Assembly (NCBI GenBank): GCA_016208535.1 | Contig: JACQXW010000010.1 | Span: forward strand, 1-42,007 | Length of the DNA: 42,007 nucleotides | Reading direction: 5' to 3' | DNA from: Candidatus Terrybacteria bacterium | GTDB lineage: Bacteria; Patescibacteriota; Minisyncoccia; UBA9983 | In this document: positions 1-42,007 of the stretch, one piece after another | Numbering within the stretch: the first letter of the stretch is position 1 | Layout of the letters: each line of letters opens with the position of its first letter | Program-made: the position numbers and the translations under genes | The notes under the pieces: model-generated | Seen by the model: the letters and a program-made list of their open reading frames with translations, nothing else | Told to the model about the DNA's origin: nothing | Databases searched by the model: none

Positions 1-138
1 CATATTTCTGCCGATTTCCTCCACCCCGCCCAAGGGAATGATGCGGACAGGCATTTCTCTAGGATGTTTTTGTATCATTTAATAATTAGAGCTTATAATT
101 GTTATCTATATATTATCCGATTTAAATTTTTAAGTCAA

Positions 139-222
139 TGCCGAGGGCGGGACTTGAACCCGCATGGGCTTGCGCCCACAGCGTTCTGAACGCTGCATGT
201 CTGCCAATTTCATCACCTCGGC
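139..222 (-). tRNA. tRNA-Leu (anticodon CAG), long variable arm
   Basis: The reverse complement folds as a cloverleaf: acceptor GCCGAGG/CCTCGGC, anticodon stem CAGCG/CGCTG with loop TTCAGAA, variable arm TGGGCGCAAGCCCAT, T-arm GCGGG-TTCAAGT-CCCGC. No CCA is encoded. Confidence 0.85.
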
Positions 223-713
223 TGTATCCTTTCGTACAAATTTTCTATTGTTAAAATGTTGGCGTATTTTTCCGGATTGTTTAAAAATTCAAGATTTTCC
301 AATTCCTGCGGCAGTTTTTTTGGTCTCAATTTTATTGGTTCTTGAAGATTTTTAAAGGCGTTGTAGTCGTTTTTAATTTTATCGCTGACCCAATTAGAGA
401 TAAGCAATTCTTTTTCTTTAGACGGATTTATTGTTCTCATGCTAAAGTCCGGCGGAATGACGACCCTTTCTTTTTCTTCCGTTTCTATCAAATACGTTTT
501 TTGCGCATCGCGGCTTTGTATTAAGAATTGGGCTCGTCCCGATTGCACCTCGTAAAGTTCCGGCTCAATGCCAAAATGATAATGGCCTGCTGTCTGGCTG
601 GAGGGGCGAAGTAGGGTTAAATCATAACGGAGTCCGTTTTTTGCGTCTACGCCCCGGCAAACTTCATAGTCGTTCTTAATTTCTAATTTTCCTCTTTGGC
701 AAAAATTTTCCAT
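213..713 (-). CDS. cupin-fold protein, cupin-type phosphoglucose-isomerase-like
   Basis: 166-aa ORF. TAGHYHFGIEPELYEV resembles the TxGHxH...ExY metal-site signature of cupin PGIs. The second motif, PPDFSMRTIN, has Met where the family has His. The start abuts the relE-like stop and the 3' end overlaps tRNA-Leu by about 10 nt. Confidence 0.5.
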   Translation of the reverse strand: MENFCQRGKLEIKNDYEVCRGVDAKNGLRYDLTLLRPSSQTAGHYHFGIEPELYEVQSGRAQFLIQSRDAQKTYLIETEEKERVVIPPDFSMRTINPSKEKELLISNWVSDKIKNDYNAFKNLQEPIKLRPKKLPQELENLEFLNNPEKYANILTIENLYERIQPR

Positions 714-964
714 TAGTAAGCTTTGGGTCTTGGCGAGATTTTAGTTATTAAAATCTGATTATTTTTATAGTCAAAAAAGATGCGATAATCTCCAATACGA
801 AAACGATATACCTTTTCTTTGCTATCTGTTATAGATTTTGCGAAATAGAAAGGATCACCGCTCTCAATATAAAACCTAATTTTCTTAATGATTCTTTTTT
901 GAGTTTCCAGTGGCAATTTTTGTAATTCTTGATCTGCGTACTTAGTAAAACTGTATGAAATCAT
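713..964 (-). CDS. relE: RelE/ParE-family type II toxin
   Basis: 83-aa ORF. ...KVYRFRIGDYRIFFDYKNNQILITKISPRPKAY fits the RelE/ParE toxin pattern. It overlaps the upstream small ORF by 4 nt (ATGA). Confidence 0.8.
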   Translation of the reverse strand: MISYSFTKYADQELQKLPLETQKRIIKKIRFYIESGDPFYFAKSITDSKEKVYRFRIGDYRIFFDYKNNQILITKISPRPKAY

Positions 965-1227
965 ATCAAGCCAAATCTTTTTTCAATTGTTTTCGAAGAT
1001 ACTTTTCCCGACTTCCTCGAAATTTTTATTTCATTCCAAAATTCAGGAGTTAAGTATTCTAAATTCTCCAGCAAATCCTCAAAAGCATTTTTGTCAAAAA
1101 AGAACCCTTTGGTAGGGAACCCTCTTTTTTCTGCAACAACACGAACAAATCCCCGGAGTATTTTAGCAGGATTTGATTTAATATCTGATAATTTAGCAAT
1201 TTTTTCTTTGAGAATAAGATTACTCAT
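961..1227 (-). CDS. putative antitoxin partner of the RelE-like toxin
   Basis: 88-aa ORF immediately upstream of, and translationally coupled to, the toxin. The family was not recognised from sequence alone. Confidence 0.55.
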   Translation of the reverse strand: MSNLILKEKIAKLSDIKSNPAKILRGFVRVVAEKRGFPTKGFFFDKNAFEDLLENLEYLTPEFWNEIKISRKSGKVSSKTIEKRFGLI

Positions 1228-1236
1228 ATTATTTCC

Positions 1237-1264
1237 ATTATAACCCTTCCATTTTTAAAATCAA
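1237..1264 (-). promoter_or_regulatory. sigma70-like promoter TTGATT-N16-TATAAT, 9 nt before the ATG
   Basis: The - strand reads TTGATTttaaaaatggaagggtTATAATggaaataatATG. It is nearly identical to the cassette at 1937-1964. Confidence 0.6.
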
Positions 1265-1331
1265 TCTTGTGTAATTGTCCGTGCCCAACATTCAATGTTG
1301 AACACTACCTTGACAGGAAAGGATGCTCTTT

Positions 1332-1925
1332 TTATCTAAATGCATTTACATGTTTTAGAATAGCTTCTAGATCTTCGGATAAAGGTTTAATCTCTTCTTC
1401 TCTAATTCCGGGTTTTCTGCCAATTACTTCGCCGCCTTTAATAAAAGTTTTTGCAGACCAATCAAATAGTTTTATTAATTTATCAACATCTAATTGGTAA
1501 CTTTTAGCATCCGCAAAATCATATCTAGCACCACTGAGAGTCATTTCTAATGCAGAACCAGATTCCTCCATAAGATTCTTCTCCCCACCTTGATTCTTTT
1601 TGACCTCTAGAAAGAAATCAAGAGCATCATCAATAATTTTATTTCCCGCCCTAGCCTTTTCAAGCATCTCCGCAGTTTGTTTATCGTTCATTCCCTCAAT
1701 TTTAAATTTATCAGTATATTTATAAACATTATTGAAAAAATCAAAATAATTAGCTCTATTTATATCCTTTTTATTTTCAAGTCTATCCTTATCGGCAAAC
1801 AAACTTTTTAAATTTAAAAATCGTTCAATCTGTTCCTGTTCAGAAGCTTCATCAAATTTTTTCCTTTCTTTTTCTGTTTTTGCCATCTCTTCTGGCGACG
1901 ACATTAGTGGTTGTTCAAATTTCAT
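1332..1925 (-). CDS. hypothetical protein
   Basis: 197-aa ORF with its own consensus promoter. Charged and helical-looking, with no motif recognised. Confidence 0.5.
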   Translation of the reverse strand: MKFEQPLMSSPEEMAKTEKERKKFDEASEQEQIERFLNLKSLFADKDRLENKKDINRANYFDFFNNVYKYTDKFKIEGMNDKQTAEMLEKARAGNKIIDDALDFFLEVKKNQGGEKNLMEESGSALEMTLSGARYDFADAKSYQLDVDKLIKLFDWSAKTFIKGGEVIGRKPGIREEEIKPLSEDLEAILKHVNAFR

Positions 1926-1936
1926 AAATTTCTTCC

Positions 1937-1964
1937 ATTATAATCCCTTCTTTTTTAAAGTCAA
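1937..1964 (-). promoter_or_regulatory. sigma70-like promoter TTGACT-N16-TATAAT, 11 nt before the ATG
   Basis: The - strand reads TTGACTttaaaaaagaagggatTATAATggaagaaatttATG. Confidence 0.6.
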
Positions 1965-3685
1965 TCTTTGGCAAAAATTTTCCATATTTTGTCTGTTTTG
2001 ATATGCCATTTGTAAATCTGGGAAAATCTTTCAGAGGGCGCGGTGATGCTTTCCATCTCCTCTGTGCCCTTGAGATAGTTCGGCAAGAGATAAATGAATT
2101 TTGGCGAGAAGAGAAAGATTGCCGGCGCATCCTTAACCACCTCTCTTTGGAATTCTTCGTATTTTTCTCTCCGCTCATCCTCGTCAGAGATTGTCCGCGC
2201 CTGCTCAAGGAGCTTGTCAACTTTTATATTGGTATAAAGGGCGATATTCAATCCAGGGTCGTTTCTCTGAGAAGAATGCCAGAAGGCAAAGGGGTCCGAG
2301 TCCCTGCCGACTACCTCTCCAAAGAGAAGGGCGTCATATTTTCTCGGCCGGATGATGTTTTGGTTCAGGTCGCCAATCTCAAAGATTTTTATCTTGACCT
2401 TTATCCCCACGGCCTCCCACATTGATTTTAGAAGTTCAGCTGTCTGTTTGAGATCGGGCGTATCCGAGGTGGCCAGAGAAAATTCAAGGCGCAAGATGTC
2501 TCCTTTATTTTTTTTCTCCCAGATTTTTTCTTTTTCATCAAAGGTCCAGCCGTTTTTTAAAAGAAGTGCCCTCGCCTTTTCCGGAGAAAAAATTTCTTCC
2601 TCCGGAGGCAATGCTCCGAATGTCCCAGGCGGGATTGGATAATCAATTTTTGTTCCAAAGCCTTGAAACACCTCGTCTATTATTCTTTTTTTGTCAGTGG
2701 CCAGATTAAGACCGGAACGGATTTCTTTTTTACTGAAGATAGGCGCATTATTTTGGTTAAAAAAAACTCCGAAGACGCGCGGCAAGGAAAGAGTTTTAAG
2801 ATTACTGCTGTTTCTTTTGATTTTTTCCGCTGATTGCGGGGCAATGGCGCTGATGCTGTCAATACTTCCTTTCAAGTAGGCGTTGAGAAGGTCTTTTTCC
2901 GAGGGGTAGAAACGGAGGATGAGATTTTTGATGTGCGGTTTGCCTAAGGCGAAATTTTTATTTGAAACCATCTCATAAGAAGTAATGATTCCCGAAGAAT
3001 TTTTATTGATTTTTTTGATTTTATACGGTCCGGAACCAACAGGCTTGATATTGAATTCACTGAAGCTCATTTGGTCTGACATCGCCTCCTTCCAGATATG
3101 TTTTGGCAAAATGCCGATGGTGGCGTTTTCCAAAAAGGGAACATAAGGTTTTTCCAAAGAGAATCTGACAGAAAGATCACCTAGTTTTTCCACTTCCACG
3201 CCCTCCCAACTTGCCCTTCGCGGACTTTTTATATTCGGGTCTTTTGCCTGCTGGATGGTAAAAATGATGTCGTCGCTGGTAATTGGTTTTCCGTCGTGCC
3301 AGACCAAATTCTGTTTCAGGAAAAATGTGTAAGAGAGGCTGTCTCTAGAAATCTCAAATTTTTCCGCCAGGTCGGGAATGAGATTGCCTTTGTTGTCAGG
3401 CCGCAAAAGGCCGGAGTAGATGAGATTGGTCATGTCCCTGTCCGCGTCTGACATTGCCAGAACGGGATTTATGAATCTGGGGGTGCCGATTGCGCCCTCT
3501 GTCAGTGCGCCGCCGCTGGCAGGTATTTCAATTAAAAAAATATTATTGATTTTCCAGAGCAAGGAAAGGAAACTGGCTGCAAAAATTATCGCCAAACTAA
3601 AAAAAACAATTTTTTCTTTTAAGGAAAAATTTCTTAGAATTAAAACAATTTCGCAGAGAATTTTATTTATCTTTTTCATTATCAT
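1961..3685 (-). CDS. ABC transporter substrate-binding protein, family 5 (peptide/nickel type), membrane-anchored
   Basis: 574-aa ORF with an N-terminal TM/signal anchor. The length and sequence style (e.g. ...LVWHDGKPITSDDIIFT...) are typical of OppA/DppA-like SBPs. No permease genes are adjacent. Confidence 0.75.
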   Translation of the reverse strand: MIMKKINKILCEIVLILRNFSLKEKIVFFSLAIIFAASFLSLLWKINNIFLIEIPASGGALTEGAIGTPRFINPVLAMSDADRDMTNLIYSGLLRPDNKGNLIPDLAEKFEISRDSLSYTFFLKQNLVWHDGKPITSDDIIFTIQQAKDPNIKSPRRASWEGVEVEKLGDLSVRFSLEKPYVPFLENATIGILPKHIWKEAMSDQMSFSEFNIKPVGSGPYKIKKINKNSSGIITSYEMVSNKNFALGKPHIKNLILRFYPSEKDLLNAYLKGSIDSISAIAPQSAEKIKRNSSNLKTLSLPRVFGVFFNQNNAPIFSKKEIRSGLNLATDKKRIIDEVFQGFGTKIDYPIPPGTFGALPPEEEIFSPEKARALLLKNGWTFDEKEKIWEKKNKGDILRLEFSLATSDTPDLKQTAELLKSMWEAVGIKVKIKIFEIGDLNQNIIRPRKYDALLFGEVVGRDSDPFAFWHSSQRNDPGLNIALYTNIKVDKLLEQARTISDEDERREKYEEFQREVVKDAPAIFLFSPKFIYLLPNYLKGTEEMESITAPSERFSQIYKWHIKTDKIWKIFAKD

Positions 3686-3688
3686 TTA

Positions 3689-3717
3689 CCCCGTTAGAAG
3701 TCGGACTTCTAACGGGG
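3689..3717 (-). terminator. perfect hairpin between secG and the SBP gene
   Basis: CCCCGTTAGAAG-tcgg-ACTTCTAACGGGG, flanked by T/A runs. Confidence 0.55.
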
Positions 3718-3718
3718 T

Positions 3719-3943
3719 TTATTTAATAAGCAGGGCCGCGATTGTTGACATTATGAAGAGAATGGCAAGGATTATTGTTGATATGAATAAAATTTTTTCT
3801 ATGCCCCGCTTGGTGTGGTAAGAGGCGCCGGCGCCCCCGAAGCTGGCGCCAAGCCCGCCGCCTCTTTGCTGGAGCAAAATGGCAGCCACCAGTAAAGCGC
3901 AAATAATTATCTGGATAAGAGAAATGATTGAAGAAATAGGCAT
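3719..3943 (-). CDS. secG: preprotein translocase subunit SecG
   Basis: Two TM segments flank the Gly-rich loop LLQQRGGGLGASFGGAGAS. I prefer the internal ATG at 3943 (MPISSIIS...), which has a TATACT box 8 nt upstream. The ORF track extends to 4021. Confidence 0.8.
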   Translation of the reverse strand: MPISSIISLIQIIICALLVAAILLQQRGGGLGASFGGAGASYHTKRGIEKILFISTIILAILFIMSTIAALLIK

Positions 3944-4027
3944 TATTACTGAGTATAAACTAATTTTTTTAAAAAACAAGGTTTTAGCATTATTGATGTT
4001 TAAATGAAATTCTGTTATCATATTCTT

Positions 4028-4243
4028 ATGTATAACTGGTCAGTTGATGAAAAAAAATTTAAAAAAGAAGATCCCGAAGGTTATAAAATCTGGAGATTGG
4101 AGCAGATGATAAATTGGGGATTGGGAGGCGAAAAACTAAATGAAAAATTAGTAAGAAAGTATTGGGGAAAATTATTTTTAGACCCTGAAACTAAACGATT
4201 TTTAGAATTTTTATTATGGCCCAAAAAGAAATTCTTACCTTAG
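4028..4243 (+). CDS. small hypothetical protein, possible partner of the downstream AbiEii-like gene
   Basis: The ORF starts at MYNWSVDEKKF... and overlaps the next ORF by 28 nt. Function is not recognisable. Confidence 0.4.
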   Translation: MYNWSVDEKKFKKEDPEGYKIWRLEQMINWGLGGEKLNEKLVRKYWGKLFLDPETKRFLEFLLWPKKKFLP

Positions 4244-4731
4244 AGCAGAAGAAGATTTTAGATTTATTTTCTAAAGAAGATTATTTAATCCGTAAATTTT
4301 ATTTTACTGGTGGCACGCCACTTTCCGCCTTTTATCTGTTTTTCAATAAGACAAATTTTTTAAAAGTAGATTTTAATTATTATCCATTTCCTCGTATTGA
4401 AAAAGGAATGAAATATAAAAATATTATTATAGATAGTATTTATGATATTGCTGTTAATAAGGTCCATACTATTTCGATGAAAGCTAGAGCTCGCGATTTT
4501 ATTGATGTTTATTTTATTATTAAAGAAAAAGGATACACTTTTGAAAAACTCTTAATTGACGCAAAAGCCAAATTTGACTGACATATTGATTCTGTTCAAT
4601 TGGGTACTCAACTTATCAAAGCTACAGAAGTGAGAGATTATCCTCGTATGCTCAAGAAAATCAACCATCAGGAATGGAAAGATTTCTTTCTTAAAGAAGC
4701 CCAAAAATTAAAATCAGAAATTCTTTATTAA
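4216..4731 (+). pseudogene. AbiEii/AbiGii-like nucleotidyltransferase toxin (DUF1814-like), degraded
   Basis: FYFTGGTPLSAFYL...VDFNYYPFPRIEKG...ARARDFIDVYFIIKEKGY. The segment that normally holds the NTase catalytic motif looks deleted. An in-frame TGA at 4579-4581 (KFD*HID) is followed by 49 more in-frame codons ending at 4731. Confidence 0.5.
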
Positions 4732-4740
4732 AGAGGGGAT

Positions 4741-4749
4741 TTATCCACA
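4741..4749 (+). promoter_or_regulatory. TTATCCACA (perfect DnaA-box consensus 9-mer)
   Basis: Exact 9-mer in the intergenic region upstream of the 722-aa surface-protein gene. Confidence 0.5.
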
Positions 4750-4760
4750 CCCGCCCTTGC

Positions 4761-4768
4761 GGGGGGGG
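4761..4768. repeat. homopolymeric G8 tract
   Basis: gcGGGGGGGGct lies between the TTATCCACA motif and a TATGAA(T) -10-like box. Confidence 0.9.
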
Positions 4769-4798
4769 CTTAAATGATAGGATTTAAACAATATGAAT

Positions 4799-4860
4799 CC
4801 CGTTAGAAATAAGGTTGTAATAACGGGAAGTATTATTAGGTTAATAAAATTTCTAACGGG
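4799..4860. repeat. 12-bp inverted repeat CCCGTTAGAAAT / ATTTCTAACGGG around a 38-nt spacer
   Basis: The repeat ends exactly at the ATG of the 4861 ORF. It shares the CCCGTTAGAA core with the hairpin at 3689-3717. Confidence 0.8.
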
Positions 4861-7029
4861 ATGAAAAACATCAAAAAATTATTTATTATCAGTTTATTTT
4901 TAGGTATTTTGGTCGCAGCTGGAGGTTTTGGTTATCAGGCCCAGGCCGCTGGCTTAACTCAAATCCAGATTGACGCCATTCTTGGTCTACTTCGCTCTTT
5001 TGGCGCAGACGCAGCAACAGTTAGCAATGTTCAATCCGCTCTCACAGGCGCGCCAGTTGTTCCTCCAACACCTCCTCCACCTCCTTCAACTACTCCTTCA
5101 ACCGCAGCATGGTGCCATGATTTTTATGTTAATTTAAAGGTTGAAGATTCCGGGAGTGAAGTTGGCGCATTAAAAACTGCTTTAATAAAGGATGGTTTTC
5201 CAATAAATGAAAGTTTAAATTTTAATGAAGAGACTGTCTCAGCAGTCATTGGTTTTCAAGAAAAATACAAAGACGAAATTTTAATTCCCGTAGGCCTTCA
5301 ATATGGAACCGGTTATGTTGGCGCATCAACAAGAGCCAAATTGAATTCGCTTTATGGCTGCCTGATTCCTGTTCCTCCTCCACCGCCGTCAGAAATTACC
5401 ATAATCCCAACTCCAACACCGACACCAATAATAGCAACCACCACTCCCTCCATCACCGTGCTTTCGCCGAACGGAGGGGAGGTGTTTGTACAAGGGCAAA
5501 ATAATACAATTTCGTGGGAATCAAGCAATCTCCCGTCCAATACAACCTATGTTCATCTTGCACTAATATCGGAAACTGCCGGCGAAGTTGGCTTTATTAA
5601 TTATACGAATACAAATGACCCGATCTTAAATTGCGGCTCATACTTATTAAGTGCTAATGGTAATTATAGCTGGGATGGAAAAACCGCATGTAAGAATAGT
5701 CAAAAAGTTAATGTATCAGTTGGAAATTATAAAATCAATGCGAGATTATATTCATGGCCTAATACTAATAATCCAGGAATAGAAATTGCTTTAGATTCCA
5801 GCGACGCGGCGTTCAGTATTGCGGCGGCGACACAATCCTCAATAAAACCCATGATATTTAGAGACATTTTGAAAGTAGAGAGTGTAACTCCGTATGATGT
5901 TGCGAATTTAGGTTTTGGTGTCTATCAAGTGAGCGCTCAATATAACTTGGGATCATATCACCAAGGCAAGTGGTATGAAGGATTGAATCCGGGCATCTCG
6001 GGTCCGGTGTGGGTTGAATTTAGTTGGCCAAACCGGCCTGACACTGATGTTCTGTTGCAAGACGAAAATGGTCTTAGCCGAAAAATTTATCTTCCCTCTG
6101 CCGGAGCAAATACAACAGGTAATCCATGGTATTATTGGATAGCCGAGGACGGATCAAGTTATTATGCCCATACAAGTCATGGCCCTAGTTGGCCTAATCT
6201 TTCTAGTAGTGAAGCATTAAAACTGGAGCATCTTGCTCAAAAAGCAGCAACCACCACCACCCCCTCCATCACCGTGCTTTCGCCGAACGGCGGGGAGAGT
6301 TGGAGTGTCGGTTCAACACAGACGATTCGTTGGACATCTCAAAATTTGCCTTCCGGGTCAAATTATCAGTTTTCAATTGATCTTCGTAAAAACGATGTCA
6401 ACATTAGAACACTTTTTATTTCAACGGAGAATGATGGCACTCAACAATGGATAGTCCCGGATATTGTTTCAAGTGGAATCGAAACTGGTTTAAAAATCCG
6501 ACTTTCTCTTTATGTAGTAGGAACTGCTAAACCTCTTTATTACGACGACAGCGACGCGGCGTTCAGTATTGCGGCGGCAGGGCCAGCAACAGGGACTGTG
6601 ACTATCGCTTCACCAAATGGCGGAGAAACATATGTCCAGGGGTCAACTTACAATATCAACTGGACAAATTTTGGTTTTGGATCTGATGCCTGGGCGCAAA
6701 TCCAGCTCAGGAATTCAACTGATCCCTCTAAGATGGTTAGTCTTATCGTTAATTCAGTGCCAGCAACGGCAAATACTGGAAGTACATACAGCTGGACTGT
6801 GCCTAATACCATTCCGGCTGGCAAATATCTTATTTGGGTGACAATGGGAAGTGGATTAGATTCTACTGGAAATCGCGTTCTCGGCTCTGATTATTCCGAC
6901 GCGGCGTTCAGCATTGTGGCCACAACCACTTCTGGTTTAGGGGCGGTGCCGGCATCAACACAAACAGCAAGCGCCCTCGGGCCTTTATTAGAGGCGATAA
7001 ACAAACTAATTGAACTCTTGAAAAAATAG
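4861..7029 (+). CDS. secreted/cell-surface protein: signal peptide, peptidoglycan-binding-like domain, Pro/Thr linkers, three repeated beta-sandwich-like modules
   Basis: 722 aa. N-terminal signal MKNIKKLFIISLFLGILVAAGGFGYQAQA. A PG_binding_1-like stretch (GSEVGALKTALIKDGF...GFQEKY). Three modules each start ...SPNGGE..V/QGS...W and end SDAAFSI(A/V)A. Identical 29-mers occur at 5446/6262 and at 5800/6550. Confidence 0.8.
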   Translation: MKNIKKLFIISLFLGILVAAGGFGYQAQAAGLTQIQIDAILGLLRSFGADAATVSNVQSALTGAPVVPPTPPPPPSTTPSTAAWCHDFYVNLKVEDSGSEVGALKTALIKDGFPINESLNFNEETVSAVIGFQEKYKDEILIPVGLQYGTGYVGASTRAKLNSLYGCLIPVPPPPPSEITIIPTPTPTPIIATTTPSITVLSPNGGEVFVQGQNNTISWESSNLPSNTTYVHLALISETAGEVGFINYTNTNDPILNCGSYLLSANGNYSWDGKTACKNSQKVNVSVGNYKINARLYSWPNTNNPGIEIALDSSDAAFSIAAATQSSIKPMIFRDILKVESVTPYDVANLGFGVYQVSAQYNLGSYHQGKWYEGLNPGISGPVWVEFSWPNRPDTDVLLQDENGLSRKIYLPSAGANTTGNPWYYWIAEDGSSYYAHTSHGPSWPNLSSSEALKLEHLAQKAATTTTPSITVLSPNGGESWSVGSTQTIRWTSQNLPSGSNYQFSIDLRKNDVNIRTLFISTENDGTQQWIVPDIVSSGIETGLKIRLSLYVVGTAKPLYYDDSDAAFSIAAAGPATGTVTIASPNGGETYVQGSTYNINWTNFGFGSDAWAQIQLRNSTDPSKMVSLIVNSVPATANTGSTYSWTVPNTIPAGKYLIWVTMGSGLDSTGNRVLGSDYSDAAFSIVATTTSGLGAVPASTQTASALGPLLEAINKLIELLKK

Positions 7030-7040
7030 AAAATTCGCGC

Positions 7041-7069
7041 TTGACTTCTGATTTTTGCTAGTTTACCAT
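7041..7069 (+). promoter_or_regulatory. promoter TTGACT-N17-TACCAT, 7 nt before the ATG
   Basis: ttgacttctgatttttgctagttTACCATaaaaaacATG. Confidence 0.5.
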
Positions 7070-7076
7070 AAAAAAC

Positions 7077-7283
7077 ATGGAAGTTGTTACAATTCCTAAA
7101 AAATTAGAAAAAGAATTAAAAGATGTTTCTCATAATTTTGGCGTTTCTCAAGAGGATTTTTTAACAAATGCCGTTTTATACTATCTCAAGGCCTTGAAAG
7201 ATAAAATTGATTTAAAAAAGGAATTAGAAATGTGGGCTAATGCCAGTGAGAAAGATTTTCTTAAATTTGAAAAGAGTTTATGA
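7077..7283 (+). CDS. antitoxin of the MazEF/PemIK-type pair
   Basis: 68-aa ORF with an ATGA overlap onto the downstream PemK/MazF-like toxin. Confidence 0.6.
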   Translation: MEVVTIPKKLEKELKDVSHNFGVSQEDFLTNAVLYYLKALKDKIDLKKELEMWANASEKDFLKFEKSL

Positions 7284-7606
7284 AAAAGGGCGATGTTTGT
7301 ATCGTTAATGTGGCTACTGGCGTCGGCCATGAGCAATATGGCGAGAGGCCGGCAATTTTAATTTCAGATACAAAGATAGGTATTGTTATCGTTATACCTT
7401 TGACTTCCAATATGGAAGCCTTAAAATTTCCTTATACTCTAACTATTTTTTCTGATAAACAAAATAATCTTAGTCAAGATTCTGTGGCGCTAATTTTCCA
7501 GATTAGAGCCGTTGATAAATCAAGAATTACAAAAGTTATTGGAAAAATCAGCACAAATTTTCAAAAAAAGATTGACAAGATTCTTAAAGAGGTATTGGTT
7601 TTATAA
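7280..7606 (+). CDS. mazF: PemK/MazF-family mRNA-interferase toxin
   Basis: 108 aa. MKKGDVCIVNV...GHEQYGERPAILISD...VIVIPLTSN fits the PemK/MazF fold signature. Confidence 0.8.
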   Translation: MKKGDVCIVNVATGVGHEQYGERPAILISDTKIGIVIVIPLTSNMEALKFPYTLTIFSDKQNNLSQDSVALIFQIRAVDKSRITKVIGKISTNFQKKIDKILKEVLVL

Positions 7607-7676
7607 AACCGCTAGTATTCAACCGACATCGTAAGTCGGTTCTTCACGAAGTTTGGTGTTGTGCAAGGCAAAAAAC

Positions 7677-7699
7677 AACCCTGGCACACGGCCAGGGTT
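7677..7699. terminator. bidirectional intrinsic terminator
   Basis: aaaaaacAACCCTGGC-acacg-GCCAGGGTTttatt. The A-run and T-run flank the hairpin. Confidence 0.65.
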
Positions 7700-7708
7700 T
7701 TATTCGTC

Positions 7709-7792
7709 TCAATAAAGACAAATTTCTTTTCCTGTTTCAGGGTCTATGCCCTTTTTTTCTTTTCCGCAATTAGAACATATTTCTTCTCCCAT
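7709..7792 (-). CDS. 27-aa Cys-containing small ORF (MGEEICSNCGKEKKGIDPETGKEICLY)
   Basis: A perfect AAGGAGG lies 4 nt upstream of the ATG, and the terminator at 7677-7699 follows. It is below the ORF-track length cut-off. Confidence 0.3.
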   Translation of the reverse strand: MGEEICSNCGKEKKGIDPETGKEICLY

Positions 7793-7805
7793 AAACCCTC
7801 CTTTC

Positions 7806-7836
7806 TTGACAAAGTTTTTCTAATTCTTATTATAAT
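7806..7836 (+). promoter_or_regulatory. groESL promoter TTGACA ... TATAAT, 6 nt before the ATG
   Basis: TTGACAaagtttttctaattcttatTATAATatttatATG. No SD and no CIRCE palindrome is visible. Confidence 0.6.
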
Positions 7837-7842
7837 ATTTAT

Positions 7843-8160
7843 ATGACAAAAATAAAACCTCTGCATAACAATGTTTTGATTGAGCCGCTTTCCGAAGCGG
7901 AGCGCGGCAGTATGACAAAATCCGGAATTATTATTCCGGAAACAGTGGATAAGGAAAAACCCGATCAAGGCCGGATTATCGAAGTTGGTCCAGGTAAAAG
8001 AAACGAGGCCGGGAAAATTATTCCTTTGTCTGTGAAAAAAGGACAGAGGGTCGTTTTTTCAAAATACAGCCCTGATGAAATCAAGGTCGGAGACCCGTAC
8101 GGGCAAGCTAAAAAATATTATATAATAAGCGAAGATAATATATTGGCAATTATAGAATAA
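7843..8160 (+). CDS. groES: co-chaperonin GroES
   Basis: 105 aa. MTKIKPLHNNVLIEP...GIIIPETVDKEKPDQGRIIEVGPG. Confidence 0.95.
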   Translation: MTKIKPLHNNVLIEPLSEAERGSMTKSGIIIPETVDKEKPDQGRIIEVGPGKRNEAGKIIPLSVKKGQRVVFSKYSPDEIKVGDPYGQAKKYYIISEDNILAIIE

Positions 8161-8161
8161 T

Positions 8162-9802
<1,641 letters not shown>

Positions 9803-9810
9803 AAGAAAAA

Positions 9811-9829
9811 GAGCGCCGTTTAGGCGCTC
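9811..9829. terminator. hairpin GAGCGCC-gttta-GGCGCTC after groEL
   Basis: An A-run lies upstream, which is a T-run on the - strand. There is no T-run downstream on the + strand. Confidence 0.4.
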
Positions 9830-9990
9830 GTCGGCGAAATTTGGAGATTGCAAATATAAATCTCCTTTTTCTTTTTATCAATTGTACAACCACAGAAAGG
9901 ACATGTATTATGTTTTATATCAGAAGGACGGATATATCCCTCTTTTCCTATATTTGGACAATATATCTTAATAGAATGTTCGTTGTCCAT
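9820..9990 (-). CDS. 56-aa Cys-rich small ORF (MDNEHSIKIYCPNIGKEGYIRPSDIKHNTCPFCGCTIDKKKK...)
   Basis: A perfect AAGGAGG (9997-10003) lies 6 nt upstream of the ATG. The Cys spacing CP-x18-CPFCGC is zinc-ribbon-like. The stop lies inside the groEL-distal hairpin. Confidence 0.35.
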   Translation of the reverse strand: MDNEHSIKIYCPNIGKEGYIRPSDIKHNTCPFCGCTIDKKKKEIYICNLQISPTSA

Positions 9991-10040
9991 TTCACACCTC
10001 CTTTCTTCTTTTCTATTCTATATAAATTATATCAAAAGGC

Positions 10041-10079
10041 TTTACTGAAATTCAAATTTTTGCTATGATGTTATCCACA
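10041..10079 (+). promoter_or_regulatory. promoter TTTACT-N17-TATGAT followed immediately by TTATCCACA (10071-10079)
   Basis: tttactgaaattcaaatttttgcTATGATgTTATCCACAattATG. The box would overlap the transcription start. Confidence 0.45.
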
Positions 10080-10640
10080 ATTATGACTACAACATTTTGG
10101 ATTTTATTGAGTATTTTAGGGGTCGTTGTTTTGTGGTTTATTGCCATTTATAACGGCTTTATCCGGCTCATCACCCGGGCCAAAGAGGCTTGGGCGGATA
10201 TTGATGTCCAGTTAAAGAGGCGATATGACCTGATTCCCAATCTAATGGAAACAGTGAAGGGTTACGCGGCTCATGAAAAAGGCATTCTTGAAAGAGTGAC
10301 TCAGTTAAGGGTTCAGGCAATGGCAGCGCAGGGGGTTGAAAAACGAGGGGAGATAGAAAATATACTCACCGCCAGCCTGAAGACCCTTTTTGCTGTTTCA
10401 GAAAATTATCCGCAACTGAAGGCGAATGAAAATTTTTTGGAACTTCAGCGCGAACTTTCAGACACAGAAAACAAGATTCAGGCGGCGCGCCGGTTTTACA
10501 ACACCAATGTCCGCGACCTCAATATCAAAACAGACTCTTTCCCCTCTAATCTCATCGCCAAAATTTTCAATTTCTCTAAAATGGAATTTTTTGAACTAGA
10601 GGAAGAGGCTGCTAAGGAACCAGTTAAAGTAAATTTCTAA
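10065..10640 (+). CDS. lemA: LemA family membrane protein
   Basis: 191 aa with one N-terminal TM. ...AIYNGFIRL...AWADIDVQLKRRYDLIPNL...ENYPQLKANENF...RRFYN is typical LemA. The alternative in-frame start at 10083 is more consistent with the promoter. Confidence 0.85.
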   Translation: MMLSTIMTTTFWILLSILGVVVLWFIAIYNGFIRLITRAKEAWADIDVQLKRRYDLIPNLMETVKGYAAHEKGILERVTQLRVQAMAAQGVEKRGEIENILTASLKTLFAVSENYPQLKANENFLELQRELSDTENKIQAARRFYNTNVRDLNIKTDSFPSNLIAKIFNFSKMEFFELEEEAAKEPVKVNF

Positions 10641-10655
10641 TTTCTAATTTCTAAA

Positions 10656-11543
10656 ATGACACTTTATTCTCAGCAGGATAAAAATATCAGGAAGACATGG
10701 CTTTTAATGTGCTTGTTTTTCATCGGTGTCATTGCTGTTGGCTTTGTTTTTTCGCAAATTTACAGAAGCCCGGGGATTTTGTATTTCGCTGTTATTTTCA
10801 GTTTGCTGATGAATTTTTTCTCTTATTGGTATTCTGACAAAATTATTCTAAAGATGTCCGGCGCCAAACTTGCCGACCACGACAACCATCGCGAACTTTT
10901 TCATCTTGTGGAAAATCTTTGCATCACCGCCGGTTTGCCGATGCCGAAAATTTACATCATCAATGATCCGGCGCCCAATGCCTTTGCCACTGGCAGAAAC
11001 AAGGAGCATGCAGTGGTGGCTGTGACAACTGGTCTACTTGAGCGTCTTAATAAAGCGGAACTTGAGGGAGTTGTAGCCCACGAACTTTCTCATATCGGCA
11101 ACCGCGATATTCTCATCTCCACTATTGTGGTTGTGTTAGTCGGCTTTATCGCTCTGCTTTCCGATTTCTTTTTAAGGTTTAGTTTTTTTGGTGGAAGGCG
11201 TGATGATAGGAGTGACGGCCGGCTACAGGCGATTTTAATGATAGTCGGCATTGCCTTGGCGATTCTGGCGCCCATTGCCGCTATTCTGATTCAACTGGCT
11301 GTTTCGCGCAAAAGAGAATTTTTGGCAGACGCCTCTGCTAGCCTTTTGACAAGATATCCAGAGGGTCTGGCCCTGGCTTTGGAAAAGATTTCCCAATACA
11401 AACAGCCGATGAAAATGGCAAACAAGGCAACGGCGCATTTGTATATTTCCAACCCCTTTGGCGCCAAAAGAATAAGCAGGTTGTTTATGACCCATCCGCT
11501 GGTAGAAGAGAGGGTTAAGGCGCTGCGGGGTATGGAGATTTAA
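10656..11543 (+). CDS. htpX: M48-family zinc metalloprotease HtpX
   Basis: 295 aa with TM segments, the HELSHIGNRD zinc motif and the distal ...REFLAD... motif. Confidence 0.9.
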   Translation: MTLYSQQDKNIRKTWLLMCLFFIGVIAVGFVFSQIYRSPGILYFAVIFSLLMNFFSYWYSDKIILKMSGAKLADHDNHRELFHLVENLCITAGLPMPKIYIINDPAPNAFATGRNKEHAVVAVTTGLLERLNKAELEGVVAHELSHIGNRDILISTIVVVLVGFIALLSDFFLRFSFFGGRRDDRSDGRLQAILMIVGIALAILAPIAAILIQLAVSRKREFLADASASLLTRYPEGLALALEKISQYKQPMKMANKATAHLYISNPFGAKRISRLFMTHPLVEERVKALRGMEI

Positions 11544-11547
11544 TTTA

Positions 11548-12171
11548 ATGATTGAAAAATTAAAAAAAGAAATTAGCCGGCTGAAAAAAGAAATCGGCCA
11601 ACTCCACGGCATGATAGAAACCGATTCTCTCACCGGCCTTTATAATCGTCACGGGTTCATAAAAAGAGCGGAAGGGTTTTTAAAGTCCATTGAATGGGGA
11701 GAGAAGCATCATAAGGAGCGCCGCGACATTTTTTATATCAAAGATTTTACAATCGTTTTTATTGACCTTGATAATTTTAAATTCATAAACGACACATTCG
11801 GCCATAAGGCAGGCGATGTTGTGATAAAGGAAATAGCCGATGTTTTAAAAATAAACACAAAAGAGGTCGATGTTTTATGTCGATGGGGAGGCGATGAGTT
11901 TGTTTTGGGACTGGTGGGAGTGGGCGAGCGCACAGGCGCGGCCATAGCCGAGAGGCTGCGCAGAAAAATTGCCGGCCATAAGTTTGCCACAGGAAAAGGT
12001 ATTGCCAGAGCAACTGCCAGTTTTGGCGTTGCCAGCGCCTTGCAGTGCTACAAACAAACGAAATCAATCAATCTATACCGCTTGATTGAGGAGGCGGATG
12101 AGGCAATGTATGAGGTCAAAAAGAAACTTGGAAAAAACTTTGTGGCGTCGTATCATAAGGTAAAGAGATAA
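11548..12171 (+). CDS. GGDEF-domain diguanylate cyclase-like protein with N-terminal coiled coil
   Basis: 207 aa. DSLTGLYNRHGF...FIDLDNFKFINDTFGHKAGD...RWGGDEFVL. Confidence 0.8.
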   Translation: MIEKLKKEISRLKKEIGQLHGMIETDSLTGLYNRHGFIKRAEGFLKSIEWGEKHHKERRDIFYIKDFTIVFIDLDNFKFINDTFGHKAGDVVIKEIADVLKINTKEVDVLCRWGGDEFVLGLVGVGERTGAAIAERLRRKIAGHKFATGKGIARATASFGVASALQCYKQTKSINLYRLIEEADEAMYEVKKKLGKNFVASYHKVKR

Positions 12172-12175
12172 TAAT

Positions 12176-12397
12176 ATGGAAAACATAGAGCCAATTAGAG
12201 AAATAACACCAAAGGGGAAAATTGAAAGAAAATCTGAGGATGAAAAATTCGGATGGACTGATGAAGAAATCAAAGAGGTTCTTGAGGCTAGCCCTTTTTA
12301 CAAGGATTTAAGCCTAAAAGCAATAGAGGATCTTGTTAAGCGGATTCAAACGATGGTTAAAGAGTCTGAGGAAAGAGAATTTAAAAAAGCGGCTTAA
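12176..12397 (+). CDS. hypothetical protein
   Basis: 73-aa acidic ORF directly after the GGDEF gene. No motif recognised. Confidence 0.4.
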   Translation: MENIEPIREITPKGKIERKSEDEKFGWTDEEIKEVLEASPFYKDLSLKAIEDLVKRIQTMVKESEEREFKKAA

Positions 12398-12405
12398 AAA
12401 TTTTT

Positions 12406-12490
12406 GGAAAGGTGCGTGAGTGGTTTAAACGGCAGTCCTGGAAAGACTGTGTGCCGAAAGGCACCGCGAGTTCGAATCTCGCCCTTTCCG
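12406..12490 (+). tRNA. tRNA-Ser (anticodon GGA), long variable arm
   Basis: Acceptor GGAAAGG/CCTTTCC, anticodon stem CAGTC/GACTG with loop CTGGAAA, variable arm TGTGCCGAAAGGCAC, T-arm GCGAG-TTCGAAT-CTCGC. Confidence 0.85.
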
Positions 12491-12505
12491 TTTGAGTTTT
12501 TTAGT

Positions 12506-12739
12506 ATGGATATTTCAGTAGAAACAAAAAAAGATCTATATAGTCGCGCTGGTGGAAAATGTGAATGTAATATGAGTGTATGTAATCATCATCGCGCTGG
12601 CAACAGATGTCCCAACCCCTTGATTCCAGAGCATTGGGATGCGCATCGCCGAAACGCACATGGTCCAGATACACTAGAAAATCTTATAGCCATGTGTGCG
12701 ACATGCTACAAAAATACGCGGATATATGGCAGGTTATAG
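12506..12739 (+). CDS. small HNH-type endonuclease
   Basis: 77 aa starting at MDISVETKK.... Cys/His pattern GGKCEC...CNHH...HWDAHRRNAHGPDTLENLIAMCATCY. The ORF-track start at 12404 runs through the tRNA and is rejected. Confidence 0.6.
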   Translation: MDISVETKKDLYSRAGGKCECNMSVCNHHRAGNRCPNPLIPEHWDAHRRNAHGPDTLENLIAMCATCYKNTRIYGRL

Positions 12740-12803
12740 ATTATTTCGAAAACGCGACTTACAAAATTAGGATGTGCACCACCGAGTGGTGCACAAATAT
12801 GCA

Positions 12804-12831
12804 TTGTAAATTTTATCTCTGGGTTTATAAT
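12804..12831 (+). promoter_or_regulatory. promoter TTGTAA-N16-TATAAT, 7 nt before the ATG
   Basis: TTGTAAattttatctctgggttTATAATaaactcaATG. Confidence 0.55.
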
Positions 12832-12838
12832 AAACTCA

Positions 12839-13231
12839 ATGAATGGCGCGGAAAAAATTGAATCTGCGGAGCAGGAGATTGAGGCCTTGAAAAAAAGGAT
12901 TACTGAATTAGAGGCGGCCTCGGTTGGCAAAGAAAGGCCAGAGATTATCAGAGAGGCGATAAAAGAGCATGCAGAGAAAATTCCCAAGGAGATTCTAGGA
13001 GAACCTCACAGGCTTTTGCCCGAGGAAATTAAGGCGCAGGCCGAGCGCATCTCCGGGTTAAAAACTGCTGAGGAGCCTCACCAGCGTCAAGTGGCGGAAC
13101 TTTTGCAGTTTGCCCAAGATAAAGGCATTCTCAATGCCGTTTCCATTATCAAAGAAATTAACGATCCTCATCTTGAGGATGATTTTCACGACGCCCTAGC
13201 GCAATTTTTCCAAGGCATAAAAAATGTTTGA
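12839..13231 (+). CDS. hypothetical coiled-coil protein
   Basis: 130-aa ORF whose stop overlaps the start of the downstream ATPase by 8 nt. Confidence 0.5.
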   Translation: MNGAEKIESAEQEIEALKKRITELEAASVGKERPEIIREAIKEHAEKIPKEILGEPHRLLPEEIKAQAERISGLKTAEEPHQRQVAELLQFAQDKGILNAVSIIKEINDPHLEDDFHDALAQFFQGIKNV

Positions 13232-15614
13232 TTATTTTTATATTTTTTTGATAATTAGCGTTCTCGTCATTGCCGGGATTTTTGGCCTGTTTTTTTACAT
13301 CAGCCGTCAGAGAAAAAATCGGATTCTCCGCAGTCTCAATTTTGTTCTTTATGAAATAACCTTGCCTCAAGAAAAGCCGAAAGAGGGAGAGAAAAATTTC
13401 AAGGAACTGATTGCGCCAATGGAGCAGTTTTACAGCGGAATGTTCAGTATCGGATCCTATTTTATTCTAGAGATTGGTTTGCCGGCAATGGGCAAGGAGA
13501 TTGTTTTTTACGCGGCAGTAGAAAGGAGCCGGAGTTTGCTTTTTGAAAAACAGATCCAGGGCCTTTTTCCTCATGCCAGTTTGAAAATCAAAAAAGAGGA
13601 CTATAACATCTTCAGGCCCCAGGGTTTTTCCCTTGGCTCCTTTGCAAAACTAAAGAGAGAGGAGATTTTGCCGATTAAGACCTATGATAAATTTGAATCC
13701 GACCCCCTGCAGGTAATCATCAACACTTTTTCCAAACTTCAGGCTCAGGGCGAGGGCGCGGCTTTGCAGGTTGTGGTTTGTCCGGCAAATGAAAGCGTTA
13801 TCAAAAAATCAAAAACAGTTAGCGCTGAGGCGCGCAAGGGCAAATCTCTGTCAAAGATATTGTATGATTACGAGCATGTGGGCAAGGGAGTGATGAGGGA
13901 ATTCTGGAATTTAATCTTTGGCTATTCTGAACCAAAAAAAGAGGAGCAAAAGCCGATTGACGAAGAATTGGTAAAACTTCTGGAGGCAAAGGCCTCAGCC
14001 ATGATGGCGCAAGTCAACCTCCGGCTCCTGGCCTCTTCAGAAAATAAAGAAAAAACAGAATCTATTTTGACAGAATTGGAAAGCGCCTTTTCTCAATTTG
14101 AAGAGGCCCAGGGAAATGGCTTTAAATTTATAAAGCCCAAGGCTAAAAAATTAAAAGAACTTTTTTATAATTTCTCTTTTAGAATTCCGGACGCTAAAAA
14201 TACCATTGTTTTGAATACCGCTGAGCTGGCCTCTGTTTTTCATTTTCCTCTTGGTGTTGCTGCCGGTGCCGCGCCTCAGTTGAAATATGTCAAGACAAAA
14301 GAGGCGCCTCCGCCTTTGAATCTAGCGCTAAGAGGTCTTTTACTTGGACAAAATGTTTATCGCGGCGAGGATTCCAAAGTTTATATGACAGAAAGCGACC
14401 GCAGGCGGCATTTTTACATCATTGGCCAGACCGGCACCGGCAAATCCGTGCTTTTGAAAAATATGATTGTTCAGGATATTGAGGCAGGCAAGGGAGTTTG
14501 TTTTATTGACCCCCATGGCTCTGACTTGCAGGAAATTTTATCCCGCATTCCGGCCTCGCGGGCTGACGATGTGATTTATTTCAATCCCGCGGACACGGCC
14601 AGACCCATGGGTTTGAATATGCTGGAATACGATGTCAGATATCCGGAGCAAAAAACTTTTATCGTCAACGAACTGCTTGGCATCTTTAACAAACTTTTTG
14701 ATATGAAGACAGCTGGCGGGCCGATGTTTGAGCAGTATTTCAGGAACTCCACCTTATTGGTGATGGAAGATCCAGAATCAGGCAACACTCTTTTTGAAGT
14801 GGCTAGAGTTTTGGCTGACAAGCCGTTTCGCGAACATAAACTTTCCCGCTGCAATAATCCTATTGTGAAATCTTTCTGGAAGGAGGTGGCTGAGAAGGCA
14901 GGGGGGGAGGCGTCGCTGCAGAATATGGTTCCCTATATCACCAGCAAGTTTGATAATTTCTTGGCCAATGACATTATGCGGTTGGTCATCAGCCAAGAAA
15001 AATCATCTTTCAATTTCCGGCAGGTGATGGACGAGGGCAAGATTCTTCTAGTTAATCTTTCCAAGGGCAGGCTGGGGGACTTGAATGCCAATCTCTTGGG
15101 TTTGATTATTGTGGGCAAACTTTTGATGGCCTCGCTTTCGCGCGTGGATGTAGCAGAGGAGCAGAGAAAAGATTTTTATCTTTATATTGACGAATTCCAG
15201 AACGTGACCACTGATTCCATTGCCACCATTCTTTCAGAGGCGAGAAAGTATAAGCTTGATTTAACTATAGCTCACCAGTTCATCGGCCAGTTGGCTGAGG
15301 AAATCAAAAAGGCGGTTTTCGGCAATGTGGGCTCAATGGCGGCTTTTCGAGTTGGCGCAGAGGACGCTGAATTTTTGGAAAAGCAATTTGAGCCGGTTTT
15401 TAACGCCTATGATTTAATAAATATTGATAATTACAACGCCTATTTGAAGATTTTGATTGATGGTCAGGTTTCCCGGCCTTTCAGTATCCAGACTTTGCCT
15501 TTCCAGAAAGGTGATTTATCTGTTGCCGAAAAAATCACTGAACTTTCCTCTCTTAAATACGGCCGCCCGCGGGAACAAGTGGAGGCAGAGATAAAGAAGC
15601 GATATGAGAAGTAA
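13224..15614 (+). CDS. membrane-anchored P-loop ATPase, TraD/VirD4/TraG-like (type IV coupling-protein superfamily)
   Basis: 796 aa with an N-terminal TM. Walker A is HFYIIGQTGTGKSVL, followed by ...CFIDPHGS.... The Walker B-like motif is FYLYIDEFQNV, followed by ...LTIAHQFIGQL.... Confidence 0.7.
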   Translation: MFDYFYIFLIISVLVIAGIFGLFFYISRQRKNRILRSLNFVLYEITLPQEKPKEGEKNFKELIAPMEQFYSGMFSIGSYFILEIGLPAMGKEIVFYAAVERSRSLLFEKQIQGLFPHASLKIKKEDYNIFRPQGFSLGSFAKLKREEILPIKTYDKFESDPLQVIINTFSKLQAQGEGAALQVVVCPANESVIKKSKTVSAEARKGKSLSKILYDYEHVGKGVMREFWNLIFGYSEPKKEEQKPIDEELVKLLEAKASAMMAQVNLRLLASSENKEKTESILTELESAFSQFEEAQGNGFKFIKPKAKKLKELFYNFSFRIPDAKNTIVLNTAELASVFHFPLGVAAGAAPQLKYVKTKEAPPPLNLALRGLLLGQNVYRGEDSKVYMTESDRRRHFYIIGQTGTGKSVLLKNMIVQDIEAGKGVCFIDPHGSDLQEILSRIPASRADDVIYFNPADTARPMGLNMLEYDVRYPEQKTFIVNELLGIFNKLFDMKTAGGPMFEQYFRNSTLLVMEDPESGNTLFEVARVLADKPFREHKLSRCNNPIVKSFWKEVAEKAGGEASLQNMVPYITSKFDNFLANDIMRLVISQEKSSFNFRQVMDEGKILLVNLSKGRLGDLNANLLGLIIVGKLLMASLSRVDVAEEQRKDFYLYIDEFQNVTTDSIATILSEARKYKLDLTIAHQFIGQLAEEIKKAVFGNVGSMAAFRVGAEDAEFLEKQFEPVFNAYDLINIDNYNAYLKILIDGQVSRPFSIQTLPFQKGDLSVAEKITELSSLKYGRPREQVEAEIKKRYEK

Positions 15615-15731
15615 AAATCATTGATTTTTTGTTTTTCTTTATGATAATATAAAAATATGCTTACAGAATTTTTAAACATAAAGATTGGGACAATGCTTAA
15701 ATACGACCGACCCGCTCTCTCGAAAAATAGC

Positions 15732-15757
15732 AAAAACGCCCCCCTAGGCGTTTTTTT
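15732..15757 (+). terminator. intrinsic terminator
   Basis: AAAAACGCC-cccta-GGCGTTTTTTT. Confidence 0.6.
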
Positions 15758-15951
15758 ATTCACATCTTTTCCTTGATTTTCTTTTTAAAAATGGTTTACA
15801 TATTTTGCGATCGCAAAAAACGTGAACCATTTTTGTTTTAATGGATTAATGGATTAATCCAAGAAGAGACCTTAGAAGTTTCGTGTTCTTGACAAAAAAA
15901 GAATCTTTGGTTCTTTAAAATAAATAAAAAATATGAATAAGGAGGAGAACA

Positions 15952-16737
15952 TTGAAAGTAATAATATTGGTTTTATTTGCAGTTGCATTGCCTTTTACGG
16001 CTTTAGCATCTGAAACTGATTTTTATTTTCAGGTTCAAAGTCTTGACTGGAGAGAATATGACCTTAACGACAAGCAGCTTGTAAAAGAATCAGGACCCAT
16101 TTTTGGCATGGGATACACAGGTAAATACTATATCCCCAAGCCTTTGGTTTTAAAGCCAAGGATTGAACTTTTTGGGGGTGTGGTAGATTACGATGGCCAG
16201 ACCTGGGGTGGCGATCCTGTATCAGCTGAAACAGGGTTTCTAGGGGTTAAATTGGAAGCAGATTTAGGTTTAAATTTTCCAATAACTCTTGATTTTCCAT
16301 TGGAAAACAAAAGGTTTTCAATAGAACCTTTTGCAGGCCTGGGTAATAGACAATGGACAAGACACACCGGCTATTTTGAGGACTGGAACATTTTTTATAG
16401 TCGTTTTGGGCTCCGTGTTGTAATGGTGGAGGAGAGCGATAAAAATGAATTTTTTGCCGAGGGAGCGTTAAAACTCCCGATTTCCAACAAAATGACGGCA
16501 GACCTGACTGATTTGGGATTTAGTAAGATCACGCTCAGGCCCGGTAAGAAACCATCTTTTTACATTGAAGGAGGGATTAGGCTCAGTAAATTCAAAATAA
16601 GCCTATTTTACGAGGGTTTAAGATTTCTAAAGGCTCCTGATGTGGATTTGGGGACTAGGGACGGGCAGCAGTGGTTTTGTTATCAACCAGAATCAAAAGC
16701 GGATATCTACGGATTAAACCTTGGATATTCGTTTTAA
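15952..16737 (+). CDS. signal-peptide protein with outer-membrane beta-barrel-like features
   Basis: 261 aa with a TTG start 6 nt after AAGGAGG (15939-15945). Signal MKVIILVLFAVALPFTALA|SE. Alternating hydrophobic strands (FGMGYTGKYYI, IELFGGVVDY, GFLGVKLEADLGLNF, ISLFYEGLRF) and a C-terminus ...YGLNLGYSF ending in Phe. Confidence 0.55.
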   Translation: MKVIILVLFAVALPFTALASETDFYFQVQSLDWREYDLNDKQLVKESGPIFGMGYTGKYYIPKPLVLKPRIELFGGVVDYDGQTWGGDPVSAETGFLGVKLEADLGLNFPITLDFPLENKRFSIEPFAGLGNRQWTRHTGYFEDWNIFYSRFGLRVVMVEESDKNEFFAEGALKLPISNKMTADLTDLGFSKITLRPGKKPSFYIEGGIRLSKFKISLFYEGLRFLKAPDVDLGTRDGQQWFCYQPESKADIYGLNLGYSF

Positions 16738-16765
16738 AGAGGAGGATATATTCCTCCTCTTTTTA
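16738..16765 (+). terminator. intrinsic terminator
   Basis: AGAGGAGGA-tatat-TCCTCCTCT followed by TTTTT. Confidence 0.7.
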
Positions 16766-16792
16766 TTTTAGAAAAAATATTTTAAAAAAAAA

Positions 16793-16841
16793 TTATCCAC
16801 AAAAAAATTTGCTTTGCAAAATTTTTTTCATGGGGTATGAT
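16793..16841 (+). promoter_or_regulatory. TTATCCACA (16793-16801) followed by the nrdD promoter TTTGCA-N17-TATGAT
   Basis: TTATCCACAaaaaaatttgcTTTGCAaaatttttttcatggggTATGATaaaagtatcttATG. Confidence 0.5.
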
Positions 16842-16852
16842 AAAAGTATCTT

Positions 16853-18991
16853 ATGGCAAAAATTTCTAAAAAAATCAAAGCCCCGAAAAAAATCACGAAG
16901 AGAGACGGCCGGGTTGTTGATTTTGACCAGAATAAAATCACCAAAGCCATTCATAAGGCTCTGACAGCCTCTGGCCAGGGCGATGGAAAAGAGTCAAAAA
17001 AGGTTTCTGACCGCGTAATCAGCCTTATAAATAGGCGTTTTAAGAAGGAGGAGGTTCCTAATGTTGAGGAGGTTCAGGATATTGTGGAAGAGGTCTTGAT
17101 TCTAGAGGGCTATGTGGAAACAGCCAAATCTTACATTCTTTACCGCGAACAGCGCCGCCGCATCCGAGAGCAAAAAACCGCGCTTGACGAGAGCCTGGAT
17201 ATGGTTGATAAATATCTTCGCAATGACGACTGGCAGGTGCGCGAAAACGCCAATATGTCTTTTTCTTTGCAGGGATTGCATCACTATATTATTTCCGCAG
17301 TGAGTAAAAAATACTGGCTGAACAAAATTTACACTCCGGAAATAAGAAAGGCGGTTGAAGAGGGCTCGTTCCATATTCATAATCTTGACTTTTTAGGGAC
17401 TTACTGCTGCGGTTGGGATTTGATGGATCTTTTGATGCGTGGTTTTGGTGGCGTGCTAGGTAAAGTAGAATCAAAGTCAGCCAAACATCTCAATGTCGCC
17501 TTGGGCCAGTTGGTTAATTTTTTCTATACCCTGCAGGGAGAATCAGCAGGCGCCCAGGCAGTGAGCAATTTTGACACCTTGCTGGCGCCATTTATAAGGT
17601 ATGACAATCTCACCTATCAGCAGGTGAAAAAGACCATCCAGACTTTTATTTTCAATTGCGCCATTCCCACTAGGGTTGGTTTTCAAACACCTTTTTTAAA
17701 TGTCACTTTGGATATAAAGCCGCCAGGGCATTTGGCAAGCCAGTCAGTTATCATTGGCGGCCAGCCTCAAAATGAAACCTACGGCGATTTTCAAGAAGAG
17801 ATGAATATTTTTAACAAAGCCTTTTTTGAGGTTATGGCCGAAGGCGACGCCAAGGGCCGGGTTTTCACATTTCCCATCCCCACCGTTAACATCACTAAAG
17901 ATTTTGATTGGGACAATCCTATTTTGCATGGCCTCTGGGAAATGACCGGGAAATACGGGGTACCTTATTTTGCCAATTTTATCAATTCTGAAATGAGCGC
18001 AGATGATGCTCGTTCCATGTGCTGCCGGTTGCGCCTGGACAACCGAGAACTTTATAAGCGCGGAGGAGGTCTTTTTGGTTCAGCCCCTTTGACCGGGTCA
18101 GTTGGCGTGATAACTATTAATCTGCCTCAAATCGGTTATCTTTCAAAAACCAAAAAAGATTTTTTTGACCGGCTTGGCAGGATGATGGATTTGGCAAAGG
18201 ACAGCTTGGAGATTAAGAGAAAGGTTCTTGATAATTTTATTGAAAGGGGACTTTATCCGTACTCCCGCTATTATCTGGAGTCGGTAAAGAGGATGAGGAA
18301 AAGTTATTGGGGAAATCATTTTTCCACCATTGGCCTGATTGGCATGAATGAATGTTTGCTTAATTTTATTGAGAAAGATATTACCGCCTCAGCCGGCCAG
18401 AAATTTAGCGTGGAGATTCTTGATTTTATGCGCGAGAGATTGGTTAAATACCAGGAAGAAACAGACAATCTTTATAATCTTGAGGCCACTCCGGCAGAGG
18501 GGACCAGCTACCGGCTGGCGAAAATAGACAAGGCGAGATTTCCGGACATTATCACAGCCGGCGAAAAAGAACCCTATTACACCAACTCCACCCATTTGCC
18601 GGTCGGATTCACAGACGATATTTTCGAGGCCCTGAAACTGCAGGATAATCTGCAGACCAAATATACCGGCGGCACCGTGCTTCACGGTTTTATCGGCGAA
18701 AAGATTTCTGACCACGAGATTATCAAGAGTATTCTTAAGAAAATTTTCAGCAAACATCATTTGCCTTATCTCACTTTTACGCCCACCTTCAGCATTTGTC
18801 CCAACCACGGTTATATCAGCGGAGAGCATTTCACCTGCCCGCACTGCCTCATTCCCCAACCTTGCGAGGTTTATTCGCGAGTGGTTGGGTATATCAGGCC
18901 CGTCCAACAGTGGCATGTGGGCAAACAAGAAGAGTATAATGAAAGAAAAGAATATGTTGTTGGCAGGACTGCAAAAATTCACCCTAATTGA
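16853..18991 (+). CDS. nrdD: anaerobic ribonucleoside-triphosphate reductase (class III) with N-terminal ATP-cone
   Basis: 712 aa. ATP-cone start (ITKRDGRVVDFDQNKI). C-terminal Zn site CPNHG...CPHC and the glycyl-radical motif ...YSRVVGYIRPV. Confidence 0.95.
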   Translation: MAKISKKIKAPKKITKRDGRVVDFDQNKITKAIHKALTASGQGDGKESKKVSDRVISLINRRFKKEEVPNVEEVQDIVEEVLILEGYVETAKSYILYREQRRRIREQKTALDESLDMVDKYLRNDDWQVRENANMSFSLQGLHHYIISAVSKKYWLNKIYTPEIRKAVEEGSFHIHNLDFLGTYCCGWDLMDLLMRGFGGVLGKVESKSAKHLNVALGQLVNFFYTLQGESAGAQAVSNFDTLLAPFIRYDNLTYQQVKKTIQTFIFNCAIPTRVGFQTPFLNVTLDIKPPGHLASQSVIIGGQPQNETYGDFQEEMNIFNKAFFEVMAEGDAKGRVFTFPIPTVNITKDFDWDNPILHGLWEMTGKYGVPYFANFINSEMSADDARSMCCRLRLDNRELYKRGGGLFGSAPLTGSVGVITINLPQIGYLSKTKKDFFDRLGRMMDLAKDSLEIKRKVLDNFIERGLYPYSRYYLESVKRMRKSYWGNHFSTIGLIGMNECLLNFIEKDITASAGQKFSVEILDFMRERLVKYQEETDNLYNLEATPAEGTSYRLAKIDKARFPDIITAGEKEPYYTNSTHLPVGFTDDIFEALKLQDNLQTKYTGGTVLHGFIGEKISDHEIIKSILKKIFSKHHLPYLTFTPTFSICPNHGYISGEHFTCPHCLIPQPCEVYSRVVGYIRPVQQWHVGKQEEYNERKEYVVGRTAKIHPN

Positions 18992-19661
18992 TTATCCGGG
19001 CAAAATCGCGGCCTCGGTTTTTACTGCTGGCTGCAATTTTTTGTGTTCTTTTTGTCACAACCCGGAATTAGTGGATCCTTTTTTGATGAAAAATCAGCCT
19101 GTATTGTCAGAAAGTGAAATTTTTGAATTTTTAGAAAGCCGAAGAGGGGATTTAGAGGGTGTATGCATTACCGGTGGCGAACCTACTTTGCATAAAGATT
19201 TGGCCGATTTTTTATCAAAGATAAAAAGTTTGGGTTTTAGCGTAAAATTGGATACAAACGGTAGCCATCCGGAGATGCTGGAAAAATTGATTAAAGAAAA
19301 ACTTGTTGATTATATCGCCATGGACATCAAGGCGCCGCTTGAAAGATATGAAGAAATAACAGGGGTGGCGAATTTAGAGAAAATTAAAAAGAGTGTTGAG
19401 TTGATAAAAAATTCCGATATTGATTACGAGTTTAGGACAACGGTTGTGCCAAGATTCCACAGCAAAGAAGATATCATTCAAATCGCCAAAGAAATTTCGT
19501 CTCCAAAGAAGCCGGCGAAAAAATATTTCCTTCAGCAGTTTTATTCCATAAAAACCTTGGACCCGGAATTAAAGAAAGAAAAAGGGTATTCAAAAGAAAT
19601 CCTCGCTGAATTCTGCGAGGCAGTGAAGCCGTACTTTGAGCACTGTGGCGTGCGTTATTGA
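18939..19661 (+). CDS. nrdG: anaerobic RNR activating protein (radical SAM)
   Basis: The CNFLCSFCHN (CxxxCxxC) cluster motif and GGEPTL. It overlaps the nrdD 3' end. The start is 18939 or 18954; the ORF-track start at 18885 is less likely. Confidence 0.9.
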   Translation: MKEKNMLLAGLQKFTLIDYPGKIAASVFTAGCNFLCSFCHNPELVDPFLMKNQPVLSESEIFEFLESRRGDLEGVCITGGEPTLHKDLADFLSKIKSLGFSVKLDTNGSHPEMLEKLIKEKLVDYIAMDIKAPLERYEEITGVANLEKIKKSVELIKNSDIDYEFRTTVVPRFHSKEDIIQIAKEISSPKKPAKKYFLQQFYSIKTLDPELKKEKGYSKEILAEFCEAVKPYFEHCGVRY

Positions 19662-19685
19662 CAAAAAATCTGTTTCGTGTATAAT
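19658..19685 (+). promoter_or_regulatory. near-consensus promoter TTGACA-N16-TATAAT
   Basis: TTGACAaaaaatctgtttcgtgTATAAT. It is followed by a ~60-nt leader with the hairpin TCCCGC-ctt-GCGGGA and an AAGGAG SD. Confidence 0.65.
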
Positions 19686-19749
19686 ACAATTAGTTCTTTT
19701 CAAATCCCGCCTTGCGGGACAAATACCAAATTTTAAGGAGAAAACTGCC

Positions 19750-20256
19750 ATGAAAAAGCAGAACACCTATGATCAGCAGACAGCAAAGTTTATCGCGACG
19801 GTATGCCAGAATATGCCCGAATTACCGGGCGACGTGATGCAGGGATGGATTCAAAACCCGAAAGGCCTCAAGAAATTTCTCAAAGGCCTCTGCCCACCGG
19901 AAACTTCATCAAGTTTCCCTGTCTGGAAAACCGTCACTCTCGGTATTCATAAATCAGTCGATGAATACCGCAAAGCTCTCGAAGCAAACGGATTCAAAAT
20001 AGGCAACTGGGGCGACGACATTCTCGGCAAATCGGCTTTCACCGTGAGCTCCGAAGAAACAGAAGTGGAATTAGTAAAAATGACCGTCGCAGAACTCGGA
20101 TTCAAAGACAGCGCGACCAGGAAAGATATCTACGAGAGAGCCATTGAGTTCGGGCTCAAGCTCTGCCCGAATGAAGTTGGTCCCGCCCTGCGCCTGCAAT
20201 ACACAGATCAGCCAATCCTTGGTCCTTTTTATTTTTTAAAATTTTTGCTAAACTAA
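19750..20256 (+). CDS. N-terminal part of a disrupted gene (candidate DGR target), unknown family
   Basis: The ATG lies 9 nt after AAGGAG. The region looks visibly more G+C-rich than its surroundings. The conserved-looking sequence ...CPNEVGPALRLQYTDQP is followed by low-complexity ILGPFYFLKFLLN and a stop. The ORF-track start at 19636 is rejected. Confidence 0.55.
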   Translation: MKKQNTYDQQTAKFIATVCQNMPELPGDVMQGWIQNPKGLKKFLKGLCPPETSSSFPVWKTVTLGIHKSVDEYRKALEANGFKIGNWGDDILGKSAFTVSSEETEVELVKMTVAELGFKDSATRKDIYERAIEFGLKLCPNEVGPALRLQYTDQPILGPFYFLKFLLN

Positions 20257-20442
20257 ATTTTAGATATTAGATTAATAAATGCCTGCGGTTACGGCTTCAG
20301 GCGATCGAATTCTGAAATCAGTAAAGCAGAGAACGGCATCGGGCACGCTTTATGCCGGAGTTGTTTATTGATTTCAAAAAAATAAAGAAACTTGGTATAA
20401 GGCGCTGGGGCATTAAAGATGCCGTATACGATTCAACTCTAA

Positions 20443-20658
20443 GAGTATTCGAAGAGTGGTGGCATAGATGGCGTCTTATACATTACTGACTCCAATGGCA
20501 ACCTCAATGTGTTTGAAGTGGAACGGAATAGCGATGGCTTATGGCTTAACGGCAACAACGGCAATCCTGACAACTTGTGGAACGCTGACAACCAGTGGGT
20601 TTTCTCTCGCGGCAACTCTCTTTATTTTTTCCCCGCTCTTCGCGGGGTTTTTAATTAA
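20443..20658 (+). other. open frame without start codon: C-terminal fragment of the disrupted gene; Asn-codon-rich VR/TR-like segment
   Basis: Same frame as the 19750 ATG. It reads ...GIDGVLYITDSNGNLNVFEVERNSDGLWLNGNNGNPDNLWNADNQWVFSRGNSLYFF..., with 8 AAC and 4 AAT codons in about 47 codons. Confidence 0.5.
20631..20652 (+). terminator. GC hairpin plus T-run at the end of the VR/TR-like segment
   Basis: CCCCGC-tcttc-GCGGGG followed by TTTTT. The palindrome TTAATTAA that follows supplies the stop codons of both convergent reading frames. Confidence 0.6.
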
Positions 20659-21023
20659 GCAGTTGTTTTTGCCATCCACCCAGTATCCTGCCAATTTCAT
20701 CCAAATATTCAGAAAAGACAATATATTTTTTATTATCCAAAGATTTTATTTCCCAGGAAATTTGCAGAAAAAACTTCAAAAGGTCCAGTTTTGAAATGGC
20801 TTTTTGTATGTACGGAGTTTTTAAGTTTTTATTCAATCGGCTTGCTATAAAAATCAACTCAGCGATTTCTATTATTAAACTATCAATCTTAATTCCCAGC
20901 GTGTAGCGCGAATCTTTCGGAAAGTGCGGAATAAATTCATGCCACAGCTTATATAACGCAATAATACAAATAATTATTGTTAAATTTTGTCGGGGGGGGG
21001 GGCGTACTGGTGAAATTTTTCAT
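20651..21023 (-). pseudogene. avd: Avd-like four-helix-bundle protein (DGR accessory), apparent frameshift in a C11/G11 tract
   Basis: The open frame reads ...LYKLWHEFIPHFPKDSRYTLGIKIDSLIIEIAELIFIASRLNK...KLDLLKFFLQISWEIKSLDNKKYIVFSEYLDEIGRILGGWQKQLLN. The only in-frame start is the TTG at 20857 (68 aa), which would remove the first helices. The ATG at 21023 comes into frame, giving 123 aa, if the homopolymer were 10 nt rather than 11. Confidence 0.55.
20992..21002. repeat. homopolymeric G11 tract
   Basis: gtcGGGGGGGGGGGcgtactgg, 39 nt upstream of the RT ATG and inside the avd 5' region. Confidence 0.9.
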
Positions 21024-21040
21024 ATACTAATAATACGCCC

Positions 21041-22027
21041 ATGATAAACAAATTCCAAACTAAATACGAAGAAATTATCTCTATCGAAAACCTCCTTTCG
21101 GCTTGGGAAGAATTTTTGAAAGGCAAAAGAAACAGAAAAGATGTTCAAGAATTTCAGTTTAATCTGATGGACAACATCCTTGCTCTCCATGGCAATCTCG
21201 CCAGCCGAACTTACAGCCACGGCGGATATAAAGCATTCAAAATCAACGACCCAAAGCCGAGAGATATCCACAAAGCAAGCGTGCGGGACAGATTGTTGCA
21301 TCACGCCATTTACAGGATTTTGTATCCGTATTTTGACAAAACATTCATAGCCGATTCTTTTTCCTGCAGATTAAAAAAGGGCACGCACAAAGCGATAAAC
21401 AGATTCAGAAAATTTGCCTACAAAACCGGCAAAAATGACACCAAAACCTGCTGGATTTTAAAATGCGATATCAAGAAGTTTTTTGCCAACATAGACCACA
21501 AAATTTTAATCAATGTCCTGCGTGAACATATTGTGGACGAAAACTTGATAAAACTTCTCAAAAACATCGTTGAAAGTTTTTCGTCAGCAAGAGATGGCAT
21601 CGGTTTACCATTAGGCAATCTCACTTCGCAACTTTTCGTAAATATTTACATGAACAAATTTGACCAATTTGTAAAACACAAATTGAAAGCGAAATATTAC
21701 ATCAGATATTGCGACGATTTTGTTGTTTTCTTGGAAAGTAAAAATTATGCGCAAAAATTGATTCCGCCCGTCAGGGAATTCCTAAACAAAGAGCTTAAAC
21801 TGGAACTGCATCCCGACAAAATTTCCGTCAAAACTCTGGCTTCCGGCGCCGACTTTCTCGGCTGGATTAATTTTACCGACCATAGAATTTTGAGAACCGC
21901 CACAAAAAGAAAAATATTCAGGAATATCAAGGAAAGGGGAGGTAAGGCGGAAACCGTCCAGTCGTATTTGGGGCTGATTAGGTGGGGGAATACAAGGAAA
22001 TTGCGTAATTTAATTGTAAAGTGTTGA
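21041..22027 (+). CDS. DGR-type reverse transcriptase
   Basis: 328 aa. ...NDPKPRDIHKASVRDRLLHHAIY...KCDIKKFFANIDH...GLPLGNLTSQLFVNIYMNKFDQFVKH...YIRYCDDFVVF...LELHPDKISV...ADFLGW. It carries the LGxxxSQ motif-4 signature and YxDD. Confidence 0.9.
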   Translation: MINKFQTKYEEIISIENLLSAWEEFLKGKRNRKDVQEFQFNLMDNILALHGNLASRTYSHGGYKAFKINDPKPRDIHKASVRDRLLHHAIYRILYPYFDKTFIADSFSCRLKKGTHKAINRFRKFAYKTGKNDTKTCWILKCDIKKFFANIDHKILINVLREHIVDENLIKLLKNIVESFSSARDGIGLPLGNLTSQLFVNIYMNKFDQFVKHKLKAKYYIRYCDDFVVFLESKNYAQKLIPPVREFLNKELKLELHPDKISVKTLASGADFLGWINFTDHRILRTATKRKIFRNIKERGGKAETVQSYLGLIRWGNTRKLRNLIVKC

Positions 22028-22059
22028 CATATTTTTGAGAGGATATATACTGTTAATCA

Positions 22060-22150
22060 TAAGGCCGTAGATGACAGGCGCTTGGGATAAAACAAGATAA
22101 GTCCTGTTGAGGTAAATTAACATTGCGGCTTTTGGGCCGTATTTTATTTT
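22060..22150 (+). promoter_or_regulatory. possible rplJ (L10) leader
   Basis: A ~120-nt untranslated spacer before rplJ with local pairings (GACAGG...CCTGTT). The assignment rests on position only. Confidence 0.25.
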
Positions 22151-22151
22151 T

Positions 22152-22676
22152 ATGTCCATAACAAAACAAAAAAAAGAGGAAATATTAGAGAATCTTAAAG
22201 AAAGCCTGAAAAAGGCGAAGATTGTGGTTTTTGTTAATTTTCATGGTCTAAGTGTTTCTCTTGCCAATGAACTAAGAAAGATTTTAAGGAGTATGGGCGT
22301 GACTTATATGGTTGCCAAGAAGACTTTGATTAAAAAAGCGCTGGAGACTTTTGGATTTTCCGGAGAGATGCCGAAATTGGAGGGAGAGATTGCCATCGCT
22401 GTTTCTGACAGCGATCCCCTTGCCTCAGCCAAGGCCTTGGAGCAGTTTGCGAAAAAAAATAAAGATAAAATCAAACTTGGTGGCGGAGTTTTTGAAAACA
22501 AATACATTGGAGCGGAAACCGTGATTATGCTTGCCAATATTCCAGCGCGCGAAATTTTACTTGGCCAATTAGTCAATATTATAAATTCGCCGATTCAGGG
22601 ATTGGTCGTAACCTTGAACGGATTAGTAAGCAAGTTTGTGAGAACTTTAGAAGAAATAGCAAAAAAGAAATCATAA
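22152..22676 (+). CDS. rplJ: 50S ribosomal protein L10
   Basis: 174 aa. The sequence (...VVFVNFHGLSVSLANELRKILR...YMVAKKTL) and its position upstream of rplL support the call. Confidence 0.9.
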   Translation: MSITKQKKEEILENLKESLKKAKIVVFVNFHGLSVSLANELRKILRSMGVTYMVAKKTLIKKALETFGFSGEMPKLEGEIAIAVSDSDPLASAKALEQFAKKNKDKIKLGGGVFENKYIGAETVIMLANIPAREILLGQLVNIINSPIQGLVVTLNGLVSKFVRTLEEIAKKKS

Positions 22677-22682
22677 AAATTT

Positions 22683-23063
22683 ATGTCAAAACATAAAGAT
22701 ATTATTGAAAAAATAGAGTCCATGAGCGTTCTTGAACTGCATGAATTAGTGAAGACGCTTGAGGAAAAATTCGGGGTGTCAGCGCAAGCTGTGGCAATGG
22801 CCGCACCTGCGGCAGGAGCCGTTTCAGCAGCCGGAGAAGAAAAAGAAGAAAAAACATCGTTTAATGTTGAACTCAAGAAGGCTGGGGAACAAAAAATCCA
22901 GGCCATTAAGGTTTTAAGGGATGCGCTTGGTCTGGGCCTTAAGGAGGCAAAGGATATGGTGGATGGCGCGCCAATTGTGGTGAAAGAAGGCATGGATAAA
23001 AAATCTGCCGAAGAACTGAAGACAAAACTTGAGGCAGCCGGTTGCGCAGTTGAACTGAAATAA
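22683..23063 (+). CDS. rplL: 50S ribosomal protein L7/L12
   Basis: 126 aa. ...[18 protein letters not shown]..., an Ala-rich hinge, and ...[27 protein letters not shown]...[11 protein letters not shown]. Confidence 0.95.
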
Positions 23064-23092
23064 GATATAATACTAACAAGTAGTTTAGTATT

Positions 23093-23716
23093 ATGACTGG
23101 TGTTTTGGATAAACTTTTTGGCTCGTCTGCTAGGGTTAAAATCATCCGTCTTTTTCTTTTGAACCCCGATACCTTATTCAATCTCAAGGAAATCTCTCGG
23201 CGCGCAAAGGTAATCCCAGCCTCTGCGCGGCGGGAGATTTTGGTTTTAAGAGATATTGGTTTTATCAAACAAACAAAGGAAAAAATAGACGAGATTATTA
23301 GATTAAAAAAAGGCAAAATTAAGAACAAAAAGAAAAAAATCCAAGGATTGAAACTCAATCAATTTTTTCCTTTTCTTCACCCCCTTAAAAATCTTGTTCT
23401 CAATAGCGTTCCCTTTAACAAAGAAAAACTGATGAAGAAAATAAATTCTCTTGGCAGGATGAAATTAATTGTTTTGGCGGGGATTTTTATCCAATCAGAC
23501 GAAAGCAGAACAGACCTTCTTTTGGTGGCTGATTCCATTAATAACAGCGGCCTGCAAAGAGTTTTAAAAGATATTGAGGCAAAAATAGGAAGAGAGATTG
23601 TTTACGCAATTTTCAACACAAAAGAATTTTTGTACCGTCTCGGCATGTATGACCGCTTCATCCGTGATGTTCTTGACTCCCCGCACGAAAAGGCGGTTAA
23701 TAAATTGAATATTTAA
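23093..23716 (+). CDS. hypothetical protein with N-terminal winged-helix-like DNA-binding region
   Basis: 207 aa. ...SSARVKIIRLFLLNPDTLFNLKEISRRAKVIPASARREILVLRDIGFI resembles an ArsR/MarR-like wHTH. Confidence 0.5.
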   Translation: MTGVLDKLFGSSARVKIIRLFLLNPDTLFNLKEISRRAKVIPASARREILVLRDIGFIKQTKEKIDEIIRLKKGKIKNKKKKIQGLKLNQFFPFLHPLKNLVLNSVPFNKEKLMKKINSLGRMKLIVLAGIFIQSDESRTDLLLVADSINNSGLQRVLKDIEAKIGREIVYAIFNTKEFLYRLGMYDRFIRDVLDSPHEKAVNKLNI

Positions 23717-23717
23717 C

Positions 23718-23789
23718 GGACACTTAGCTCAGTGGTAGAGCGCTTCGTTCACATCGAAGAGGTCACAGGTTCGAGCCCTGTAGTGTTCA
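23718..23789 (+). tRNA. tRNA-Val (anticodon CAC)
   Basis: Acceptor GGACACT/AGTGTTC (one G-U pair), D-arm GCTC-AGTGGTA-GAGC, anticodon stem CTTCG/CGAAG with loop TTCACAT, T-arm CACAG-GTTCGAG-CCTGT-like. Confidence 0.85.
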
Positions 23790-23887
23790 TTAAAAATCTA
23801 ACGGGGCAAGTTGCAAAGGTCGGAGGCCTGCCCCGTATAATCGAGCGAAGCGAGATTTATTCGGGGTTCGAGACCTCTCGCGCCCAA

Positions 23888-23930
23888 TTATCCACACCCA
23901 CTCCTTAAATTTCTCTCAATATGTTATAAT
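23888..23930 (+). promoter_or_regulatory. TTATCCACA (23888-23896) followed by a TATAAT -10 box (23925-23930)
   Basis: TTATCCACAcccactccttaaatttctctcaatatgtTATAAT. The -35 is weak. Confidence 0.4.
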
Positions 23931-23952
23931 CTCCATAAAGGTCGGTCGAACT

Positions 23953-23976
23953 AAAATTATTACGCGTAATAATTTT
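23953..23976. repeat. 24-bp perfect palindrome AAAATTATTACG|CGTAATAATTTT
   Basis: It lies between the TATAAT box and the TTG start at 24017. Confidence 0.9.
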
Positions 23977-24016
23977 TATTAATTTTATTTATTATCACAT
24001 AAACACTGAAGAACCT

Positions 24017-24496
24017 TTGGCAAAGGCAGGCTTCCGTCTTGACAGCGGCGCCTTTATCGGCGGTTTGGTGCGGTGGTTTTTAATCATCGTCTTTTTGATT
24101 GCCTCAATAGAGGTCATAGGTTTGAGCCAGGTCAACGCCTTTTTAAGAGATGTTGTTTTGGCTTATCTGCCGAATGTGATTGTGGCAGCTCTTATCTTGG
24201 TTGTGGCAGCCTTTGTGGCTAATGCTATACAGAAGATAATCGTTGGCTCAGCCAAGGCCGCAGGCGTTCCCTCATCTCAGCTTTTGGGAGGGATAGCCAA
24301 GTGGGCGATTTGGCTTTTCGCGATTCTGGCTGCCTTGTATCAGCTGGGGATTGCCGGAGTTTTTGCCCAAACGCTGTTTACGGGATTTGTGGCAATGCTG
24401 GCCATTGCCGGCGGTTTGGCCTTTGGTTTGGGAGCAAAGGAGGCGGCAGGAAGATATATTGAAAAATTAAGACAAGATATAAGTAATCGAGGATAA
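24017..24496 (+). CDS. multi-pass membrane protein (conserved TM-helix-repeat / MscS-N-terminal-like)
   Basis: 159 aa with a TTG start and four hydrophobic helices (e.g. GGLVRWFLIIVFLIASIEVIG). The N-terminus may be truncated relative to the family. Confidence 0.5.
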   Translation: MAKAGFRLDSGAFIGGLVRWFLIIVFLIASIEVIGLSQVNAFLRDVVLAYLPNVIVAALILVVAAFVANAIQKIIVGSAKAAGVPSSQLLGGIAKWAIWLFAILAALYQLGIAGVFAQTLFTGFVAMLAIAGGLAFGLGAKEAAGRYIEKLRQDISNRG

Positions 24497-24508
24497 AACA
24501 GAATAGAC

Positions 24509-24580
24509 TTATCCACAGCAACCGAGCACATAGATTATGTGCTCGGTTGACTTGTTTTTAGGAGATATTTATTTTATACT
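24509..24580 (+). promoter_or_regulatory. promoter module copy 1: TTATCCACA - palindrome CCGAGCACA-tagatta-TGTGCTCGG - TTGACT ... TATACT
   Basis: Positions 24509-24560 match 25609-25660 except for the 7-nt palindrome centre. A TATTTT box lies 17 nt after the TTGACT (24547-24552). Alternatively, TTGTTT-N17-TATACT sits 7 nt before the hicB ATG. Confidence 0.6.
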
Positions 24581-24587
24581 GAAATCA

Positions 24588-24842
24588 ATGAAAAAAAGAA
24601 CAGATCAATATTATATAATTTACGAACGAGACGAGAAAAAGGGATATATTGCTTCTGCGCCGGCGATTCCCGGTTGTGTTATATATGGAAAAACCTTAAA
24701 AGAGGCGCATAAAAATATTTATAGTGCCATAAAAGAATGTTTAGAAGTAATCCAAGAATTTAAAGGAAATTTACCAAAAGAAACCATAAAGCCTGAAGTT
24801 ATAAGGAAATTTTCTTTTATAAAAATTCCTGAATATGCCTAA
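24588..24842 (+). CDS. hicB: HicB-family antitoxin
   Basis: Begins at MKKRTDQYYIIYERDEKKGYIASAPAIPGCVIYGKTLKEAHKNIYSAIKECLE (UPF0150/HicB pattern). The ORF-track start at 24537 lies in the promoter palindrome. Confidence 0.75.
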   Translation: MKKRTDQYYIIYERDEKKGYIASAPAIPGCVIYGKTLKEAHKNIYSAIKECLEVIQEFKGNLPKETIKPEVIRKFSFIKIPEYA

Positions 24843-25056
24843 AATTAAGCCGATTGGATACGATGAATTTACAAGAAAATTGATGCGCGCCGGATATGTT
24901 CCAGTAAGAAAAAGCAAACACACCATATATTTTCATCCGCAGAAACAAATAACAATACCATTGCCACATAAACACCAAAAGGATATGTCCAAAGGATTTA
25001 TTCATAAACTCATAAAAGAAATGAAATTATCAACAGAAGAATTTAATCAATTATGA
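24835..25056 (+). CDS. hicA: HicA-family mRNA-interferase toxin
   Basis: 73 aa. MPKIKPIGYDEFTRKLMRAGYVPVRKSKHTIYFHP...ITIPLPHKHQKDMSKGFIHKLIKEM. It overlaps hicB by 8 nt. Confidence 0.8.
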   Translation: MPKIKPIGYDEFTRKLMRAGYVPVRKSKHTIYFHPQKQITIPLPHKHQKDMSKGFIHKLIKEMKLSTEEFNQL

Positions 25057-25574
25057 ATAACCAAAAAGGCATCGCGCCGATTGCAATAATATTGATAATC
25101 ATTGGAGCTTTGGCTCTTGGTGGCGGAGCGTGATATGTGAAGGAGCAGAAAAAGATAAAAGAAATCAAAAAACAAACGGAAGAATTAAATCAAAATCAGC
25201 AAACAAATCAGCAGCTGGGCGTACAAAGTAGTTATAATTTATTTGAAATAATTTCACCAAAAAATCAGGATGTATGGGAAAAAGGAAAGGAATATGAAAT
25301 TAATTGGAACCAAAACAAAGAAGTTGGATTAGTTGCAGTGCGGCTAGTTTCTCAGTCATCAACATCAACAAAAATTCTAATTGCTTCAAATGAAAAAGGA
25401 AAAGGTGATTTTATTAATTTTTCAAAGCCTCCAATAATTTATAAACCTTCCGTTTTAATCAAAAACGGTCTTTACAATGTTTTAATTTGCGATGTTTCTC
25501 CTTGGAATCGTGGTGTAAGTCAAGATAAAATTTGTAGTAAGAGTGGAATAGTAAATATAGTTGACAATCAGTAA
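25053..25574 (+). pseudogene. small secreted/anchored protein interrupted by an in-frame TGA
   Basis: The ATG at 25053 encodes the signal anchor MNNQKGIAPIAIILIIIGALALGGGA. A TGA at 25131-25133 follows, and the same frame then continues YVKEQKK... to 25574. The body resembles one module of the 722-aa surface protein (ISPKNQDVWEKGKEYEINW). Confidence 0.5.
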
Positions 25575-25608
25575 TCTTTAAATTCATTTAATAATTTTCT
25601 CGTTCTAG

Positions 25609-25675
25609 TTATCCACAGCAACCGAGCACATAATCTATGTGCTCGGTTGACTTGTTTTTAAGTCAAGTATATAAT
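25609..25675 (+). promoter_or_regulatory. promoter module copy 2 (23S-5S rRNA leader): TTATCCACA - palindrome CCGAGCACA-taatcta-TGTGCTCGG - TTGACT-N17-TATAAT
   Basis: Consensus TTGACT (25647-25652) and TATAAT (25670-25675). The leader contains a weak boxA-like GCTCTGTTTTAAC at about 25731. Confidence 0.7.
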
Positions 25676-25920
25676 GTAATTACGATATGAGTAGAATAAA
25701 TAAATCATTATTTTGGAAGCGGAAATTATAGCTCTGTTTTAACCTTTTGTGGTCTGAAATCCCGCTTCTCAAGAGCGGATTTTTTATTCCCCGCCCGCCT
25801 CGCTACGCGAAGCGTTGCGGGCAGGTCAAAAGCTCGAACTTTGAAAATTTAATAACAGGTAAAAACTGTATAAAAAACAAATAGATATCTAAATTTCCTA
25901 ATAGGAAACCTCGTAAAACG

Positions 25921-29358
<3,438 letters not shown>

Positions 29359-29431
29359 TCCTATTAGGAAATTTGGATATCTGCCCTGTCGCTCGCGAGC
29401 GACAGGGTCTGTAAAATAGAGCCCGGAATTT

Positions 29432-29531
29432 TGGCGGCTTGGCGCCACGGATCCACCCGTTCCCATTTCGAACACGGAAGTGAAACGTGGTAGCGGCGAT
29501 GATACTCAAAAGGGAAAGTAGCTAGCCGCCA
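29432..29531 (+). rRNA. rrf: 5S rRNA (short, about 100 nt)
   Basis: TGGCGGC...CCACCCGTTCCCATTTCGAACACGGAAGTGAAAC...GCCGCCA. The helix IV/V region appears shortened. An outer stem CCCGGAAT/ATTCCGGG plus a T-run follows. Confidence 0.8.
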
Positions 29532-29577
29532 GTATTCCGGGCTTTATTTTTTTCTAAATTATTCTATTATTAATTTA

Positions 29578-30342
29578 ATGGCTATTTCTTGGACAGCAAA
29601 AAAGCAGATGATATTTCTTGCGATTTTTCTGTTAGTCATTGTTATCGTCATCGCCATTGTCTTTGCTAAGGCCACAAGGCCGACCTGTTTTGACGCCAAG
29701 CAAAATCAAAAAGAAGAGGGGATTGATTGCGGCGGGCCATGCCCCAAGAAATGTCTAGGTGAAATAAAAGAACCAATCGTTTTTTGGAGCAAAGTTTTTA
29801 AAATCGGAGAGGGTAGATATGACGCTGTTTCCCTTGTCCAGAACCCTAATATTTTTTTATTTGTTCCTTCTGTAAAGTATCAGTTCAAACTCTATGATAG
29901 AAACAATATTCTCATTGCCGTGAGAGAGGGAAAAACATTTTTTAATTCCGGAGAAACTTTTCCGATTTTTGGGGCCAACATCGATGTTGGAAGCCGTTTG
30001 CCGGAACGCGTCTTCATAGAAATAGAGAAAAACATCCAGTGGGAGCGGCTGGATAAAGAGAGGGAAAAGCCGCAACTGGTTGTCTCCAAAAAAGATTTTT
30101 TCAATACCGAGCCGTTTCCCAGGCTGTTTGCAGCCATTGCCAATAAATCAATTTTTAATGTTGATAATGTTTCTGCGGCCGCCATTCTCTACGACAAGGA
30201 TAAAAACGCGAAAGGGGTGAGTGTTACCAGGATTGATGTTATTCCGGCTGGCGGATCTTATGAAGCGGTCTTCACCTGGCCAGCGCCGTTCAGCGAAGAG
30301 CCGGCCCTGAGCGAGATATTTTTAAGGACGGAAATTAAATGA
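29578..30342 (+). CDS. membrane-anchored hypothetical protein
   Basis: 254 aa with an N-terminal TM and a Cys-rich stretch (CFDAKQNQKEEGIDCGGPCPKKC). Its stop overlaps the SEDS gene start. Confidence 0.55.
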   Translation: MAISWTAKKQMIFLAIFLLVIVIVIAIVFAKATRPTCFDAKQNQKEEGIDCGGPCPKKCLGEIKEPIVFWSKVFKIGEGRYDAVSLVQNPNIFLFVPSVKYQFKLYDRNNILIAVREGKTFFNSGETFPIFGANIDVGSRLPERVFIEIEKNIQWERLDKEREKPQLVVSKKDFFNTEPFPRLFAAIANKSIFNVDNVSAAAILYDKDKNAKGVSVTRIDVIPAGGSYEAVFTWPAPFSEEPALSEIFLRTEIK

Positions 30343-31490
30343 AGGTTAATAAATATTCTCATTATTTTCATATAGACTGGATTCTTTTTTTTGCCACCTT
30401 GCCGTTATTGGCCGCAGGTTTAATTACTATGCGTTCTTTGGGTATGGAGAATCAGCCAACTGGCGGAGATTATTTTTTTACCCGCCAGCTCATTTGGGTT
30501 GCCATCAGTTTTGCCATTTTTTTTATTTTCAGTCTCGTTGATTGGCGTTTTTTAAGAAAGAGCGGCTTTTTGATAATTCTTTTTTTGCTTTCAATTACCA
30601 GCCTTCTGGCTCTCTTGGTTTTCGGCAAGGTGACCCGCGGCGCAGTCAGTTGGTTTGAGTTGCATTTTTTTTCCATTGAGCCAGCCGATCCTATCAAACT
30701 TGTTCTCATTCTTATCCTGGCAAAATATTTTTCCCGGCGGCACATTGAAATCGCCAATATCCGGCACATCATTATCTCCGGAATTTACATGTCTGTTTTT
30801 GCCGGCCTTGTGTTTTTCCAGCCGGATTTCGGCTCAGCCGTCATTATTTTTCTCATCTGGCTTGGCATGATTTTGGTTTCAGGAATTAATAAAAAACATT
30901 TACTTGCCGTTTTTCTCATTATTGCCCTACTTTTCGGCATATCCTGGTTTTTTGTTTTTAAGCCCTACCAAAAGGCGCGCATCGTCACTTTTTTGCATCC
31001 TTTAAAAGATATCCGGGGGGCGGGATATAATGCCATGCAGTCAATGATTGCCGTGGGTTCGGGCCAGATTTTCGGCAAAGGAATCGGCTATGGCAGCCAG
31101 AGCCGGCTGGGCTATCTGCCGGAACATCAGACGGATTTTATTTTCGCCGCCTTTGCTGAAGAATGGGGGTTGATTGGCGTTCTTTTTCTTTTTTTGTTTT
31201 ACGGGATTGTCATTTGGAGAATTTTAAAAAACGCTTTTGTCGCTGAGAGCAATTTTGAGACTCTTTTTGGGATGGGTTTGGCGGTTTTTATTGCGGCGCA
31301 TTTTATAATTCATGTGGGAATGGATATCGGGCTTCTGCCAATCACAGGCGTCAACTTGGCGTTTATGAGTTATGGCGGCTCTAATTTAGTGACCGTCTTT
31401 GCCGGTCTGGGCATGCTGATGGGCATGCGCCGCTACTCGCGACAGGTGCATCCCGAAGACGCCACAGCGGAATTTTTAGGGCCGAAATGA
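30339..31490 (+). CDS. SEDS-family protein (RodA/FtsW/SpoVE)
   Basis: 383 aa, polytopic. ...QPDFGSA...GAGYNAMQSMIAVGSGQIFGKG...LPEHQTDFIFAAFAEEWG... Confidence 0.85.
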   Translation: MKVNKYSHYFHIDWILFFATLPLLAAGLITMRSLGMENQPTGGDYFFTRQLIWVAISFAIFFIFSLVDWRFLRKSGFLIILFLLSITSLLALLVFGKVTRGAVSWFELHFFSIEPADPIKLVLILILAKYFSRRHIEIANIRHIIISGIYMSVFAGLVFFQPDFGSAVIIFLIWLGMILVSGINKKHLLAVFLIIALLFGISWFFVFKPYQKARIVTFLHPLKDIRGAGYNAMQSMIAVGSGQIFGKGIGYGSQSRLGYLPEHQTDFIFAAFAEEWGLIGVLFLFLFYGIVIWRILKNAFVAESNFETLFGMGLAVFIAAHFIIHVGMDIGLLPITGVNLAFMSYGGSNLVTVFAGLGMLMGMRRYSRQVHPEDATAEFLGPK

Positions 31491-31523
31491 TAAAGTAACC
31501 AGTAATCAGTAATTAGTAATAAA

Positions 31524-32690
31524 ATGAGAGATTTTGAAATAGAAAATTTTATTAAACAAGAAGAAAAGAGGCAAAAAAAGGCGATAAATCTTATTGCCTC
31601 TGAGAATTTTGCTTCCAAAGATGTTTTAAAGGCGCTCGGGTCTGTTTTTATGAATAAATACGCCGAGGGCTACGCGGGAAAAAGATATTACGGCGGAAAT
31701 GAAATTGTGGATAAACTGGAAAAATTATGCCAAGAGCGCGCGCTGAAATTATTTATCCGCCAGCCGGCGGATCGCCATAAATGGAGTGTAAATGTCCAGC
31801 CTTACTCCGGCTCGCCGGCAAATCTGGCGGTTTTTTTGGCGCTTGTGCCGAAAGGTGGAAAAATTATGGGAATGTCTTTGGAAATGGGCGGGCATTTGAC
31901 CCATGGACAAAGAGTTTCTATAACCGGAAAACTTTGGAAGCAAGTGCCGTATGGCGTGGATAAAAAAACGGAGCAGTTGGATTATGGCGAGATTTTAAAA
32001 ATAGCCAAAAAAGAAAAGCCGGTGCTGATTATCGCGGGAGCCACGGCTTATTCGCGAAAAATTGATTTTAAAAAATTCAGAGAAATTGCAGACACAGTTG
32101 GCGCGTATTTAATGGTGGATATGTCGCACATCGCGGGGCTGGTGGCGGGTGGAGTTCATTCGAGTCCATTCCCATATGCAGATGTGGTAATGACAACAAC
32201 TCATAAAACCTTGCGCGGCCCGAGAGCAGCTCTAATTTTTTGCAAACTGGAATTAGCTTCAAAAATTGATAAAGCTGTTTTTCCCGGTTTGCAGGGCGGG
32301 CCGCATATGAATCAGGTGGTGGCAATGGCAGTGGCTTTGAGAGAGGCTATGCAACCGAGTTTTAAAAAATACGCGCGACAAGTTGTGAAAAACGCCAAGG
32401 TCTTGGCGAATGAATTAAAAAAGCGCAGCTGGAGAATAATTTCCAACGGAACTGATACACACTTGTTTTTAGTTGATGTCTGGCAGAGGGGGATTGGCGG
32501 AAAGGAGGTAAGCGAAAGATTAGAGAAAGCCGGAATTATCGTTAATAAAAATACCATTCCGTTTGACACTCGCAAACCAGCTGATCCGTCCGGTATCCGT
32601 ATCGGCACGCCGGCGGTAACAACGCGAGGAATGAAAGAAAAAGATATGGTAAAAATCGCGGAAAAAATAGATAAAATATTAAAATTATGA
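31524..32690 (+). CDS. glyA: serine hydroxymethyltransferase
   Basis: 388 aa. ...LIASENF...YAEGYAGKRYYGG...TTTHKTLRGPR (PLP lysine). Confidence 0.9.
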   Translation: MRDFEIENFIKQEEKRQKKAINLIASENFASKDVLKALGSVFMNKYAEGYAGKRYYGGNEIVDKLEKLCQERALKLFIRQPADRHKWSVNVQPYSGSPANLAVFLALVPKGGKIMGMSLEMGGHLTHGQRVSITGKLWKQVPYGVDKKTEQLDYGEILKIAKKEKPVLIIAGATAYSRKIDFKKFREIADTVGAYLMVDMSHIAGLVAGGVHSSPFPYADVVMTTTHKTLRGPRAALIFCKLELASKIDKAVFPGLQGGPHMNQVVAMAVALREAMQPSFKKYARQVVKNAKVLANELKKRSWRIISNGTDTHLFLVDVWQRGIGGKEVSERLEKAGIIVNKNTIPFDTRKPADPSGIRIGTPAVTTRGMKEKDMVKIAEKIDKILKL

Positions 32691-33402
32691 TTATTGACGG
32701 CAGGAAAATTGCGGAGGAAATAAAGGAAGATTTAAGGCAGGATATTTTAAGGACCAACAAAAAGCTCAAGTTAGTTATTATTCAGGTTGGTGAGAACGAA
32801 GTTTCAAAAAAGTTTATTGAAAGAAAAATAAAGTTTGCGGAGGATATCGGAGTTAAAACTCGGCTTTATAATCTACCGGCAGACATTTCCACCTCGCAAT
32901 TGCGCAAAAAAATGGCGGAAATTTGCCATATAAAAGAGAATGACGGAGTGATAATCCAGTTGCCGTTGCCGGAGCAAATAAACGTCGTTCAAAAATTTTG
33001 CCTCCTCTTGTTGGTGTCATAAAAATAATTTTTGAAAAATATAATATTAAACCGGCTGGAAAAAATATCGTTGTCATCGGCAGGGGGATTTTGGTTGGCA
33101 AGCCGATTGCCAATTGGCTCATCAATGAAGGAGCGACGGTTTCTGTTTTAAATTCAAAAACTTCCAACCCTAGTGGTTATACCCTAATGGCTGATGTAAT
33201 AATTAGCGGCGCAGGCAAACCGGGCTTGATAAAGCTGGAGATGGTGAAAGACGGGGTTATAATAATTGACGCGGGTTCGCTGGCTGGCGATGTTGATCCG
33301 GCTGTGGCAGAGAAGGCCTCACTTTTTACGCCTGTTCCCGGCGGCGTGGGGCCGATTACTGTGGCAATGGTGTTTAAAAATTTGGTAGAATTAAATAAAT
33401 GA
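32687..33402 (+). pseudogene. folD: methylenetetrahydrofolate dehydrogenase/cyclohydrolase FolD, split by a frameshift and lacking an internal segment
   Basis: ORFs 32687-33022 (...DGVIIQLPLPEQIN...) and 32998-33402 (...FTPVPGGVGPITVAMVFKN...) are both FolD-like. The frame changes in the A5T4 run at 32991-32999. About 27 residues corresponding to the ...KDVDGF... region seem absent. Confidence 0.6.
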
Positions 33403-33980
33403 ATCAGGCTCTATTTTATTACTTAAATAATTTTAGTGGCAGGCTGGAATGGTTTGACGATATTATTGTTTTTTTTGCAAAGGATTTTGGTTATCTTTTG
33501 GTTTTGCTTTTTATCGGCCTCTTGGTTTTTGGTAAAAGGACCGCTGTTTCAAAAAAGAAAATTTTTTTATTTGCTGGCGCCTCGGTTTTTCTTTCCCGAA
33601 TGATTATCACAGAGATCATCCGAGCCTTTTATTATTGTCCCCGGCCTTTTGCATCTGATAGTGTCAATCAGTTGTTGATTCACGATTACACCGGCTCCTT
33701 CCCCTCAGGCCACGCGGCATTTTTTTTCGCTCTGGCAATGGCGGTTTATTTGTTTTCCAAGGGTAGTCCTTGGAAAATCCAAGGACTACCCTTGGTTTTT
33801 TTTATCGGAGCGGCCTTAATCGGCATCAGCCGCGTTGTCGCTGGCATCCACTGGCCCTTGGATATTTTGGGAGGAGCGGTTGTCGGAATTTTTTCTTCAT
33901 GGATTATTTACTATTTTTTCAAATCTAAGTTGCAAAATCCGGCAAAAAATTCTACTATAAATTCTAATGCTGAAATATAG
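33399..33980 (+). CDS. PAP2-family phosphatase (undecaprenyl-diphosphatase-like)
   Basis: 193 aa with TM helices and PAP2 motifs: ...YCPRPF..., PSGHAAFFFALA, SRVVAGIHWPLD. Confidence 0.8.
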   Translation: MNQALFYYLNNFSGRLEWFDDIIVFFAKDFGYLLVLLFIGLLVFGKRTAVSKKKIFLFAGASVFLSRMIITEIIRAFYYCPRPFASDSVNQLLIHDYTGSFPSGHAAFFFALAMAVYLFSKGSPWKIQGLPLVFFIGAALIGISRVVAGIHWPLDILGGAVVGIFSSWIIYYFFKSKLQNPAKNSTINSNAEI

Positions 33981-35271
33981 GATTATTGCCGTTTTATTTA
34001 TTTTGGCCGGCGTAGCAGTCGGTTATTTTGATGCTCTTCATATTTTTAACAAAGAATCAATTTTTTCATTGCCTTTCAAATTAGGCCTTGATTTACAGGG
34101 CGGAGTGCATTTGATTTACAAGGCGGACACCCGAATAAAGCCGGAGGAAATTCCAGACGCCATGGCCGGCCTAAGGGACGTGATAGAAAGGAGGATAAAT
34201 TTATTCGGCGTTTCCGAGCCCCTGGTCCAAGTGGAGCAAAGGGGAATTTTGAAAACAGCGGAAAACAGAGAACAGCGTCTGGTTGTGGAATTGCCGGGTG
34301 TGACTGATGTGGCTCAGGCAATAAAAATGATTGGCGAAACGCCGTTTTTGGAATTCAGAACAGAAAATCAGAACATTCAAATGACAGCAACCACCACTTT
34401 TGACGAGGCCTTTTTGCCAACCCTGCTCACTGGCCGTTATTTGAAAAAGGCGCAGCTCGATTACAATCAGACAACTTATGAGCCGGAAGTTTCCATTGAA
34501 TTCAATGACGAGGGCGCGAAGATATTCGGCCAATTGACAAAAGAAAATGTCGGCAAAAAACTGGCAATCTTTTTGGACGGCGCGCCCATCAGCATTCCGG
34601 TGGTGAGGGAGGAAATCACCAGCGCCAAGGCGCAGATTACCGGCCAGTTTACGCCAAAGGAGGCGAAAACCCTTGTTCAGCGTCTTAACTCCGGCGCCCT
34701 GCCTGTGCCCATCAATCTTATTTCCCAGCAGACTATCGGTCCCACTCTTGGAGAAAAAGTTTTGACAAAGGGAATAAATGCCGGTATTTACGGCATAATT
34801 TTAGTGGCTCTGTTTTTAATTTTATGGTATCGCCTGCCGGGATTGATTGCGGTTTTGGCTTTGGCTATTTATACGGCAATCACCTTGGCGCTTTTTAAAA
34901 TCATTCCTGTCACTCTCACGGCCGCGGGCATTGCCGGCTTTATTCTTTCAGTGGGCATGGCGGTTGACGCCAACATTCTTATTTTTGAAAGAATGAAAGA
35001 GGAGCGCCGGCAGGGCAAGGCCTTGTCTGCGGCCATTACCGAGGGATTCAGCAGGGCCTGGCTTTCCATCCGCGACTCCAATGTTTCCAGCTTGATCACT
35101 TCTTTTATTCTTTTTTGGATGGGCACAAGCATGGTCAAAGGGTTTGCTCTTACTTTAGGCGTCGGTATTTTAGTGAGTATGTTTTCCGCCATCACCATCA
35201 GCAGGACATTTCTACTGGCTTTGGGAATTAAGGGCGGGACTAAGTTATCGAAATTTTTAATATGTTCATAG
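33967..35271 (+). CDS. secD: protein translocase subunit SecD
   Basis: 434 aa. LGLDLQGGVHLIY..., a periplasmic domain, and the C-terminal TM bundle ...GIAGFILSVGMAVDANILIFERMKEE. Confidence 0.9.
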   Translation: MLKYRIIAVLFILAGVAVGYFDALHIFNKESIFSLPFKLGLDLQGGVHLIYKADTRIKPEEIPDAMAGLRDVIERRINLFGVSEPLVQVEQRGILKTAENREQRLVVELPGVTDVAQAIKMIGETPFLEFRTENQNIQMTATTTFDEAFLPTLLTGRYLKKAQLDYNQTTYEPEVSIEFNDEGAKIFGQLTKENVGKKLAIFLDGAPISIPVVREEITSAKAQITGQFTPKEAKTLVQRLNSGALPVPINLISQQTIGPTLGEKVLTKGINAGIYGIILVALFLILWYRLPGLIAVLALAIYTAITLALFKIIPVTLTAAGIAGFILSVGMAVDANILIFERMKEERRQGKALSAAITEGFSRAWLSIRDSNVSSLITSFILFWMGTSMVKGFALTLGVGILVSMFSAITISRTFLLALGIKGGTKLSKFLICS

Positions 35272-36194
35272 TGAAATACAGAAAAATTTGGTACATCTTT
35301 TCCGGGTTGCTGGTTTTGGCAAGCCTGTTTTCCGTTTTTTATTTTGGCTTAAAACTTGGCATTGATTTTACGGGCGGGTCGCTATTGGAAGTTGAATTTA
35401 ATCCGCCAGCTGGCGGAGCAGCTGGCGGACGGCCGGAAATTTCCTCTCTGCAAAAAATAGTCGAGGGACTGGGGTTTGGCAATGTTTCTTTGCAGCCGAC
35501 AGGCGATAATGGTCTGCTGGTGCGTTTAAAAAATCTTAATGAAGAGGAGCATCAGAAATTGCTTTCCGCGCTTGCCTCAACCGGTTCCCTTAATGAAATT
35601 CGTTTTGATTCTATCGGTCCTGTTATCGGCAAAGAACTTCAGCGAAAATCAATCTACGCCATTGTCATGGTTGTTGTCATGATAATTTTGTATATTGCCT
35701 TTGCCTTTAGAAAAGTTTCAGCCGGATCGCCTCGGGGCGATCGAGGGGTTTCTTCATTCAAGTACGGATTGATGGCGGTGGTTGCCTTGATTCATGATGT
35801 AAGTCTTCCAACCGGAGTTTTTGCGGTTCTTGGTAAATATTTTGGCGTGGAAATAGATATTTTATTTATCACCGCCATTCTCACGGTTCTCGGGTTTTCC
35901 GTTCACGATACCATTGTTGTTTTTGATAGGATTAGGGAGAATTTAAAAAAGGATGTGGGGGCTGATTTTGAAAATACTGTGGGGATTAGTTTGAAGCAGA
36001 CAATTGTTCGTTCAATTAATACCTCTTTGACCGTTCTTTTGGTTTTATTCGCCTTATTCTTTTTTGGCGGCGAAAGCACAAAATATTTCTCCTTGGCGCT
36101 CATTATCGGCGTGGCAATCGGAACATATTCCTCAATTTTCCTCGCCTCGCCGCTTCTGGTGACGCTTTATAAATTTCAAAACAGAAAAAAATAA
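35262..36194 (+). CDS. secF: protein translocase subunit SecF
   Basis: 310 aa. GIDFTGGSLLEV...LGFSVHDTIVVFDRIREN... It overlaps secD by 10 nt. Confidence 0.9.
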   Translation: MFIVKYRKIWYIFSGLLVLASLFSVFYFGLKLGIDFTGGSLLEVEFNPPAGGAAGGRPEISSLQKIVEGLGFGNVSLQPTGDNGLLVRLKNLNEEEHQKLLSALASTGSLNEIRFDSIGPVIGKELQRKSIYAIVMVVVMIILYIAFAFRKVSAGSPRGDRGVSSFKYGLMAVVALIHDVSLPTGVFAVLGKYFGVEIDILFITAILTVLGFSVHDTIVVFDRIRENLKKDVGADFENTVGISLKQTIVRSINTSLTVLLVLFALFFFGGESTKYFSLALIIGVAIGTYSSIFLASPLLVTLYKFQNRKK

Positions 36195-36323
36195 TTTTTT
36201 TAATAATTTAATAATAACACTTTTCATGCTATCGCCTGATTTTTGTTATTTTTTTGGTGAGGTTGCAAAATTTTGAAGGATTTGTTATAATAAAAACAGA
36301 AAAAATTTAAAAGGAGGTATAAG

Positions 36324-36545
36324 ATGAAAGGAGAATTTCAATTAAAAGTAAGGAGAGGCATTTTTACAGATGACGACGTGCATGGGATTATAGAAATAAT
36401 CCTGGCGACGAAGGAGGCGGAGGTAAAAGTCGTTGATGGCAAAATTGTACTTATTTGTACTATCGAAAACCTCAACGATATAAAAAACAAGCTTAGAAAG
36501 TATGACGATTTAATAGATTTTAACTTTGTAAAGCGGGTGGAATAG
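36324..36545 (+). CDS. hypothetical protein
   Basis: 73-aa ORF. AAGGAGG (36311-36317) lies 6 nt upstream, with a TTGCAA-N17-TATAAT promoter further upstream and a terminator hairpin AAGCGGG/CCCGCTT downstream. Confidence 0.5.
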   Translation: MKGEFQLKVRRGIFTDDDVHGIIEIILATKEAEVKVVDGKIVLICTIENLNDIKNKLRKYDDLIDFNFVKRVE

Positions 36546-36563
36546 CCCGCTTTCTTTTTGGCC

Positions 36564-36591
36564 TTGACAGGCGATTTGACAGGTATATAAT
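36564..36591 (+). promoter_or_regulatory. 16S rRNA promoter TTGACA-N16-TATAAT
   Basis: TTGACAggcgatttgacaggtaTATAAT, about 105 nt upstream of the 16S 5' end. Confidence 0.65.
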
Positions 36592-38074
36592 TAAAATATA
36601 AACTAAATATTACTCGAACCTTGAAAAATGAATATTGATTCATTACGTGCATATTATTTTTTCTTTTGTTCCGTTCGATCCCGCTTTTAGCGGGATTTAT
36701 TTGAGAGTTTGATCCTGGCTCAGGACGAACGCTGGCGGCGTGGAGAAGGCATGCAAGTCATACGGATCAATTTTTGTAGCAATATAAAAATTGGTCAGTG
36801 GCGAACGAGTCAGTAACACGTAGAAACGTACCCAAAAGTCGGGCATAATTCCGCGAAAGCGGGACTAATTCCCGATGGTTCTCGCAAGAGTAAAGGAGTA
36901 ATCCGCTTTTGGATCGGTCTGCGGGCTATCAGCTAGTTGGCGGGGTAAGAGCCCACCAAGGCGATGACGGCTAGGAGGCGTGAGAGCGTGACCTCCGACG
37001 ATGGCACTGCGACACGGGCCATACACCTACGGGTGGCAGCAGTCGAGAGTCTTCCACAATGGGCGAAAGCCTGATGGAGCGACGCCGCGTGAATGATGAA
37101 GGACTTCGGTCTGTAAAGTTCTTTTATCTATGAAAAATCTTACCCGCCTTTGGCGGGTGAAATGATATTAGTAGATGAATAAGGGGTTGCTAAACTCGTG
37201 CCAGCAGCAGCGGTAAGACGAGTACCCCAAGCGTTGTCCGGAATTACTGGGCGTAAAGGGTGTGTAGGGGGTTGAGTTAGTCTTGTTTTAAATATTCCGG
37301 CTTAACCGGAAAAATGAACAGGAAACGGCTTAACTTGGAGGATGTGAGAGGTATGCGGAACTCATGGTGTAGGGGTGAAATCCGTTGATATCATGGGGAA
37401 CACCAAAGGCGAAGGCAGCATACTGGCGCATTCCTGACCCTGAAACACGAAAGCGTGGGCATAAAAAAGGATTAGATACCCTTGTATTCCACGCCCTAAA
37501 CGATGTTCTCTAGCTTTCCGAAGTATCGACCCTTTGGGAGGCGAAGCTAACGCGTTAAGAGAACCGCCTGGGAAGTACGAGCGCAAGCTTAAAACTCAAA
37601 GGAATAGACGGGGACTTGCACAAGCGGTGGATCATGTGGTTTAATTCGACGATAAACGAAGAACCTTACCAGGGCTTGAAACCTAATCGAATATCAGAGG
37701 AAACTTTGATAGTTCTCACAAGGAACGGTTGGGCAGGTGATGCATGGCTGTTGTCAGTTCGTGGTTTGAATTGTTCCCTTAAGTGGGGCAACGAACGCAA
37801 CCCTTGTTGCCTGTTACAAGTGTCAGGCAAGACTGCCCCGTTATACGGGGAGGAAGGAGAGGACGACACCAAGTCAGCATGTCCCTTTGACGTCCTGGGC
37901 TACACACATGATACAATGGGGCCGACAATGGGTCGCAAAGCCGAAAGGCGGAGCAAACCCCACCAAACGGTCTCTCAGTTCGGATTGAGGTCTGCAACTC
38001 GACCTCATGAAGTTGGAATCGCTAGTAATCGCGGGTCAGCTATACCGCGGTGAATACGTTCTCAAGTCTTGTAC

Positions 38075-38916
38075 TCGGGTCGCTGTGCGATCCTATAAAT
38101 TAGTCCGTTAAAATCGGGCCAGAAAGAGCGCAATTTTCTGAAGCAAAATTGCAGGTCTATCCCCGCGAGGGGACGACCGAAGGGCGAAATTAGCGTTTCG
38201 TAGCTTGAATAACAGTTGTGGCGTGGTATATTGGTTATCCTTCGAGTACCAGGAGAAGCCATTGCGTTAAAAAAAGTATACTACGTGTAGTGTTATCGAG
38301 ATGCGAAAGAAATGTTTATAGGGTTACCACAGGAGATCTTGCATAATTCCTCGATGTTTGCTAACATCGAGAGTATAAGGGCGAGTAATTGTCCTTAAAA
38401 TGTTATGCAAGAAGTCAGCAGAGTTCATAGTACCAAAAAGGCAGATAGACGATTAAATTCTAAATTAAAACTACCTTTTGGGAAGGAACGAATCCAAAGA
38501 AAAAAGTTAAATCCACATTATGTTAGCGGTTTTATTGACGGAGAAGGATCTTTTTCGGTCAGTATCGGGCGTCATAAAACTTTGCGTCGGGGGTTTGAAG
38601 TCAGATGATCGATACGGATGGTATCCTCACGCAAAATACAAAATCACTAGCATATGGGATATGAACAAATACCTTTTTCCTTTTCTTGACAGATATCCTC
38701 TGCAAGCCAAAAAAGCAAAAGTATATAAGCTTTTTAGAGAAATTGTTATAATGGTTTGTAATAAAGAACATTTGAGCGATGGAGGATTCAAGAAAATTGT
38801 AAAACTCCGCGATAAAATTCGGAGTATGGGGAAAAAGGCAAAAACTTTTGGAAACCGCTAGGGTGCGGGAAAACCGCTTGCCCAGTGGTGTGAGATTCGT
38901 CTGAGGCGAAATCTCA
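38075..38916 (+). mobile_element. intron-like insertion in 16S rRNA carrying a degenerate LAGLIDADG homing-endonuclease gene
   Basis: The exon joint restores TCTTGTAC|ATACCGCCCGTCAC (E. coli CTTGTACACACCGCCCGTCAC, about position 1395). Boundaries are good to +/-2 nt. The intron class is not determinable by eye. Confidence 0.7.
38405..38861 (+). pseudogene. LAGLIDADG homing endonuclease, frameshifted/internally deleted
   Basis: ORF 38405-38608 contains YVSGFIDGEGSFSVSIG and ends ...GFEVR*. A second frame (to 38861) continues ...DDRYGWYPHAKYKITS...FLDRYPLQAKKAKVYKLFREIV... Confidence 0.65.
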
Positions 38917-39264
38917 ATACCGCCCGTCACGTCAAGGAAGCCGAGAATACCCGATGCCGCGTCTTGACGCGGTTACGGTAAGTTCGGTAACAGGGACGAA
39001 GTCGTAACAAGGCACGGCTAGGGGAACCTGGTCGTGGATTAATTAATCTAATTCTCTTCTGCCATCCGCCAATTGGCGGAGCAAGAAGGGGACTAGGTCG
39101 ATTCAGTTTAGGCTGAGTATAAAGGCATTGGTCTTGGAGCCTTGCCCGCCTCTGGTGGGTTAAAGTTGAGACCATAAGAGAACGGAACAAAATAAAGAAT
39201 AGTATGCAAAATAGCCGCTGGATTTTCTGCGGCTTTTTTGTTATATTTATAAAATAAAATTTGC

Positions 39265-39336
39265 GCGCGTGTGGCTCAGTGGTAGAGCACGTTCCTGATA
39301 AGAACGGGGTCGAAGGTTCGATTCCTTCCACGCGCA
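39265..39336 (+). tRNA. tRNA-Ile (anticodon GAT)
   Basis: Acceptor GCGCGTG/CACGCGC, D-arm GCTC-AGTGGTA-GAGC, anticodon stem CGTTC/GAACG with loop CTGATAA, T-arm GAAGG-TTCGATT-CCTTC. Confidence 0.85.
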
Positions 39337-39397
39337 TTTGATTTTTTAAAAGTTTTTGTTAATCTGAATCTAGAAAGCAATTAAAAAAGGAGGAAAT

Positions 39398-39544
39398 ATG
39401 AAAATACTATATCTTTATCTTATTTTGTTGATATTTTTGTTAATTTCTGGATTATTTTTTGTCATAGGAATAAGAAAAATTCAAGCGGGTATTCATCGCT
39501 TGGAGGAAGGAGTAAAGATTTTAAAAAGGTACTTTGAAAGATAA
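39398..39544 (+). CDS. 48-aa small membrane protein
   Basis: AAGGAGG (39387-39393) lies 4 nt upstream. Hydrophobic N-terminus MKILYLYLILLIFLLISGLFFVIGI. A terminator follows directly. Confidence 0.45.
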   Translation: MKILYLYLILLIFLLISGLFFVIGIRKIQAGIHRLEEGVKILKRYFER

Positions 39545-39565
39545 GGGGCAAAATTTGCCCCTTTT
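39545..39565 (+). terminator. intrinsic terminator
   Basis: GGGGCAAA-a-TTTGCCCC followed by TTTT. Confidence 0.7.
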
Positions 39566-39605
39566 ATTTTTGTAATTTTTAAAGTAAGATTAAAAAGAAA
39601 ATTTT

Positions 39606-40487
39606 ATGTTGGAGGTTAAAGAAAACGAACCACTAAAAAATCATTCCACCTTTAGAATCGGCGGGTTGGCGAGGTATTTTGCGGTTGCGAAAACAAAAGA
39701 GGAAATTTTGGAGGTGATAAATTTTGCAAAAGAAAAAAACTTGCCCTATTTTGTCTTTGGCAGGGGAAGCAATATATTATTTCGCGATGAAAGTTTTGAT
39801 GGTTTGGCGATAAAAATTGAAAATTGGAAATTGAAAATTGAAAATTCTAATGTCATTGTCGGCTCTGGTGTTTTGTTTTCCGAACTGATTTTAAAATCAG
39901 TTGAAGCTGGACTGACTGGCCTTGAATGGGGCGCGGGGATACCGGGCACTGTCGGCGGTTGCGTGGCTGGCAATTGCGGGGCCTATGGCCATAATATTTC
40001 AGAGTCAGTGGAAAAAGTAATTACTTTAGACAAAGAATATTCAAAAGAAGAATGCGGATTTCTTTATCGTGATAGTAAATTTAAAAATCAGCCAACTGGC
40101 GAAAAAGAGATAATTTTAGAAATAGAACTAAAATTAGAAAAAGGCGATAAAGAAAAAAGCAAGGAGGAGATAAAAAAAATTCTCATTGACCGCAAAGAAA
40201 AAAATCCTCCCTATCCATCCATCGGTTGCATCTTTAAAAATTTCAAATCTCAAAACGCAAATCTCAAAACTATTACGGCGCGGTCGCTTATTGAAGAATG
40301 CGGATTAAAAGGCAGGCGAATCGGCTCCGCCAACGGCGGAGCGCAAGTTTCCGAACAGCATCCCAATTTTATTGTCAATCTCGGTAACGCCCGGGCAGAG
40401 GAGGTGCTTGAACTTATCAATCTCTGCAAACAAAAAGTCAAAGAAAAATTTAATCTGGACTTAGAGGAGGAGATTGTGATAATATAA
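39606..40487 (+). CDS. murB: UDP-N-acetylenolpyruvoylglucosamine reductase
   Basis: 293 aa. ...LKNHSTFRIGG...FGRGSNILF...GLEWGAGIPGTVGG...GCIFKN... Confidence 0.9.
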   Translation: MLEVKENEPLKNHSTFRIGGLARYFAVAKTKEEILEVINFAKEKNLPYFVFGRGSNILFRDESFDGLAIKIENWKLKIENSNVIVGSGVLFSELILKSVEAGLTGLEWGAGIPGTVGGCVAGNCGAYGHNISESVEKVITLDKEYSKEECGFLYRDSKFKNQPTGEKEIILEIELKLEKGDKEKSKEEIKKILIDRKEKNPPYPSIGCIFKNFKSQNANLKTITARSLIEECGLKGRRIGSANGGAQVSEQHPNFIVNLGNARAEEVLELINLCKQKVKEKFNLDLEEEIVII

Positions 40488-40491
40488 AATT

Positions 40492-40701
40492 ATGGATAAA
40501 GATAAAAAAGAATTGATAATAGGCGGTCTGGGTATCTTTTTGGTCATCTTCGCTTTTTTGGGATTTCCTTCTTCAATTCAAAGAATTTTTATGGTTCTGA
40601 GCGGCGTTGTAATTTCCTTTATTTCTTTCTGGAAAATGATTAGCAGGAGCGTTGCGAAAATTACCGGAGAGGAGCCAAAGGAAAATGAAAAAGTTTTTTA
40701 G
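40492..40701 (+). CDS. small membrane protein, hypothetical
   Basis: 69 aa with two hydrophobic segments. Confidence 0.45.
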   Translation: MDKDKKELIIGGLGIFLVIFAFLGFPSSIQRIFMVLSGVVISFISFWKMISRSVAKITGEEPKENEKVF

Positions 40702-41836
40702 GAAAAAATACTTAGGCCTTGTTTTGATTTTTGGAACAGCAGGCGTTGTTTTTTTATCAGGAACAAATTTTATTTTTAAAAAAATCAGCTCGTTTAGTTA
40801 CACTGCCTCGGTAATGGAAAGCGTAGGGCAAGAAGAGCCAGAGCGTCCTGTTCATATATCCACTCCTGACCCGGTGCGCGGAATTTATATGACTAGCTGG
40901 GTGGCTTCAACCAGGGATTGGCGGGAGCAACTGGTAAAATTGGTTGATTCCACAGAACTTAACTCCATTGTTATCGACATAAAAGATTACACAGGCAGAA
41001 TTGCTTTTGAGGTTGCTGATCCGGAATTGCAAAAAATCGGTTCAGTCGAAACTCGCATTGATGATATCAGGGATTTTATAAATCATCTTCATAACAAAAA
41101 TATTTATACCATTGCCAGAATTTCTGTTTTTCAAGACCCTTATTTTGTAAAAATCAGGCCTGATCTTGCGGTAAAAACAAAAAGCGGTTCTGTTTGGAAG
41201 GACAGGAAAGGTTTAACTTGGATCGACCCCTGCGCCAAAGAATACTGGGATTACATTATTAAAATCGCCCGGGAAACAGAAGCAGTCGGCTTTGATGAAT
41301 TGAATTTTGATTACATTCGTTTTGCCTCTGACGGCGATATGAACAACATTGTTTATCCGTTTTGCGAGACAAATGTTTCCAAGGCTGATAATCTGGAGAA
41401 TTTTTTCAAATATCTTTCAGAAAACCTAAGAGACGCAGGAGTGCCTCTTTCTGCCGATTTGTTTGGAATGGTTACCATCAATACCGATGATCTGAATATC
41501 GGCCAAATTTTGGAAAGGGCCGCGCCATATTTTGATTTTATCTGTCCCATGGTTTATCCCTCGCATTACCCGGCGACATTCAACGGCTATAAAAATCCGG
41601 CGTTCTATCCTTATGAAATTATTTTTCATGCCATGGCAAGTTCTTCGGCTCGCTTGATTAGCGCCAGCTCCACCCCGGACAAACTCCGGCCTTGGCTCCA
41701 AGATTTTGATTTGGGCGCGGATTATACGGCAGAAATGGTGCGCAAGGAAAAACAGGCGGTTTATGACGCAGGATTAAAATCATGGTTATTATGGGATCCG
41801 GCAAATAAATATACAAGAGATGCACTTGACAAATAA
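40685..41836 (+). CDS. putative glycoside-hydrolase-like TIM-barrel protein (DUF4015-like), membrane-anchored
   Basis: MKKFFRKKYLGLVLIFG..., then VRGIYMTSWVAS...NSIVIDIKDYTGRIAF...FDELNFDYIRF... The ORF-track start at 40652 is less likely. Confidence 0.55.
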   Translation: MKKFFRKKYLGLVLIFGTAGVVFLSGTNFIFKKISSFSYTASVMESVGQEEPERPVHISTPDPVRGIYMTSWVASTRDWREQLVKLVDSTELNSIVIDIKDYTGRIAFEVADPELQKIGSVETRIDDIRDFINHLHNKNIYTIARISVFQDPYFVKIRPDLAVKTKSGSVWKDRKGLTWIDPCAKEYWDYIIKIARETEAVGFDELNFDYIRFASDGDMNNIVYPFCETNVSKADNLENFFKYLSENLRDAGVPLSADLFGMVTINTDDLNIGQILERAAPYFDFICPMVYPSHYPATFNGYKNPAFYPYEIIFHAMASSSARLISASSTPDKLRPWLQDFDLGADYTAEMVRKEKQAVYDAGLKSWLLWDPANKYTRDALDK

Positions 41837-41885
41837 ATTGTTTTGTGTATAATATAATTGTTCTTTAAAAACCCGCATTAACCCC

Positions 41886-42007
41886 TCAAGTGCAACACTG
41901 AACCTTGTTAACTTTTAAATAACGACCTTCAAATAATTCTCTGGGAGTGTAAAATTTCAAGCATTTCATGGGAATGTTATTAATACGGTCTATGATAGCA
42001 GAAATGT
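41886..42007 (-). mobile_element. 3' end of an IS30-like transposase gene (partial, runs off the window)
   Basis: The reverse strand reads ...ISAIIDRINNIPMKCLKFYTPRELFEGRYLKVNKVQCCT*. The ...N.(R)P.K.L.F.TP.E.F pattern is typical of IS30-family C-termini. Confidence 0.45.

What the first reader, a model, noticed from the sequence alone, without database searches (positions are those of the whole stretch)
4741..25617. Six perfect TTATCCACA 9-mers, all on the + strand and all at promoters of + strand genes
Seen: exact TTATCCACA occurs at 4741, 10071, 16793, 23888, 24509 and 25609. Each is intergenic or start-proximal. Five lie 5-50 nt upstream of -35/-10 boxes, and the one at 10071 lies just after a TATGAT box. 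I noticed only one reverse-orientation copy, at 31714-31722 inside glyA. A given 9-mer is expected less than once in 42 kb. Established: TTATCCACA is the consensus DnaA box, DnaA also acts as a transcription factor, and E. coli nrdAB is DnaA-box regulated. One box here precedes nrdD. Inference: this is a DnaA (or other factor) regulon motif rather than an origin. The variable distance to the -35 argues against a core promoter element.
Basis: partly seen in the sequence, partly recalled or inferred. Interest (0 to 1): 0.6.

Follow-up and report, generated by a model that had tools for sequence, protein, structure and literature searches.

The report
DnaA boxes wired to promoters
In this tiny (0.52 Mb) Patescibacteria genome and its relatives, perfect copies of the binding site of the replication initiator DnaA sit at a preferred position just upstream of about a tenth of all promoters, which suggests that these minimal cells use DnaA as a broad gene regulator.

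Summary
TTATCCACA occurs 6 times on + and once on - (at 31706-31714, not 31714-31722), against 0.3 expected. Genome-wide there are 40 copies in 518 kb. 29 lie in non-coding DNA, about 35 times the control, with no shared flanks except an A at -2.

All 41 relatives searched are enriched too. Across the family, the gap between the box and a downstream TATAAT peaks sharply at 28-32 nt (box at about -51 to -43). A second peak lies one helical turn further out. The forward orientation is favoured about 3.4:1.

Conservation upstream of orthologues:
- The membrane-protein gene at 24017: 13 of 15.
- The surface-protein family of 4861: 16 of about 24.
- nrdD: 6 of 8 exact, plus one with a single mismatch.
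- The 23S rRNA promoter: 5 of 8.
- dnaA itself: 8 of 16.
- The lemA box at 10071: none of 17 relatives, so it is probably not part of the system.

DnaA is present with intact DNA-contact residues. The best reading is that DnaA acts as a promoter-proximal, probably activating, transcription factor with a large regulon. This is not an origin and not a repeat family. Binding itself is untested. I found no published description for this lineage.

The parts
4741..4749 (+). DnaA-box 9-mer upstream of the gene for a secreted surface protein with PG-binding and Ig-like domains (4861-7029)
   Evidence: One search gives the exact match and the Pfam hits. Homologues of this protein family in relatives carry an exact box upstream, in the gene's direction, in 16 of about 24 loci, mostly 29-32 nt from the -10.
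4750..4768 (+). 19-nt GC hairpin ending in a G8 run, lying between the box and the -35-like TTAAAT (4770-4775). A TATGAAT follows at 4792-4798.
   Evidence: It pushes the box to 42 nt from the -10, which is the second peak. The promoter assignment here is weak.
10071..10079 (+). DnaA-box 9-mer one base after a TATGAT (10064-10069), at or inside the start of lemA. This is an atypical position.
   Evidence: None of the 17 family genomes has an exact box at its lemA orthologue. It is probably a chance or lineage-specific copy.
16793..16801 (+). DnaA-box 9-mer upstream of the nrdD promoter (-35 TTTGCA at 16813-16818, -10 TATGAT at 16836-16841)
   Evidence: An exact box lies upstream of nrdD in G004, G016, G010, G001 and G005, and TTATCCACT in G006. 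G013 has none and carries a B12-riboswitch-like leader instead.
23888..23896 (+). DnaA-box 9-mer 28 nt upstream of an extended -10 (TGT TATAAT, 23922-23930). It serves the small membrane-protein gene ending at 24496. This is the canonical arrangement.
   Evidence: An exact box lies upstream of 13 of 15 orthologues. In the 10 that match the strict pattern, the distance to the -10 is 28-31 nt.
24509..24517 (+). DnaA-box 9-mer at the start of a 52-nt copy of the upstream half of the 23S promoter (palindrome 24520-24548, TTGACT 24547-24552). It lies ahead of a HicB-like gene.
25609..25617 (+). DnaA-box 9-mer upstream of the 23S rRNA promoter. A palindrome or terminator-like hairpin lies at 25620-25648, the -35 TTGACT at 25647-25652 and the -10 TATAAT at 25670-25675. 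The 23S starts at 25921.
   Evidence: The same layout (box, GC hairpin, TTGACT) occurs at the 23S promoters of G007, G004 and G006. G002 has TTGTCCACA there plus an exact box about 60 nt further upstream. G010, G012 and G001 have no box.
31706..31714 (-). Reverse-strand copy inside glyA (SHMT). It is coding and antisense to the gene, and probably not part of the system.

Best explanation
The 9-mers are single high-affinity DnaA boxes that form an upstream promoter element. The proposal is that one DnaA molecule, bound through its domain IV, sits just upstream of the -35 hexamer of sigma-70-type promoters. The box spans about -51 to -43, or lies one helical turn further out, and usually points towards the gene. 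From there DnaA would modulate RNA polymerase.

The geometry fits an activator of the class I or MarA/SoxS type, contacting alpha-CTD or sigma region 4. I cannot exclude that DnaA instead, or also, represses through ATP-dependent spreading.

The regulon covers roughly 10% of transcription units. It joins replication-linked genes (dnaA, dnaN, nrdD, uvrD/pcrA, mraZ) with the 23S rRNA, secA, relA/spoT, pilins and large surface proteins.

Shown here: the enrichment, the positioning, the orientation bias, the conservation at orthologues, and an intact DnaA. Inferred: that DnaA is the binder, and the direction of its effect.
For: 1. Enrichment:
- Window: 7 copies against 0.3 expected.
- Genome: 40 copies in 518 kb, which is 77 per Mb. 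E. coli has 32 in 4.6 Mb (PMC11317965).
- Non-coding DNA: 29 copies against 0.8 for composition-matched controls. Most one-mismatch variants stay at background.

2. Lineage-wide: all 41 of 41 family and class relatives are enriched against a reversed-word control. The strict pattern box-N27-33-TATAAT occurs in 43 of 201 sampled genomes of the phylum, with about 66 hits against about 5 for the control.

3. Positioning: in 18 family genomes, 143 boxes have a TATAAT within 60 nt downstream.
- 61 of these lie at 28-32 nt, where a uniform spread would give about 12.
- 30 lie at 38-43 nt.
- Forward and reverse orientations give 168 and 50 matches.

4. Conservation in otherwise unalignable spacers:
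- Orthologues of the 24017 gene: 13 of 15.
- Homologues of the 4861 gene: 16 of about 24.
- nrdD: 6 of 8 exact plus one with a single mismatch.
- 23S promoter: 5 of 8.
- dnaA promoter: 8 of 16.

5. The binder exists:
- There is a single full-length dnaA.
- Its domain IV motif, PRQ...P...RDHTTVIHA, aligns with B. subtilis DnaA. From my own knowledge, this motif carries the base-contacting residues seen in the E. coli domain IV-DNA structure 1J1V.
- RpoA has a normal alpha-CTD.

6. Precedent: DnaA activates or represses nrdAB from boxes at the promoter and autoregulates dnaA (PMC8203912). E. coli DnaA binds upstream of nrdD in ChIP-seq (PMC11317965).

7. Not a general promoter part: the 16S promoter (TTGACA-17-TATAAT at about 36564-36591) has no box.
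Against: - No binding or expression data exist.
- In E. coli, DnaA binds in vivo almost only to pairs of boxes 2-3 bp apart (PMC11317965). Here the boxes are single, with no degenerate partner.
- About a quarter of promoter-linked boxes are in the reverse orientation, and they cluster at a similar distance. That is unusual for a strictly oriented monomeric activator.
- In the window only one site (23888) lies within the main peak, and 16793 lies just outside it at 34 nt. Three have hairpins inserted between the box and the -35. One (lemA) is misplaced and not conserved.
- Eleven copies lie in coding DNA.
Confidence: 0.7

Rival explanations
1. DnaA titration sites. The perfect boxes would mainly soak up free DnaA to time replication initiation. 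They would lie in intergenic DNA only because that is where they are tolerated. Any effect on transcription would be incidental.
For: The density of perfect boxes is about 11 times that of E. coli (PMC11317965). Chromosomal titration of DnaA has experimental support in E. coli, and that paper notes that promoter boxes could serve both roles (PMC12371093). The exact consensus dominates strongly over one-mismatch variants, which suits high-affinity reservoirs.
Against: Titration needs no fixed distance to the -10, no helical phasing and no orientation bias, yet all three are seen. It also does not predict retention upstream of the same orthologues across genera. The two roles are not mutually exclusive.
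Confidence: 0.1
2. A different protein reads the 9-mer: MraZ, another small HTH factor, or RNA polymerase itself through alpha-CTD as an unusual UP-like element.
For: - The largest cluster in the genome (C4:1614-1707) lies at the mraZ promoter. There, four direct repeats (GTGGGTAA followed by three TGTGGATAA-like units, spaced 10, 12 and 9 nt) follow the -10. The layout is conserved in G006. From my own knowledge, this resembles MraZ operators, which are direct GTGGN repeats at roughly 10-bp spacing.
- The preferred positions (-51 to -43, and one helical turn further upstream) coincide with where alpha-CTD sits (established knowledge of UP elements).
- Single-box occupancy is atypical for E. 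coli DnaA (PMC11317965).
Against: - The motif matches the DnaA consensus at all nine positions, and its favoured flank (A at -2, often G at -1) resembles the E. coli context agTTATCCACA (table in PMC11317965).
- It sits at dnaA, dnaN and nrdD, which are classic DnaA targets.
- MraZ needs repeat arrays, whereas these are single sites.
- UP elements are A/T tracts, and this core is C-rich.
- Only about 10% of transcription units carry it, and the strong 16S promoter lacks it.
Confidence: 0.12
3. The sites mark a replication origin or an origin-like DnaA-box cluster in the window. The GC-skew and gene-strand switch near 2-4 kb would then mark oriC.
For: GC skew and gene orientation both flip near 2-4 kb, and the first box at 4741 is close by.
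Against: - Boxes are 620 to 7,000 nt apart, so they do not form a cluster.
- dnaA-dnaN lies on contig C19. There the skew also flips, and it stays positive across minus-strand genes.
- Similar local flips occur on several other contigs.
- The same dispersed promoter-linked pattern is seen on most contigs.
Confidence: 0.03
4. The sites are copies of a dispersed repeat or mobile element, or a chance or codon-driven word.
For: The sites at 24509 and 25609 share 52 nt. The genome is rich in other small repeats, including TCTAACGGG hairpins and heptamer arrays.
Against: Across the 40 copies the flanks are unrelated beyond an A at -2. Shuffles never reach the observed count. The same bare 9-mer is enriched in every relative examined.
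Confidence: 0.02

Closest known systems
DnaA as a transcription factor at E. coli promoters (dnaA, nrdAB, nrdDG, polA, purH, mioC, rpoH; reviewed in PMC8203912, ChIP-seq in PMC11317965)
   Same: The 9-mer consensus is the same. Sites lie upstream of dnaA itself and of ribonucleotide reductase genes, including nrdD. High-affinity boxes just upstream of the promoter are reported to stabilise RNA polymerase at nrdAB.
   Different: - The E. coli regulon is compact (16 bound regions) and uses double boxes 2-3 bp apart. Here there are about 29 non-coding single boxes in a genome one ninth the size.
- Here the boxes have a preferred distance to the -10 with helical phasing.
- The targets extend to rRNA, secretion genes, pilins and surface proteins.
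B. subtilis DnaA regulon and DnaA-box clusters (PMC2533591, PMC4447404)
   Same: DnaA binds intergenic regions outside oriC and regulates dnaA-dnaN and replication-stress genes.
   Different: The stable sites in B. subtilis are clusters of several boxes at eight regions. The sites here are isolated perfect boxes at a fixed promoter position.
Monomeric, asymmetric-site activators such as MarA/SoxS/Rob, and class I CRP sites (comparison from my own knowledge, not tested here)
   Same: The site is asymmetric and the orientation is biased. The site lies just upstream of the -35, or one helical turn further, which implies face-of-helix contact with RNA polymerase.
   Different: The protein family is unrelated (AAA+ initiator against AraC/XylS or CRP). 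Orientation here is a preference of about 3.4:1, not a rule.
Earlier notes of this scan on another Patescibacteria genome (e1-837958) and on uncultivated phages (e1-3261039)
   Same: They describe perfect TTATCCACA at about -48 of many promoters. Surface-protein and pilin genes are among the targets.
   Different: Those are unreviewed AI notes on other DNA. Here the spacing histogram, the orientation control and the orthologue-by-orthologue conservation were derived independently for this family.

Membership tests
High-affinity DnaA box (R1/R4 type) | Exact 9-mer TTATCCACA | tested here: met
   One search finds 7 copies in the window, and searches find 40 in the genome.
High-affinity DnaA box (R1/R4 type) | The genome encodes DnaA with an intact domain IV recognition motif | tested here: met
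   Searches find a single dnaA. One search gives a full-length alignment to B. subtilis DnaA with PRQ...RDHTTVIHA conserved.
High-affinity DnaA box (R1/R4 type) | Physical binding by DnaA | not testable with these tools
   This needs EMSA, footprinting, or DAP-/ChIP-seq.
DnaA transcriptional regulon | A box at the dnaA promoter (autoregulation) and at the dnaA-dnaN spacer | tested here: met
   An exact box lies 65-125 nt upstream of dnaA in 8 of 16 family genomes. In G000 the upstream box is CTATCCACA, and an exact box sits between dnaA and dnaN.
DnaA transcriptional regulon | A box at ribonucleotide reductase genes | tested here: met
   The box at 16793 lies upstream of nrdD. Six of 8 orthologues have an exact box, and one more has a single mismatch.
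DnaA transcriptional regulon | Double DnaA box (two sites 2-3 bp apart), as required in E. coli in vivo | tested here: not met
   No second box with 3 or fewer mismatches is enriched at any spacing from 0 to 6.
DnaA transcriptional regulon | Expression of the target genes responds to DnaA level or nucleotide state | not testable with these tools
   There is no culture and no RNA data.
oriC / DnaA-box cluster (datA, DARS, B. subtilis DBCs) | Several boxes within a few hundred bp, with an AT-rich unwinding element for oriC | tested here: not met
   The window boxes are 620 to 7,000 nt apart. The only cluster with two or more exact boxes in the genome is at mraZ on C4.
Positioned upstream activator site (class I-like) | Preferred distance to the core promoter with helical periodicity | tested here: met
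   The gap between box end and -10 peaks at 28-32 nt (61 of 143) and again at 38-43 nt (30 of 143).
Positioned upstream activator site (class I-like) | Orientation dependence | tested here: inconclusive
   Forward and reverse give 168 and 50 matches. The reverse copies also cluster, at 23-31 nt.
Positioned upstream activator site (class I-like) | Contact with alpha-CTD or sigma region 4 | not testable with these tools
   An alpha-CTD is present in RpoA. That shows only that such a contact is possible.
MraZ operator | An array of three or more direct GTGGN repeats at about 10-bp spacing at a promoter | tested here: not met
   The window sites are single. Such an array exists only at mraZ (C4:1665-1707, and its counterpart in G006).
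Dispersed repeat / MITE | Shared flanking sequence beyond the core word | tested here: not met
   Only an A at -2 is shared. The exception is the 52-nt duplicate at 24509 and 25609.

The most novel reading that the evidence does not exclude
In this class of Patescibacteria, and more thinly across the phylum, DnaA has become a global regulator coupled to replication state. A single DnaA molecule on one perfect box at about -47 (or about -58) would recruit RNA polymerase to roughly a tenth of all transcription units. This would tie 23S rRNA synthesis, dNTP supply, cell division, secretion, and the pili and giant surface proteins used for host attachment directly to the initiator's abundance or ATP state. 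It would be a single-box, phase-dependent mode of DnaA action not described in model bacteria.
Probability: 0.35. Interest if true: 0.8.

Novelty: new variant of a known kind. Interest (0 to 1): 0.62.

Why it matters
Patescibacteria (CPR) have tiny genomes, and from my own knowledge they encode few recognisable regulators and have almost no experimentally characterised transcriptional control.

If DnaA serves as a broad promoter factor, that would explain how such cells coordinate growth, replication and their cell-surface apparatus with so few parts. It would also extend the known repertoire of DnaA: single-box binding, fixed promoter geometry and a large regulon.

The idea is directly testable with recombinant DnaA and synthetic promoters. 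It could also be tested in the few cultivable Saccharibacteria, if they share the arrangement.

Finally, it gives annotators a practical promoter and regulon marker for these genomes.

Tried and rejected
1. Origin reading. Rejected: there is no cluster in the window, dnaA-dnaN is on C19 with its own skew flip, and several contigs show similar local flips.

2. Repeat-family reading. Rejected on flank analysis.

3. MraZ as the general binder. I followed this up because the only multi-box cluster is at mraZ. The array there is conserved in G006, but two other candidate 'GTGGG' sites turned out to precede secreted-protein genes, not mraZ. Single sites also do not fit MraZ.

4. Degenerate partner box as in E. 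coli. None found.

5. Weak -35 as a pointer to activation. Box promoters have only a modest TTG signal (mean 3.35 of 6 matches). Without a matched box-less control set, this does not decide between activation and repression.

6. RNA evidence for transcription starts.

7. Literature. Searches combining DnaA box or TTATCCACA with Candidate Phyla Radiation, Patescibacteria, minimal genome or promoters found no description of this arrangement. Augustin et al. 1994 (PMC205060), which gives the nrdAB box coordinates, is not held.

Other genomes could not be loaded into Python, so family-wide statistics rest on pattern searches and fetched loci, not on full gene calls. Gene calls for G000 are my own crude codon-bias caller.


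Full report
**Observation**

Exact TTATCCACA occurs at 4741, 10071, 16793, 23888, 24509 and 25609 on the + strand, and once on the - strand at 31706-31714. The window holds 7 copies against 0.30 expected, and no shuffle out of 100 reached 7. That copy does lie inside glyA (SHMT).

Allowing one mismatch gives 25 sites against 9.6 expected. Every gene from 4216 onward is on the + strand, so the one-strand bias simply reflects boxes pointing towards the genes they precede.

The genes downstream of the boxes are:
- a secreted protein with PG-binding and Ig-like domains (4861)
- lemA (10065)
- nrdD (16853)
- a small membrane protein (24017)
- a HicB-like gene (24537)
- the 23S rRNA (25921)

The sites at 24509 and 25609 are one event. 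A 52-nt duplication starts exactly at the box and runs through a 29-nt palindrome into TTGACTTGTTTTTA.

**Genome-wide picture**

The window is contig C24 of a 518,588-bp, 28-contig assembly rated 97% complete. Earlier notes of this scan call it Patescibacteria. The genome holds 40 exact copies, or 77 per Mb. E. coli has 32 copies in 4.6 Mb (PMC11317965).

I called genes with a simple codon-bias method of my own (504 genes, 86% coding). On that basis 29 copies lie in non-coding or start-proximal DNA (76.8 kb) against 0.8 for composition-matched control words. Eleven lie in coding DNA against 3.8.

The exact word dominates. Most one-mismatch variants sit at background, apart from TTATCCAAA, TTATCCATA and TTATCAACA. 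The flanks of the 40 copies share nothing except an A two bases upstream (28 of 40). No second, degenerate box lies next to them. This rules out a dispersed repeat. It also sets these sites apart from the double boxes that E. coli DnaA needs in vivo (PMC11317965).

I estimate about 256 transcription units, so roughly a tenth carry a box. Besides the window genes, targets elsewhere in the genome include:
- dnaN
- mraZ
- uvrD/pcrA
- secA
- relA/spoT
- a type IV pilin
- a T4SS-type pilin
- a ComF-like gene
- further large secreted proteins

**Positioning**

The 9-mer is enriched in all 41 family and class relatives searched, typically 15-48 copies against 0-6 for the reversed word. In the 18 family genomes, which hold 553 boxes in all, 143 boxes have a TATAAT within 60 nt downstream.

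The gap between the end of the box and the TATAAT peaks at 28-32 nt. That peak holds 61 of the 143 boxes, with the mode at 30, where a uniform spread would give about 12. A second peak at 38-43 nt holds 30 boxes. Counting the TATAAT as -12 to -7, the box spans about -51 to -43, or lies one helical turn further upstream.

The reverse orientation gives 50 matches against 168 forward. It also clusters, at 23-31 nt. Orientation is therefore a 3.4:1 preference, not a rule.

Across a 201-genome sample of the phylum, the strict pattern (box, 27-33 nt, TATAAT) occurs in 43 genomes, with about 66 hits against about 5 for the control. Many of these hits have a clear TTGACA in the right place.

Within the window the distances are 28, 34, 42, 52 and 52 nt. 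The longer ones are explained by GC hairpins inserted between the box and the -35. The strong 16S promoter has no box, so the word is not part of every promoter.

**Conservation at orthologues**

- **Gene at 24017:** an exact box lies upstream of 13 of 15 orthologues. In the 10 that match the strict pattern, the distance to the -10 is 28-31 nt.
- **Surface-protein family of 4861:** 16 of about 24 homologous loci, including the paralogue on C1.
- **nrdD:** exact in G004, G016, G010, G001 and G005, and TTATCCACT in G006. G013 has none and carries a B12-riboswitch-like leader instead.
- **23S promoter:** the same layout of box, GC hairpin and TTGACT occurs in G007, G004 and G006. G002 has a near-match plus an exact box further upstream. 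G010, G012 and G001 have none.
- **dnaA:** an exact box lies 65-125 nt upstream of the start in 8 of 16 genomes.
- **lemA:** none of 17 relatives has a box. The site at 10071, which also sits in an odd place immediately after the -10, is best set aside.

**Who binds the box**

The genome has one full-length dnaA (C19:15613-16977), followed by dnaN. Its domain IV aligns with B. subtilis DnaA and keeps the PRQ...P...RDHTTVIHA motif. From my own knowledge, this motif contains the base-contacting residues of the E. coli domain IV-DNA structure.

The favoured flank (A at -2, often G at -1) resembles the E. coli context agTTATCCACA (table in PMC11317965). DnaA is known to autoregulate dnaA and to control nrdAB positively from high-affinity boxes at the promoter (PMC8203912). 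It also binds upstream of nrdD in E. coli (PMC11317965). RpoA has an ordinary alpha-CTD, so a class I-type contact is possible.

I therefore take DnaA as the binder (inferred) and activation as the more likely direction (inferred from position and phasing only).

**Origin**

GC skew and strand bias flip near 2-4 kb of the window. They also flip at dnaA on C19, where the skew stays positive even across minus-strand genes, and on several other contigs. The window has no box cluster. The only cluster with two or more exact boxes in the genome is at mraZ (C4:1614-1707). It has one forward box upstream of the promoter, plus four direct repeats after the -10 (GTGGGTAA followed by three TGTGGATAA-like units). 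The layout is conserved in G006. It looks like an MraZ operator, or a DnaA repression array.

**Rivals**
- **Titration of DnaA:** this fits the density of perfect boxes (PMC12371093) but not the phasing, the orientation bias or the retention at orthologues. It may coexist with regulation.
- **Another binder (MraZ, an unknown HTH protein, or alpha-CTD itself):** this cannot be excluded without biochemistry. It is disfavoured by the nine-of-nine match to the DnaA consensus and by the dnaA, dnaN and nrdD targets.
- **Origin, repeat-element and chance readings:** rejected.

**Novelty**

DnaA as a transcription factor is textbook knowledge. New relative to what I could find in the literature are the lineage, the scale, the single-box architecture and the fixed, phased promoter position. 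Earlier unreviewed notes of this scan report the same habit in another Patescibacteria genome and in phages. My spacing and conservation results agree with them, but they were derived independently.

**Limits**
- There are no binding or expression data.
- The gene calls are crude.
- Statistics for relatives rest on pattern searches and fetched loci.

Noticed in passing
window 4797-4863; genome-wide; C19:15300-15400: TCTAACGGG (reverse complement CCCGTTAGA) is the most over-represented non-coding 9-mer in the genome: 36 intergenic and 17 coding copies against 0.3 expected. It often occurs as inverted pairs that form hairpins. In the window it brackets the 5' leader of the 4861 gene and ends right at its ATG. 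Some copies sit in frame inside genes, for example in rnpA upstream of dnaA.
   Followed up: partly
window 24520-24548, 25620-25648: A 29-nt palindrome (AACCGAGCACATA...TATGTGCTCGGTT) sits between the DnaA box and the -35 at both sites. Together with the following T-rich TTGACTTGTTTTT it looks like a terminator that overlaps the 23S promoter. Every family member has some GC hairpin abutting the TTGACT of its 23S promoter.
   Followed up: partly
window 25921-29363, 29430-29534, 36697-38101, 38374-38488: The rRNA genes are unlinked: 23S-5S lies about 7 kb upstream of the 16S. The 23S spans 3,443 nt against a 2,925-position model, which implies insertions. The 16S match covers only 1,405 nt and is followed by a group II intron domain hit.
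   Followed up: no
G000 C4:1614-1707 and G006 C3:78260-78390 (L042): The mraZ promoter carries a forward DnaA box inside a palindrome (CTGTGGAAAGTTATCCACAG). After the -10 there are four direct repeats, GTGGGTAA followed by three TGTGGATAA-like units, with conserved spacing of 10, 12 and 9 nt. This is either an MraZ operator that mimics DnaA boxes or dual control.
   Followed up: partly
window 4761-4768; several family promoters: Homopolymeric G runs lie inside box-bearing promoters: a G8 between the box and the -35 of the surface-protein gene, and a G9 in G003:C54. There is also a frequent GGGG directly before TATAAT or TATGAT, including at nrdD. Length changes in these runs would shift the box-to-promoter phase, which is a possible phase-variation switch.
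   Followed up: no
G000 C26:7206-7224 and orthologues in G014, G010, G006, G007, G002: The first codons of a ComF-like gene read ATGAAAAAACTTATCCACA in at least six genera. A perfect box therefore overlaps the start of that gene. It also lies 31 nt from a divergent TATAAT on the other strand.
   Followed up: no
G000 C19:15560-15612, C19:17010-17045, C15:105-130: Heptamer arrays ((TAATTAG)n or its complement) fill the space between the DnaA box and the -10 at the dnaA promoter, in the dnaA-dnaN spacer and at a pilin promoter.
   Followed up: no
G013 nrdD upstream (L008:3600-3800, reverse strand): The one family member without a DnaA box at nrdD has a leader that looks like a cobalamin riboswitch (GGTGAAATTCCGG...GCCCCAGTGGG). 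This suggests that one control mechanism has been swapped for another.
   Followed up: no
window 21041-22027: A reverse transcriptase gene (RVT_1). Earlier notes of this scan treat it as a DGR-type cassette.
   Followed up: no

Follow-up and report, generated by a model that had tools for sequence, protein, structure and literature searches.

Does a reverse transcriptase (RT) gene on a contig of Candidatus Terrybacteria belong to a diversity-generating retroelement (DGR), and if it does, is there anything left for that element to diversify? DGRs are costly, targeted mutators, and little is known, to our knowledge, about the means by which bacteria keep them in check. We analysed the whole 42,007-nt stretch of the contig that carries the gene (the window). 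A preliminary description, made from the sequence alone, had proposed a DGR cassette consisting of the RT and a divergent Avd-like gene, had found no TR/VR pair, and had suggested that the cassette was either decaying or acting on a remote target.

The cassette lies between nrdDG on one side and rplJL on the other, in the order target gene, template repeat (TR), avd on the reverse strand and RT on the forward strand; avd is the only accessory gene. Its features, in window coordinates, are these:

19658 to 19685, forward strand: sigma-70-like promoter, TTGACA-16-TATAAT, 12/12 matches to the consensus
19750 to 20256, forward strand: truncated DGR target gene (P0126), 168 aa, preceded by a Shine-Dalgarno sequence, AAGGAG
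20215/20216, forward strand: deletion junction, accurate to ~2 nt
20482 to 20615, forward strand: TR, 134 nt with 37 adenines, AAC-rich
20631 to 20652, forward strand: GC hairpin CCCCGC-TCTTC-GCGGGG followed by a T run, found in a terminator scan and in the RNA fold
20651 to 20991, reverse strand: avd body, encoding a homolog of the Avd four-helix bundle; stop codon at 20651-20653
20992 to 21002: G11 homopolymer at the leader/body junction, poly-C (Pro codons) on the avd coding strand
21003 to 21042, reverse strand: avd leader region, with two candidate ATGs, at 21042 and 21023
21041 to 22027, forward strand: DGR reverse transcriptase, 328 aa, intact, with motif 4 LGNLTSQ and catalytic YCDD

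Judged by sequence and gene order, this is a chromosomal DGR of the Patescibacteria (CPR) type with architecture B3, defined as TR-(avd)-RT in PMC5758913. In CPR bacteria, 90% of the DGRs have this architecture (Wu et al. 2018, PMC5758913), and DGR clade 2 is confined to Patescibacteria (Roux et al. 2021, PMC8144416). The reverse-strand position of avd, at first regarded as unusual, is therefore the norm for CPR DGRs; it is found in every related locus that has both avd and RT, and the window's arrangement recurs in 34 of 34 metagenome loci that contain avd, RT or both; in IMG/VR, 9 of 9 CPR-type loci have it as well. Two related cassettes (L037 and L042) have two tandem targets. Among 39 related target loci flanked on each side by 2.5 kb or more, 5 lack a neighbouring DGR, which shows that targets of this family can stand apart from a DGR. 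The closest relative that shares the window's layout is locus L001, whose RT is 80% identical and whose target gene, VR and TR lie at 6491-7135, 6998-7131 and 7448-7581 of that locus.

The RT frame contains both of the stretches originally singled out in it, GLPLGNLTSQLFVNIYMNKFDQFVKH and YIRYCDDFVVF, and matches RVT_1 with 90 bits. Its best match in the PDB is the 328-aa chain 8ub7_A (144.6 bits, E = 3.9e-41, residues 8-320), whose sequence holds IGSLTSQLFANVY and YMDD and which we take, from that sequence, to be the Bordetella phage DGR enzyme bRT. Motifs and best-match ranking thus place the RT in the DGR clade. Together with the adjacent Avd homolog and an adenine-specific TR/VR pair in L001, the full-length match to 8ub7_A bears out the proposal of a DGR cassette. 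CPR RTs that are 60-80% identical to the window RT number in the thousands. The window RT has a dN/dS of 0.1-0.2 against relatives, and its exact sequence is present on one contig only. NCBI and NCBIfam annotate the protein with a group II RT domain. A second Terrybacteria RT is P0005.

The report of a missing TR/VR pair was right in part: no such pair exists in the window, but the TR itself is there and had been overlooked. It is identical to the L001 TR at 119 of 134 positions (89%), and its codons in the target reading frame include 7 AAC and 4 AAT (NGNNGNPDNLWNADNQWVFSRG). In L001, where the VR is carried by the upstream gene, TR and VR differ at 18 positions, 17 of them adenines in the TR; at 16 of these 17 sites the window TR has an adenine too. 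The L001 TR therefore has a verified VR partner, unlike the window TR within its 42 kb. We found no VR-like copy on either strand of the 42,007 nt, and no stretch of the window matched any 45 nt of the TR when mismatches at A were ignored. A DNA scan of genome contigs with the TR 3' end (CCNGTGGGTTTTCYYYCGCGGC), in a collection that does not include the window's MAG, returned the L001/L002 genome and chance matches. The TR translation, used as a protein query, returned only three ORFs overlying the TRs of relatives and none from the window's MAG, a weak negative since the search was limited by its word index. The fold of the TR RNA showed its terminal hairpin and no further structure (z = +1.4). 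A 56-nt similarity between 19658-19713 and 41826-41879, considered as a DGR repeat, proved to be a shared strong-promoter region.

What became of the VR can be read in the target gene. P0126 encodes 168 aa, compared to ~205-220 aa in 722 homologs; it is 86% identical to residues 1-159 of the L001 target and lacks the VR-bearing C-terminal ~55 residues of this ~210-aa family. At the deletion junction, ~207 nt of the L001 sequence are absent (alignment A1, columns 587-793). The deletion removed the last ~54 codons with the whole VR, then the stop codon and, from the post-VR hairpin, both its 5' arm and its loop; it reaches beyond the VR into ~30 nt of invariant sequence upstream and ~40 nt downstream. 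Sequence similarity at the junction amounts to ~3-6 nt only, and the TR and the 225-nt spacer preceding it were both kept. The post-VR hairpin is strong in L001 (z = -4.5); its 3' arm alone is left in the window, where the target-recognition elements 3' of the VR (IMH and downstream hairpin) are not intact. The missing repeat that had been called unusual is accordingly a true loss as regards the VR, though not as regards the TR. Because the VR, the acceptor site, has been deleted and has no other copy in 42 kb, the cassette cannot diversify anything in cis. Both the deletion and the length of the G run are read from one assembly.

The target protein is small, with no Pfam domain and no evident signal peptide, and dN/dS of its N-terminal part is low. 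Foldseek searches with a predicted model (pLDDT 90.7) gave weak lectin-like matches in the PDB and no match in BFVD. The protein may have a C-type lectin fold, which we treat as a weakly backed lead and not as a finding.

Upstream of the target gene, the consensus promoter, whose position is kept in L001, is the likely start of a target-TR transcript. At the other end, the RNA that contains the TR would stop at the hairpin at 20631-20652, which looks like an intrinsic terminator, adjoins the avd stop codon and is kept in both L001 and L003. As the TR RNA thus appears to end at its own terminator before avd, no avd-TR-spacer-brt transcript would be possible.

The divergent Avd frame had been described as running from 20651 to 21023. 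The peptides do lie on the minus strand, and the protein matches bAvd PF22296 with 50.2 bits (cutoff 40) and NF033474 DivGenRetAVD with 60.5 bits (below the cutoff of 80), with no significant match among PDB sequences. That interval, however, is 373 nt long, which is not a multiple of 3. Both candidate avd starts are out of frame because the G11 run, 39 nt upstream of the RT ATG, separates them from the body. Translation from the ATG at 21042, within a CATG common to the RT start, gives MGVLLVYEKFHQYAPPPDKI and then a stop, and reaching the body would take a -1 shift or a run of G9 or G12. From the ATG at 21023 the product begins MKNFTSTPPPPTKF and also runs into a stop, and a +1 shift or G10 or G13 would be needed. 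None of the first 44 codons of the body after the G run is ATG, GTG or TTG. In L001, which has a G6 run, the homologous leader shares the frame of the body and a 128-aa Avd results; the window's avd body is 94% identical to residues 15-128 of that protein and, with a dN/dS of 0.06-0.07, is under purifying selection. The distance of 17 nt given for the two divergent starts holds for 21023 and 21041, but the conserved avd start in relatives is the CAT of CATG at 21040-21042, with a 2-nt overlap with the RT ATG. Closely spaced or overlapping starts, considered unusual in the preliminary description, are typical of this lineage.

In intact relatives, the target promoter would drive a transcript that runs through the target gene, the VR at its 3' end and then the TR, up to the hairpin terminator. 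RT and Avd would copy the TR RNA into cDNA with misincorporation opposite adenines. By taking the place of the VR, this cDNA would alter the C-terminal surface of a ~210-aa, weakly lectin-like protein. Compared to these, the window has a CPR B3 DGR in which RT and TR are intact, the VR is deleted and the avd frame is broken. We consider it quite likely that this cassette is disabled, and probably recently: the low dN/dS of the RT, avd and the N-terminal part of the target suggests that inactivation was recent on the time scale of its separation from relatives. As such, it would be a clear example of the death or orphaning of a DGR, with VR and hairpin deleted and RT and TR left intact.

The counterpoint is that neither RT nor TR shows any decay, and a VR on another contig may make the two functional in trans. 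The RT, the TR and, after slippage or recoding, Avd would then diversify that VR, and the local gene would be a dead former target. The retained TR adenines, the purifying selection on all three genes, the target homologs without a nearby DGR (5/39) and the tandem-target cassettes are all consistent with such a trans-acting element. Nevertheless we regard it as unlikely, given that no VR lies within 42 kb, that avd has no in-frame start and that the translated-TR search, weak negative though it is, gave nothing from the window's MAG. Between the two fates originally proposed, decay is the better supported, since a ~207-nt deletion removed the VR, and a remote target is less so.

An artefact of sequencing or assembly, with a VR that is really intact and an avd that is really in frame, is more improbable still. 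VR microdiversity is generally known to disturb assemblies, so a hypervariable VR could have confused the assembler, and an 11-nt homopolymer is error-prone and could have been miscalled; the exact RT also comes from a single contig. Yet invariant sequence on both sides of the VR was lost along with it, the few nucleotides of similarity at the junction are too little for k-mer collapse, and a collapse between VR and TR would have removed the TR and the 225-nt spacer, which are both retained. Identical sequences in separately assembled records also agree in run length, although some may be re-assemblies. That the locus is not a DGR at all, its RT being that of a group II intron, a retron or a defence (DRT/Abi) system with a four-helix neighbour by chance, can hardly be credited. 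The group II label would fit this reading, as would matches to group_II_RT_mat (148 bits) and Drt3a (86 bits), but both of these are below their cutoffs (300 and 200). Group II and retron-type RTs in the PDB score at most 73 bits against the window RT (group II E only ~1e-19), half the score of bRT. Neither a maturase nor an intron RNA was found at the locus, Avd and an AAC-rich TR adjoin the RT, and the adenine-specific TR/VR pair in the 80%-identical relative L001 in effect refutes this reading.

Although we favour a disabled cassette, its out-of-frame avd is poor evidence of death, because most relatives with a long repeat at this position are also out of frame. A length-variable repeat marks the avd leader/body junction in 31 of 43 related junctions, with G6-G12 in 29 and (TG)n in two; L001 has G6 and L003 G12 at the position of the window's G11. 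Of the 22 G/C runs of at least 8 nt in 450 kb of related loci, 21 are at the avd junction. An in-frame ATG is present at 12 of 16 junctions whose run is short or absent, compared to 3 of 27 where the run is long. Joining the ATG leader to the avd body requires no shift in ~7 cases, +1 in 13 and -1 in 7-8, counts that a rough chi-square does not distinguish from uniform. We found no conserved stop or rare codon after the run, and these results speak neither for nor against a programmed +1 frameshift. The G run was also considered as the -35/-10 spacer of an RT promoter, a reading we set aside because inspection by eye revealed no consistent hexamers across loci.

In one pair, L188 and L189, there are no mismatches in 1400 nt of flank, yet the repeats are (TG)8 and (TG)11. 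Identical sequences in separately assembled records have the same run lengths (G7 in three, G10 in two, G11 in two and G6 in three), with the proviso that some may be re-assemblies of one sample. L050, which has a long repeat and an avd out of frame, differs from L093, from another metagenome, almost only in the VR, which again argues against reading an out-of-frame avd as death.

We tentatively propose, as a possibility that falls somewhat short of an even chance, that in a large sub-lineage of Patescibacteria B3 DGRs the repeat length gates Avd translation as an ON/OFF or throttle switch, and that G11 in the window would be the usual OFF state and not decay. The leader start codon of avd would overlap the RT start in antisense, and the length of a hypermutable repeat, poly-C on the coding strand and (AC)n in one lineage, would decide whether Avd is translated. 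Switching could occur by DNA slippage (phase variation) or by slippage of the ribosome or RNA polymerase on the C run; ribosomal or transcriptional slippage is an equally open alternative to phase variation. Literature searches combining DGR or avd with homopolymers, frameshifts or SSRs returned nothing relevant, and the avd-junction repeat, whether poly-G or (TG)n, is not mentioned in the literature searched. If the proposal is true, a slippage-prone repeat at an accessory protein would provide simple, heritable and reversible control of hypermutation. The cassette alone adds little, being one more CPR DGR; the repeat could matter more. It also bears on annotation, as gene callers miss or truncate avd at such junctions.

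Among known systems, the window cassette is closest to the CPR B3 DGRs, with which it shares the host group, gene order and strands, a small target without a Pfam domain and a TR just downstream of the target gene; ribosomal protein genes adjoin it, as they do some CPR DGRs (PMC5758913). It differs from them in having no VR, owing to the ~207-nt deletion, and in its out-of-frame avd. With the DGR of the Bordetella phage BPP-1 it has in common an RT that aligns over its full length with 8ub7_A and has the xGxLTSQLF motif and YxDD, a partner of the Avd family and adenine-specific mutagenesis, here seen in the relative L001. The BPP-1 order, however, is mtd-avd-TR-brt (architecture B1), whereas the window's avd is on the opposite strand, between TR and RT, and the BPP-1 target is a phage tail fibre, in contrast to a family of ~210-aa proteins with no evident signal peptide. 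The avd junction itself recalls the SSR contingency loci, such as the poly-G/C tracts of Campylobacter, Neisseria and Haemophilus (reviews: PMC11868660, PMC3315296). There too, a homopolymer or dinucleotide repeat lies near the 5' end of a coding sequence and varies in length between relatives, with the result that the ORF beyond it is in frame at some lengths and out of frame at others. At avd, by contrast, the variation is known from comparison between relatives, the hosts are CPR bacteria, and the gene concerned is not a surface or restriction-modification gene but an accessory protein of targeted hypermutation.

The window carries a diversity-generating retroelement (DGR) of a known kind, a CPR B3 DGR, in a degenerate state: its template repeat (TR) is kept, its variable repeat (VR) is deleted, and its accessory gene, avd, is out of frame. 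Its parts are listed below; L001 (with L002), from a Paceibacterota MAG, is the closest relative with genomic context, and the target gene is the upstream gene whose 3' end bears the VR in intact relatives.

19658-19685, promoter, perfect TTGACA-16-TATAAT, upstream of the target gene
19750-20256, truncated target gene, homolog of the L001 target (86% identity over residues 1-159)
20482-20615, TR, homolog of the L001 TR (119/134 identical; 37 adenines)
20631-20652, putative intrinsic terminator, GC hairpin and T run, 3' of the TR
20651-20991, minus strand, Avd-homologous body of avd
21041-22027, plus strand, reverse transcriptase (RT) ORF, 328 aa, RVT_1 match

The preliminary description was right to identify a DGR, and both RT peptides that it quoted lie within the RT ORF. 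Among all PDB sequences, the best match of the window RT was 8ub7_A (328 aa; 144.6 bits, E = 3.9e-41, residues 8-320 aligned). This sequence (…IGSLTSQLFANVY…YMDDIVV…), deposited simply as "Reverse transcriptase," is taken here to be the DGR RT of Bordetella phage BPP-1. Group II intron and retron-type RTs scored at most 73 bits in the PDB sequence search, and the NCBIfam group II, DRT, retron and Abi models all fell far below their cutoffs on the window RT. L001 has an RT 80% identical to that of the window, in a cassette 87% identical in DNA. The final 134 nt (6998-7131) of its target gene (6491-7135, 214 aa) recur at 7448-7581; the two copies have 18 mismatches, 17 of them where the downstream copy has an adenine. 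These repeats are a textbook VR/TR pair, and they are the decisive evidence for the DGR identity of the window cassette.

The earlier report of no obvious TR/VR pair holds for the VR, which is missing from the window, but the TR had been overlooked. In the target frame, the TR contains seven AAC and four AAT codons (…NGNNGNPDNLWNADNQWVFSRG), and adenine is kept at 16 of the 17 positions mutated in the L001 VR. In a pairwise alignment of the window cassette with L001 (A1), a single clean gap of ~207 nt (columns 587-793) takes out the last ~54 codons of the target gene, including the entire VR, along with the target stop codon and, from a hairpin that lies behind the VR and folds strongly in L001 (z = -4.5), the loop and the 5' arm. 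Beyond the gap, both the spacer (225 nt) and the TR survive. Homology to the L001 target ends directly after …LRLQYTDQP and is followed by a new stop codon, leaving a product of 168 aa in a family whose 722 detectable members are nearly all 205-220 aa. In a confident AF2 model (pLDDT 90.7) of one full-length member, the part lost in the window comprises the last four beta-strands of a fold that structure comparison weakly likened to C-type lectin domains. With adenine mismatches ignored, no other stretch of the 42,007-nt window, on either strand, matched any 45 nt of the TR, and the cassette is therefore without an acceptor in cis. Given the promoter at 19658-19685 and the hairpin and T run at 20631-20652, the target transcript likely carries the TR RNA as its 3' portion and terminates before avd. 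A 56-nt similarity (82% identical) between 19658-19713 and 41826-41879, covering the consensus TTGACA-16-TATAAT promoter and ~25 nt downstream, may represent a strong-promoter or leader element common to both sites; rplJ, too, is preceded by a promoter of this kind (22024-22051).

The Avd-like peptides noticed earlier are indeed encoded on the minus strand, with a Pfam bAvd match above and an NCBIfam DivGenRetAVD match below cutoff, but the span assigned to the gene, 20651-21023, is 373 nt and so cannot be a single ORF. A run of 11 Gs (G11) at 20992-21002 divides the Avd body from candidate ATGs at 21023 and 21042, neither of which is in frame with it. The sole other G/C run of at least 8 nt in the window, a G8 at 4761-4768, adjoins a GC-rich inverted repeat and precedes an internally repetitive ORF of 722 aa.

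With the VR deleted, we favor the suggestion made earlier that the element is decaying: the cassette is most likely disabled in cis and probably in decay. As dN/dS is low (0.06-0.21) for the RT, the Avd body and the N-terminal part of the target (window versus L001 and the related locus L003), any loss of function is recent relative to these divergences. A DGR that acts in trans on a VR elsewhere in the genome is an unlikely, though not negligible, alternative. Of 39 related target loci with sufficient flanking sequence, 5 have no DGR nearby, as a trans-acting system would allow, but no VR copy lies within the 42,007-nt window; a protein search with the translated TR, a method insensitive to a remote VR, gave just three ORFs, which overlie TRs of relatives.

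Comparison with relatives shows that the G11 is no private lesion of the window. Among 43 distinct B3 avd/RT junctions (the window and related loci L001-L192), 31 have a repeat at the same place, where an ATG-started leader of 12-19 codons adjoins the Avd body, 20-45 nt ahead of the RT start. The repeat is a G run of 6-12 in 29 junctions and (TG)n in 2, the (TG)8-11 form occurring in one lineage. Related loci totaling 450 kb contain 22 G/C runs of at least 8 nt, 21 of them at this position. Whereas avd is one continuous ORF in 12 of 16 junctions with no or a short run (L097 and L001, for example), only 3 of 27 long-repeat junctions have an in-frame ATG, the other 24 being out of frame (Fisher p = 3.6e-5, ignoring relatedness). 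Two observations point to continued use of avd. Even between two out-of-frame members, the window and L003, the Avd body is under strong purifying selection (dN/dS 0.07). In addition, one cassette was present in separate metagenome records, L050 (1024-1124), L093 and L094. L050 and L093 have 27 differences over 1706 nt, 25 of them inside the VR; DGR activity in the target family is thus evidently ongoing in nature, in a lineage whose avd is out of frame, although the locus has a TTG two codons past the run. L188 (around 500) and L189 (around 692) come from different assemblies; their RT proteins are identical and 1400 nt of flank show no mismatch, the sole difference being three TG units at the junction, (TG)8 versus (TG)11. 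Run lengths agree within the remaining identical pairs, some of which may be re-assemblies of one sample, an agreement that simple assembly noise does not account for. Among the related junctions, loci that need a +1 shift to join leader and body were in excess, but not significantly. The pattern fits a slippage-prone switch, acting at the level of DNA, RNA or the ribosome, with Avd usually off or low. We found no literature linking DGRs with such repeats, and this lineage-wide feature of avd is the sole part of the system likely to surprise a specialist.

The locus is chromosomal, on the 42,007-nt contig that encodes P0001, which NCBI names as an RT-domain protein of a Candidatus Terrybacteria MAG, with nrdD and a radical-SAM activase upstream and rplJ, rplL and, further on, rRNA genes downstream. 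Neighbors differ among close relatives (nrdG/rplJ in the window, a ribosomal protein operon around L001, pilB-like and pilC-like genes flanking L003), and the cassette therefore relocates. The window rRNA genes (25921-29534, 36697-38101) are unlinked and unusually ordered, 23S and 5S first and 16S ~7 kb downstream past protein-coding genes; the 23S gene, at 3443 nt against a 2925-position model, probably contains an insertion. An Rfam group-II-D1D4-1 match (38374-38488; 51 bits, above the gathering score), ~270 nt downstream of 16S, could mark a complete or fragmentary group II intron; it is unrelated to the DGR RT. Two 52-nt direct repeats (24509-24560 and 25609-25660; 94% identical), each with a palindrome (CAACCGAGCACAT…ATGTGCTCGGTTG), flank HicB/HicA toxin-antitoxin genes (24537-25056) plus another ORF.

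Most of the features first described as unusual are norms of the lineage. The opposite-strand avd is one: architecture B3, TR-(avd)-RT with avd on the reverse strand, accounts for 90% of CPR DGRs (Wu et al., PMC5758913), and a DGR clade restricted to Patescibacteria has been described (Roux et al., PMC8144416). The avd-minus, RT-plus arrangement was present in 34/34 metagenome loci where the target family occurs alongside avd or RT, and in 9/9 CPR-type loci of IMG/VR. Partial cassettes also occur, L058 and L060 having target, VR and TR (target 293-808, TR 1182-1304) but neither avd nor RT in the 4 kb that follow, and L037 and L042 each have two tandem target paralogs. The start codons of avd and RT typically overlap in antisense in related loci. 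The same 21 nt encodes RT MKIQLSH on one strand and avd leader MxQLNFH on the other in most relatives (L015, L016, L027 and others), and the two ATGs share CATG in the window's subgroup (window 21021-21043). An obvious Shine-Dalgarno sequence is lacking for both avd and RT, whereas AAGGAG precedes the target gene. In phage-type DGRs at a greater distance (RT identity 29-39%), no such run was found at the junction and, unlike in the CPR-type loci, the avd homolog, where detected in IMG/VR, lies upstream of the RT on the same strand.

Follow-up and report, generated by a model that had tools for sequence, protein, structure and literature searches.

A diversity-generating retroelement in Candidatus Terrybacteria whose target gene has very probably lost its variable repeat by a 207-bp deletion

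A stretch of DNA with the appearance of a split gene in a Candidatus Terrybacteria genome is very probably explained by a 207-bp deletion that took the last 56 codons from the target gene of a diversity-generating retroelement (DGR); nothing was inserted, and what looks like a second coding half further downstream is the template repeat (TR) of the element. The stretch spans positions 19750–20658 of the window, by which we mean the whole 42,007 nt of DNA that were analysed. That there is no insert, that the stop-rich segment is the native leader of the element and that the downstream frame is the TR stands alike for a real allele and for an assembly artefact.

Reading Frames of the Region

The sequence observation in a preliminary description of this region, which saw a candidate DGR target gene interrupted by a stop-rich segment, is confirmed. 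The ORF from the ATG at 19750 runs through LRLQYTDQP (NEVGPALRLQYTDQP) and then ILGPFYFLKFLLN, ending at the TAA at 20254–20256 after 13 codons that are out of context. Four in-frame TAA codons are present, as had been described, although they lie at 20254, 20383, 20398 and 20440, instead of at 20257, 20380, 20392 and 20440, so that three of the positions first given were off by 3–6 nt. The same frame does reopen at 20443, and it stays open up to the TAA at 20656–20658. Other elements of the description were also found: two GGCAT...ATGCC hairpins (20335–20356 and 20409–20423), a first part richer in G+C than the genome (49.2% vs. 40.5%), an AAGGAG Shine-Dalgarno sequence 5′ of the ATG at 19750, a consensus promoter and, in the frame of the gene, the peptide ACGYGFRRS. 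This peptide had been likened to the GFR-type ends of lectin-fold variable repeats (VRs), but it is not protein; it is a translated RNA hairpin, the first hairpin of the leader described below. The features of the target gene and of the junction downstream of it are as follows.

19658–19685, plus strand: promoter of the target gene, a perfect TTGACA-16-TATAAT (12 of 12 matches)
19750–20213, plus strand: what remains of the DGR target gene, its 5′ part of about 155 codons out of 211 (from homologue coverage and identity to L090 1–4090)
20213–20214, no strand: deletion junction CAGCC/AATCC (from the alignment with L090; same gap relative to L006, L008 and L009)
20214–20237, plus strand: surviving 3′ arm of the hairpin, AATCCTTGGTCC (20214–20225), and its T-run (from comparison with intact loci)

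The Target Gene and Its Homologs

The gene is a DGR target, as had been proposed. Its N-terminal ORF has 136 homologs from Patescibacteria metagenomes, mostly of 205–220 aa, that cover residues 1–156 of the query only. They align to the window through DQP and then continue as xGEWLLIAMEPItDSDGxLxVF...LWLxGxxGxPxxxWxADxQWVFxRGK, whereas the second frame of the window aligns to them solely from ITDSNGNL on and the conserved (x)GEWLLIAMEP is missing from the window. The sites that are variable among the homologs (Y, S, I, G, R, C, and others) are Asn, encoded by AAC or AAT, in the second frame of the window, which from the alignment reads as the mark of a template repeat and not of a variable repeat.

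Searches of Pfam and NCBIfam with the target gave no match, and no Pfam domain was found in its homologs. An AlphaFold2 model of an intact homolog (pLDDT 92.3) contains strands at residues 159–162, 174–182, 185–192, and 204–208, all four of them past the breakpoint, which falls after residue 155. The top Foldseek matches of this model in the PDB are lectin-like yet weak (E 0.04–1, TM-score 0.42–0.46), the best being the C-terminal domain of Bd2740 and the CRD of Mincle; judging by the model, the target is probably a small lectin-like protein. As in the DGR variable proteins with a C-type-lectin fold (Mtd, TvpA, and the lectin-like targets from CPR), the VR makes up the last strands, at the C-terminus, of a compact domain. 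The target differs from these proteins in that its fold matches are weak (TM-score about 0.45 on the target) and in its lack of any Pfam or NCBIfam match; additionally, its VR motif, LWLxGxxGxPxxxWxADxQWVF, departs from the classical CLec1-3 pattern.

A 207-nt Gap Relative to a Near-Identical Allele

The intact loci used for comparison were L006, L008, and L009, from relatives, and L090 and L091, which carry a near-identical allele. The window is colinear with L006, L008, and L009 on both sides of the junction at 20213/20214: positions 19716–20216 match L006 3966–4467, positions 20225–21100 match L006 4744–5642 (82.5% over 903 nt), and about 206 nt are missing from the window in comparison with L008 and L009. 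Clustered at 90% identity, the truncated protein has a 211-aa companion, P0121, encoded on the Logan contigs L090 (SRR12113398) and L091 (SRR12113405), where its neighbors are, as in the window, the genes for NrdD and its activase. Positions 1–4090 of L090 are the same as 16124–20213 of the window and positions 4298–5649 the same as 20214–21565, with no real mismatch, and the 207 nt between them (L090 4091–4297) are absent from the window exactly at the junction. Alignment of the two fragments to intact homologs, which the preliminary description had proposed, is therefore resolved to 20213/20214. As to its suggestion that a single gene was split by an insertion or by a rearrangement, a rearrangement did strike the target gene; the insertion does not hold, since the intact relatives and the near-identical allele show a 207-nt deletion.

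What the window lacks is the end of the target, 56 codons that include the VR, together with its stop codon and, of a terminator hairpin, the 5′ arm with the loop. The left breakpoint lies 34 nt 5′ of the VR; the right breakpoint lies 66 nt past the last variable site and marks the base of the 3′ arm in the post-VR hairpin. There is no microhomology at CAGCC/AATCC. In the intact loci L006, L008, L009, and L090 this hairpin is full, a long inverted repeat plus T-run located 3′ of the stop codon of the target, whereas the complete structure is absent from the window, with the 3′ arm and the T-run alone remaining. The reading frame is retained across the locus because both the deletion (207 = 3 × 69 nt) and the offset between VR and TR (441 = 3 × 147 nt) are multiples of three; this retention is without meaning, because four stops lie between the two frames.

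The second contig with the intact allele, L091, shows eight differences from L090 and the window within 26 nt (window 20637–20662, L091 3873–3898), a patch that covers the post-TR hairpin and the last codons of avd. Three more differences are found elsewhere and the rest of the 4.8 kb is identical, and from its sequence the patch looks like a small recombination patch.

The Reopened Frame Is the Template Repeat

The features downstream of the junction, up to the accessory gene avd, are the following.

20245–20273, plus strand: candidate promoter of the template RNA, TTGCTA-17-TAGATT (read from the sequence; 8 of 12 matches, below the scan threshold)
20277–20438, plus strand: structured leader RNA, conserved, immediately before the TR (from a covariance model and covariation)
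20482–20615, plus strand: template repeat, rich in AAC/AAT codons (100% identical to the TR of L090; colinear with the TRs of L006 and L008)
20631–20647, plus strand: GC-only hairpin CCCCGC-TCTTC-GCGGGG, followed by a T-run (conserved in L006 and L008)

The VR of L090 (4125–4258) and its TR (4566–4699) show 13 differences, of which 13 are at TR adenines (eight A to G and five A to T), and all 21 differences inside the repeat of L008 are likewise at TR adenines; because of this pattern, positions 20482–20615 of the window are the TR. The second half of the supposed split gene is, hence, not the C-terminus of the same gene, as had been thought, and not coding sequence of the target. About 50 related loci have a VR 420–530 nt 5′ of the TR, with the leader between them, and in these pairs there are 0–1 non-adenine and 5–20 adenine mismatches per 70-nt comparison.

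The region 20440–20700 has no partner in the window, with either copy taken as the template. Likewise, no VR was found in the 518-kb, 97%-complete genome, where blast and an adenine-wildcard scan gave the self match only; the best genomic adenine-wildcard match to the TR has 50 mismatches at the 102 non-adenine positions of the repeat. Nor does the genome contain a second copy of the target family. The GC-only hairpin after the TR abuts the stop codon of avd, on the opposite strand, and from its sequence it is likely the terminator of a leader-TR RNA.

In L009, the same target gene and leader as in the window are followed by a quite different TR (4869–5023), which is unmatched to the VR of the adjacent gene, and the contig ends within this TR; from the sequence, the TR or the cassette may have been swapped at the leader's 3′ edge.

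The Stop-Rich Segment Is a Native Leader

Positions 20214–20481 are present, with 82–88% identity, 3′ of the complete gene in L006, L008, and L009, and they are a normal intergenic region, not an insert. The stop-rich segment had been read as an interruption of the gene; it is the leader that lies 3′ of the complete gene in every intact locus. Of the possibilities put forward for an insert, a small intron or a mobile element found no backing: an Rfam scan of 19000–22500 (covariance models for introns and ribozymes had been suggested as a check of 20215–20455) gave no match with E below 1 and nothing relevant at E ≤ 10, and there was no signal of a group I or II intron, a ribozyme or a mobile element. 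The third, a collapsed product of recombination between VR and TR, does not fit breakpoints that are located 34 nt 5′ of the VR and within the terminator hairpin, that is, at non-homologous VR/TR positions, nor does it fit the retention of the leader, and it was rejected.

More generally, a single gene interrupted by an element of any of these kinds, with halves that are rejoined or were once contiguous, would account for the identical frame on both sides and for the resemblance of the 3′ part to the C-terminus of the homologs, with 75% DNA identity to their VRs. We nevertheless consider it extremely improbable, as the supposed insert occurs 3′ of a complete gene in L006, L008, L009, L090, and around 50 further loci, while the flanks are not contiguous in intact homologs and eleven conserved residues plus the true VR are missing; moreover, the 3′ part agrees at every position with the TR of the intact allele (100% identity), the breakpoints are off the homologous VR and TR positions and the Rfam scan detected no intron or ribozyme.

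Structure of the Leader RNA

The leader contains a hairpin at 20281–20302 (GCCUGCGGU-UACG-GCUUCAGGC), a long stem capped by a hairpin at 20334–20357 and another hairpin at 20409–20423, and conservation of the region extends to about 20470. Two of the leader hairpins have in common a G.U-containing GGU/GCU stem and a YACG loop. RNAalifold on four loci predicted 59 pairs, seven of them with compensatory changes. A covariance model, R1, was built with window positions 20277–20438 and three orthologs (four loci), and it matches about 60 of the 80 loci that were fetched by their reverse transcriptase (RT) protein, always on the strand of the RT gene and at a fixed distance, about 600–780 nt 5′ of its start; in about 50 of the loci a TR comes after the match. 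In the R1 alignment, 89.7% of the cells are paired and 44 of the 49 pairs changed on both sides, counts that are somewhat flattered by the fitting of the alignment to the model; the covariation score is 0.51, in comparison with 0.06–0.09 in slid controls.

The stretch TAGATTAATA of the candidate promoter TTGCTA-17-TAGATT is invariant across four close loci. Together with the GC hairpin and T-run that follow the TR, this candidate promoter before the first hairpin suggests a discrete leader-TR transcript, whose likely start is about 65 nt 3′ of the deletion junction.

No Rfam family was found for the leader RNA, and a scan of 20 related loci gave no match at the gathering score. The conserved nucleotides of the hairpin in RT-9 (RF03080), an orphan RNA motif found near RT genes, agree with the apical hairpin of the leader, GGUUACGGCUUC, with its UACG loop. 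However, the RF03080 score for the leader of the window was 21.3 bits (E 3.6) against a gathering score of 46.1, and none of the homologous leaders in 32 related loci matched RT-9; on account of this sub-threshold score and lack of recurrence, we rejected the leader as a member of RT-9. We found no published description of a leader RNA in DGRs from CPR, which is absence of evidence only.

The avd and Reverse Transcriptase Genes

Three features complete the cassette.

20651–20989, minus strand: accessory gene avd, with its stop codon at 20651–20653 (DivGenRetAVD)
20992–21002, no strand: homopolymer of 11 G between avd and the RT gene (from the sequence)
21041–22027, plus strand: intact DGR-type RT of 328 aa (Pfam RVT_1, E 1.8e-25)

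The open frame of avd, 20654–20989 on the minus strand, matches positions 10–104 of the 104 in the NCBIfam profile DivGenRetAVD (E 1.1e-16), with 61 bits, below the curated cut-off of 80 bits, and it also matches Pfam bAvd. No ATG, GTG, or TTG is in frame for a full-length start, and the sole ATG (21023) is out of frame across the run of 11 G. The G-run is kept in about 60 of 71 related loci, with a length of 6–14 nt (11 G in the window and L008, 12 in L006). In the window, L006, and L008 the ATG located 5′ of the run is out of the Avd frame, 10 or 13 G being required, and in just about 14 loci is this ATG in frame with a full-length Avd. Phase variation, slippage or a start at a non-canonical codon could each account for this pattern of lengths.

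The RT carries the motifs LGNLTSQ (of the GxxxSQ type) and YCDD. We confirmed 520 relatives of this protein and kept 80 of them, all from metagenome-assembled genomes mostly labeled as Patescibacteria. Nearly all of those with enough 5′ sequence bear adenine-specific TR/VR pairs, and relatives 60–70% identical to the RT lie in loci with such pairs. Of the features that define a DGR, the locus thus contains an RT of the DGR clade and a nearby TR; a VR differing from it at template adenines is found in L090 and not in the window.

Class of the Element

The arrangement TR-(avd)-RT is architecture B3, which accounts for 90% of the DGRs from CPR (Wu et al., 2018, NAR 46:11, PMC5758913). [quoted passage not shown] Unlike them, the window allele has no VR and its avd lacks a canonical in-frame start. 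The locus is therefore a representative of the known B3 class of CPR that has degenerated and is left without a VR; it is neither a split gene nor one with an intron.

In the DGR from the Bordetella phage BPP-1 (mtd-avd-TR-brt), the spacer RNA located 3′ of the TR is structured and corresponds to the Rfam RT-10 motif (PMC5737381). Only RT-10 was placed in a DGR by Weinberg et al. (2017), who speculated that other RT motifs belong there too (PMC5737381). The mechanism that we infer for our element is shared with BPP-1, namely that RT and Avd would copy a structured RNA containing the TR with mutagenesis at adenines, and a hairpin after the VR is likewise present in both. They differ in that Rfam gave no match with E below 1 in the window and none at the gathering score in 20 related loci.

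In the commonest class of DGRs from CPR, the part of the template RNA that binds the RT may well be this leader. A bolder proposal, which we make only tentatively, gives the leader the role of working core in a DGR template RNA permuted with respect to that of Bordetella, with the elements for RT/Avd binding and priming located in a leader 5′ of the TR instead of in a spacer 3′ of it. If this were so, the VR-less cassette would be a natural donor-only allele, still making leader-TR RNA, and perhaps cDNA, without a recipient.

Origin and Consequences of the Deletion

From the comparison with the intact loci, the full layout is a target gene with its VR, a hairpin/terminator, the leader RNA, the TR, a second hairpin/terminator, avd on the opposite strand and the RT gene. 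The leader-TR RNA would be reverse-transcribed by RT and Avd, with misincorporation opposite template adenines, and the resulting cDNA would replace the VR, recoding the C-terminal strands of the target. Relative to the intact allele, the window allele has undergone a 207-bp deletion without microhomology that took away 56 codons with the VR, the stop codon and, of the hairpin, the 5′ arm and its loop. The stump of 155 codons now reads into the leader, and it is from this leader that the four in-frame TAA triplets and the hairpins come. The TR mimics the lost C-terminus because it is a non-coding template copy of the 3′ end of the gene. With no VR in the genome, no second copy of the target and the four modeled strands lost, the truncated stump is most likely non-functional and the cassette is orphaned: it keeps its TR, avd, and RT, with no VR to write into.

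The gap could also have arisen during assembly or binning of the metagenome-assembled genome, from an organism that in fact carries the intact allele of L090/L091. The truncated protein is on record from the contig of the window only, and the intact allele, otherwise identical, appears in the assemblies of two independent runs; besides, a VR that varies in the population tangles assembly graphs, and a minority variant may be picked up. Such an artefact is unlikely, however, as the breakpoints share no sequence, so there is no k-mer overlap to join them, and they are away from the variable VR positions where graphs branch, while a de Bruijn contig requires reads with the k-mers of the junction. 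The junction sequence CAGCC/AATCC was not found in JGI metagenome contigs, which is uninformative. We consider, with good though not full confidence, that cells do carry the deletion as an allele, perhaps in a minority.

As a particular case of a genuine deletion, the loss might stem from DGR activity itself, through a break or stalled intermediate at the post-VR hairpin during mutagenic retrohoming and end joining that removed the VR. Such an origin would be in line with the right breakpoint coinciding exactly with the base of the hairpin's 3′ arm, with a lost block that is essentially the VR and the 5′ arm of the hairpin, with the lack of microhomology and with recent activity of the element in the same strain (13 adenine-only changes); relatives, in turn, decay otherwise, by a broken RT (L008) or the loss of the whole cassette (L092–L095). 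It is nonetheless quite unlikely: we see one event only, and its junction carries no mechanistic signature such as cDNA-derived sequence or mutagenised adenines; no DGR landmark is known for the left breakpoint, and long inverted repeats are deletion hot spots unaided. We also considered, and rejected, an aberrant retrohoming of the leader into the gene: it is less parsimonious, there is only one copy of the leader-TR, and the junction falls within the terminator hairpin, about 65 nt before the point where the RNA likely starts. A simple deletion of 207 bp from an intact target gene thus continues to be our preferred explanation for the locus.

Turnover of DGR Cassettes

The same genome contains a second DGR, in the minus strand of contig C3 (about 31211–33051), with an RT 80% identical to that of the window and a leader RNA of the same kind. 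Its TR/VR pair shows no non-adenine and 7–10 adenine mismatches per 60 nt. Its avd retains only positions 2–56 of the 104 in the profile, the N-terminal half, and has a (GA)11 repeat in place of the G-run. Each of the two cassettes in this tiny genome is thus damaged in its own way, and the two kinds of damage are possibly complementary; if the template RNA were indeed permuted as proposed above, the cassette of the window might supply Avd in trans to the DGR of contig C3.

Other states of the cassette are found among relatives. In L092–L095, with a target remnant of 147 aa (P0007), the sequence from the middle of the target through the end of the RT gene (L006 4389–6558) is lost and the stump adjoins the gene for T2SS F, and in L008 (1542–2250) the RT gene is broken by a deletion and a frameshift, though the VR has 21 adenine-only changes. 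L006 and L008 have the same cassette (82% identical) between the type II secretion/pilus genes for T2SS E and F, while in the window it is flanked by the gene for the NrdD activase and by rplJ/rplL; these differing neighbors indicate that the cassette has moved as a unit between genomic contexts.

As originally posed, the finding is largely ordinary, and a modest residual interest lies in the leader RNA and in the pair of alleles with and without a VR. For annotation, it illustrates that a TR can mimic the lost C-terminus of a truncated target, even in frame, with the risk that an intron, a frameshift or a split gene is called, be it automatically or by eye. The segment that could be taken for junk is a strongly covarying RNA absent from Rfam. 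The window and L090 constitute a natural pair of otherwise identical alleles, without and with the VR of an active DGR. Together with the broken RT of L008, the lost cassettes of L092–L095 and the partial avd of contig C3, this allele pair is suggestive of a rapid turnover, among ultra-small bacteria, both of DGRs and of their targets.

Follow-up and report, generated by a model that had tools for sequence, protein, structure and literature searches.

The diversity-generating retroelement (DGR) of the Bordetella phage BPP-1, laid out as mtd-VR / avd / TR / brt, is the prototype of the elements considered here, and those of Candidate Phyla Radiation (CPR) bacteria and DPANN organisms have reportedly been catalogued by Paul et al. 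(Nat Microbiol 2:17045, 2017). In the phage element, the RNA flanking the template repeat (TR) envelops the complex of reverse transcriptase (RT) and accessory protein (bRT-Avd); it includes a stem-loop that binds Avd, directly 3' of the TR, and a duplex at which cDNA synthesis stops (Handa et al., bioRxiv 10.1101/2023.10.23.563531). Wu et al. (2018; PMC5758913) found ribosomal protein genes in some CPR DGR cassettes; they retained only putatively functional DGRs with pairs of TR and variable repeat (VR), and over half of their candidates were set aside because they were truncated or inactivated. Here we analyzed a locus on a 42,007-nt (42-kb) stretch of DNA from a Candidatus Terrybacteria bacterium (contig JACQXW010000010.1 of assembly GCA_016208535.1), hereafter the window, and found it to belong to the known CPR kind of DGR, in an orphaned state.

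The RT gene of the window (21041..22027, + strand) is intact and encodes a DGR reverse transcriptase of 328 aa that matches RVT_1 (1.8e-25) and carries LGNLTSQ and YCDD motifs, the former presumably being of the [ILV]GxxxSQ type. The best solved structure for this protein was 8ub7_A (E=3.9e-41, full length), which we take to be the Bordetella phage DGR RT (bRT), in agreement with the cryo-EM preprint; the next was a group II intron RT at 2e-19. Profile, structure match and motifs thus all identify an RT of the DGR clade, and the gene is collinear with its counterparts in related loci. A further DGR hallmark, an Avd gene adjoining the RT, is also present: a bAvd-like accessory gene (avd, 20651..21042, - strand) matches PF22296 (bAvd) with E=7.6e-13, above the curated cutoff, its body frame being broken at a poly-C tract. 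Upstream, the cassette is neighboured by a radical SAM gene (18885-19661, identified with Pfam), and downstream by two ORFs (22152-22676 and 22683-23063) that we take to encode ribosomal proteins L10 and L7/L12. Farther downstream of the DGR, a palindromic element of 26-31 nt (CAACCGAGCACATA..TATGTGCTCGGTTG) occurs in three copies (24519-24549, 25619-25649 and 26043-26068) flanking small genes, among them a putative HicA/HicB-like pair.

An earlier note on this DNA, made from the letters alone, had pointed to an Asn-codon-dense segment at 20494-20620 and proposed it as either the TR of the neighbouring RT or a VR of that RT with little diversification. Its codon counts proved exact (8 AAC and 4 AAT in the note's own frame), and the core of its interval held, while the edges moved: the repeat starts 12 nt earlier and stops 4 nt sooner, giving a TR of 135 nt at 20482..20616 (+ strand), as judged from collinearity with the TRs of relatives, TR/VR pairs, codon pattern and column entropy. 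This stretch holds 12 AAY codons (8 AAC + 4 AAT) among 45 and encodes the peptide ITDSNGNLNVFEVERNSDGLWLNGNNGNPDNLWNADNQWVFSRGN. Such richness in Asn codons is far above chance expectation; when all six frames of the 42 kb were scanned for at least 7 AAC per 45-codon window, 20458-20548(+) was the sole place returned. The TR contains 37 adenines, distributed 15/19/3 over codon positions 1/2/3, so that 34 of the 37 fall at position 1 or 2; the DGR hallmark of TR adenines at these two positions in the frame shared with the VR is thereby present (12 AAY in 45 codons). The frame opens after a stop at 20440-20442 and has no ATG, a GTG at 20509 being the sole alternative start, which agrees with the remark in the note that the segment lacks a start codon of its own.

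The note had also found no second copy of the segment by eye, and this was borne out in the 42-kb window by an ordinary repeat search, by A-masked ungapped scans of both strands and by tblastn, none of which returned one. A TR/VR pair differing at TR adenines, a DGR hallmark, was accordingly not found in the 42-kb window. An A-masked pattern of the TR 3' end gave 85 matching stretches in our genome collection (the source MAG is not among its genomes), the relevant ones being two, L017 and L033, both in one Paceibacterota MAG. We file the locus as a DGR with a lost VR, the missing pair being explained by a deletion that took the VR-bearing end of the neighbouring target gene, as detailed below.

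The assignment of the segment as a TR comes from related loci. It is collinear with the TRs of L001, L017, L089, L090 and L091, where a diversified copy forms the 3' end of the upstream target gene and differs from the TR almost exclusively at adenines. In L001, which shares 77-80% nucleotide identity with the window, the VR (5499-5632) ends the target gene and the Asn-rich TR (6011-6145) lies 512 nt downstream. All 15 TR-to-VR substitutions in this pair are at TR adenines, in addition to one single-A deletion, and the corresponding counts are 21/21 for L089, 15/15 for L090, 9/10 for L091 and 17/18 for the L017 TR against the L003 VR, these two contigs being from one MAG. Since the segment of the window is collinear with the downstream, invariant copy of these relatives, it is the TR; the first half of the note's reading thus stands on collinearity, and the second, a VR, falls. 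The L001 TR has one C more than that of the window, and the single-A deletion in the L001 VR offsets it, so that the VR remains in frame even though the L001 TR does not.

The target family shows the same pattern at the protein level. A homologue query that fused the truncated upstream ORF with the segment's peptide retrieved 173 proteins of ~210 aa in which both parts were covered contiguously. The family is conserved through ...LRLQYxDQPxGEWLxIAMEPIxDS and hypervariable exactly opposite the Asn codons of the window. Among 110 target homologues, mean column entropy was 2.62 bits where the facing TR codon bears A at its first or second position, compared with 1.14 bits where it does not (Mann-Whitney p=2.4e-6); the AAY codons taken by themselves gave 3.01 bits, against 1.16 bits for the remainder of the protein. 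In the window, all 12 of the variable positions are in the unmutated AAY state.

These data also bear on the alternative that the segment is a little-diversified VR cut off from its gene by an insertion or intron of 265 nt, with the true TR located elsewhere. The segment does share its reading frame with the upstream ORF, and its peptide does align with the C-terminus of the target family. The unmutated state of every variable position speaks against it, as does the 3' flank of the segment, which is of the TR type and has neither the stop codon nor the long hairpin that follow a VR. Moreover, three in-frame stops separate the ORF from the segment, and the window lacks GEWLLIAMEP, the ~10 residues found just ahead of the VR in homologues. 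The intervening 265 nt, in which Rfam finds neither an intron nor any other RNA family, correspond to the conserved leader by which VR and TR are separated in over 100 loci. The idea that a VR-bearing gene is split here by an insertion or intron was accordingly rejected, and we regard the VR alternative as very improbable. We conclude that 20482-20616 is, with high probability, the TR of a CPR-type DGR whose local VR was lost by deletion, leaving the element an orphan.

The deletion itself could be placed by alignment. The upstream target gene, HY773_01110 (19750..20256, + strand), is annotated as a hypothetical protein of 168 aa and is recognized as a truncated DGR target gene from its homology to the ~210-aa family. 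Its ORF matches this family only to '...LRLQYTDQP' (~20213) and continues in non-homologous sequence until the stop; by tblastn, residues 1-156 of an intact homologue, P0003, map to 19750-20217. Synteny with L001 is preserved on both sides, with window 19657-20216 corresponding to L001 4905-5467 and window 20225-21978 to L001 5744-7523, while L001 5468-5743 (276 nt), including the VR at 5499-5632, is missing from the window; in comparison with L003, 206 nt are missing. The lost stretch begins 30 nt ahead of the VR and reaches halfway into the terminator hairpin; the last ~55 target codons, and with them the entire VR, are gone, as are the stop codon and the hairpin's left arm. Relatives carry a long imperfect hairpin and a T-run after the target stop codon; in the window the left arm of this hairpin is deleted, and alignment with L001, L002 and L003 identified the remnant as the right arm CCTTGGTCC with its T-run (20217..20240, + strand). 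The junction, as aligned with L003 and L001, reads CAGCC-AAT-CCTTGG (20214..20217, + strand), with the AAT forming a 3-nt microhomology. In an AlphaFold model of P0003 (pLDDT 92), the deleted residues make up four strands, E159-162 to E204-208, of the C-terminal domain. We infer that the target remnant is a pseudogene, and the orphaned DGR was probably inactivated recently.

The truncated protein was found on one contig only, and it has to be considered whether the loss of the VR might be an assembly artefact, in which case the real genome would have an intact target gene with its VR and the DGR would be fully functional. Metagenome assemblies are often broken or distorted by population heterogeneity of the VR and by TR/VR repeats, and in one related MAG the contigs L003 and L017 are separated precisely at the TR. 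The junction in the window, on the other hand, is not within the TR/VR repeat: it falls ~30 nt short of the VR start and ~70 nt past the VR end, and offers merely 3 nt of microhomology, across which a k-mer assembler should not be able to join sequences unless reads contain the junction; collapse by the assembler would therefore seem unlikely. Furthermore, collapse of the repeats would be expected to give a VR::TR hybrid fused to the gene, as is seen in L093, and this is not the state of the window. Taken together, we judge an artefact to be quite unlikely and retain a genuine deletion as the preferred reading. The L093 locus (1252-2330; JGI Ga0613736_000048) has a single hybrid repeat, VR-like and diversified in its 5' half and Asn-rich and TR-like in its 3' half, which is fused to the target gene; the leader is lost, and avd (with a C13 tract) and the RT are intact. 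This looks like homologous recombination between VR and TR, and thus like a second route to a single-copy DGR. In the split Paceibacterota MAG, the contig with target and leader (L003 5868-6023, contig end) ends in a different TR-like sequence (...NRNYPYLNKDGSKRNLNLNWIDNRW...), and the cognate TR of the L003 target stands at the start of another contig (L017 1-140); the near-identical leaders of two DGRs probably broke or chimerised this assembly.

The stretch between the target terminator and the TR is a conserved structured 5' leader of the TR RNA (20263..20481, + strand), as indicated by alignment and covariation. A search pattern built from it returned at least 120 metagenomic loci (L094-L213), where it is attached to TRs of several target types, and this leader of ~220 nt is kept even where the TR of a relative encodes a different variable domain. 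Of the loci with the leader, 120 extend far enough past it to be assessed, and 97 of these have a VR-like second copy, mostly 450-520 nt upstream on the same strand; the great majority of its mismatches are at TR adenines. This VR lies directly upstream of the TR in 96 of the 97; the exception is L150, whose VR is 2.2 kb downstream of the TR. Most of the VR-less loci begin too near a contig end, and apart from the window only six others have more than 700 nt upstream and yet no VR. It might be argued, with L150 as a precedent, that the DGR of the window is still active because its TR serves a remote VR elsewhere, the local target loss being irrelevant to function: RT, TR, leader and 3' stem-loop are all intact and conserved, and the apparent avd frameshift is normal for related loci. 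No such VR was found within ~20 kb on either side, and the placement directly upstream in nearly all relatives also counts against it; we hold a remote target to be unlikely, and an orphan left by loss of the local VR remains our reading.

Covariation defined five helices in the leader: one at 20281-20290/20293-20302, one at 20323-20344/20347-20366, a long-range helix of 10 bp at 20397-20406/20470-20479 that ends 2 nt before the TR, and two shorter ones at 20409-20413/20419-20423 and 20436-20439/20454-20457 (all + strand). The alignment contained 111 unique leaders with a median identity to the window of 63%, and 39 of the 48 pairs of the consensus had compensatory double changes. In this alignment 94.2% of cells were paired, compared with 76.2% in shuffles, and 1056 cells were changed on both sides, compared with 296 in shuffles; in slid controls, in which the 3' partners were moved by 1-3 columns, 34-48% were paired. 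Across 74 loci, the distance from the 10-bp helix to the start of TR/VR homology had a median of 5 nt (interquartile range 4-6). By analogy with the phage element, the helix abutting the TR may act as a cDNA stop element, and the large leader may take the scaffold role that the 3' Sp RNA holds in the phage. Rfam returned no match in window 19000-23000 at E<=1 and, in 16 related loci at E<=0.1, nothing but an unrelated tRNA; its families are said to include the RT-associated motifs of Weinberg et al. from 2017. We found no description of the 5' leader in the DGR literature searched.

On the other side of the TR, a conserved 3' flank (20617..20652, + strand) consists of CTCTCTTTATTTTTT, a 6-bp GC stem-loop (20631-20647) and TTTTT. 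The GC-only hairpin and T-run noticed earlier are real, since a terminator scan picked up both (CCCCGC-TCTTC-GCGGGG at 20631-20647, followed by TTTTT), but the argument drawn from VR-flanking cruciforms gave way: the hairpin is the stem-loop that follows TRs across this DGR family. Thus, 84 unique relatives have CTCTYTTYATTT, a stem-loop that varies in sequence and keeps its pairing, and a T-run. The flank resembles both a terminator and an Avd-binding stem-loop, and on this likeness the stem-loop at 20631-20647 may serve as either one or as both. A GAGAG loop of the leader and a CUCUC of the 3' flank, checked for mutual covariation, are both nearly invariant. The U/C-rich flank contains a lone conserved purine, usually A, which is found ~9 nt past the TR end at 20625 and at the corresponding site of relatives (context CTCTCTTT-A-TTTT); to liken it to Sp A56 of the Bordetella phage element, as a cis-priming nucleotide, would be pure speculation.

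The frame of avd is interrupted near its 5' end by a C11 tract (G11 on the + strand; 20992..21002, - strand), identified from the sequence and its relatives, which encodes PPP. The body frame has no start codon, and the candidate ATGs at 21023 and 21042 (- strand) are out of frame across C11. A run of at least 5 C occupies the same site in 77 of 93 related loci (mode 9-10, range 6-19), 4-15 codons into avd; L001, L089, L093 and ~75 other loci have it at the same position. An ATG in the Avd body frame was present in 26 of the 77 tract-bearing loci, and an ATG in another frame only in 48. The frameshift at G11 was considered as a sign of decay, and this was rejected because these 48 relatives are in the same state. 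Among 74 unique tract contexts, the frame is kept in 24, the tract has one extra C in 25 and is one C short in 10, and tract length differs in three of seven pairs of loci whose 400-nt flanks are 100% identical (10 vs 8, 12 vs 15 and 10 vs 9). These features of the tract point to a gate on DGR activity that would work by phase variation, by slippage during transcription or by +1 frameshifting of ribosomes at CCC-C; a report of a poly-C tract in avd was not found in the literature searched. The ATG of the RT (21041) and a candidate avd start (CAT at 21040-21042 on the + strand) overlap on opposite strands, and in L017 this overlap falls inside a palindromic CCATGG.

Intact relatives present the parts in a common order: a target gene with the VR at its 3' end, a terminator, the structured leader of ~220 nt and the TR, followed by a short flank rich in C and U that carries a stem-loop and a U-run, then by avd, which is on the opposite strand, and by the RT. 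A single transcript of ~390 nt would span leader, TR and stem-loop. By the established DGR mechanism, the RT-Avd complex would copy the TR into cDNA and misincorporate opposite adenines, so that AAY codons turn into many different residues, and the cDNA would then replace the VR; synthesis might stop at the covarying 10-bp helix, whose position next to the template's 5' edge suits this role. Here a deletion of ~206-276 nt took the VR along with the last ~55 target codons, so that TR, RNA scaffold, avd and RT are left with no local substrate. We tentatively put forward a joint model, doubtful as it must be in its entirety, in which the clade uses a self-contained, terminator-bounded TR RNA of ~390 nt with a protein-binding 5' scaffold and a helix-set cDNA stop, translation of avd is gated by the hypermutable poly-C tract (either +1 slippage at CCC-C or phase variation being the means), and the machine of the window is intact and possibly acts in trans on a target elsewhere. 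If this were true, the scaffold 5' of the template would be permuted with respect to the phage element, whose Sp RNA is 3' of the TR, and poly-C gating of avd would make hypermutation itself switchable.

For annotation, the locus is an example of a DGR missed by pair-based detectors, since tools that require a TR/VR pair would not call the window; its TR is still assignable from synteny, from the RNA elements on either side and from where the target family varies. The locus also illustrates a route of DGR death or disarming, in which a small deletion removes the VR and spares the machinery. Both the 5' leader and the poly-C tract of avd, with its hypervariable length, may be newer than the DGR itself and possibly matter more, as testable handles on ribonucleoprotein assembly and on the regulation of mutagenesis in CPR DGRs.

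In comparison with known systems, the target family resembles the DGR variable proteins of C-type-lectin fold (Mtd, TvpA, AvpA) in having its VR in the C-terminal ~45 residues. When the P0003 model was compared with the PDB, the best matches were mostly C-type lectin domains, at weak scores (E 0.04-1, target-normalised TM 0.42-0.46), none of them significant; solved DGR variable proteins were not among the PDB fold matches listed for the model, a fold search against a viral structure library gave nothing useful, and no link of the target to known CLec classes was found by Pfam or sequence. A CLec-like fold is plausible for the target family as modelled. With the BPP-1 DGR, whose RT is the closest solved relative of the window RT, the locus shares a bAvd-like accessory protein, a TR of ~135 nt whose adenines cluster in AAY codons, at positions 1 and 2, a stem-loop just downstream of the TR, as is the Avd-binding stem-loop, and, in its relatives, a VR with A-specific mismatches at the 3' end of the target. 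It differs from BPP-1 in that avd is on the opposite strand and divergent from the RT, in that the large structured RNA is 5' of the TR (~220 nt) where BPP-1 has the 140-nt Sp 3' of it, in that the RNA 3' of the TR is merely ~35 nt and ends in a terminator-like hairpin, and in that the VR is missing in the window. The likeness to the DGRs of CPR and DPANN organisms extends to host lineage and habitat (Patescibacteria groundwater MAGs), to small target proteins without a Pfam domain, and to a chromosomal position adjoining ribosomal protein genes. Unlike the CPR DGRs that were retained by Wu et al., the locus of the window belongs to the class discarded there as truncated or inactivated, and a disabled DGR is therefore a known category.

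Follow-up and report, generated by a model that had tools for sequence, protein, structure and literature searches.

What is a run of 11 G/C pairs doing at the head of a gene that it puts out of frame? The window analysed here, a 42,007-nt stretch of a Candidatus Terrybacteria genome (contig JACQXW010000010.1, assembly GCA_016208535.1), carries a diversity-generating retroelement (DGR) whose reverse transcriptase (RT) gene and avd diverge from each other, and at 20992–21002, exactly where the original prediction had placed the tract, the sequence reads G11 on the plus strand and C11 on the minus strand. An assembly error, a pseudogenised avd and an ON/OFF switch of the DGR had been put forward as its possible meanings, with related genomes as the means of comparison. 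Long G/C tracts are subject to slipped-strand mispairing and drive phase variation in several bacteria.

The DGR cassette of the window

The cassette comprises the following features.
20654–21019, minus strand: Avd body, 122 codons, with its stop at 20651–20653 and no in-frame canonical start ahead of the TTG at 20857
20992–21002, both strands: G11/C11 homopolymer, a putatively hypermutable repeat, read as prolines directly ahead of helix 1 on the avd strand
21041–22027, plus strand: DGR-type reverse transcriptase, 328 aa, intact, divergent from avd (PF00078, E = 1.8e-25)
~20494–20620, plus strand: Asn-codon-rich template repeat, adjoining the 3′ end of avd
20631–20647, plus strand: terminator-like element (G+C-rich hairpin, then a T-run) separating the template repeat from the avd stop

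The minus-strand frame matches the Pfam family bAvd (PF22296, E = 5.4e-13, 49.8 bits with a cut-off of 40), protein residues 25–119 aligning to profile positions 13–106 of 107. An AlphaFold model built from 54 homologues (pLDDT 92.6) has four helices (residues 10–32, 35–60, 64–90 and 96–121), and Foldseek superposed it on Avd chains of 8ub7 and 4dwl with TM-scores of 0.72–0.87, including 0.82 for chain B of 8ub7, a DGR ribonucleoprotein, and 0.72–0.86 (rmsd 1.7–2.2) for the Bordetella phage Avd chains of 4dwl. Unlike the fold search, a sequence search of the PDB returned no Avd match. Profile and model together identify the frame as Avd, with the predicted structure of a bAvd-like four-helix bundle.

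The RT shows the LGNLTSQ and YCDD motifs and hence the DGR-type pattern, RVT_1 with [ILV]GxxxSQ and YxDD. Its ATG at 21041 lies 39 nt past the tract, as predicted, and a TGA in the RT frame at 21011–21013 places the tract outside the RT ORF in the window. Neither the Avd body nor the RT carries a further lesion. An adenine-masked search of the window and of the 518-kb assembly found no variable-repeat partner for the template repeat at 20494–20620, leaving this cassette without a template/variable repeat pair that differs at template adenines. One weak match on contig C8 was considered as a variable repeat and rejected as spurious.

G11 is the only G/C run of at least 9 in the 518,588-base genome, where ~0.02 runs of 11 or more would be expected by chance. 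Together with a (CT)11 in a second DGR cassette (described below) it makes up the two longest non-triplet repeats of the genome, one per DGR and each at the start of avd. The sole other G/C run of at least 8 is a G8 at 4761–4768 of the window, which is intergenic and ~93 nt upstream of a 722-aa ORF (4861–7029).

Reading frames at the tract

Three possible starts bear on the avd frame.
21021–21023, minus strand: ATG of a short leader (MKNFTST-Pro-n), sharing the Avd frame when the tract has 10 or 13 C, with a 123-aa product at 10
21040–21042, minus strand: second ATG (MGVLLVYEKFHQYA-Pro-n), with a 2-nt overlap with the RT start codon
20855–20857, minus strand: TTG, the sole canonical in-frame start at 11 C, which would give 68 aa

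Translation from the ATG at 21023 runs through MKNFTSTPPPPTKFNNNYLYYCVI to a stop, and from the ATG at 21042 through MGVLLVYEKFHQYAPPPDKI, likewise to a stop. The Avd-like frame, which contains PVRPPPRQNLTIIICIIALYKLWHEF and ends in GGWQKQLLN, is open from 21019 to 20654, and its register is off by one base from the ATG at 21023, in agreement with the original prediction. One G/C fewer joins the two frames ((21023 − 20654 + 1 − 1)/3 = 123 aa), hence the 123-aa protein predicted for a tract of 10 stands. It is not, however, the only repair, since the ATG at 21042 enters the Avd frame when the tract has 9 or 12 C and then gives 129 or 130 aa. At 11 C both ATGs are out of frame and a complete translatable avd ORF is absent. 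With either ATG able to serve, just one of the three length classes, that of 11, is OFF and the other two are ON, and a single slip in either direction would bring Avd back into frame. The TTG at 20857 had been named as the only fallback start, at the price of the first helices, and in the AlphaFold model the 68-aa product is indeed without helix 1 and most of helix 2. In the same model the prolines encoded by the tract are residues 7–9 of the read-through frame, immediately before helix 1.

A simple repeat at the start of avd in related loci

Related loci were collected by RT searches of relatives' genomes, metagenome contigs and species-representative genomes (~180 loci, 60–80% RT identity), and avd was located in them with an Avd profile built from eight loci. 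Where a lineage was named, it was mostly Patescibacteria (Azam-, Jorgensen-, Yanofsky-, Staskawicz-, Morani-, Nomura-, Kaiser- and Buchananbacteria, among others), with a few loci under other or generic lineage labels; within the order no relative was closer than 80% RT identity. According to the profile, avd lies on the strand opposite the RT in every related locus. The layout is very uniform. In nearly all listed loci no more than ~90 nt separate the end of the template repeat from the avd stop, and 92 of 103 relatives have a variable repeat that precedes the template repeat by 370–550 nt.

A simple repeat homologous to the tract occurs within ~25 nt upstream of Avd domain position 1 in 140 of the 154 non-redundant loci covering the start region of avd (~90%), and 139 of these 140 could be scored. 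Most scored repeats (127/139) are poly-C on the avd strand, ranging from C6 to C14 with a mode of 10 (C10, n = 42; C9, n = 34; C8, n = 17; C11, n = 16). The remainder are (CA)n, (CT/TC)n, (GA)n, (GCCA)9 and (AACC)10. Away from the avd spot, G/C runs of at least 8 were found only twice in 351,618 nt (first set, 89 loci). Unrelated motifs at one fixed position suggest that the repetitiveness itself is kept, as opposed to a peptide or a binding site.

One subclass differs in its geometry (the second cassette of the same genome, on contig C3, together with L063, L080, L087, L093, L096 and others). In these loci no ATG for the RT follows the repeat, and the RT ORF extends back across it to an upstream start, hence one repeat would set the frame of both RT and avd.

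Where avd translation starts

Whether the repeat can act on the Avd frame depends on where translation begins. All 143 scored loci have, no more than 100 nt upstream, an ATG whose frame stays open into the repeat; shuffled sequences would give 59. Opposite this ATG, on the RT strand, most loci have a conserved His codon close to the N-terminus of the RT, and this codon is CAT in 108 of 108 loci and never CAC; for comparison, CAT accounts for 56.6% in RT bodies and 76.6% of the neighbouring NNY codons end in T (P ~3e-13). A His codon that is only ever CAT is best explained by the need to keep the avd start codon, and a start codon kept upstream puts the repeat inside the avd reading frame. This synonymous constraint supports a start of avd upstream of the repeat, which the original prediction had assumed. 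Stop depletion in the 36 nt ahead of the repeat is weak (no open frame in 9% of loci compared to 19% of shuffles).

The sub-lineage of the window (the window, L002 and L003) does not have the RT His; the avd ATGs that it uses correspond in position to 21042 and 21023. Its closest relative, L002 (RT 80% identical, C6), is in frame from the ATG homologous to 21042, and L003 (also C6) from the ATG homologous to 21023.

Just past the repeat, at Avd profile position 4, TTG makes up 27 of 53 Leu codons compared with a background of 17.7% in avd bodies, and six further loci have ATG or GTG there. This hints at a repeat-independent internal start in ~40% of loci; alternatively, the TTG could be a DNA-level motif (TTGCC). 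The codon of the window at this position (20978–20980) is TTA.

The enrichment of TTG, ATG or GTG at position 4 would also be expected if the repeat acted on transcription or on an untranslated leader, through promoter spacing or the RT 5′ leader, with Avd starting just past it. The near-random frame states reported below are compatible with such a role, as is an RT start just 13–39 nt away in most loci; moreover, TTGTCG (20987–20992) and TGAAAT (21011–21016) flank the tract of the window on the plus strand with an 18-nt spacer. These hexamers, which the original prediction had also placed around the tract, had been read as an RT promoter, but the pair failed a consensus promoter scan and the equivalent spacer in the closest relative is 13 nt, which counts against that reading. 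Further against a transcriptional role, 44 of the 139 loci, including the window, have no canonical start after the repeat that would give a full Avd, the CAT/ATG constraint and the universally open leader indicate an upstream start, and repeats of 24–42 nt such as (TG)12, (GCCA)9 and (AACC)10 exceed a 17-nt promoter spacer. We regard this explanation as improbable.

The scan gave two sites in total, a number not significant alone (1.9 expected in shuffles), one of which points at avd.
21030–21058, minus strand: sigma-70-like match TTGGAA-17-TATTAT, inside the RT 5′ end

This site is unchanged in L002. Its predicted transcript start is near the ATG at 21023 (7 nt past the −10 box), and the avd mRNA may be leaderless.

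Frame states and repeat-length differences

All frame states occur among the relatives. Taking the upstream ATG as the start, the 139 scored loci divide into 36 ON, 60 shifted by +1, 39 shifted by −1 and four with two ATGs that are both out of frame, hence avd is out of frame in 103 loci (74%). The ON share (26%, compared to a random expectation of 33%) is compatible, too, with the frame of the repeat being of no consequence, and the +1 class is in modest excess (P = 0.02). This excess over −1 (60 vs 39, among loci L024–L204) could stem from mutational bias, selection for OFF or slippage at the level of decoding. An apparent rule that dinucleotide loci are always +1, true of all seven in the first set, was discarded when the second set did not repeat it.

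Loci that are OFF do not look like decaying ones. Nearly every locus has a full-length Avd body whatever its frame state, and where enough flanking sequence was available the template/variable repeat pair is kept in 67 of 73 OFF loci and 19 of 21 ON loci. In those pairs at least 93% (mostly 100%) of the non-adenine template positions match, with 6–16 of 60 positions differing overall. Intact bodies combined with pairs that look recently active argue that OFF is not decay, and the suggestion of a pseudogenised avd consequently fails as a general reading. Either switching outpaces the accumulation of point mutations, or some Avd is made from out-of-frame alleles.

For the window itself, decay is a separate possibility. 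Under relaxed selection the tract may have drifted to 11, making avd an early pseudogene and G11 a frozen lesion in a decaying cassette. A variable repeat, present in 92 of 103 relatives, is absent from the window and its assembly, for which reason a switch in this cassette may be idle or decaying. Furthermore, the TTA of the window stands where a TTG at position 4 was lost, and internal deletions affect several genes of the genome, including efp and the avd on C3. Set against this, the Avd body and the RT are otherwise undamaged, one slip brings the frame back, and the second cassette has a live repeat pair but a truncated avd, hence the avd of the window may still be needed in trans. On this evidence a frozen lesion seems to us unlikely.

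Repeat length differs between near-identical genomes in four groups of relatives. Two metagenome assemblies (L035 and L036) align over 5,957 nt with no mismatch and a single indel, G10 versus G9 in the tract, which takes avd from OFF to ON. Among 11 contigs with an identical RT, nine have G9 and two G8, and a 134-aa Avd is called in one of the G8 contigs (GCA_001774195.1). Assemblies with identical RTs also differ by (TG)12 versus (TG)9 and by (TG)10 versus (TG)12. Homopolymer differences between assemblies can be sequencing errors, a concern to which the dinucleotide cases are less open. With a repeat of varying motif in 140 of 154 loci, lengths that vary among otherwise identical assemblies and every frame state represented, the comparisons strongly favour the ON/OFF option of the original prediction.

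The same comparisons bear on the simplest explanation, that the consensus of the window is wrong, the true tract being 10 or 12, with avd intact and no switch needed for this genome. Long G/C homopolymers are classic error sites and 11 is one step from both ON lengths. Yet an out-of-frame share of 74% across 139 independent assemblies is beyond a plausible error rate, the same OFF length recurs in nine of 11 independent assemblies of one strain, and length variation extends to the dinucleotide repeats found at this position. A miscounted 11 would, moreover, leave the tract an instance of the conserved repeat. We consider a plain consensus error at this tract unlikely.

Look-ups of exact products (window RT, 68-aa Avd fragment, target ORF, RNR activase and the 108-aa antisense ORF) found no second assembly of the same species, and a further look-up found none for the (GCCA)9 locus. 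Four Logan contigs (L116–L119, from SRR12113398, SRR12113404, SRR12113405 and SRR12113406) encode exactly the ribosomal protein L10 of the window, and these four runs probably hold the same species; each contig starts within the RT gene, and none reaches the tract.

Length differences in DNA also bear on whether the frame is instead corrected during decoding, by RNA polymerase stutter or a ribosomal +1 shift on CCC-C, with a fairly stable DNA length serving as a low-level throttle on Avd. tRNA-Pro is known to shift +1 on CCC-C. The commonest class is +1 (60 loci, compared to 39 for −1); loss of one mRNA base or a ribosomal shift of +1 would mend it, and the window is itself +1 relative to the ATG at 21023. 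Recently active-looking repeat pairs in OFF loci would be accounted for, and the apparent internal deletion in efp of this genome would favour stalling on Pro runs. However, the shift required is not uniform, with 39 loci needing the opposite correction and 36 none, hence there is a bias and no rule. DNA lengths themselves differ among near-identical strains, and repeats of di- or tetranucleotides are not among the known sites of ribosomal shifting. We see only a slender chance that decoding is the level at which the repeat acts.

A proposed phase switch on a DGR accessory protein

The explanation that we favour, with moderate confidence, is a slipped-strand phase switch on Avd, of which G11 would be the local copy. 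Across a large clade of Patescibacteria in which avd diverges from the RT, a simple repeat would sit in the first codons of avd, translation beginning at an ATG upstream of it. Each frame of the repeat would encode the same harmless linker (poly-Pro in the window), and slipped-strand mispairing during replication would add or drop units, such gains and losses only moving an intact four-helix Avd body in or out of frame. The window at 11 would thus be OFF, with 10 giving the shorter Avd from the ATG at 21023 and 12 or 9 the longer forms from 21042. As Avd is needed for DGR cDNA synthesis in Bordetella phage BPP-1, the repeat would switch hypermutation, toggling it in a heritable, random and reversible manner. 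The comparisons themselves show a conserved repeat of polymorphic length, all frame states, a constrained start codon and an intact Avd fold; from these we infer that the repeat slips inside populations, that expression tracks the frame and that homing is thereby controlled.

A bolder version would make DGR hypermutation phase variable throughout the clade by way of an ancestral avd-leader repeat (a mutator of a mutator), with G11 possibly acting across cassettes, such that one slip would start the diversification of a target elsewhere in the genome. We consider this rather unlikely as a whole. A full-text literature search found no published description of a repeat in avd.

The arrangement resembles the contingency loci of Campylobacter jejuni, Neisseria and Haemophilus influenzae, which likewise have a non-triplet repeat in the first codons of an otherwise intact gene, a modal poly-G/C length of 9–10, varied motifs at the same site, and lengths that differ among near-identical strains and toggle the frame; G11 is similarly a non-triplet repeat in the 5′ coding region or promoter of a gene that is otherwise intact. 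It differs in that the gated gene encodes a DGR accessory protein and not a surface or restriction-modification function, that the hosts are Patescibacteria, that the repeat mostly lies in a head-to-head overlap with the RT, and that switching is here read from sequences alone. A closer parallel in layout is the (TA)n between hifA and hifB of H. influenzae, also a simple repeat between divergent genes with cooperating products. There, however, the repeat sets the −35/−10 spacing, whereas the repeats described here reach 42 nt, the upstream ATG is synonymously constrained and the logic of the frames is in keeping with translation.

Compared to the BPP-1 DGR (mtd-VR/avd/TR/brt), the cassette of the window shares an RT with [ILV]GxxxSQ and YxDD, an Avd four-helix bundle and an adenine-rich template repeat, and its relatives share the adenine-specific template/variable repeat mismatches. 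Unlike in BPP-1, avd is inverted and transcribed away from the RT gene, the template repeat is found past the 3′ end of avd, a simple repeat occupies the avd leader, and the copy in the window is without a variable repeat.

DGRs are, to our knowledge, the only natural system of targeted protein hypermutation in prokaryotes. A very large share of DGRs is found in Patescibacteria. If the proposed switch is real, diversification would run only in a changing subpopulation, which would limit its cost, and it would account for avd often being missed or annotated as broken in these genomes. Repeat length would then be a simple handle on DGR regulation in metagenomic time series and reconstituted systems. 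What the window contributes is the two-ATG geometry, the test of the start by synonymous codons and two complementary half-cassettes.

A second cassette in the same genome

The other half-cassette is located on contig C3.
C3:31208–33051: second DGR cassette (locus L122), with an RT 79% identical to that of the window

At 32170–32191, at the start of its avd, this cassette carries a (CT)11. The gene matches only profile positions 2–66, its 3′ half being deleted such that it ends after helix 2. A template repeat (~32465–32390, minus strand) and a variable repeat (~32916–32840) are both present, and their core mismatches all fall at template adenines. The two cassettes are complementary, that of the window having an intact avd body, the only complete one in the genome, and no variable repeat, that on C3 a repeat pair and half an avd, and it is possible that the C3 cassette uses the Avd of the window in trans.

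Both cassette types are also present in G006, the closest relative genome. Its second-type cassette (L123, contig C2) has an avd with a one-base frameshift in an A-run (GAAAAAGAAAGAAAATGG), and a template/variable repeat pair free of mismatches at non-adenine positions; a comparison of ~430 nt showed the locus to be identical to the metagenome locus L024. L123 thus joins the C3 cassette as a DGR that looks live yet has no functional avd of its own.

A further observation on this genome concerns efp, the gene for elongation factor P, which appears internally deleted on contig C6 (~2765–3130). Some 28 N-terminal residues are followed by the C-terminal domain in another frame, and a match to the middle domain (PF01132) is missing. 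If the loss is real, translation of Pro runs such as the avd leader would be impaired. The EFP_N domain was matched in 19 of 21 genomes searched, 18 of them above the curated cut-off, hence absence of elongation factor P is not lineage-wide; the match in the genome of the window is a sub-cut-off fragment.

Follow-up and report, generated by a model that had tools for sequence, protein, structure and literature searches.

A duplicated 52-nt module around hicBA and before the 23S-5S rRNA genes of a Candidatus Terrybacteria bacterium: a probable terminator-promoter overlap carrying a dispersed hairpin

REP/BIME elements are short palindromes dispersed in 3' untranslated regions and between cistrons, sometimes in tandem. 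They occur in both orientations, vary in presence from site to site, and are transcribed into hairpins able to end or stabilize the upstream mRNA. REPs of enterobacteria and pseudomonads have a conserved GTAG tetranucleotide, a RAYT transposase, and many copies, and they are normally species specific. Rickettsia palindromic elements (RPEs) place one element in several unrelated genes, and rRNA IVS supply extra or replaced hairpins at surface-exposed variable helices (H9, H25, and H45 of 23S rRNA and h9/h10 of 16S rRNA); both kinds of element are about 100 to 200 nt long. In hairpin-loop inversions, known from chloroplast noncoding DNA and from bacterial quasi-palindrome template switches, the loop is reverse complemented with stem and flanks intact, mimicking several clustered substitutions. 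Intrinsic terminators can overlap a downstream promoter, with a stem-loop after the stop codon and then a T-rich tract, and their stems are normally unconserved between unrelated genes or genomes. DnaA-box promoters include those of E. coli dnaA and nrdAB, the latter preceded by DnaA boxes. HicB antitoxins, encoded first in the overlapping gene pairs of type II hicBA systems, often autoregulate via palindromic operators.

CPR bacteria (Patescibacteria) account for a large part of bacterial diversity, and few have been cultured or genetically manipulated; our literature searches found no relevant paper on CPR promoters, terminators, or repeats. We analyzed a 42,007-nt contig of a Candidatus Terrybacteria bacterium, the whole of which is here called the window. 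In it, a 52-nt module occurs twice on the forward strand, at 24509-24560 before hicBA and at 25609-25660 before the 23S-5S rRNA genes. We consider it probable, though well short of certain, that the module is a terminator-promoter overlap duplicated around hicBA and that its hairpin is one copy of a dispersed element, which we call H.

An exact search found the 52-mer at these two positions with no mismatch outside a central N7, and it had no match in 100 shuffled sequences. The copies differ at three positions only, reading TAGATTA in copy 1 and TAATCTA in copy 2 (centers GAT and ATC), which bears out the claim of the sequence-only reading that the 52-mer is duplicated with reverse-complementary 7-nt centers. 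That reading had drawn the palindrome as 9+7+9 nt, but its arms are longer (13+5+13), and CAACCGAGCACAT-N5-ATGTGCTCGGTTG forms a perfect 31-nt hairpin, scored as 14 pairs around a 3-nt loop in our scan. The core at 24519-24549 (+; center GAT) is the exact reverse complement of that at 25619-25649 (+; center ATC), and together they make a 31-nt inverted repeat of 100% identity with 1069 nt separating the arms. The terminator-like scan listed both hairpin copies (14 pairs, 7 of them GC). Regions with either copy folded with minimum free energies of -26 to -29 kcal/mol, and the 79-nt region holding copy 1 reached -29.3 kcal/mol (z = -7.1).

The genes around the module place both hairpins behind reading frames. 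Copy 1 begins 13 nt past the stop codon of an MS-channel-like membrane protein gene (24017-24496, +; Pfam MS_channel_1st_1), which is syntenic in the related contigs L039 and L075. Our first look-up of the window's MS-channel protein returned no match, probably because the window copy is truncated relative to contigs L001 and L002. Downstream of copy 1 lie hicB (24588-24842, +; Pfam PF15919), encoding an antitoxin of 84 aa, and the toxin gene hicA (24835-25056, +; Pfam PF07927), which overlap by 8 nt (24835-24842), so that copy 1 does lead into hicB-hicA as had been proposed. Next comes a small membrane-anchored protein gene with an Ig-like (Kre9/KNH-like) domain (25053-25574, +) and an in-frame TGA at 25131-25133; only the first ~34 nt of this reading frame remain in L075. 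Copy 2 begins 35 nt past its end, and the 23S rRNA gene follows (25921-29363, +), with processing-stem arms at 25883-25906 and 29359-29382. The Pfam domains, the overlap, and the antitoxin-first order match type II hicBA systems. In contrast to those systems, the antitoxin here is without a DNA-binding domain, the gene pair has a copied rRNA promoter region and is probably leaderless, and its slot is occupied by unrelated hicBA pairs in the window and its relative L075.

Promoter function and transcription start sites are predicted for both copies. Copy 2 leads into the putative 23S-5S promoter (25647-25675, +), TTGACT-17-TATAAT with 11 of 12 matches, and the assignment of this copy as an rRNA promoter was upheld by conservation of the layout before 23S in L039, L046/L055, and L075. 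The hicB promoter region (24547-24580, +) contains TTGACT at 24547-24552, TTGTTT at 24552-24557, and the two weaker boxes named in the sequence-only reading, TATTTT at 24570-24575 and TATACT at 24575-24580. As a sigma-70-type promoter it can be read as TTGACT-17-TATTTT (9 of 12 matches) or as TTGTTT-17-TATACT. The hicB ATG lies 7 nt after TATACT, which itself lies 22 nt from TTGACT, and L075 shares both spacings. These positions suggest that TATACT is probably the -10 in use for hicB, that the hicB mRNA is probably leaderless given the 7 nt before the ATG, and that, at 22 nt, TTGACT is probably not the -35 in use and TTGTTT is.

The rRNA leader (25716-25784, +), aligned across five lineages, comprises GGAAGCGG and a conserved terminator-like hairpin (25762-25778) with a T-run behind it. 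Relatives do not keep the boxA-like string at 25730-25744, and we make no claim for a leader boxA. The comparison gives a picture of a CPR rRNA promoter as a DnaA-box-like element, a -35, a -10, and a conserved attenuator-like leader hairpin.

Related loci upstream of 23S rRNA genes revealed which parts of the module are constant. In L039, the MS-channel gene is followed by one module with a GC hairpin, TTGACT-17-TATAAT, and 23S, and hicBA is missing; the hairpin is a textbook GC stem followed by T8, with the -35 inside the T-tract. In L075, an H-bearing module 98% identical to that of the window is followed by an unrelated hicB'/hicA' pair, a second module that lacks the hairpin by an exact 26-nt indel, and 23S. 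In L046/L055, TTATCCACA-11-TTGACA-18-TATAAT precedes 23S and the palindrome is absent. The palindrome, absent from or replaced in L075 copy 2, L046/L055, and L039, is thus optional for the module. Across the 23S upstream regions compared, every one that directly follows the end of a full protein gene has a hairpin, and those preceded by a tRNA-like 3' end or a gene remnant have none.

The location of the palindrome after stop codons and before a T-rich run makes it most likely an intrinsic terminator that overlaps the -35. Such an arrangement, seen also in L039, resembles known terminators that overlap downstream promoters. It differs from them in that the stem of H is conserved and in that the T-run of the tract 3' of the hairpin, ACTTGTTTTT, is interrupted, with no clean U-run directly at the stem. 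In this terminator-promoter overlap, TTATCCACA would serve as an upstream promoter element that in related CPR bacteria is normally 1 to 12 nt upstream of the -35, the 31-nt perfect hairpin with its T-rich tract would halt transcription from the gene ending just upstream, and TTGACT, which overlaps the hairpin foot and the T-tract, would serve as the -35. Copy 1 would terminate the MS-channel gene and drive a probably leaderless hicB mRNA from TATACT, and copy 2 would drive 23S-5S.

The two modules that flank hicBA in both the window and L075 indicate a toxin-antitoxin cassette slot bracketed by the module, an example of such a slot framed by duplicated promoter modules. The proposal that a toxin-antitoxin pair captured an rRNA promoter module is a fair one, as hicBA lies between two copies here and L039, without hicBA, has a single copy. 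The module would be the ancestral 23S promoter region, and its duplicate may have arisen with a cassette of hicBA and one further ORF between the copies, possibly through integration of a circle that bore one copy, by a single crossover inside the module.

A different role for the palindrome had also been suggested, that of an operator for a dimeric factor, either HicB or an rRNA regulator, common to hicBA and the rRNA operon. A perfect inverted repeat lies directly upstream of, and overlaps, the -35 in both copies, as an operator might. However, residues 8-66 of HicB match positions 1-59 of the 123-position HicB_lk_antitox profile, the N-terminal half only, and a protein of 84 aa with this fold alone leaves no room for a separate DNA-binding domain. 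The rRNA promoters of L075, L046, and L055 also lack the palindrome, that of L039 has an unrelated GC hairpin in its place, and L075 has the same palindrome before an unrelated hicBA pair. Furthermore, genes for 16S, 23S, and RNase P RNA contain the same sequence, which also follows many unrelated genes, and half-sites of 12 to 13 bp exceed those of usual operators. A shared operator is not supported, given a palindrome that is dispensable, a HicB without a DNA-binding domain, and 103 other CPR-type sites; the palindrome is probably not an operator, and we regard the model as very improbable.

Both module copies open with TTATCCACA (24509-24517 and 25609-25617, +), which equals the DnaA-box consensus, satisfies the 9-mer pattern TTATNCACA, and is kept before 23S in L039, L046/L055, and L075. 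Seven exact copies occur in the 42-kb window, these two and five others, and 25 sites match with one mismatch or fewer, compared to 9.6 expected. One further element (23888-23896, +) precedes the MS-channel gene, with a TATAAT 28 nt downstream of the element, and this layout recurs in L039 and L075. A -10-like hexamer was found 15 to 60 nt downstream in 20 of 34 nonredundant boxes versus 16% of random positions, and the distance from box to -10 was mostly 21 to 37 nt, or 51 to 57 nt with the hairpin inserted. The boxes precede rRNA, tRNA (L016), toxin-antitoxin, channel, and surface-protein genes and are always oriented with the gene; the box at 16793 precedes nrdD, recalling the DnaA boxes of E. 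coli nrdAB. We rejected TTATCCACA plus hairpin as a fixed unit, with the boxes at 4741 and 16793 better read as a box, 7 to 12 nt, and a -35.

As in the DnaA-box promoters of E. coli dnaA and nrdAB, a perfect 9-mer lies just upstream of the -35; unlike in those promoters, the box precedes many gene types and, on sequence grounds, behaves like a general promoter element to which DnaA may bind. No dnaA gene was present among the main ORFs of the window, and no paper searched linked a DnaA box to a CPR rRNA promoter. If TTATCCACA does recruit DnaA, a reading to which we give limited credence, DnaA would be a general promoter factor, rRNA included, in minimal CPR genomes. Separately, the 26-nt hairpin between TTATCCACA and the -35 should disturb TTATCCACA if adjacency is needed, and with adjacency disturbed one function, that of the box or that of the hairpin, may be impaired in hairpin-bearing copies.

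Searches with the H pattern, ACCGAGCACATA-N3-TATGTGCTCGG(T), identified 103 distinct CPR-type sites, and because the family was gathered by exact stem, its apparent invariance is partly due to the method of collection. The sequences came mostly from Parcubacteria-group metagenome-assembled genomes (MAGs), and the stem is identical across 14 MAGs labeled Nealson-, Wildermuth-, Niyogi-, and Saccharibacteria. On long contigs, H occurs at about one exact copy per 80 to 270 kb, and its flanks are not conserved. The sites lie at the ends of genes, in the spacers of ribosomal-protein operons, and at the tips of helices in 16S, 23S, and RNase P RNA. A T-run is present on at least one strand at 59 of the 103 sites, and one-sided T-runs lie on the strand of the gene ending there in 19 cases versus 5 on the other strand. 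The S10/spc ribosomal-protein operon spacers of L038/L051 contain two to five H-like hairpins each, in arrays of H and H-like variants that vary in loop length. A widespread unannotated leader RNA, RNA X, carries H at five or more sites; it had no match to tmRNA or known Rfam families. The sequence-only reading would fall if the module were a common dispersed repeat, and the palindrome is one but the flanking promoter parts are not.

Other origins for H were considered. A DNA uptake sequence was rejected, as no lone arm was present in the window and the copy number is far too low, and a phage origin was rejected after a search of IMG/VR gave no matches. Eight non-CPR matches (Bacillus, Chitinimonas, and high-GC contigs) have unrelated loops and were taken as chance background. 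The papers searched, by sequence and for CPR with palindromes or REP elements, held no description of H.

H resembles REP/BIME elements in its occurrence at gene ends and between cistrons, with tandem arrays in the S10/spc spacers, in its site-variable presence in both orientations, and in its potential to end or stabilize an upstream mRNA as a transcribed hairpin. In contrast to them, H is perfectly palindromic and lacks a conserved tetranucleotide at its flanks, was seen with no RAYT-type transposase, has few copies per genome, is shared across CPR labels, and occurs within genes for rRNA and RNase P RNA as well. The main ORFs of the window include neither a transposase nor a recombinase, and no transposase was noted among the larger neighbor-ORF clusters of H, for which only the largest cluster was annotated; the term REP-like thus names a behavior and not a mechanism. 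With this qualification, we propose that H may be a sequence-conserved, REP-like dispersed hairpin that fills sites tolerant of hairpins, such as terminators, operon spacers, and the ends of variable helices of stable RNAs. The low copy number of H and a stem constant across labels are observations that selection by a trans-acting factor fits better.

The stable RNAs contain H at defined helices. A third hairpin copy in the window, ACCGAGCACATAACTTATGTGCTCGG (26043-26068, +; center ACT), overlooked previously, lies inside the 23S rRNA gene and forms helix H10 in an alignment to the bacterial LSU model; H9 is deleted in this 23S. At 23S H10, H is present in five contigs, from the window and four relative lineages, and takes the place of a native hairpin similar in size. 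With rRNA contexts assigned by BLAST against the window's rRNAs, H was found at 16S h9 in nine distinct sites, at another 16S site that lies ~150 nt 5' of position 1072 in the window's 16S, and at two more 23S sites; RNase P RNA also carries H. The window's own 16S h9 is an ordinary hairpin. The rRNA helices h8 and h10, neighbors of the h9 site, have diverged with compensatory changes. Extra or replaced hairpins at surface-exposed variable helices recall rRNA IVS, and the presence of one element in several unrelated genes recalls RPEs; H differs from both in its size (~27 nt) and shows no sign of excision or rRNA fragmentation.

These sites raise the possibility that H is a sequence-specific tag, recognized by a conserved trans-acting factor (an RNA-binding protein or a DNA-binding dimer), so that a CPR-conserved factor binds H or copies it into hairpin tips. 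An RNA-binding protein would act on rRNA, RNase P RNA, RNA X, operon spacers, and mRNA 3' ends, with the two modules and 23S H10 as co-targets. Such a tag is compatible with terminator activity and differs from the terminator-promoter reading in the cause of sequence conservation. A tag would account for a stem identical at 103 distinct sites in many lineages while h8 and h10 diverged compensatorily, and for the reuse of the same positions in 16S h9 (nine sites), 23S H10 (five contigs), and RNA X (at least five sites). The preference of H for RNAs of the translation apparatus and its few copies per genome, unlike a selfish repeat, point the same way. Against this, ordinary hairpins serve equivalent sites, as in the window's 16S h9, the L039 promoter, and four of four unbiased zinc-finger gene terminators. 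A perfect Watson-Crick stem with free loop sequence and variable loop length would give an RNA-binding protein little to read, the variable center length speaks against a DNA-binding dimer, and the exact-stem search exaggerates conservation.

The only candidate for the factor also lost support in the unbiased test. The commonest neighbor of H (22 sites) is a gene for a 60-aa CxxC-x17-CxxC zinc-finger protein. We rejected this zinc finger as an H-binding factor because four of four homologs chosen regardless of H have ordinary GC terminators, and the literature on it shows zinc binding only; H simply occupies the terminator position of the gene. Taken together, we consider a tag unlikely, if a serious possibility. 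If true, H would mark or invade 16S, 23S, RNase P RNA, leader RNA, ribosomal-protein spacers, and mRNA 3' ends, and the rRNA promoter region, the hicBA promoter, and 23S H10 would be linked within 1.6 kb. A factor that reads or spreads H would constitute a new lineage-wide RNA or DNA recognition system, and if no factor exists, H would be a clear example of a palindrome that settles at any site able to accept a hairpin.

The flipped center of the two module copies has counterparts throughout the H family. The loop AAATT/AATTT is found at 69 of the 103 sites in both orientations, and L012 and L016, from one genome, differ by a flipped loop within the same flanks. These recurrent flips agree with the suggestion that the palindrome inverted as a unit. 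The changes have the same form as known hairpin-loop inversions, seen here in two paralogous copies 1.1 kb apart and in the whole H family. Within the terminator-promoter reading, the flipped center would reflect palindrome-mediated loop inversion, either by an intrastrand template switch or by gene conversion between copies in inverted register.

Inverted copies at this spacing could instead be lox/dif-like recombination sites or scars of cassette integration, with the 1.07-kb hicBA segment inverted by a recombinase, or by RecA through the 31-bp inverted repeat, to leave junctions reading TTATCCACAG-H-CTGTGGATAA. A 31-nt repeat of 100% identity with arms 1069 nt apart would suit such a reaction, and unrelated hicBA cassettes in the same slot of the window and L075 suggest cassette exchange. 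In addition, the branch point of the k=31 Logan graph falls exactly on the hairpin, where direct and inverted arrangements are indistinguishable. However, beyond the palindrome the flanking sequences repeat in the same direction, as expected of a duplication and not of paired inverted sites, and L075 has the same architecture with a hairpin on one side only. An inversion would part hicB from its promoter and leave the rRNA -35 and -10 unchanged, H is mostly single copy elsewhere, and the main ORFs of the window include no integrase or invertase gene. Recombination at paired sites therefore seems to us very unlikely.

Least probable of all is that a de Bruijn assembler crossing a palindromic k-mer created the duplication or the flipped loop. 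Logan contigs do start and stop exactly at the hairpin, with L001 ending at 24548 and L006 spanning 24520-25648, and the window is short of 199 nt that are present nearby in L001 and L002. Nevertheless, both loop orientations recur in independent k=31 Logan contigs from several samples, each with unique flanks: L001 and L002 contain the left flank with loop 1, and L006 contains both inner flanks in five samples. The independent JGI contig L075 also shares the two-module architecture with co-oriented hicBA. In practice, users of k=31 assemblies should be aware that the palindromic 31-mer interrupts them exactly at the module hairpins.

The pattern TTATCCACAGCAACCGAGCACA-N7-TGTGCTCGGTTGACTTGTTTTTA matched the window exactly twice, at 24509-24560 before hicBA (copy 1) and at 25609-25660 before the 23S-5S genes (copy 2), and gave 0 matches in 100 shuffles, confirming the 52-nt duplication proposed in the sequence-only reading. 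The flipped centre also held, with the copies differing at three central bases (GAT versus ATC) and the 31-nt core of copy 1 being the exact reverse complement of the copy 2 core. Because of this exact complementarity, the palindrome is 13+5+13 rather than 9+7+9 as first described. Regions containing it had minimum free energies (MFE) of -26 to -29 kcal/mol and z-scores near -6 to -7. We verified the rRNA-type promoter motif of copy 2 (TTGACT-17-TATAAT at 25647-25675), and Pfam bore out both genes downstream of copy 1, hicB (24588-24842) and hicA (24835-25056). The suggested search for further copies had a divided outcome: the 52-mer occurs only twice in the window, and the palindrome is widely dispersed. 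A repeat search of the window revealed a third hairpin copy, ACCGAGCACATAACTTATGTGCTCGG at 26043-26068 inside the 23S gene, where Rfam alignment indicated that it stands in for helix H10 and that H9 is deleted. The palindrome arm had no other occurrence in the window.

Syntenic comparison with three related contigs, L039, L075, and L046/L055, separated the parts of the module. L039 has the gene for a mechanosensitive-channel-like membrane protein (MS-channel gene), which in the window lies upstream of copy 1, then one module (TTATCCACAG-aaa-[ccccgtcc..ggacgggg]-TTGACT-17-TATAAT), the leader, and 23S, with hicBA absent; its hairpin has the textbook form of a GC stem and a T8 tract, which contains the -35. 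L075 starts with the MS-channel gene and a palindrome-bearing module of 53 nt, 98% identical to that of the window, followed by a hicB'/hicA' pair. Its HicA is a clear Pfam HicA, and neither protein of the pair showed BLASTP similarity to HicB or HicA of the window. After the pair, all that L075 keeps of the ORF at 25053 in the window, its first ~34 nt, is fused to a second, hairpin-free promoter module (TTATCCACAG|GGTTGACTTGTTTTTGG, an exact 26-nt indel relative to copy 1), which leads to TATAAT and 23S. L046/L055 has TTATCCACA-11 nt-TTGACA-18-TATAAT and then 23S. These layouts therefore identify the flanks of the 52-mer, kept before 23S in all three, as conserved rRNA promoter parts, as the earlier reading had supposed. 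The module frames a cassette site: two lineages carry different hicBA cassettes there and a third carries none. The palindrome is an optional insert in the module. The 1100-bp unit of insert plus one module may have entered as a circular piece through one crossover inside the module. A promoter duplicated on either side of a toxin-antitoxin cassette adds a new example of ordinary processes.

Three other explanations of the locus were considered. That the palindrome is an operator shared by the hicBA and rRNA promoters, as originally suggested, is unlikely, given that HicB has no DNA-binding domain in Pfam and that the palindrome is both dispensable and ubiquitous. Logan contigs break exactly at the hairpin because the copy 1 31-mer is the reverse complement of its copy 2 counterpart. 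Such k=31 contigs are compatible with a lox-like invertible or integrative site, but we consider this very improbable, since no recombinase was found among the main ORFs of the 42-kb window and L075 shows this architecture although only one of its modules has a hairpin. That an assembly artefact produced the duplication or the flipped loop is also unlikely: both loop orientations are joined to unique flanks in independent Logan contigs from several samples, and the independent contig L075 has the two-module architecture too.

A hairpin, whether the palindrome or the GC stem of L039, was found at modules directly preceded by the end of a full protein gene (both copies in the window, the first in L075, and that of L039) and was missing where the upstream neighbour is a tRNA-like 3' end or a gene remnant. 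From this arrangement, we read the module as a probable overlapping terminator and promoter. On the hicBA side, a good -10 stands at the same place in the window (TATACT, 24575-24580) and in L075 (TATAAT, 4209-4214): TTGACT precedes the hexamer by 22 nt, and the hicB ATG follows it at exactly 7 nt. This spacing, together with the lack of a Shine-Dalgarno sequence before hicB in either the window or L075, suggests that hicB mRNA is leaderless and may use TTGTTT (24552-24557) as its -35. An alternative -10 is TATTTT, 17 nt from TTGACT.

The TTATCCACA 9-mer of the module matches the DnaA-box consensus. The window contains seven exact copies (4741, 10071, 16793, 23888, 24509, 25609, and 31706 on the minus strand) and 25 at ≤1 mismatch versus 9.6 expected. 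Five of the seven are intergenic and share the strand of the gene that follows (those for a large surface protein, nrdD, the MS channel, hicB, and 23S). Across the window and ~860 kb of mostly CPR-type loci (34 non-redundant boxes), a -10-like hexamer occurred 15-60 nt downstream of 20 boxes versus 16% at random positions. The distance from box end to -10 was mostly 21-37 nt, or 51-57 nt with a hairpin inserted, and in many CPR loci the box ended 1-12 nt upstream of the -35 where one was recognisable. Spacing and strand thus point to TTATCCACA as a recurrent, oriented upstream promoter element, and binding by DnaA is a reasonable guess from the consensus. Our literature search returned no papers linking CPR with TTATCCACA, or with DnaA boxes and rRNA promoters, and the element looks undescribed in that literature.

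Two leader features accompany these promoters. AAAGGTCG is found again and again a short distance past the -10 in several TTATCCACA promoters (window ~23930, L039 ~1185, L075 ~3360, and contig L060) and in 5' leaders of CxxC-x17-CxxC zinc-finger genes (contigs L140-L147), and may be a conserved leader element. The 23S leader has a conserved terminator-like hairpin and U-run ~90 nt after the promoter in five lineages (window 25716-25784, L039 2023-2132, L075 4773-4876, L046 538-632, and L014 1128-1238). It is preceded by GGAAGCGG, complementary to the hairpin left arm CCGCTTCC, and the two could form an antiterminator/attenuator switch.

Exact scans for ACCGAGCACAT-N5-ATGTGCTCGG defined a hairpin family, H, to which the palindrome belongs. 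GTDB species representatives yielded 28 loci. The 23 CPR-type loci among them came from 14 MAGs, none contributing more than 4, that carry the labels Nealson-, Wildermuth-, Niyogi- and Saccharibacteria or Patescibacteria; metagenome contigs yielded 105 stretches and IMG/VR viral contigs none. Deduplication left 111 contexts, 103 of them CPR-type. The other eight (Bacillus, Chitinimonas, and high-GC contigs) had unrelated loops and served as chance background. Eleven of the 103 lie in 16S rRNA, nine in helix h9, with H in place of a short native hairpin still present in the window's own 16S, and two at another site, ~150 nt upstream of position 1072 in the window 16S. Five lie in 23S, three at H10 and two at other sites; H occupies H10 in four relative lineages (five contigs), some without H in the promoter. 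Two are in RNase P RNA (L029, L085), at least five in an unannotated leader RNA of ~230 nt that we call X, and the remainder at other intergenic sites. RNA X is conserved and structured, with H as one of its hairpins (L008 ~60-300, L020 ~290-535, L007 7642-7960 minus strand, L065 5186-5504, and L074 595-913 minus strand). Its end coincides exactly with the start codons of genes that are unrelated to one another (recJ-like, S21-like, nusG); it is absent from Rfam and is not a tmRNA.

A T-run flanked H on at least one strand at 59 of the 103 contexts; where it was one-sided, it lay on the strand of the ORF ending there in 19 cases and opposite in 5. The commonest neighbour was a 60-aa CxxC-x17-CxxC zinc-finger gene (22 sites), and all four homologues picked without regard to H had ordinary GC terminators at the same position. 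The strand bias and these homologues argue that H occupies terminator positions and can swap with ordinary terminator hairpins. The homologues also weaken the zinc-finger protein as a candidate H binder.

At 69 sites the loop has AAT or ATT at its centre. Both orientations are common, even in a single genome where the flanks are unchanged (L012 versus L016), and the flipped centre is therefore a general property of the family. Such flips would be expected of a perfect palindrome, through intrastrand template switching or conversion between copies paired in inverted register. In L038 and L051, H and H-like hairpins (GAGCAC...GTGCTC, several subfamilies) form tandem arrays of 2-5 that resemble BIME clusters and occupy S10/spc ribosomal-protein operon spacers (L23-L2, L16-S17, S8-L6, secY-adk; L038 5609-5780, 2683-2790, 94-150; L051 1894-2015, 4852-4952, 7489-7541, 11085-11180).

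Many lineages share an identical H stem, part of this invariance being due to the exact-pattern search, while adjacent rRNA helices diverged with compensatory changes. Hits come several per genome and are concentrated in CPR, far above the non-CPR background. We consider it probable that H is a REP-like element, spreading or copied into hairpin-tolerant places. H comes and goes at paralogous and orthologous sites, forms arrays, has subfamilies in one genome, and occurs in both orientations, all of which would fit this; its weak points would be that no transposase was found, that copies are few, and that the stem is the same from lineage to lineage. Stem conservation and a site bias toward translation-apparatus RNAs would instead suit a tag read by a conserved factor, which we regard as possible but less probable, as other hairpins can replace H and a perfect stem with a free loop gives little to recognise. 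For a REP-like H, the nearest possible donor of the window promoter copies would be 23S H10, ~400 nt downstream. The H family looks undescribed in the literature searched.

The window (41% GC) has its 23S-5S genes (25921-29534) unlinked to the 16S gene (36697-38101) and intron remnants close to the rRNA genes, indicating a CPR/Patescibacteria-type genome. The 16S processing stem (arms 36648-36676 and 39180-39208) encloses ~1 kb past the Rfam 16S match, with a group II intron D1-D4 hit and a LAGLIDADG endonuclease fragment (38374-38488, 38520-38861). An RVT_1 reverse-transcriptase gene (328 aa, 21041-22027) lies directly upstream of rplJ-rplL. At 24005|24006, the window's MS-channel gene lacks 199 nt found in two independent Logan contigs (L001 2291-2489 and L002 2090-2288), encoding 159 aa versus 220-228 aa, owing either to collapse during assembly or to a true deletion variant. 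In the ORF at 25053-25574, an in-frame TGA (25131-25133) separates the N-terminal membrane segment from the Kre9/KNH-like Ig domain; this could reflect a pseudogene, sequencing error, or recoding. The folD catalytic and NAD(P)-binding domains are in separate overlapping ORFs (32687-33022 and 32998-33402), through either a frameshift or a genuinely split gene. Finally, a MazF/PemK-like toxin gene at 7280-7606 is a second toxin gene within these 42 kb.

Follow-up and report, generated by a model that had tools for sequence, protein, structure and literature searches.

[quoted passage not shown]

Pairing between the Shine–Dalgarno (SD) sequence of an mRNA and the anti-SD of the 16S rRNA is the textbook mode of start-site selection in bacteria, and the anti-SD itself – found just after helix 45 (h45) – is among the most conserved of rRNA sequences and nearly invariant in Bacteria. 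Outside this domain, mitochondrial small-subunit rRNA and archaea with leaderless mRNAs, such as Nanoarchaeia, have no anti-SD after helix 45, and their mRNAs are leaderless or have short leaders. The likeness between these systems and the locus described here draws also on PMC10582724 and PMC10783764; they are, however, unrelated lineages, and leaderless transcription in our case is suggested by the positions of −10 boxes.

Exceptions among bacteria have been described too. Tsurumaki et al. (2022, RNA 28:1041, PMC9297842) detected CCTCCT in just 48% of the 16S rRNA genes of Parcubacteria, its loss overlapping with the group that lacks uL1; this subgroup also has reduced ribosomes and rRNA genes with insertions. 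PMC10783764 (PLoS One 2024) describes an SD-scarce class lacking CCUCC that includes Ca. Campbellbacteria, Wolfebacteria, Absconditabacteria and Peregrinibacteria, alongside tiny-genome endosymbionts and Flavobacteriia. In tiny genomes, anti-SD loss is frequent and polyphyletic (Nikolaeva et al., bioRxiv 10.1101/755876, where Lim 2012 and Amin 2018 are cited for such loss in tiny-genome symbionts). In the SD-less Bacteroidia, represented by Flavobacterium johnsoniae, initiation tracks low mRNA structure and upstream adenines at −3, −6, −12 and −13 (Baez 2019, PMC6847099; Jha 2021, PMC7797042). Finally, most CPR are reported to have lost the GTPase Era, whose recognition of GAUCACCUCC is part of 30S assembly (PMC10582724).

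The DNA considered here – a stretch of 42,007 nucleotides, referred to below as the window – comes from the metagenome-assembled genome (MAG) of an uncultured bacterium of Candidatus Terrybacteria, part of the Parcubacteria group of the Patescibacteria and thus of the same radiation as the subgroup of PMC9297842, with which it shares a 16S 3' end without CCTCCT. That study gives the presence or absence of the motif alone, unlike the present analysis, and does not name Terrybacteria in its main text. With the SD-scarce class of PMC10783764, the window shares both an unstructured region 3' of helix 45 without a CCUCC core and a scarcity of genes whose start codon is preceded by an SD-type interaction, although that class was delimited by hybridisation energies in complete genomes and ours rests on motif and spacing counts in 42 kb and in the loci of relatives; neither Ca. 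Terrybacteria nor this genome is among the examples shown there. Like the Bacteroidia, the organism has genes without SDs, low structure at starts and upstream A (with peaks here at −3, −5/−6 and −10). The Bacteroidia, however, keep a canonical anti-SD that is occluded by bS21, bS18 and bS6 and used for rpsU autoregulation, whereas here the sequence itself is gone, and none of these three proteins is encoded in the window; sequestration of the Bacteroidia type thus does not apply. As in the tiny-genome symbionts of 10.1101/755876, CCUCCU is lost or degenerate; those losses are tied to genome reduction and ribosomal protein loss and concern mostly insect endosymbionts and Mollicutes, whereas ours concerns a free-standing environmental CPR lineage and a very deep clade.

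The 16S rRNA of the window ends in ...GGGGAACCTGGTCGTGGAT on the + strand, with GGAT at 39036–39039. Helix 45 is intact at 39013–39036 and folds with its GGAA loop; around the end of the gene the strand reads GAAGTCGTAACAAGGCACGGCTAGGGGAACCTGGTCGTGGAT, continuing from 39040 onward as TAATTAATCTAATTCTCTTC. Between 36000 and 40000 on the + strand, CCTCC occurs only once, at 36992, deep in the body of the 16S, and it is found neither between the tail and the tRNA-Ile (GAT) gene at 39265–39336 (+) nor anywhere downstream of 36992 within the precursor bracketed by the processing stem described below. That a given 5-mer should be missing from some 225 nt could well happen by chance; the weight of the observation comes from the near invariance of this position in Bacteria. 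The initial annotation of this DNA had noted that the tail after GGAT lacks CCTCC as far as the tRNA, which both direct reading and the CCTCC scan bear out; its premise, the near universality of the anti-SD, was right as well, with the Parcubacteria exception already in print. The span it gave for the tail also holds, with the small correction that the gene it belongs to is split by an intron. In the comparison with an SSU covariance model that it had proposed, the terminal GAUCACCUCCUUU of the Rfam model found no counterpart. The anti-SD of this 16S rRNA is truly lost.

The intron deserves a closer description, since it distorts the automatic annotation of the gene. Exon 1 (36697..38076, +; Rfam SSU_rRNA_bacteria, 1265 bits) ends at the junction ...CTTGTACTC and is followed by an 842-nt group II-like intron (38077..38918, +), inserted near E. 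coli 16S position 1396 and some 960 nt upstream of the 16S tail; it is the only intron in the gene. It contains a match to Rfam RF01998 (group-II-D1D4-1; 38374–38488, 51 bits), domain V/VI-like hairpins in its 3' part (38854–38916) and a degenerate LAGLIDADG endonuclease gene broken into two frames (38501–38608 and 38520–38861, the latter matching Pfam LAGLIDADG_1). Exon 2 (38919..39039, +) supplies the 3' strand of h44, h45 and the GAU that follows it. The concatenated exons align without gaps to the uninterrupted 16S of a related contig, L010. The Rfam SSU match, in contrast, skipped 131 model positions and forced the last 13 (GAUCACCUCCUUU) onto the intron sequence GAUCCUAUAAAUU at 38089–38101, so that its end coordinate of 38101 is an artefact of the interruption; the true 3' domain of the 16S is 38919–39039. 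Split BLAST matches show that the 16S genes of many relatives are likewise interrupted.

The window contains a single gene each for 16S, 23S and 5S rRNA, unlinked and in an unusual order: 23S (25921–29363) and 5S (29430–29534) lead, and a stretch of about 7 kb with protein genes (ftsW, glyA, a folD-like ORF, secD and secF) separates them from the 16S and tRNA-Ile. The 23S match spans 3443 nt against a model of 2925 positions, which corresponds to roughly 500 nt of insertions.

The 16S is flanked by its own transcription and processing signals. A terminator-like hairpin found by hairpin scan (36530–36553) precedes a σ70-type promoter, TTGACA-16-TATAAT (36564..36591, +), that matches the consensus at 12 of 12 positions. 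The 29-nt leader arm of a long-range processing stem (36648..36676, +) is 90% complementary to its trailer arm (39180..39208, +), whose sequence GAACGGAACAAAAnAAAGAAT is conserved in relatives. Between h45 and this arm, folding places an AU-rich single-stranded tail, UAAUUA (39040..39045, +), in the slot that normally holds CACCUCCUUA; a first trailer hairpin of 22 bp (39046..39098, +), with CUCUUC (39054–39059) in its stem; and a second and third hairpin (39101–39118 and 39129–39174, together spanning 39101..39174, +). Past the trailer arm lies a terminator-like hairpin with a U6 run (39213..39239, +), recognised by reading and folding but not listed by a simple terminator scan, of which a cleaner equivalent is present in the relative L008. 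The fold of the whole trailer is far more stable than that of shuffled sequences (z = −6.2).

In single-sequence folds, h45 of the window is thus followed by nine unpaired nucleotides, GAUUAAUUA (39037–39045), and then by the 22-bp hairpin, and relatives that retain an anti-SD have 14 unpaired nucleotides, GAUCACCUCCUUUC, in the same slot, again followed by a hairpin. Relatives without it show an AU-rich unpaired stretch, a hairpin of lineage-specific sequence and then the conserved (U)AGGUCGGUUC. This comparison consists of 29 single-sequence folds, in 13 of which the minimum free energy (MFE) solution leaves no unpaired nucleotide after h45; an RNAalifold consensus of the MAFFT-aligned trailers recovered h45 alone, because the trailer hairpins differ too much in length. 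The architecture of slot and hairpin is kept in the clade, and the sequence alone is lost. From this anatomy, the mature 3' end of the 16S probably lies near 39040–39050.

The tail can be read in assemblies that are independent of the one analysed. With the 48-aa ORF located just 3' of tRNA-Ile, matching contigs were found among the Logan per-run assemblies: one of them (L064, 4 samples) is 100% identical to 38005–39844 of the window, and another, from a different run and representing a strain variant (L063), differs at three positions (38093, 39088 and 39713) that all lie outside the tail. The tail reads GGATTAATTAATCTAATTCTCTTC in both. The change at 39088 (G>A) weakens the pair G39088–C39056 of the trailer hairpin in the MFE fold. 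All independent Logan assemblies break at 38000/38005, in a universally conserved stretch of the 16S just upstream of the intron, probably owing to graph branching with the 16S of other species rather than to heterogeneity within the organism.

The loss extends far beyond this genome. Species-representative genomes were scanned for the sequence of h45, with transitions permitted and no constraint on the tail. The matches were 10 Patescibacteria MAGs, nine of which lack CCTCC after GGAT; the tail of the tenth, L002, is GGATCACCTCCTTTCT. An equivalent scan of metagenomes added 45 contigs, for a total of 56 16S 3' ends sharing this helix 45. Three of the 56 carry the canonical tail CACCTCCTT (L002, L025 and L041), two carry CATCTCCTT (L023 and L051, also given as CATCTCCTTT), and the remaining 51 have no anti-SD. 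Identical tails without anti-SD recur among many unrelated assemblies, as befits a variant typical of the lineage rather than an error of annotation or assembly.

Taken together, these tails form a graded series that runs from CACCTCCTT through CATCTCCTT and CATTTCTTT to CATTTAATT, CATTACATT or CAATAAATT, and ends in TAATT..., while in the window's own clade remnants of the (T/A)ATCCAA type are followed by TAATTTAAA, TAATTAATC and AACATTCAA. Neighbour-joining of the 16S exons, a rough tree for which E. coli served as outgroup, separates two deep clades without anti-SD, with the anti-SD-bearing L041 outside both; the almost intact L051 is nested among differently eroded tails, which argues that decay ran in parallel in sub-lineages after a shared relaxation of constraint. 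The 16S of the window is 87–91% identical to those of Ca. Paceibacterota contigs (L010/L019 and L054) and only about 74–77% identical to those of the CAT-type clade, so that the loss spans a very deep group.

If ribosomes with an anti-SD are missing, genes should bear the mark of their absence, and this was assessed first at gene starts. The test took ORFs of at least 100 aa with their candidate starts, scored an SD 4-mer or 5-mer ending 4–12 nt upstream, and used start-like triplets inside genes as controls. Two simpler procedures – counting SDs ahead of the starts of the longest ORFs, and scoring the duplex energy formed with the anti-SD – did not separate E. coli starts from controls and were replaced by this motif-plus-spacing test, which was calibrated on annotated E. 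coli starts (61% with an SD 4-mer); gene starts here are predicted rather than annotated, but the same procedure recovers the E. coli signal. With the best of the candidate starts, an SD 4-mer precedes 48% of E. coli genes (control 10%), 22% of those in the window (control 22%) and 24% of those in the first eight relatives without anti-SD (control 27%). With the first ATG, the figures are 41% against 4% for E. coli and 9% against 11% for 164 genes from 30 non-redundant loci without anti-SD. In this latter set the frequency of G upstream of starts has a flat profile that declines towards the start, and there is no purine-rich peak; in E. coli, G peaks at 0.53 at −11. No GGAG or GAGG lies upstream of groES, groEL, rplJ, rplL, glyA, nrdD or ftsW, all genes with N-termini verified by Pfam.

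Selection against SD-like motifs inside genes is missing as well. Relative to a codon-shuffled expectation, SD-like 5-mers in coding sequence are depleted in E. coli (observed/expected 0.41, z −4.1), but not in the clade without anti-SD (1.15, z +2.9) or in the window (1.26, z +2.2). SDs are therefore neither selected at starts nor selected against within genes, as would be expected if anti-SD-bearing ribosomes do not exist, and a substantial pool of such ribosomes is contradicted. In relatives with an intact anti-SD (L041, L025 and L002) or with one mismatch in it (L023 and L051), 11 and 15 genes, respectively, showed no SD enrichment. This hints, from a sample too small for a conclusion, that the use of SDs was abandoned before the anti-SD decayed.

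What these organisms use in place of the SD may be glimpsed from the regions around their starts. The MFE of the segment from −25 to +25 is −4.7 kcal/mol at starts, compared with −6.9 kcal/mol in gene interiors (p ~1e-14), and leaders are rich in A. In the clade without anti-SD, 24% of genes have a −10-like box whose end lies 4–12 nt ahead of the ATG, and 27% of those in the window do, in comparison with 7% for interior ATGs, 9% at 20–28 nt upstream and 3% in E. coli; the enrichment was measured in AT-rich DNA and amounts to about 2.7-fold over the upstream control. TATAAT-like boxes lie close to the ATG at, for example, 7843 (groES), 12839 and 21041. Judging from the placement of these boxes, a sizeable fraction of mRNAs may be leaderless or have short leaders.

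Strong SDs are not wholly absent from the window. Six ORFs have an AAGGAGG-type SD at ideal spacing, five of them small (27–168 aa): one of 27 aa (7712–7792, −); a zinc-ribbon-like one of 56 aa with its own terminator (9820–9990, −); one of 261 aa with a TTG start (15952–16737, +); one of 168 aa (19750–20256, +); one of 73 aa with its own promoter and terminator (36324–36545, +); and a transmembrane one of 48 aa with a terminator (39398–39544, +). A candidate orphan anti-SD RNA at 9995–10003 (+, CACCTCCTT) proved to be merely the complement of the SD of the minus-strand 56-aa ORF with its terminator, and was rejected. Searches of Pfam and PHROGs with the ORFs of 48, 56, 73, 168 and 261 aa returned no match, tblastn of all six against the fetched loci of relatives found no homologues, and the only database match of the 73-aa ORF was itself, a hypothetical protein of Candidatus Terrybacteria bacterium.

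In the non-genic DNA of the window there are four sites with a strong SD plus ATG where 0.75 are expected (P = 0.008), and in 22 other loci without anti-SD there are three where 4.1 are expected; the excess is modest and specific to this genome. SD-like hexamers are dense in the window: there are 116 of them, whereas 42 kb of E. coli DNA contain 27. Chance, helped by this density, or recent acquisition is the likely source of the SD-led ORFs. Textbook SDs on four to six mostly orphan ORFs are nonetheless not explained by a complete absence of SD recognition. Should neither chance nor recent import from SD-using donors account for them, one might imagine that they are read by a factor other than the 16S tail, or by minor specialised ribosomes (from a second rrs, for instance) that serve a small set of genes. 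We regard this as very improbable; if true, the set would constitute a naturally occurring orthogonal translation channel.

Two of these orphan ORFs lie in a stretch between tRNA-Ser (12405–12491) and tRNA-Val (23718–23789) that also contains a T4SS coupling-protein-like ATPase (13224–15614), nrdD with its radical-SAM activase and a reverse transcriptase, and part of this stretch (12405–23789) may be mobile DNA. The reverse-transcriptase gene (RVT_1, 328 aa; 21041–22027) sits directly upstream of rplJ–rplL (22152–23063), in the place normally occupied by rplK–rplA, an arrangement compatible with the uL1-lacking Parcubacteria, though rplA could be elsewhere in the genome. Genes of toxin–antitoxin type are found at 713–964 (−), 4216–4581 (+), 7280–7606 (+) and 24537–24842 (+), and comprise ParE-like, AbiEii-like, MazF/PemK-like and HicB-like antitoxin types.

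How, then, should the missing anti-SD be explained? The most mundane answer would be an error or a dead gene. Ribosomal RNA genes are notorious break points of metagenome assemblies, and the Logan contigs do break within this 16S at 38000/38005, so one could suppose a local misassembly or chimeric join at the 3' end of a gene that truly ends GGATCACCTCCTT. Yet L064 and L063 run unbroken from 38005 through the intron, exon 2, tail, trailer and tRNA-Ile into murB with an identical tail, the trailer arm at 39180–39208 pairs with the leader at 36648–36676 of the same gene, and the anti-SD is missing too from 51 of the 56 sequences of this group, which come from unrelated samples; an artefact of this kind is hardly credible. 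Nor does it seem conceivable, except at the very margin, that this rrs is a decaying pseudogene, invaded by an intron and eroded at its tail, in spite of the 842-nt insertion with its broken homing-endonuclease gene and the separation of the 16S from 23S–5S. Such intron-bearing or unlinked rRNA genes are common among relatives, the Rfam match extends across all domains of the SSU, the perfect promoter and the processing stem stand beside an intact h45 and decoding-centre sequence, and relatives with as little as about 74% 16S identity have kept the same tail state. The initial annotation had itself entertained an aberrant copy or a misassembly, which is rejected in view of the same tail in assemblies from other runs, the 12/12 promoter and the intact leader–trailer stem.

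A real gene with a real tail could still be complemented, if the anti-SD were supplied by a second, normal rrs, by a 3' fragment encoded in trans or by further splicing. The gene does hold one intron (38077–38918), exact copies of CACCTCCTT occur on the + strand at 5078 and 9995, and a few ORFs have strong SDs; but the copy at 5078 falls within a 722-aa ORF, that at 9995 is the SD complement already mentioned, each related contig yielded a single match to the search pattern, and the precursor within the processing stem has no CCTCC downstream of 36992. Replacement or splicing of the tail from outside the locus, another suggestion of the initial annotation, founders on this last point, since the stem brackets the whole gene. 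Most telling, SDs are not used at gene starts and SD-like motifs are not avoided within genes, and we consider an external supply very unlikely. Equally slim are the chances that the new tail acts as a substitute anti-SD, pairing with some other motif through its AU-rich UUAAUUAA, or with GGAGG through UCUUC (39055–39059). Organisms without CCUCC but with binding between 3' tail and leader are reported in PMC10783764; besides, UUAAUUAA is complementary to itself, leaders here have an AT-rich composition, and 5'-UCUUC-3' could pair with GGAGG by means of two G–U pairs. Across 37 leaders, however, the mean longest complementarity to the tail is 4.27 nt, against 4.29 ± 0.28 nt for shuffled tails, so that the preferential upstream pairing of category iii of that paper is not seen in them; the tail sequence varies across the clade instead of being conserved, the stem of the first trailer hairpin engages CUCUUC in pairing (with equivalent stems of different sequence in L001 and L005), and starts lack a purine-rich peak.

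This leaves the first alternative named in the initial annotation, a mature 16S rRNA without anti-SD, which the clade pattern, the identical independent assemblies and the lack of both SD usage and SD avoidance all favour. We consider it highly probable that the constraint on the tail was relaxed, and that neutral, AT-biased decay followed, in a lineage whose translation starts independently of SDs. The abandonment of SDs would have come first and the decay of the anti-SD later. The reported loss from most CPR of Era, the assembly GTPase that reads GAUCACCUCC, would have removed a second constraint on the tail, if it applies to this genome. Under AT-biased mutation, the tail would then have drifted from CACCUCCUU to unrelated AU-rich sequences, with the unpaired slot that follows helix 45 and the processing hairpins beyond it retained. 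Start codons would be chosen via leaders that are rich in A and weakly structured, and a sizeable minority of genes would probably be expressed from mRNAs that are leaderless or have very short leaders.

As anti-SD loss has already been published for Parcubacteria, the novelty of the phenomenon is low, and the loss itself opens no new question. What is contributed here is the make-up of the locus, the series of eroding tails and the signature in coding sequences; to the published presence or absence of the motif, the present analysis adds the processing stem, the statistics of SD usage and SD avoidance and the signal of leaderless mRNAs. A practical consequence is that gene finders that rely on SDs, and tools that annotate 16S 3' ends with SSU models, will misbehave on such genomes, as the Rfam end coordinate illustrates here. 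Organisms without an anti-SD are natural experiments in SD-free translation, of which this window – with its promoter, processing stem and independent assemblies – is a well-anchored example. Together with its relatives, it shows the stepwise decay of a tail no longer used: changes from C to U first, and then a drift towards AU-rich sequence, in parallel in different sub-lineages.
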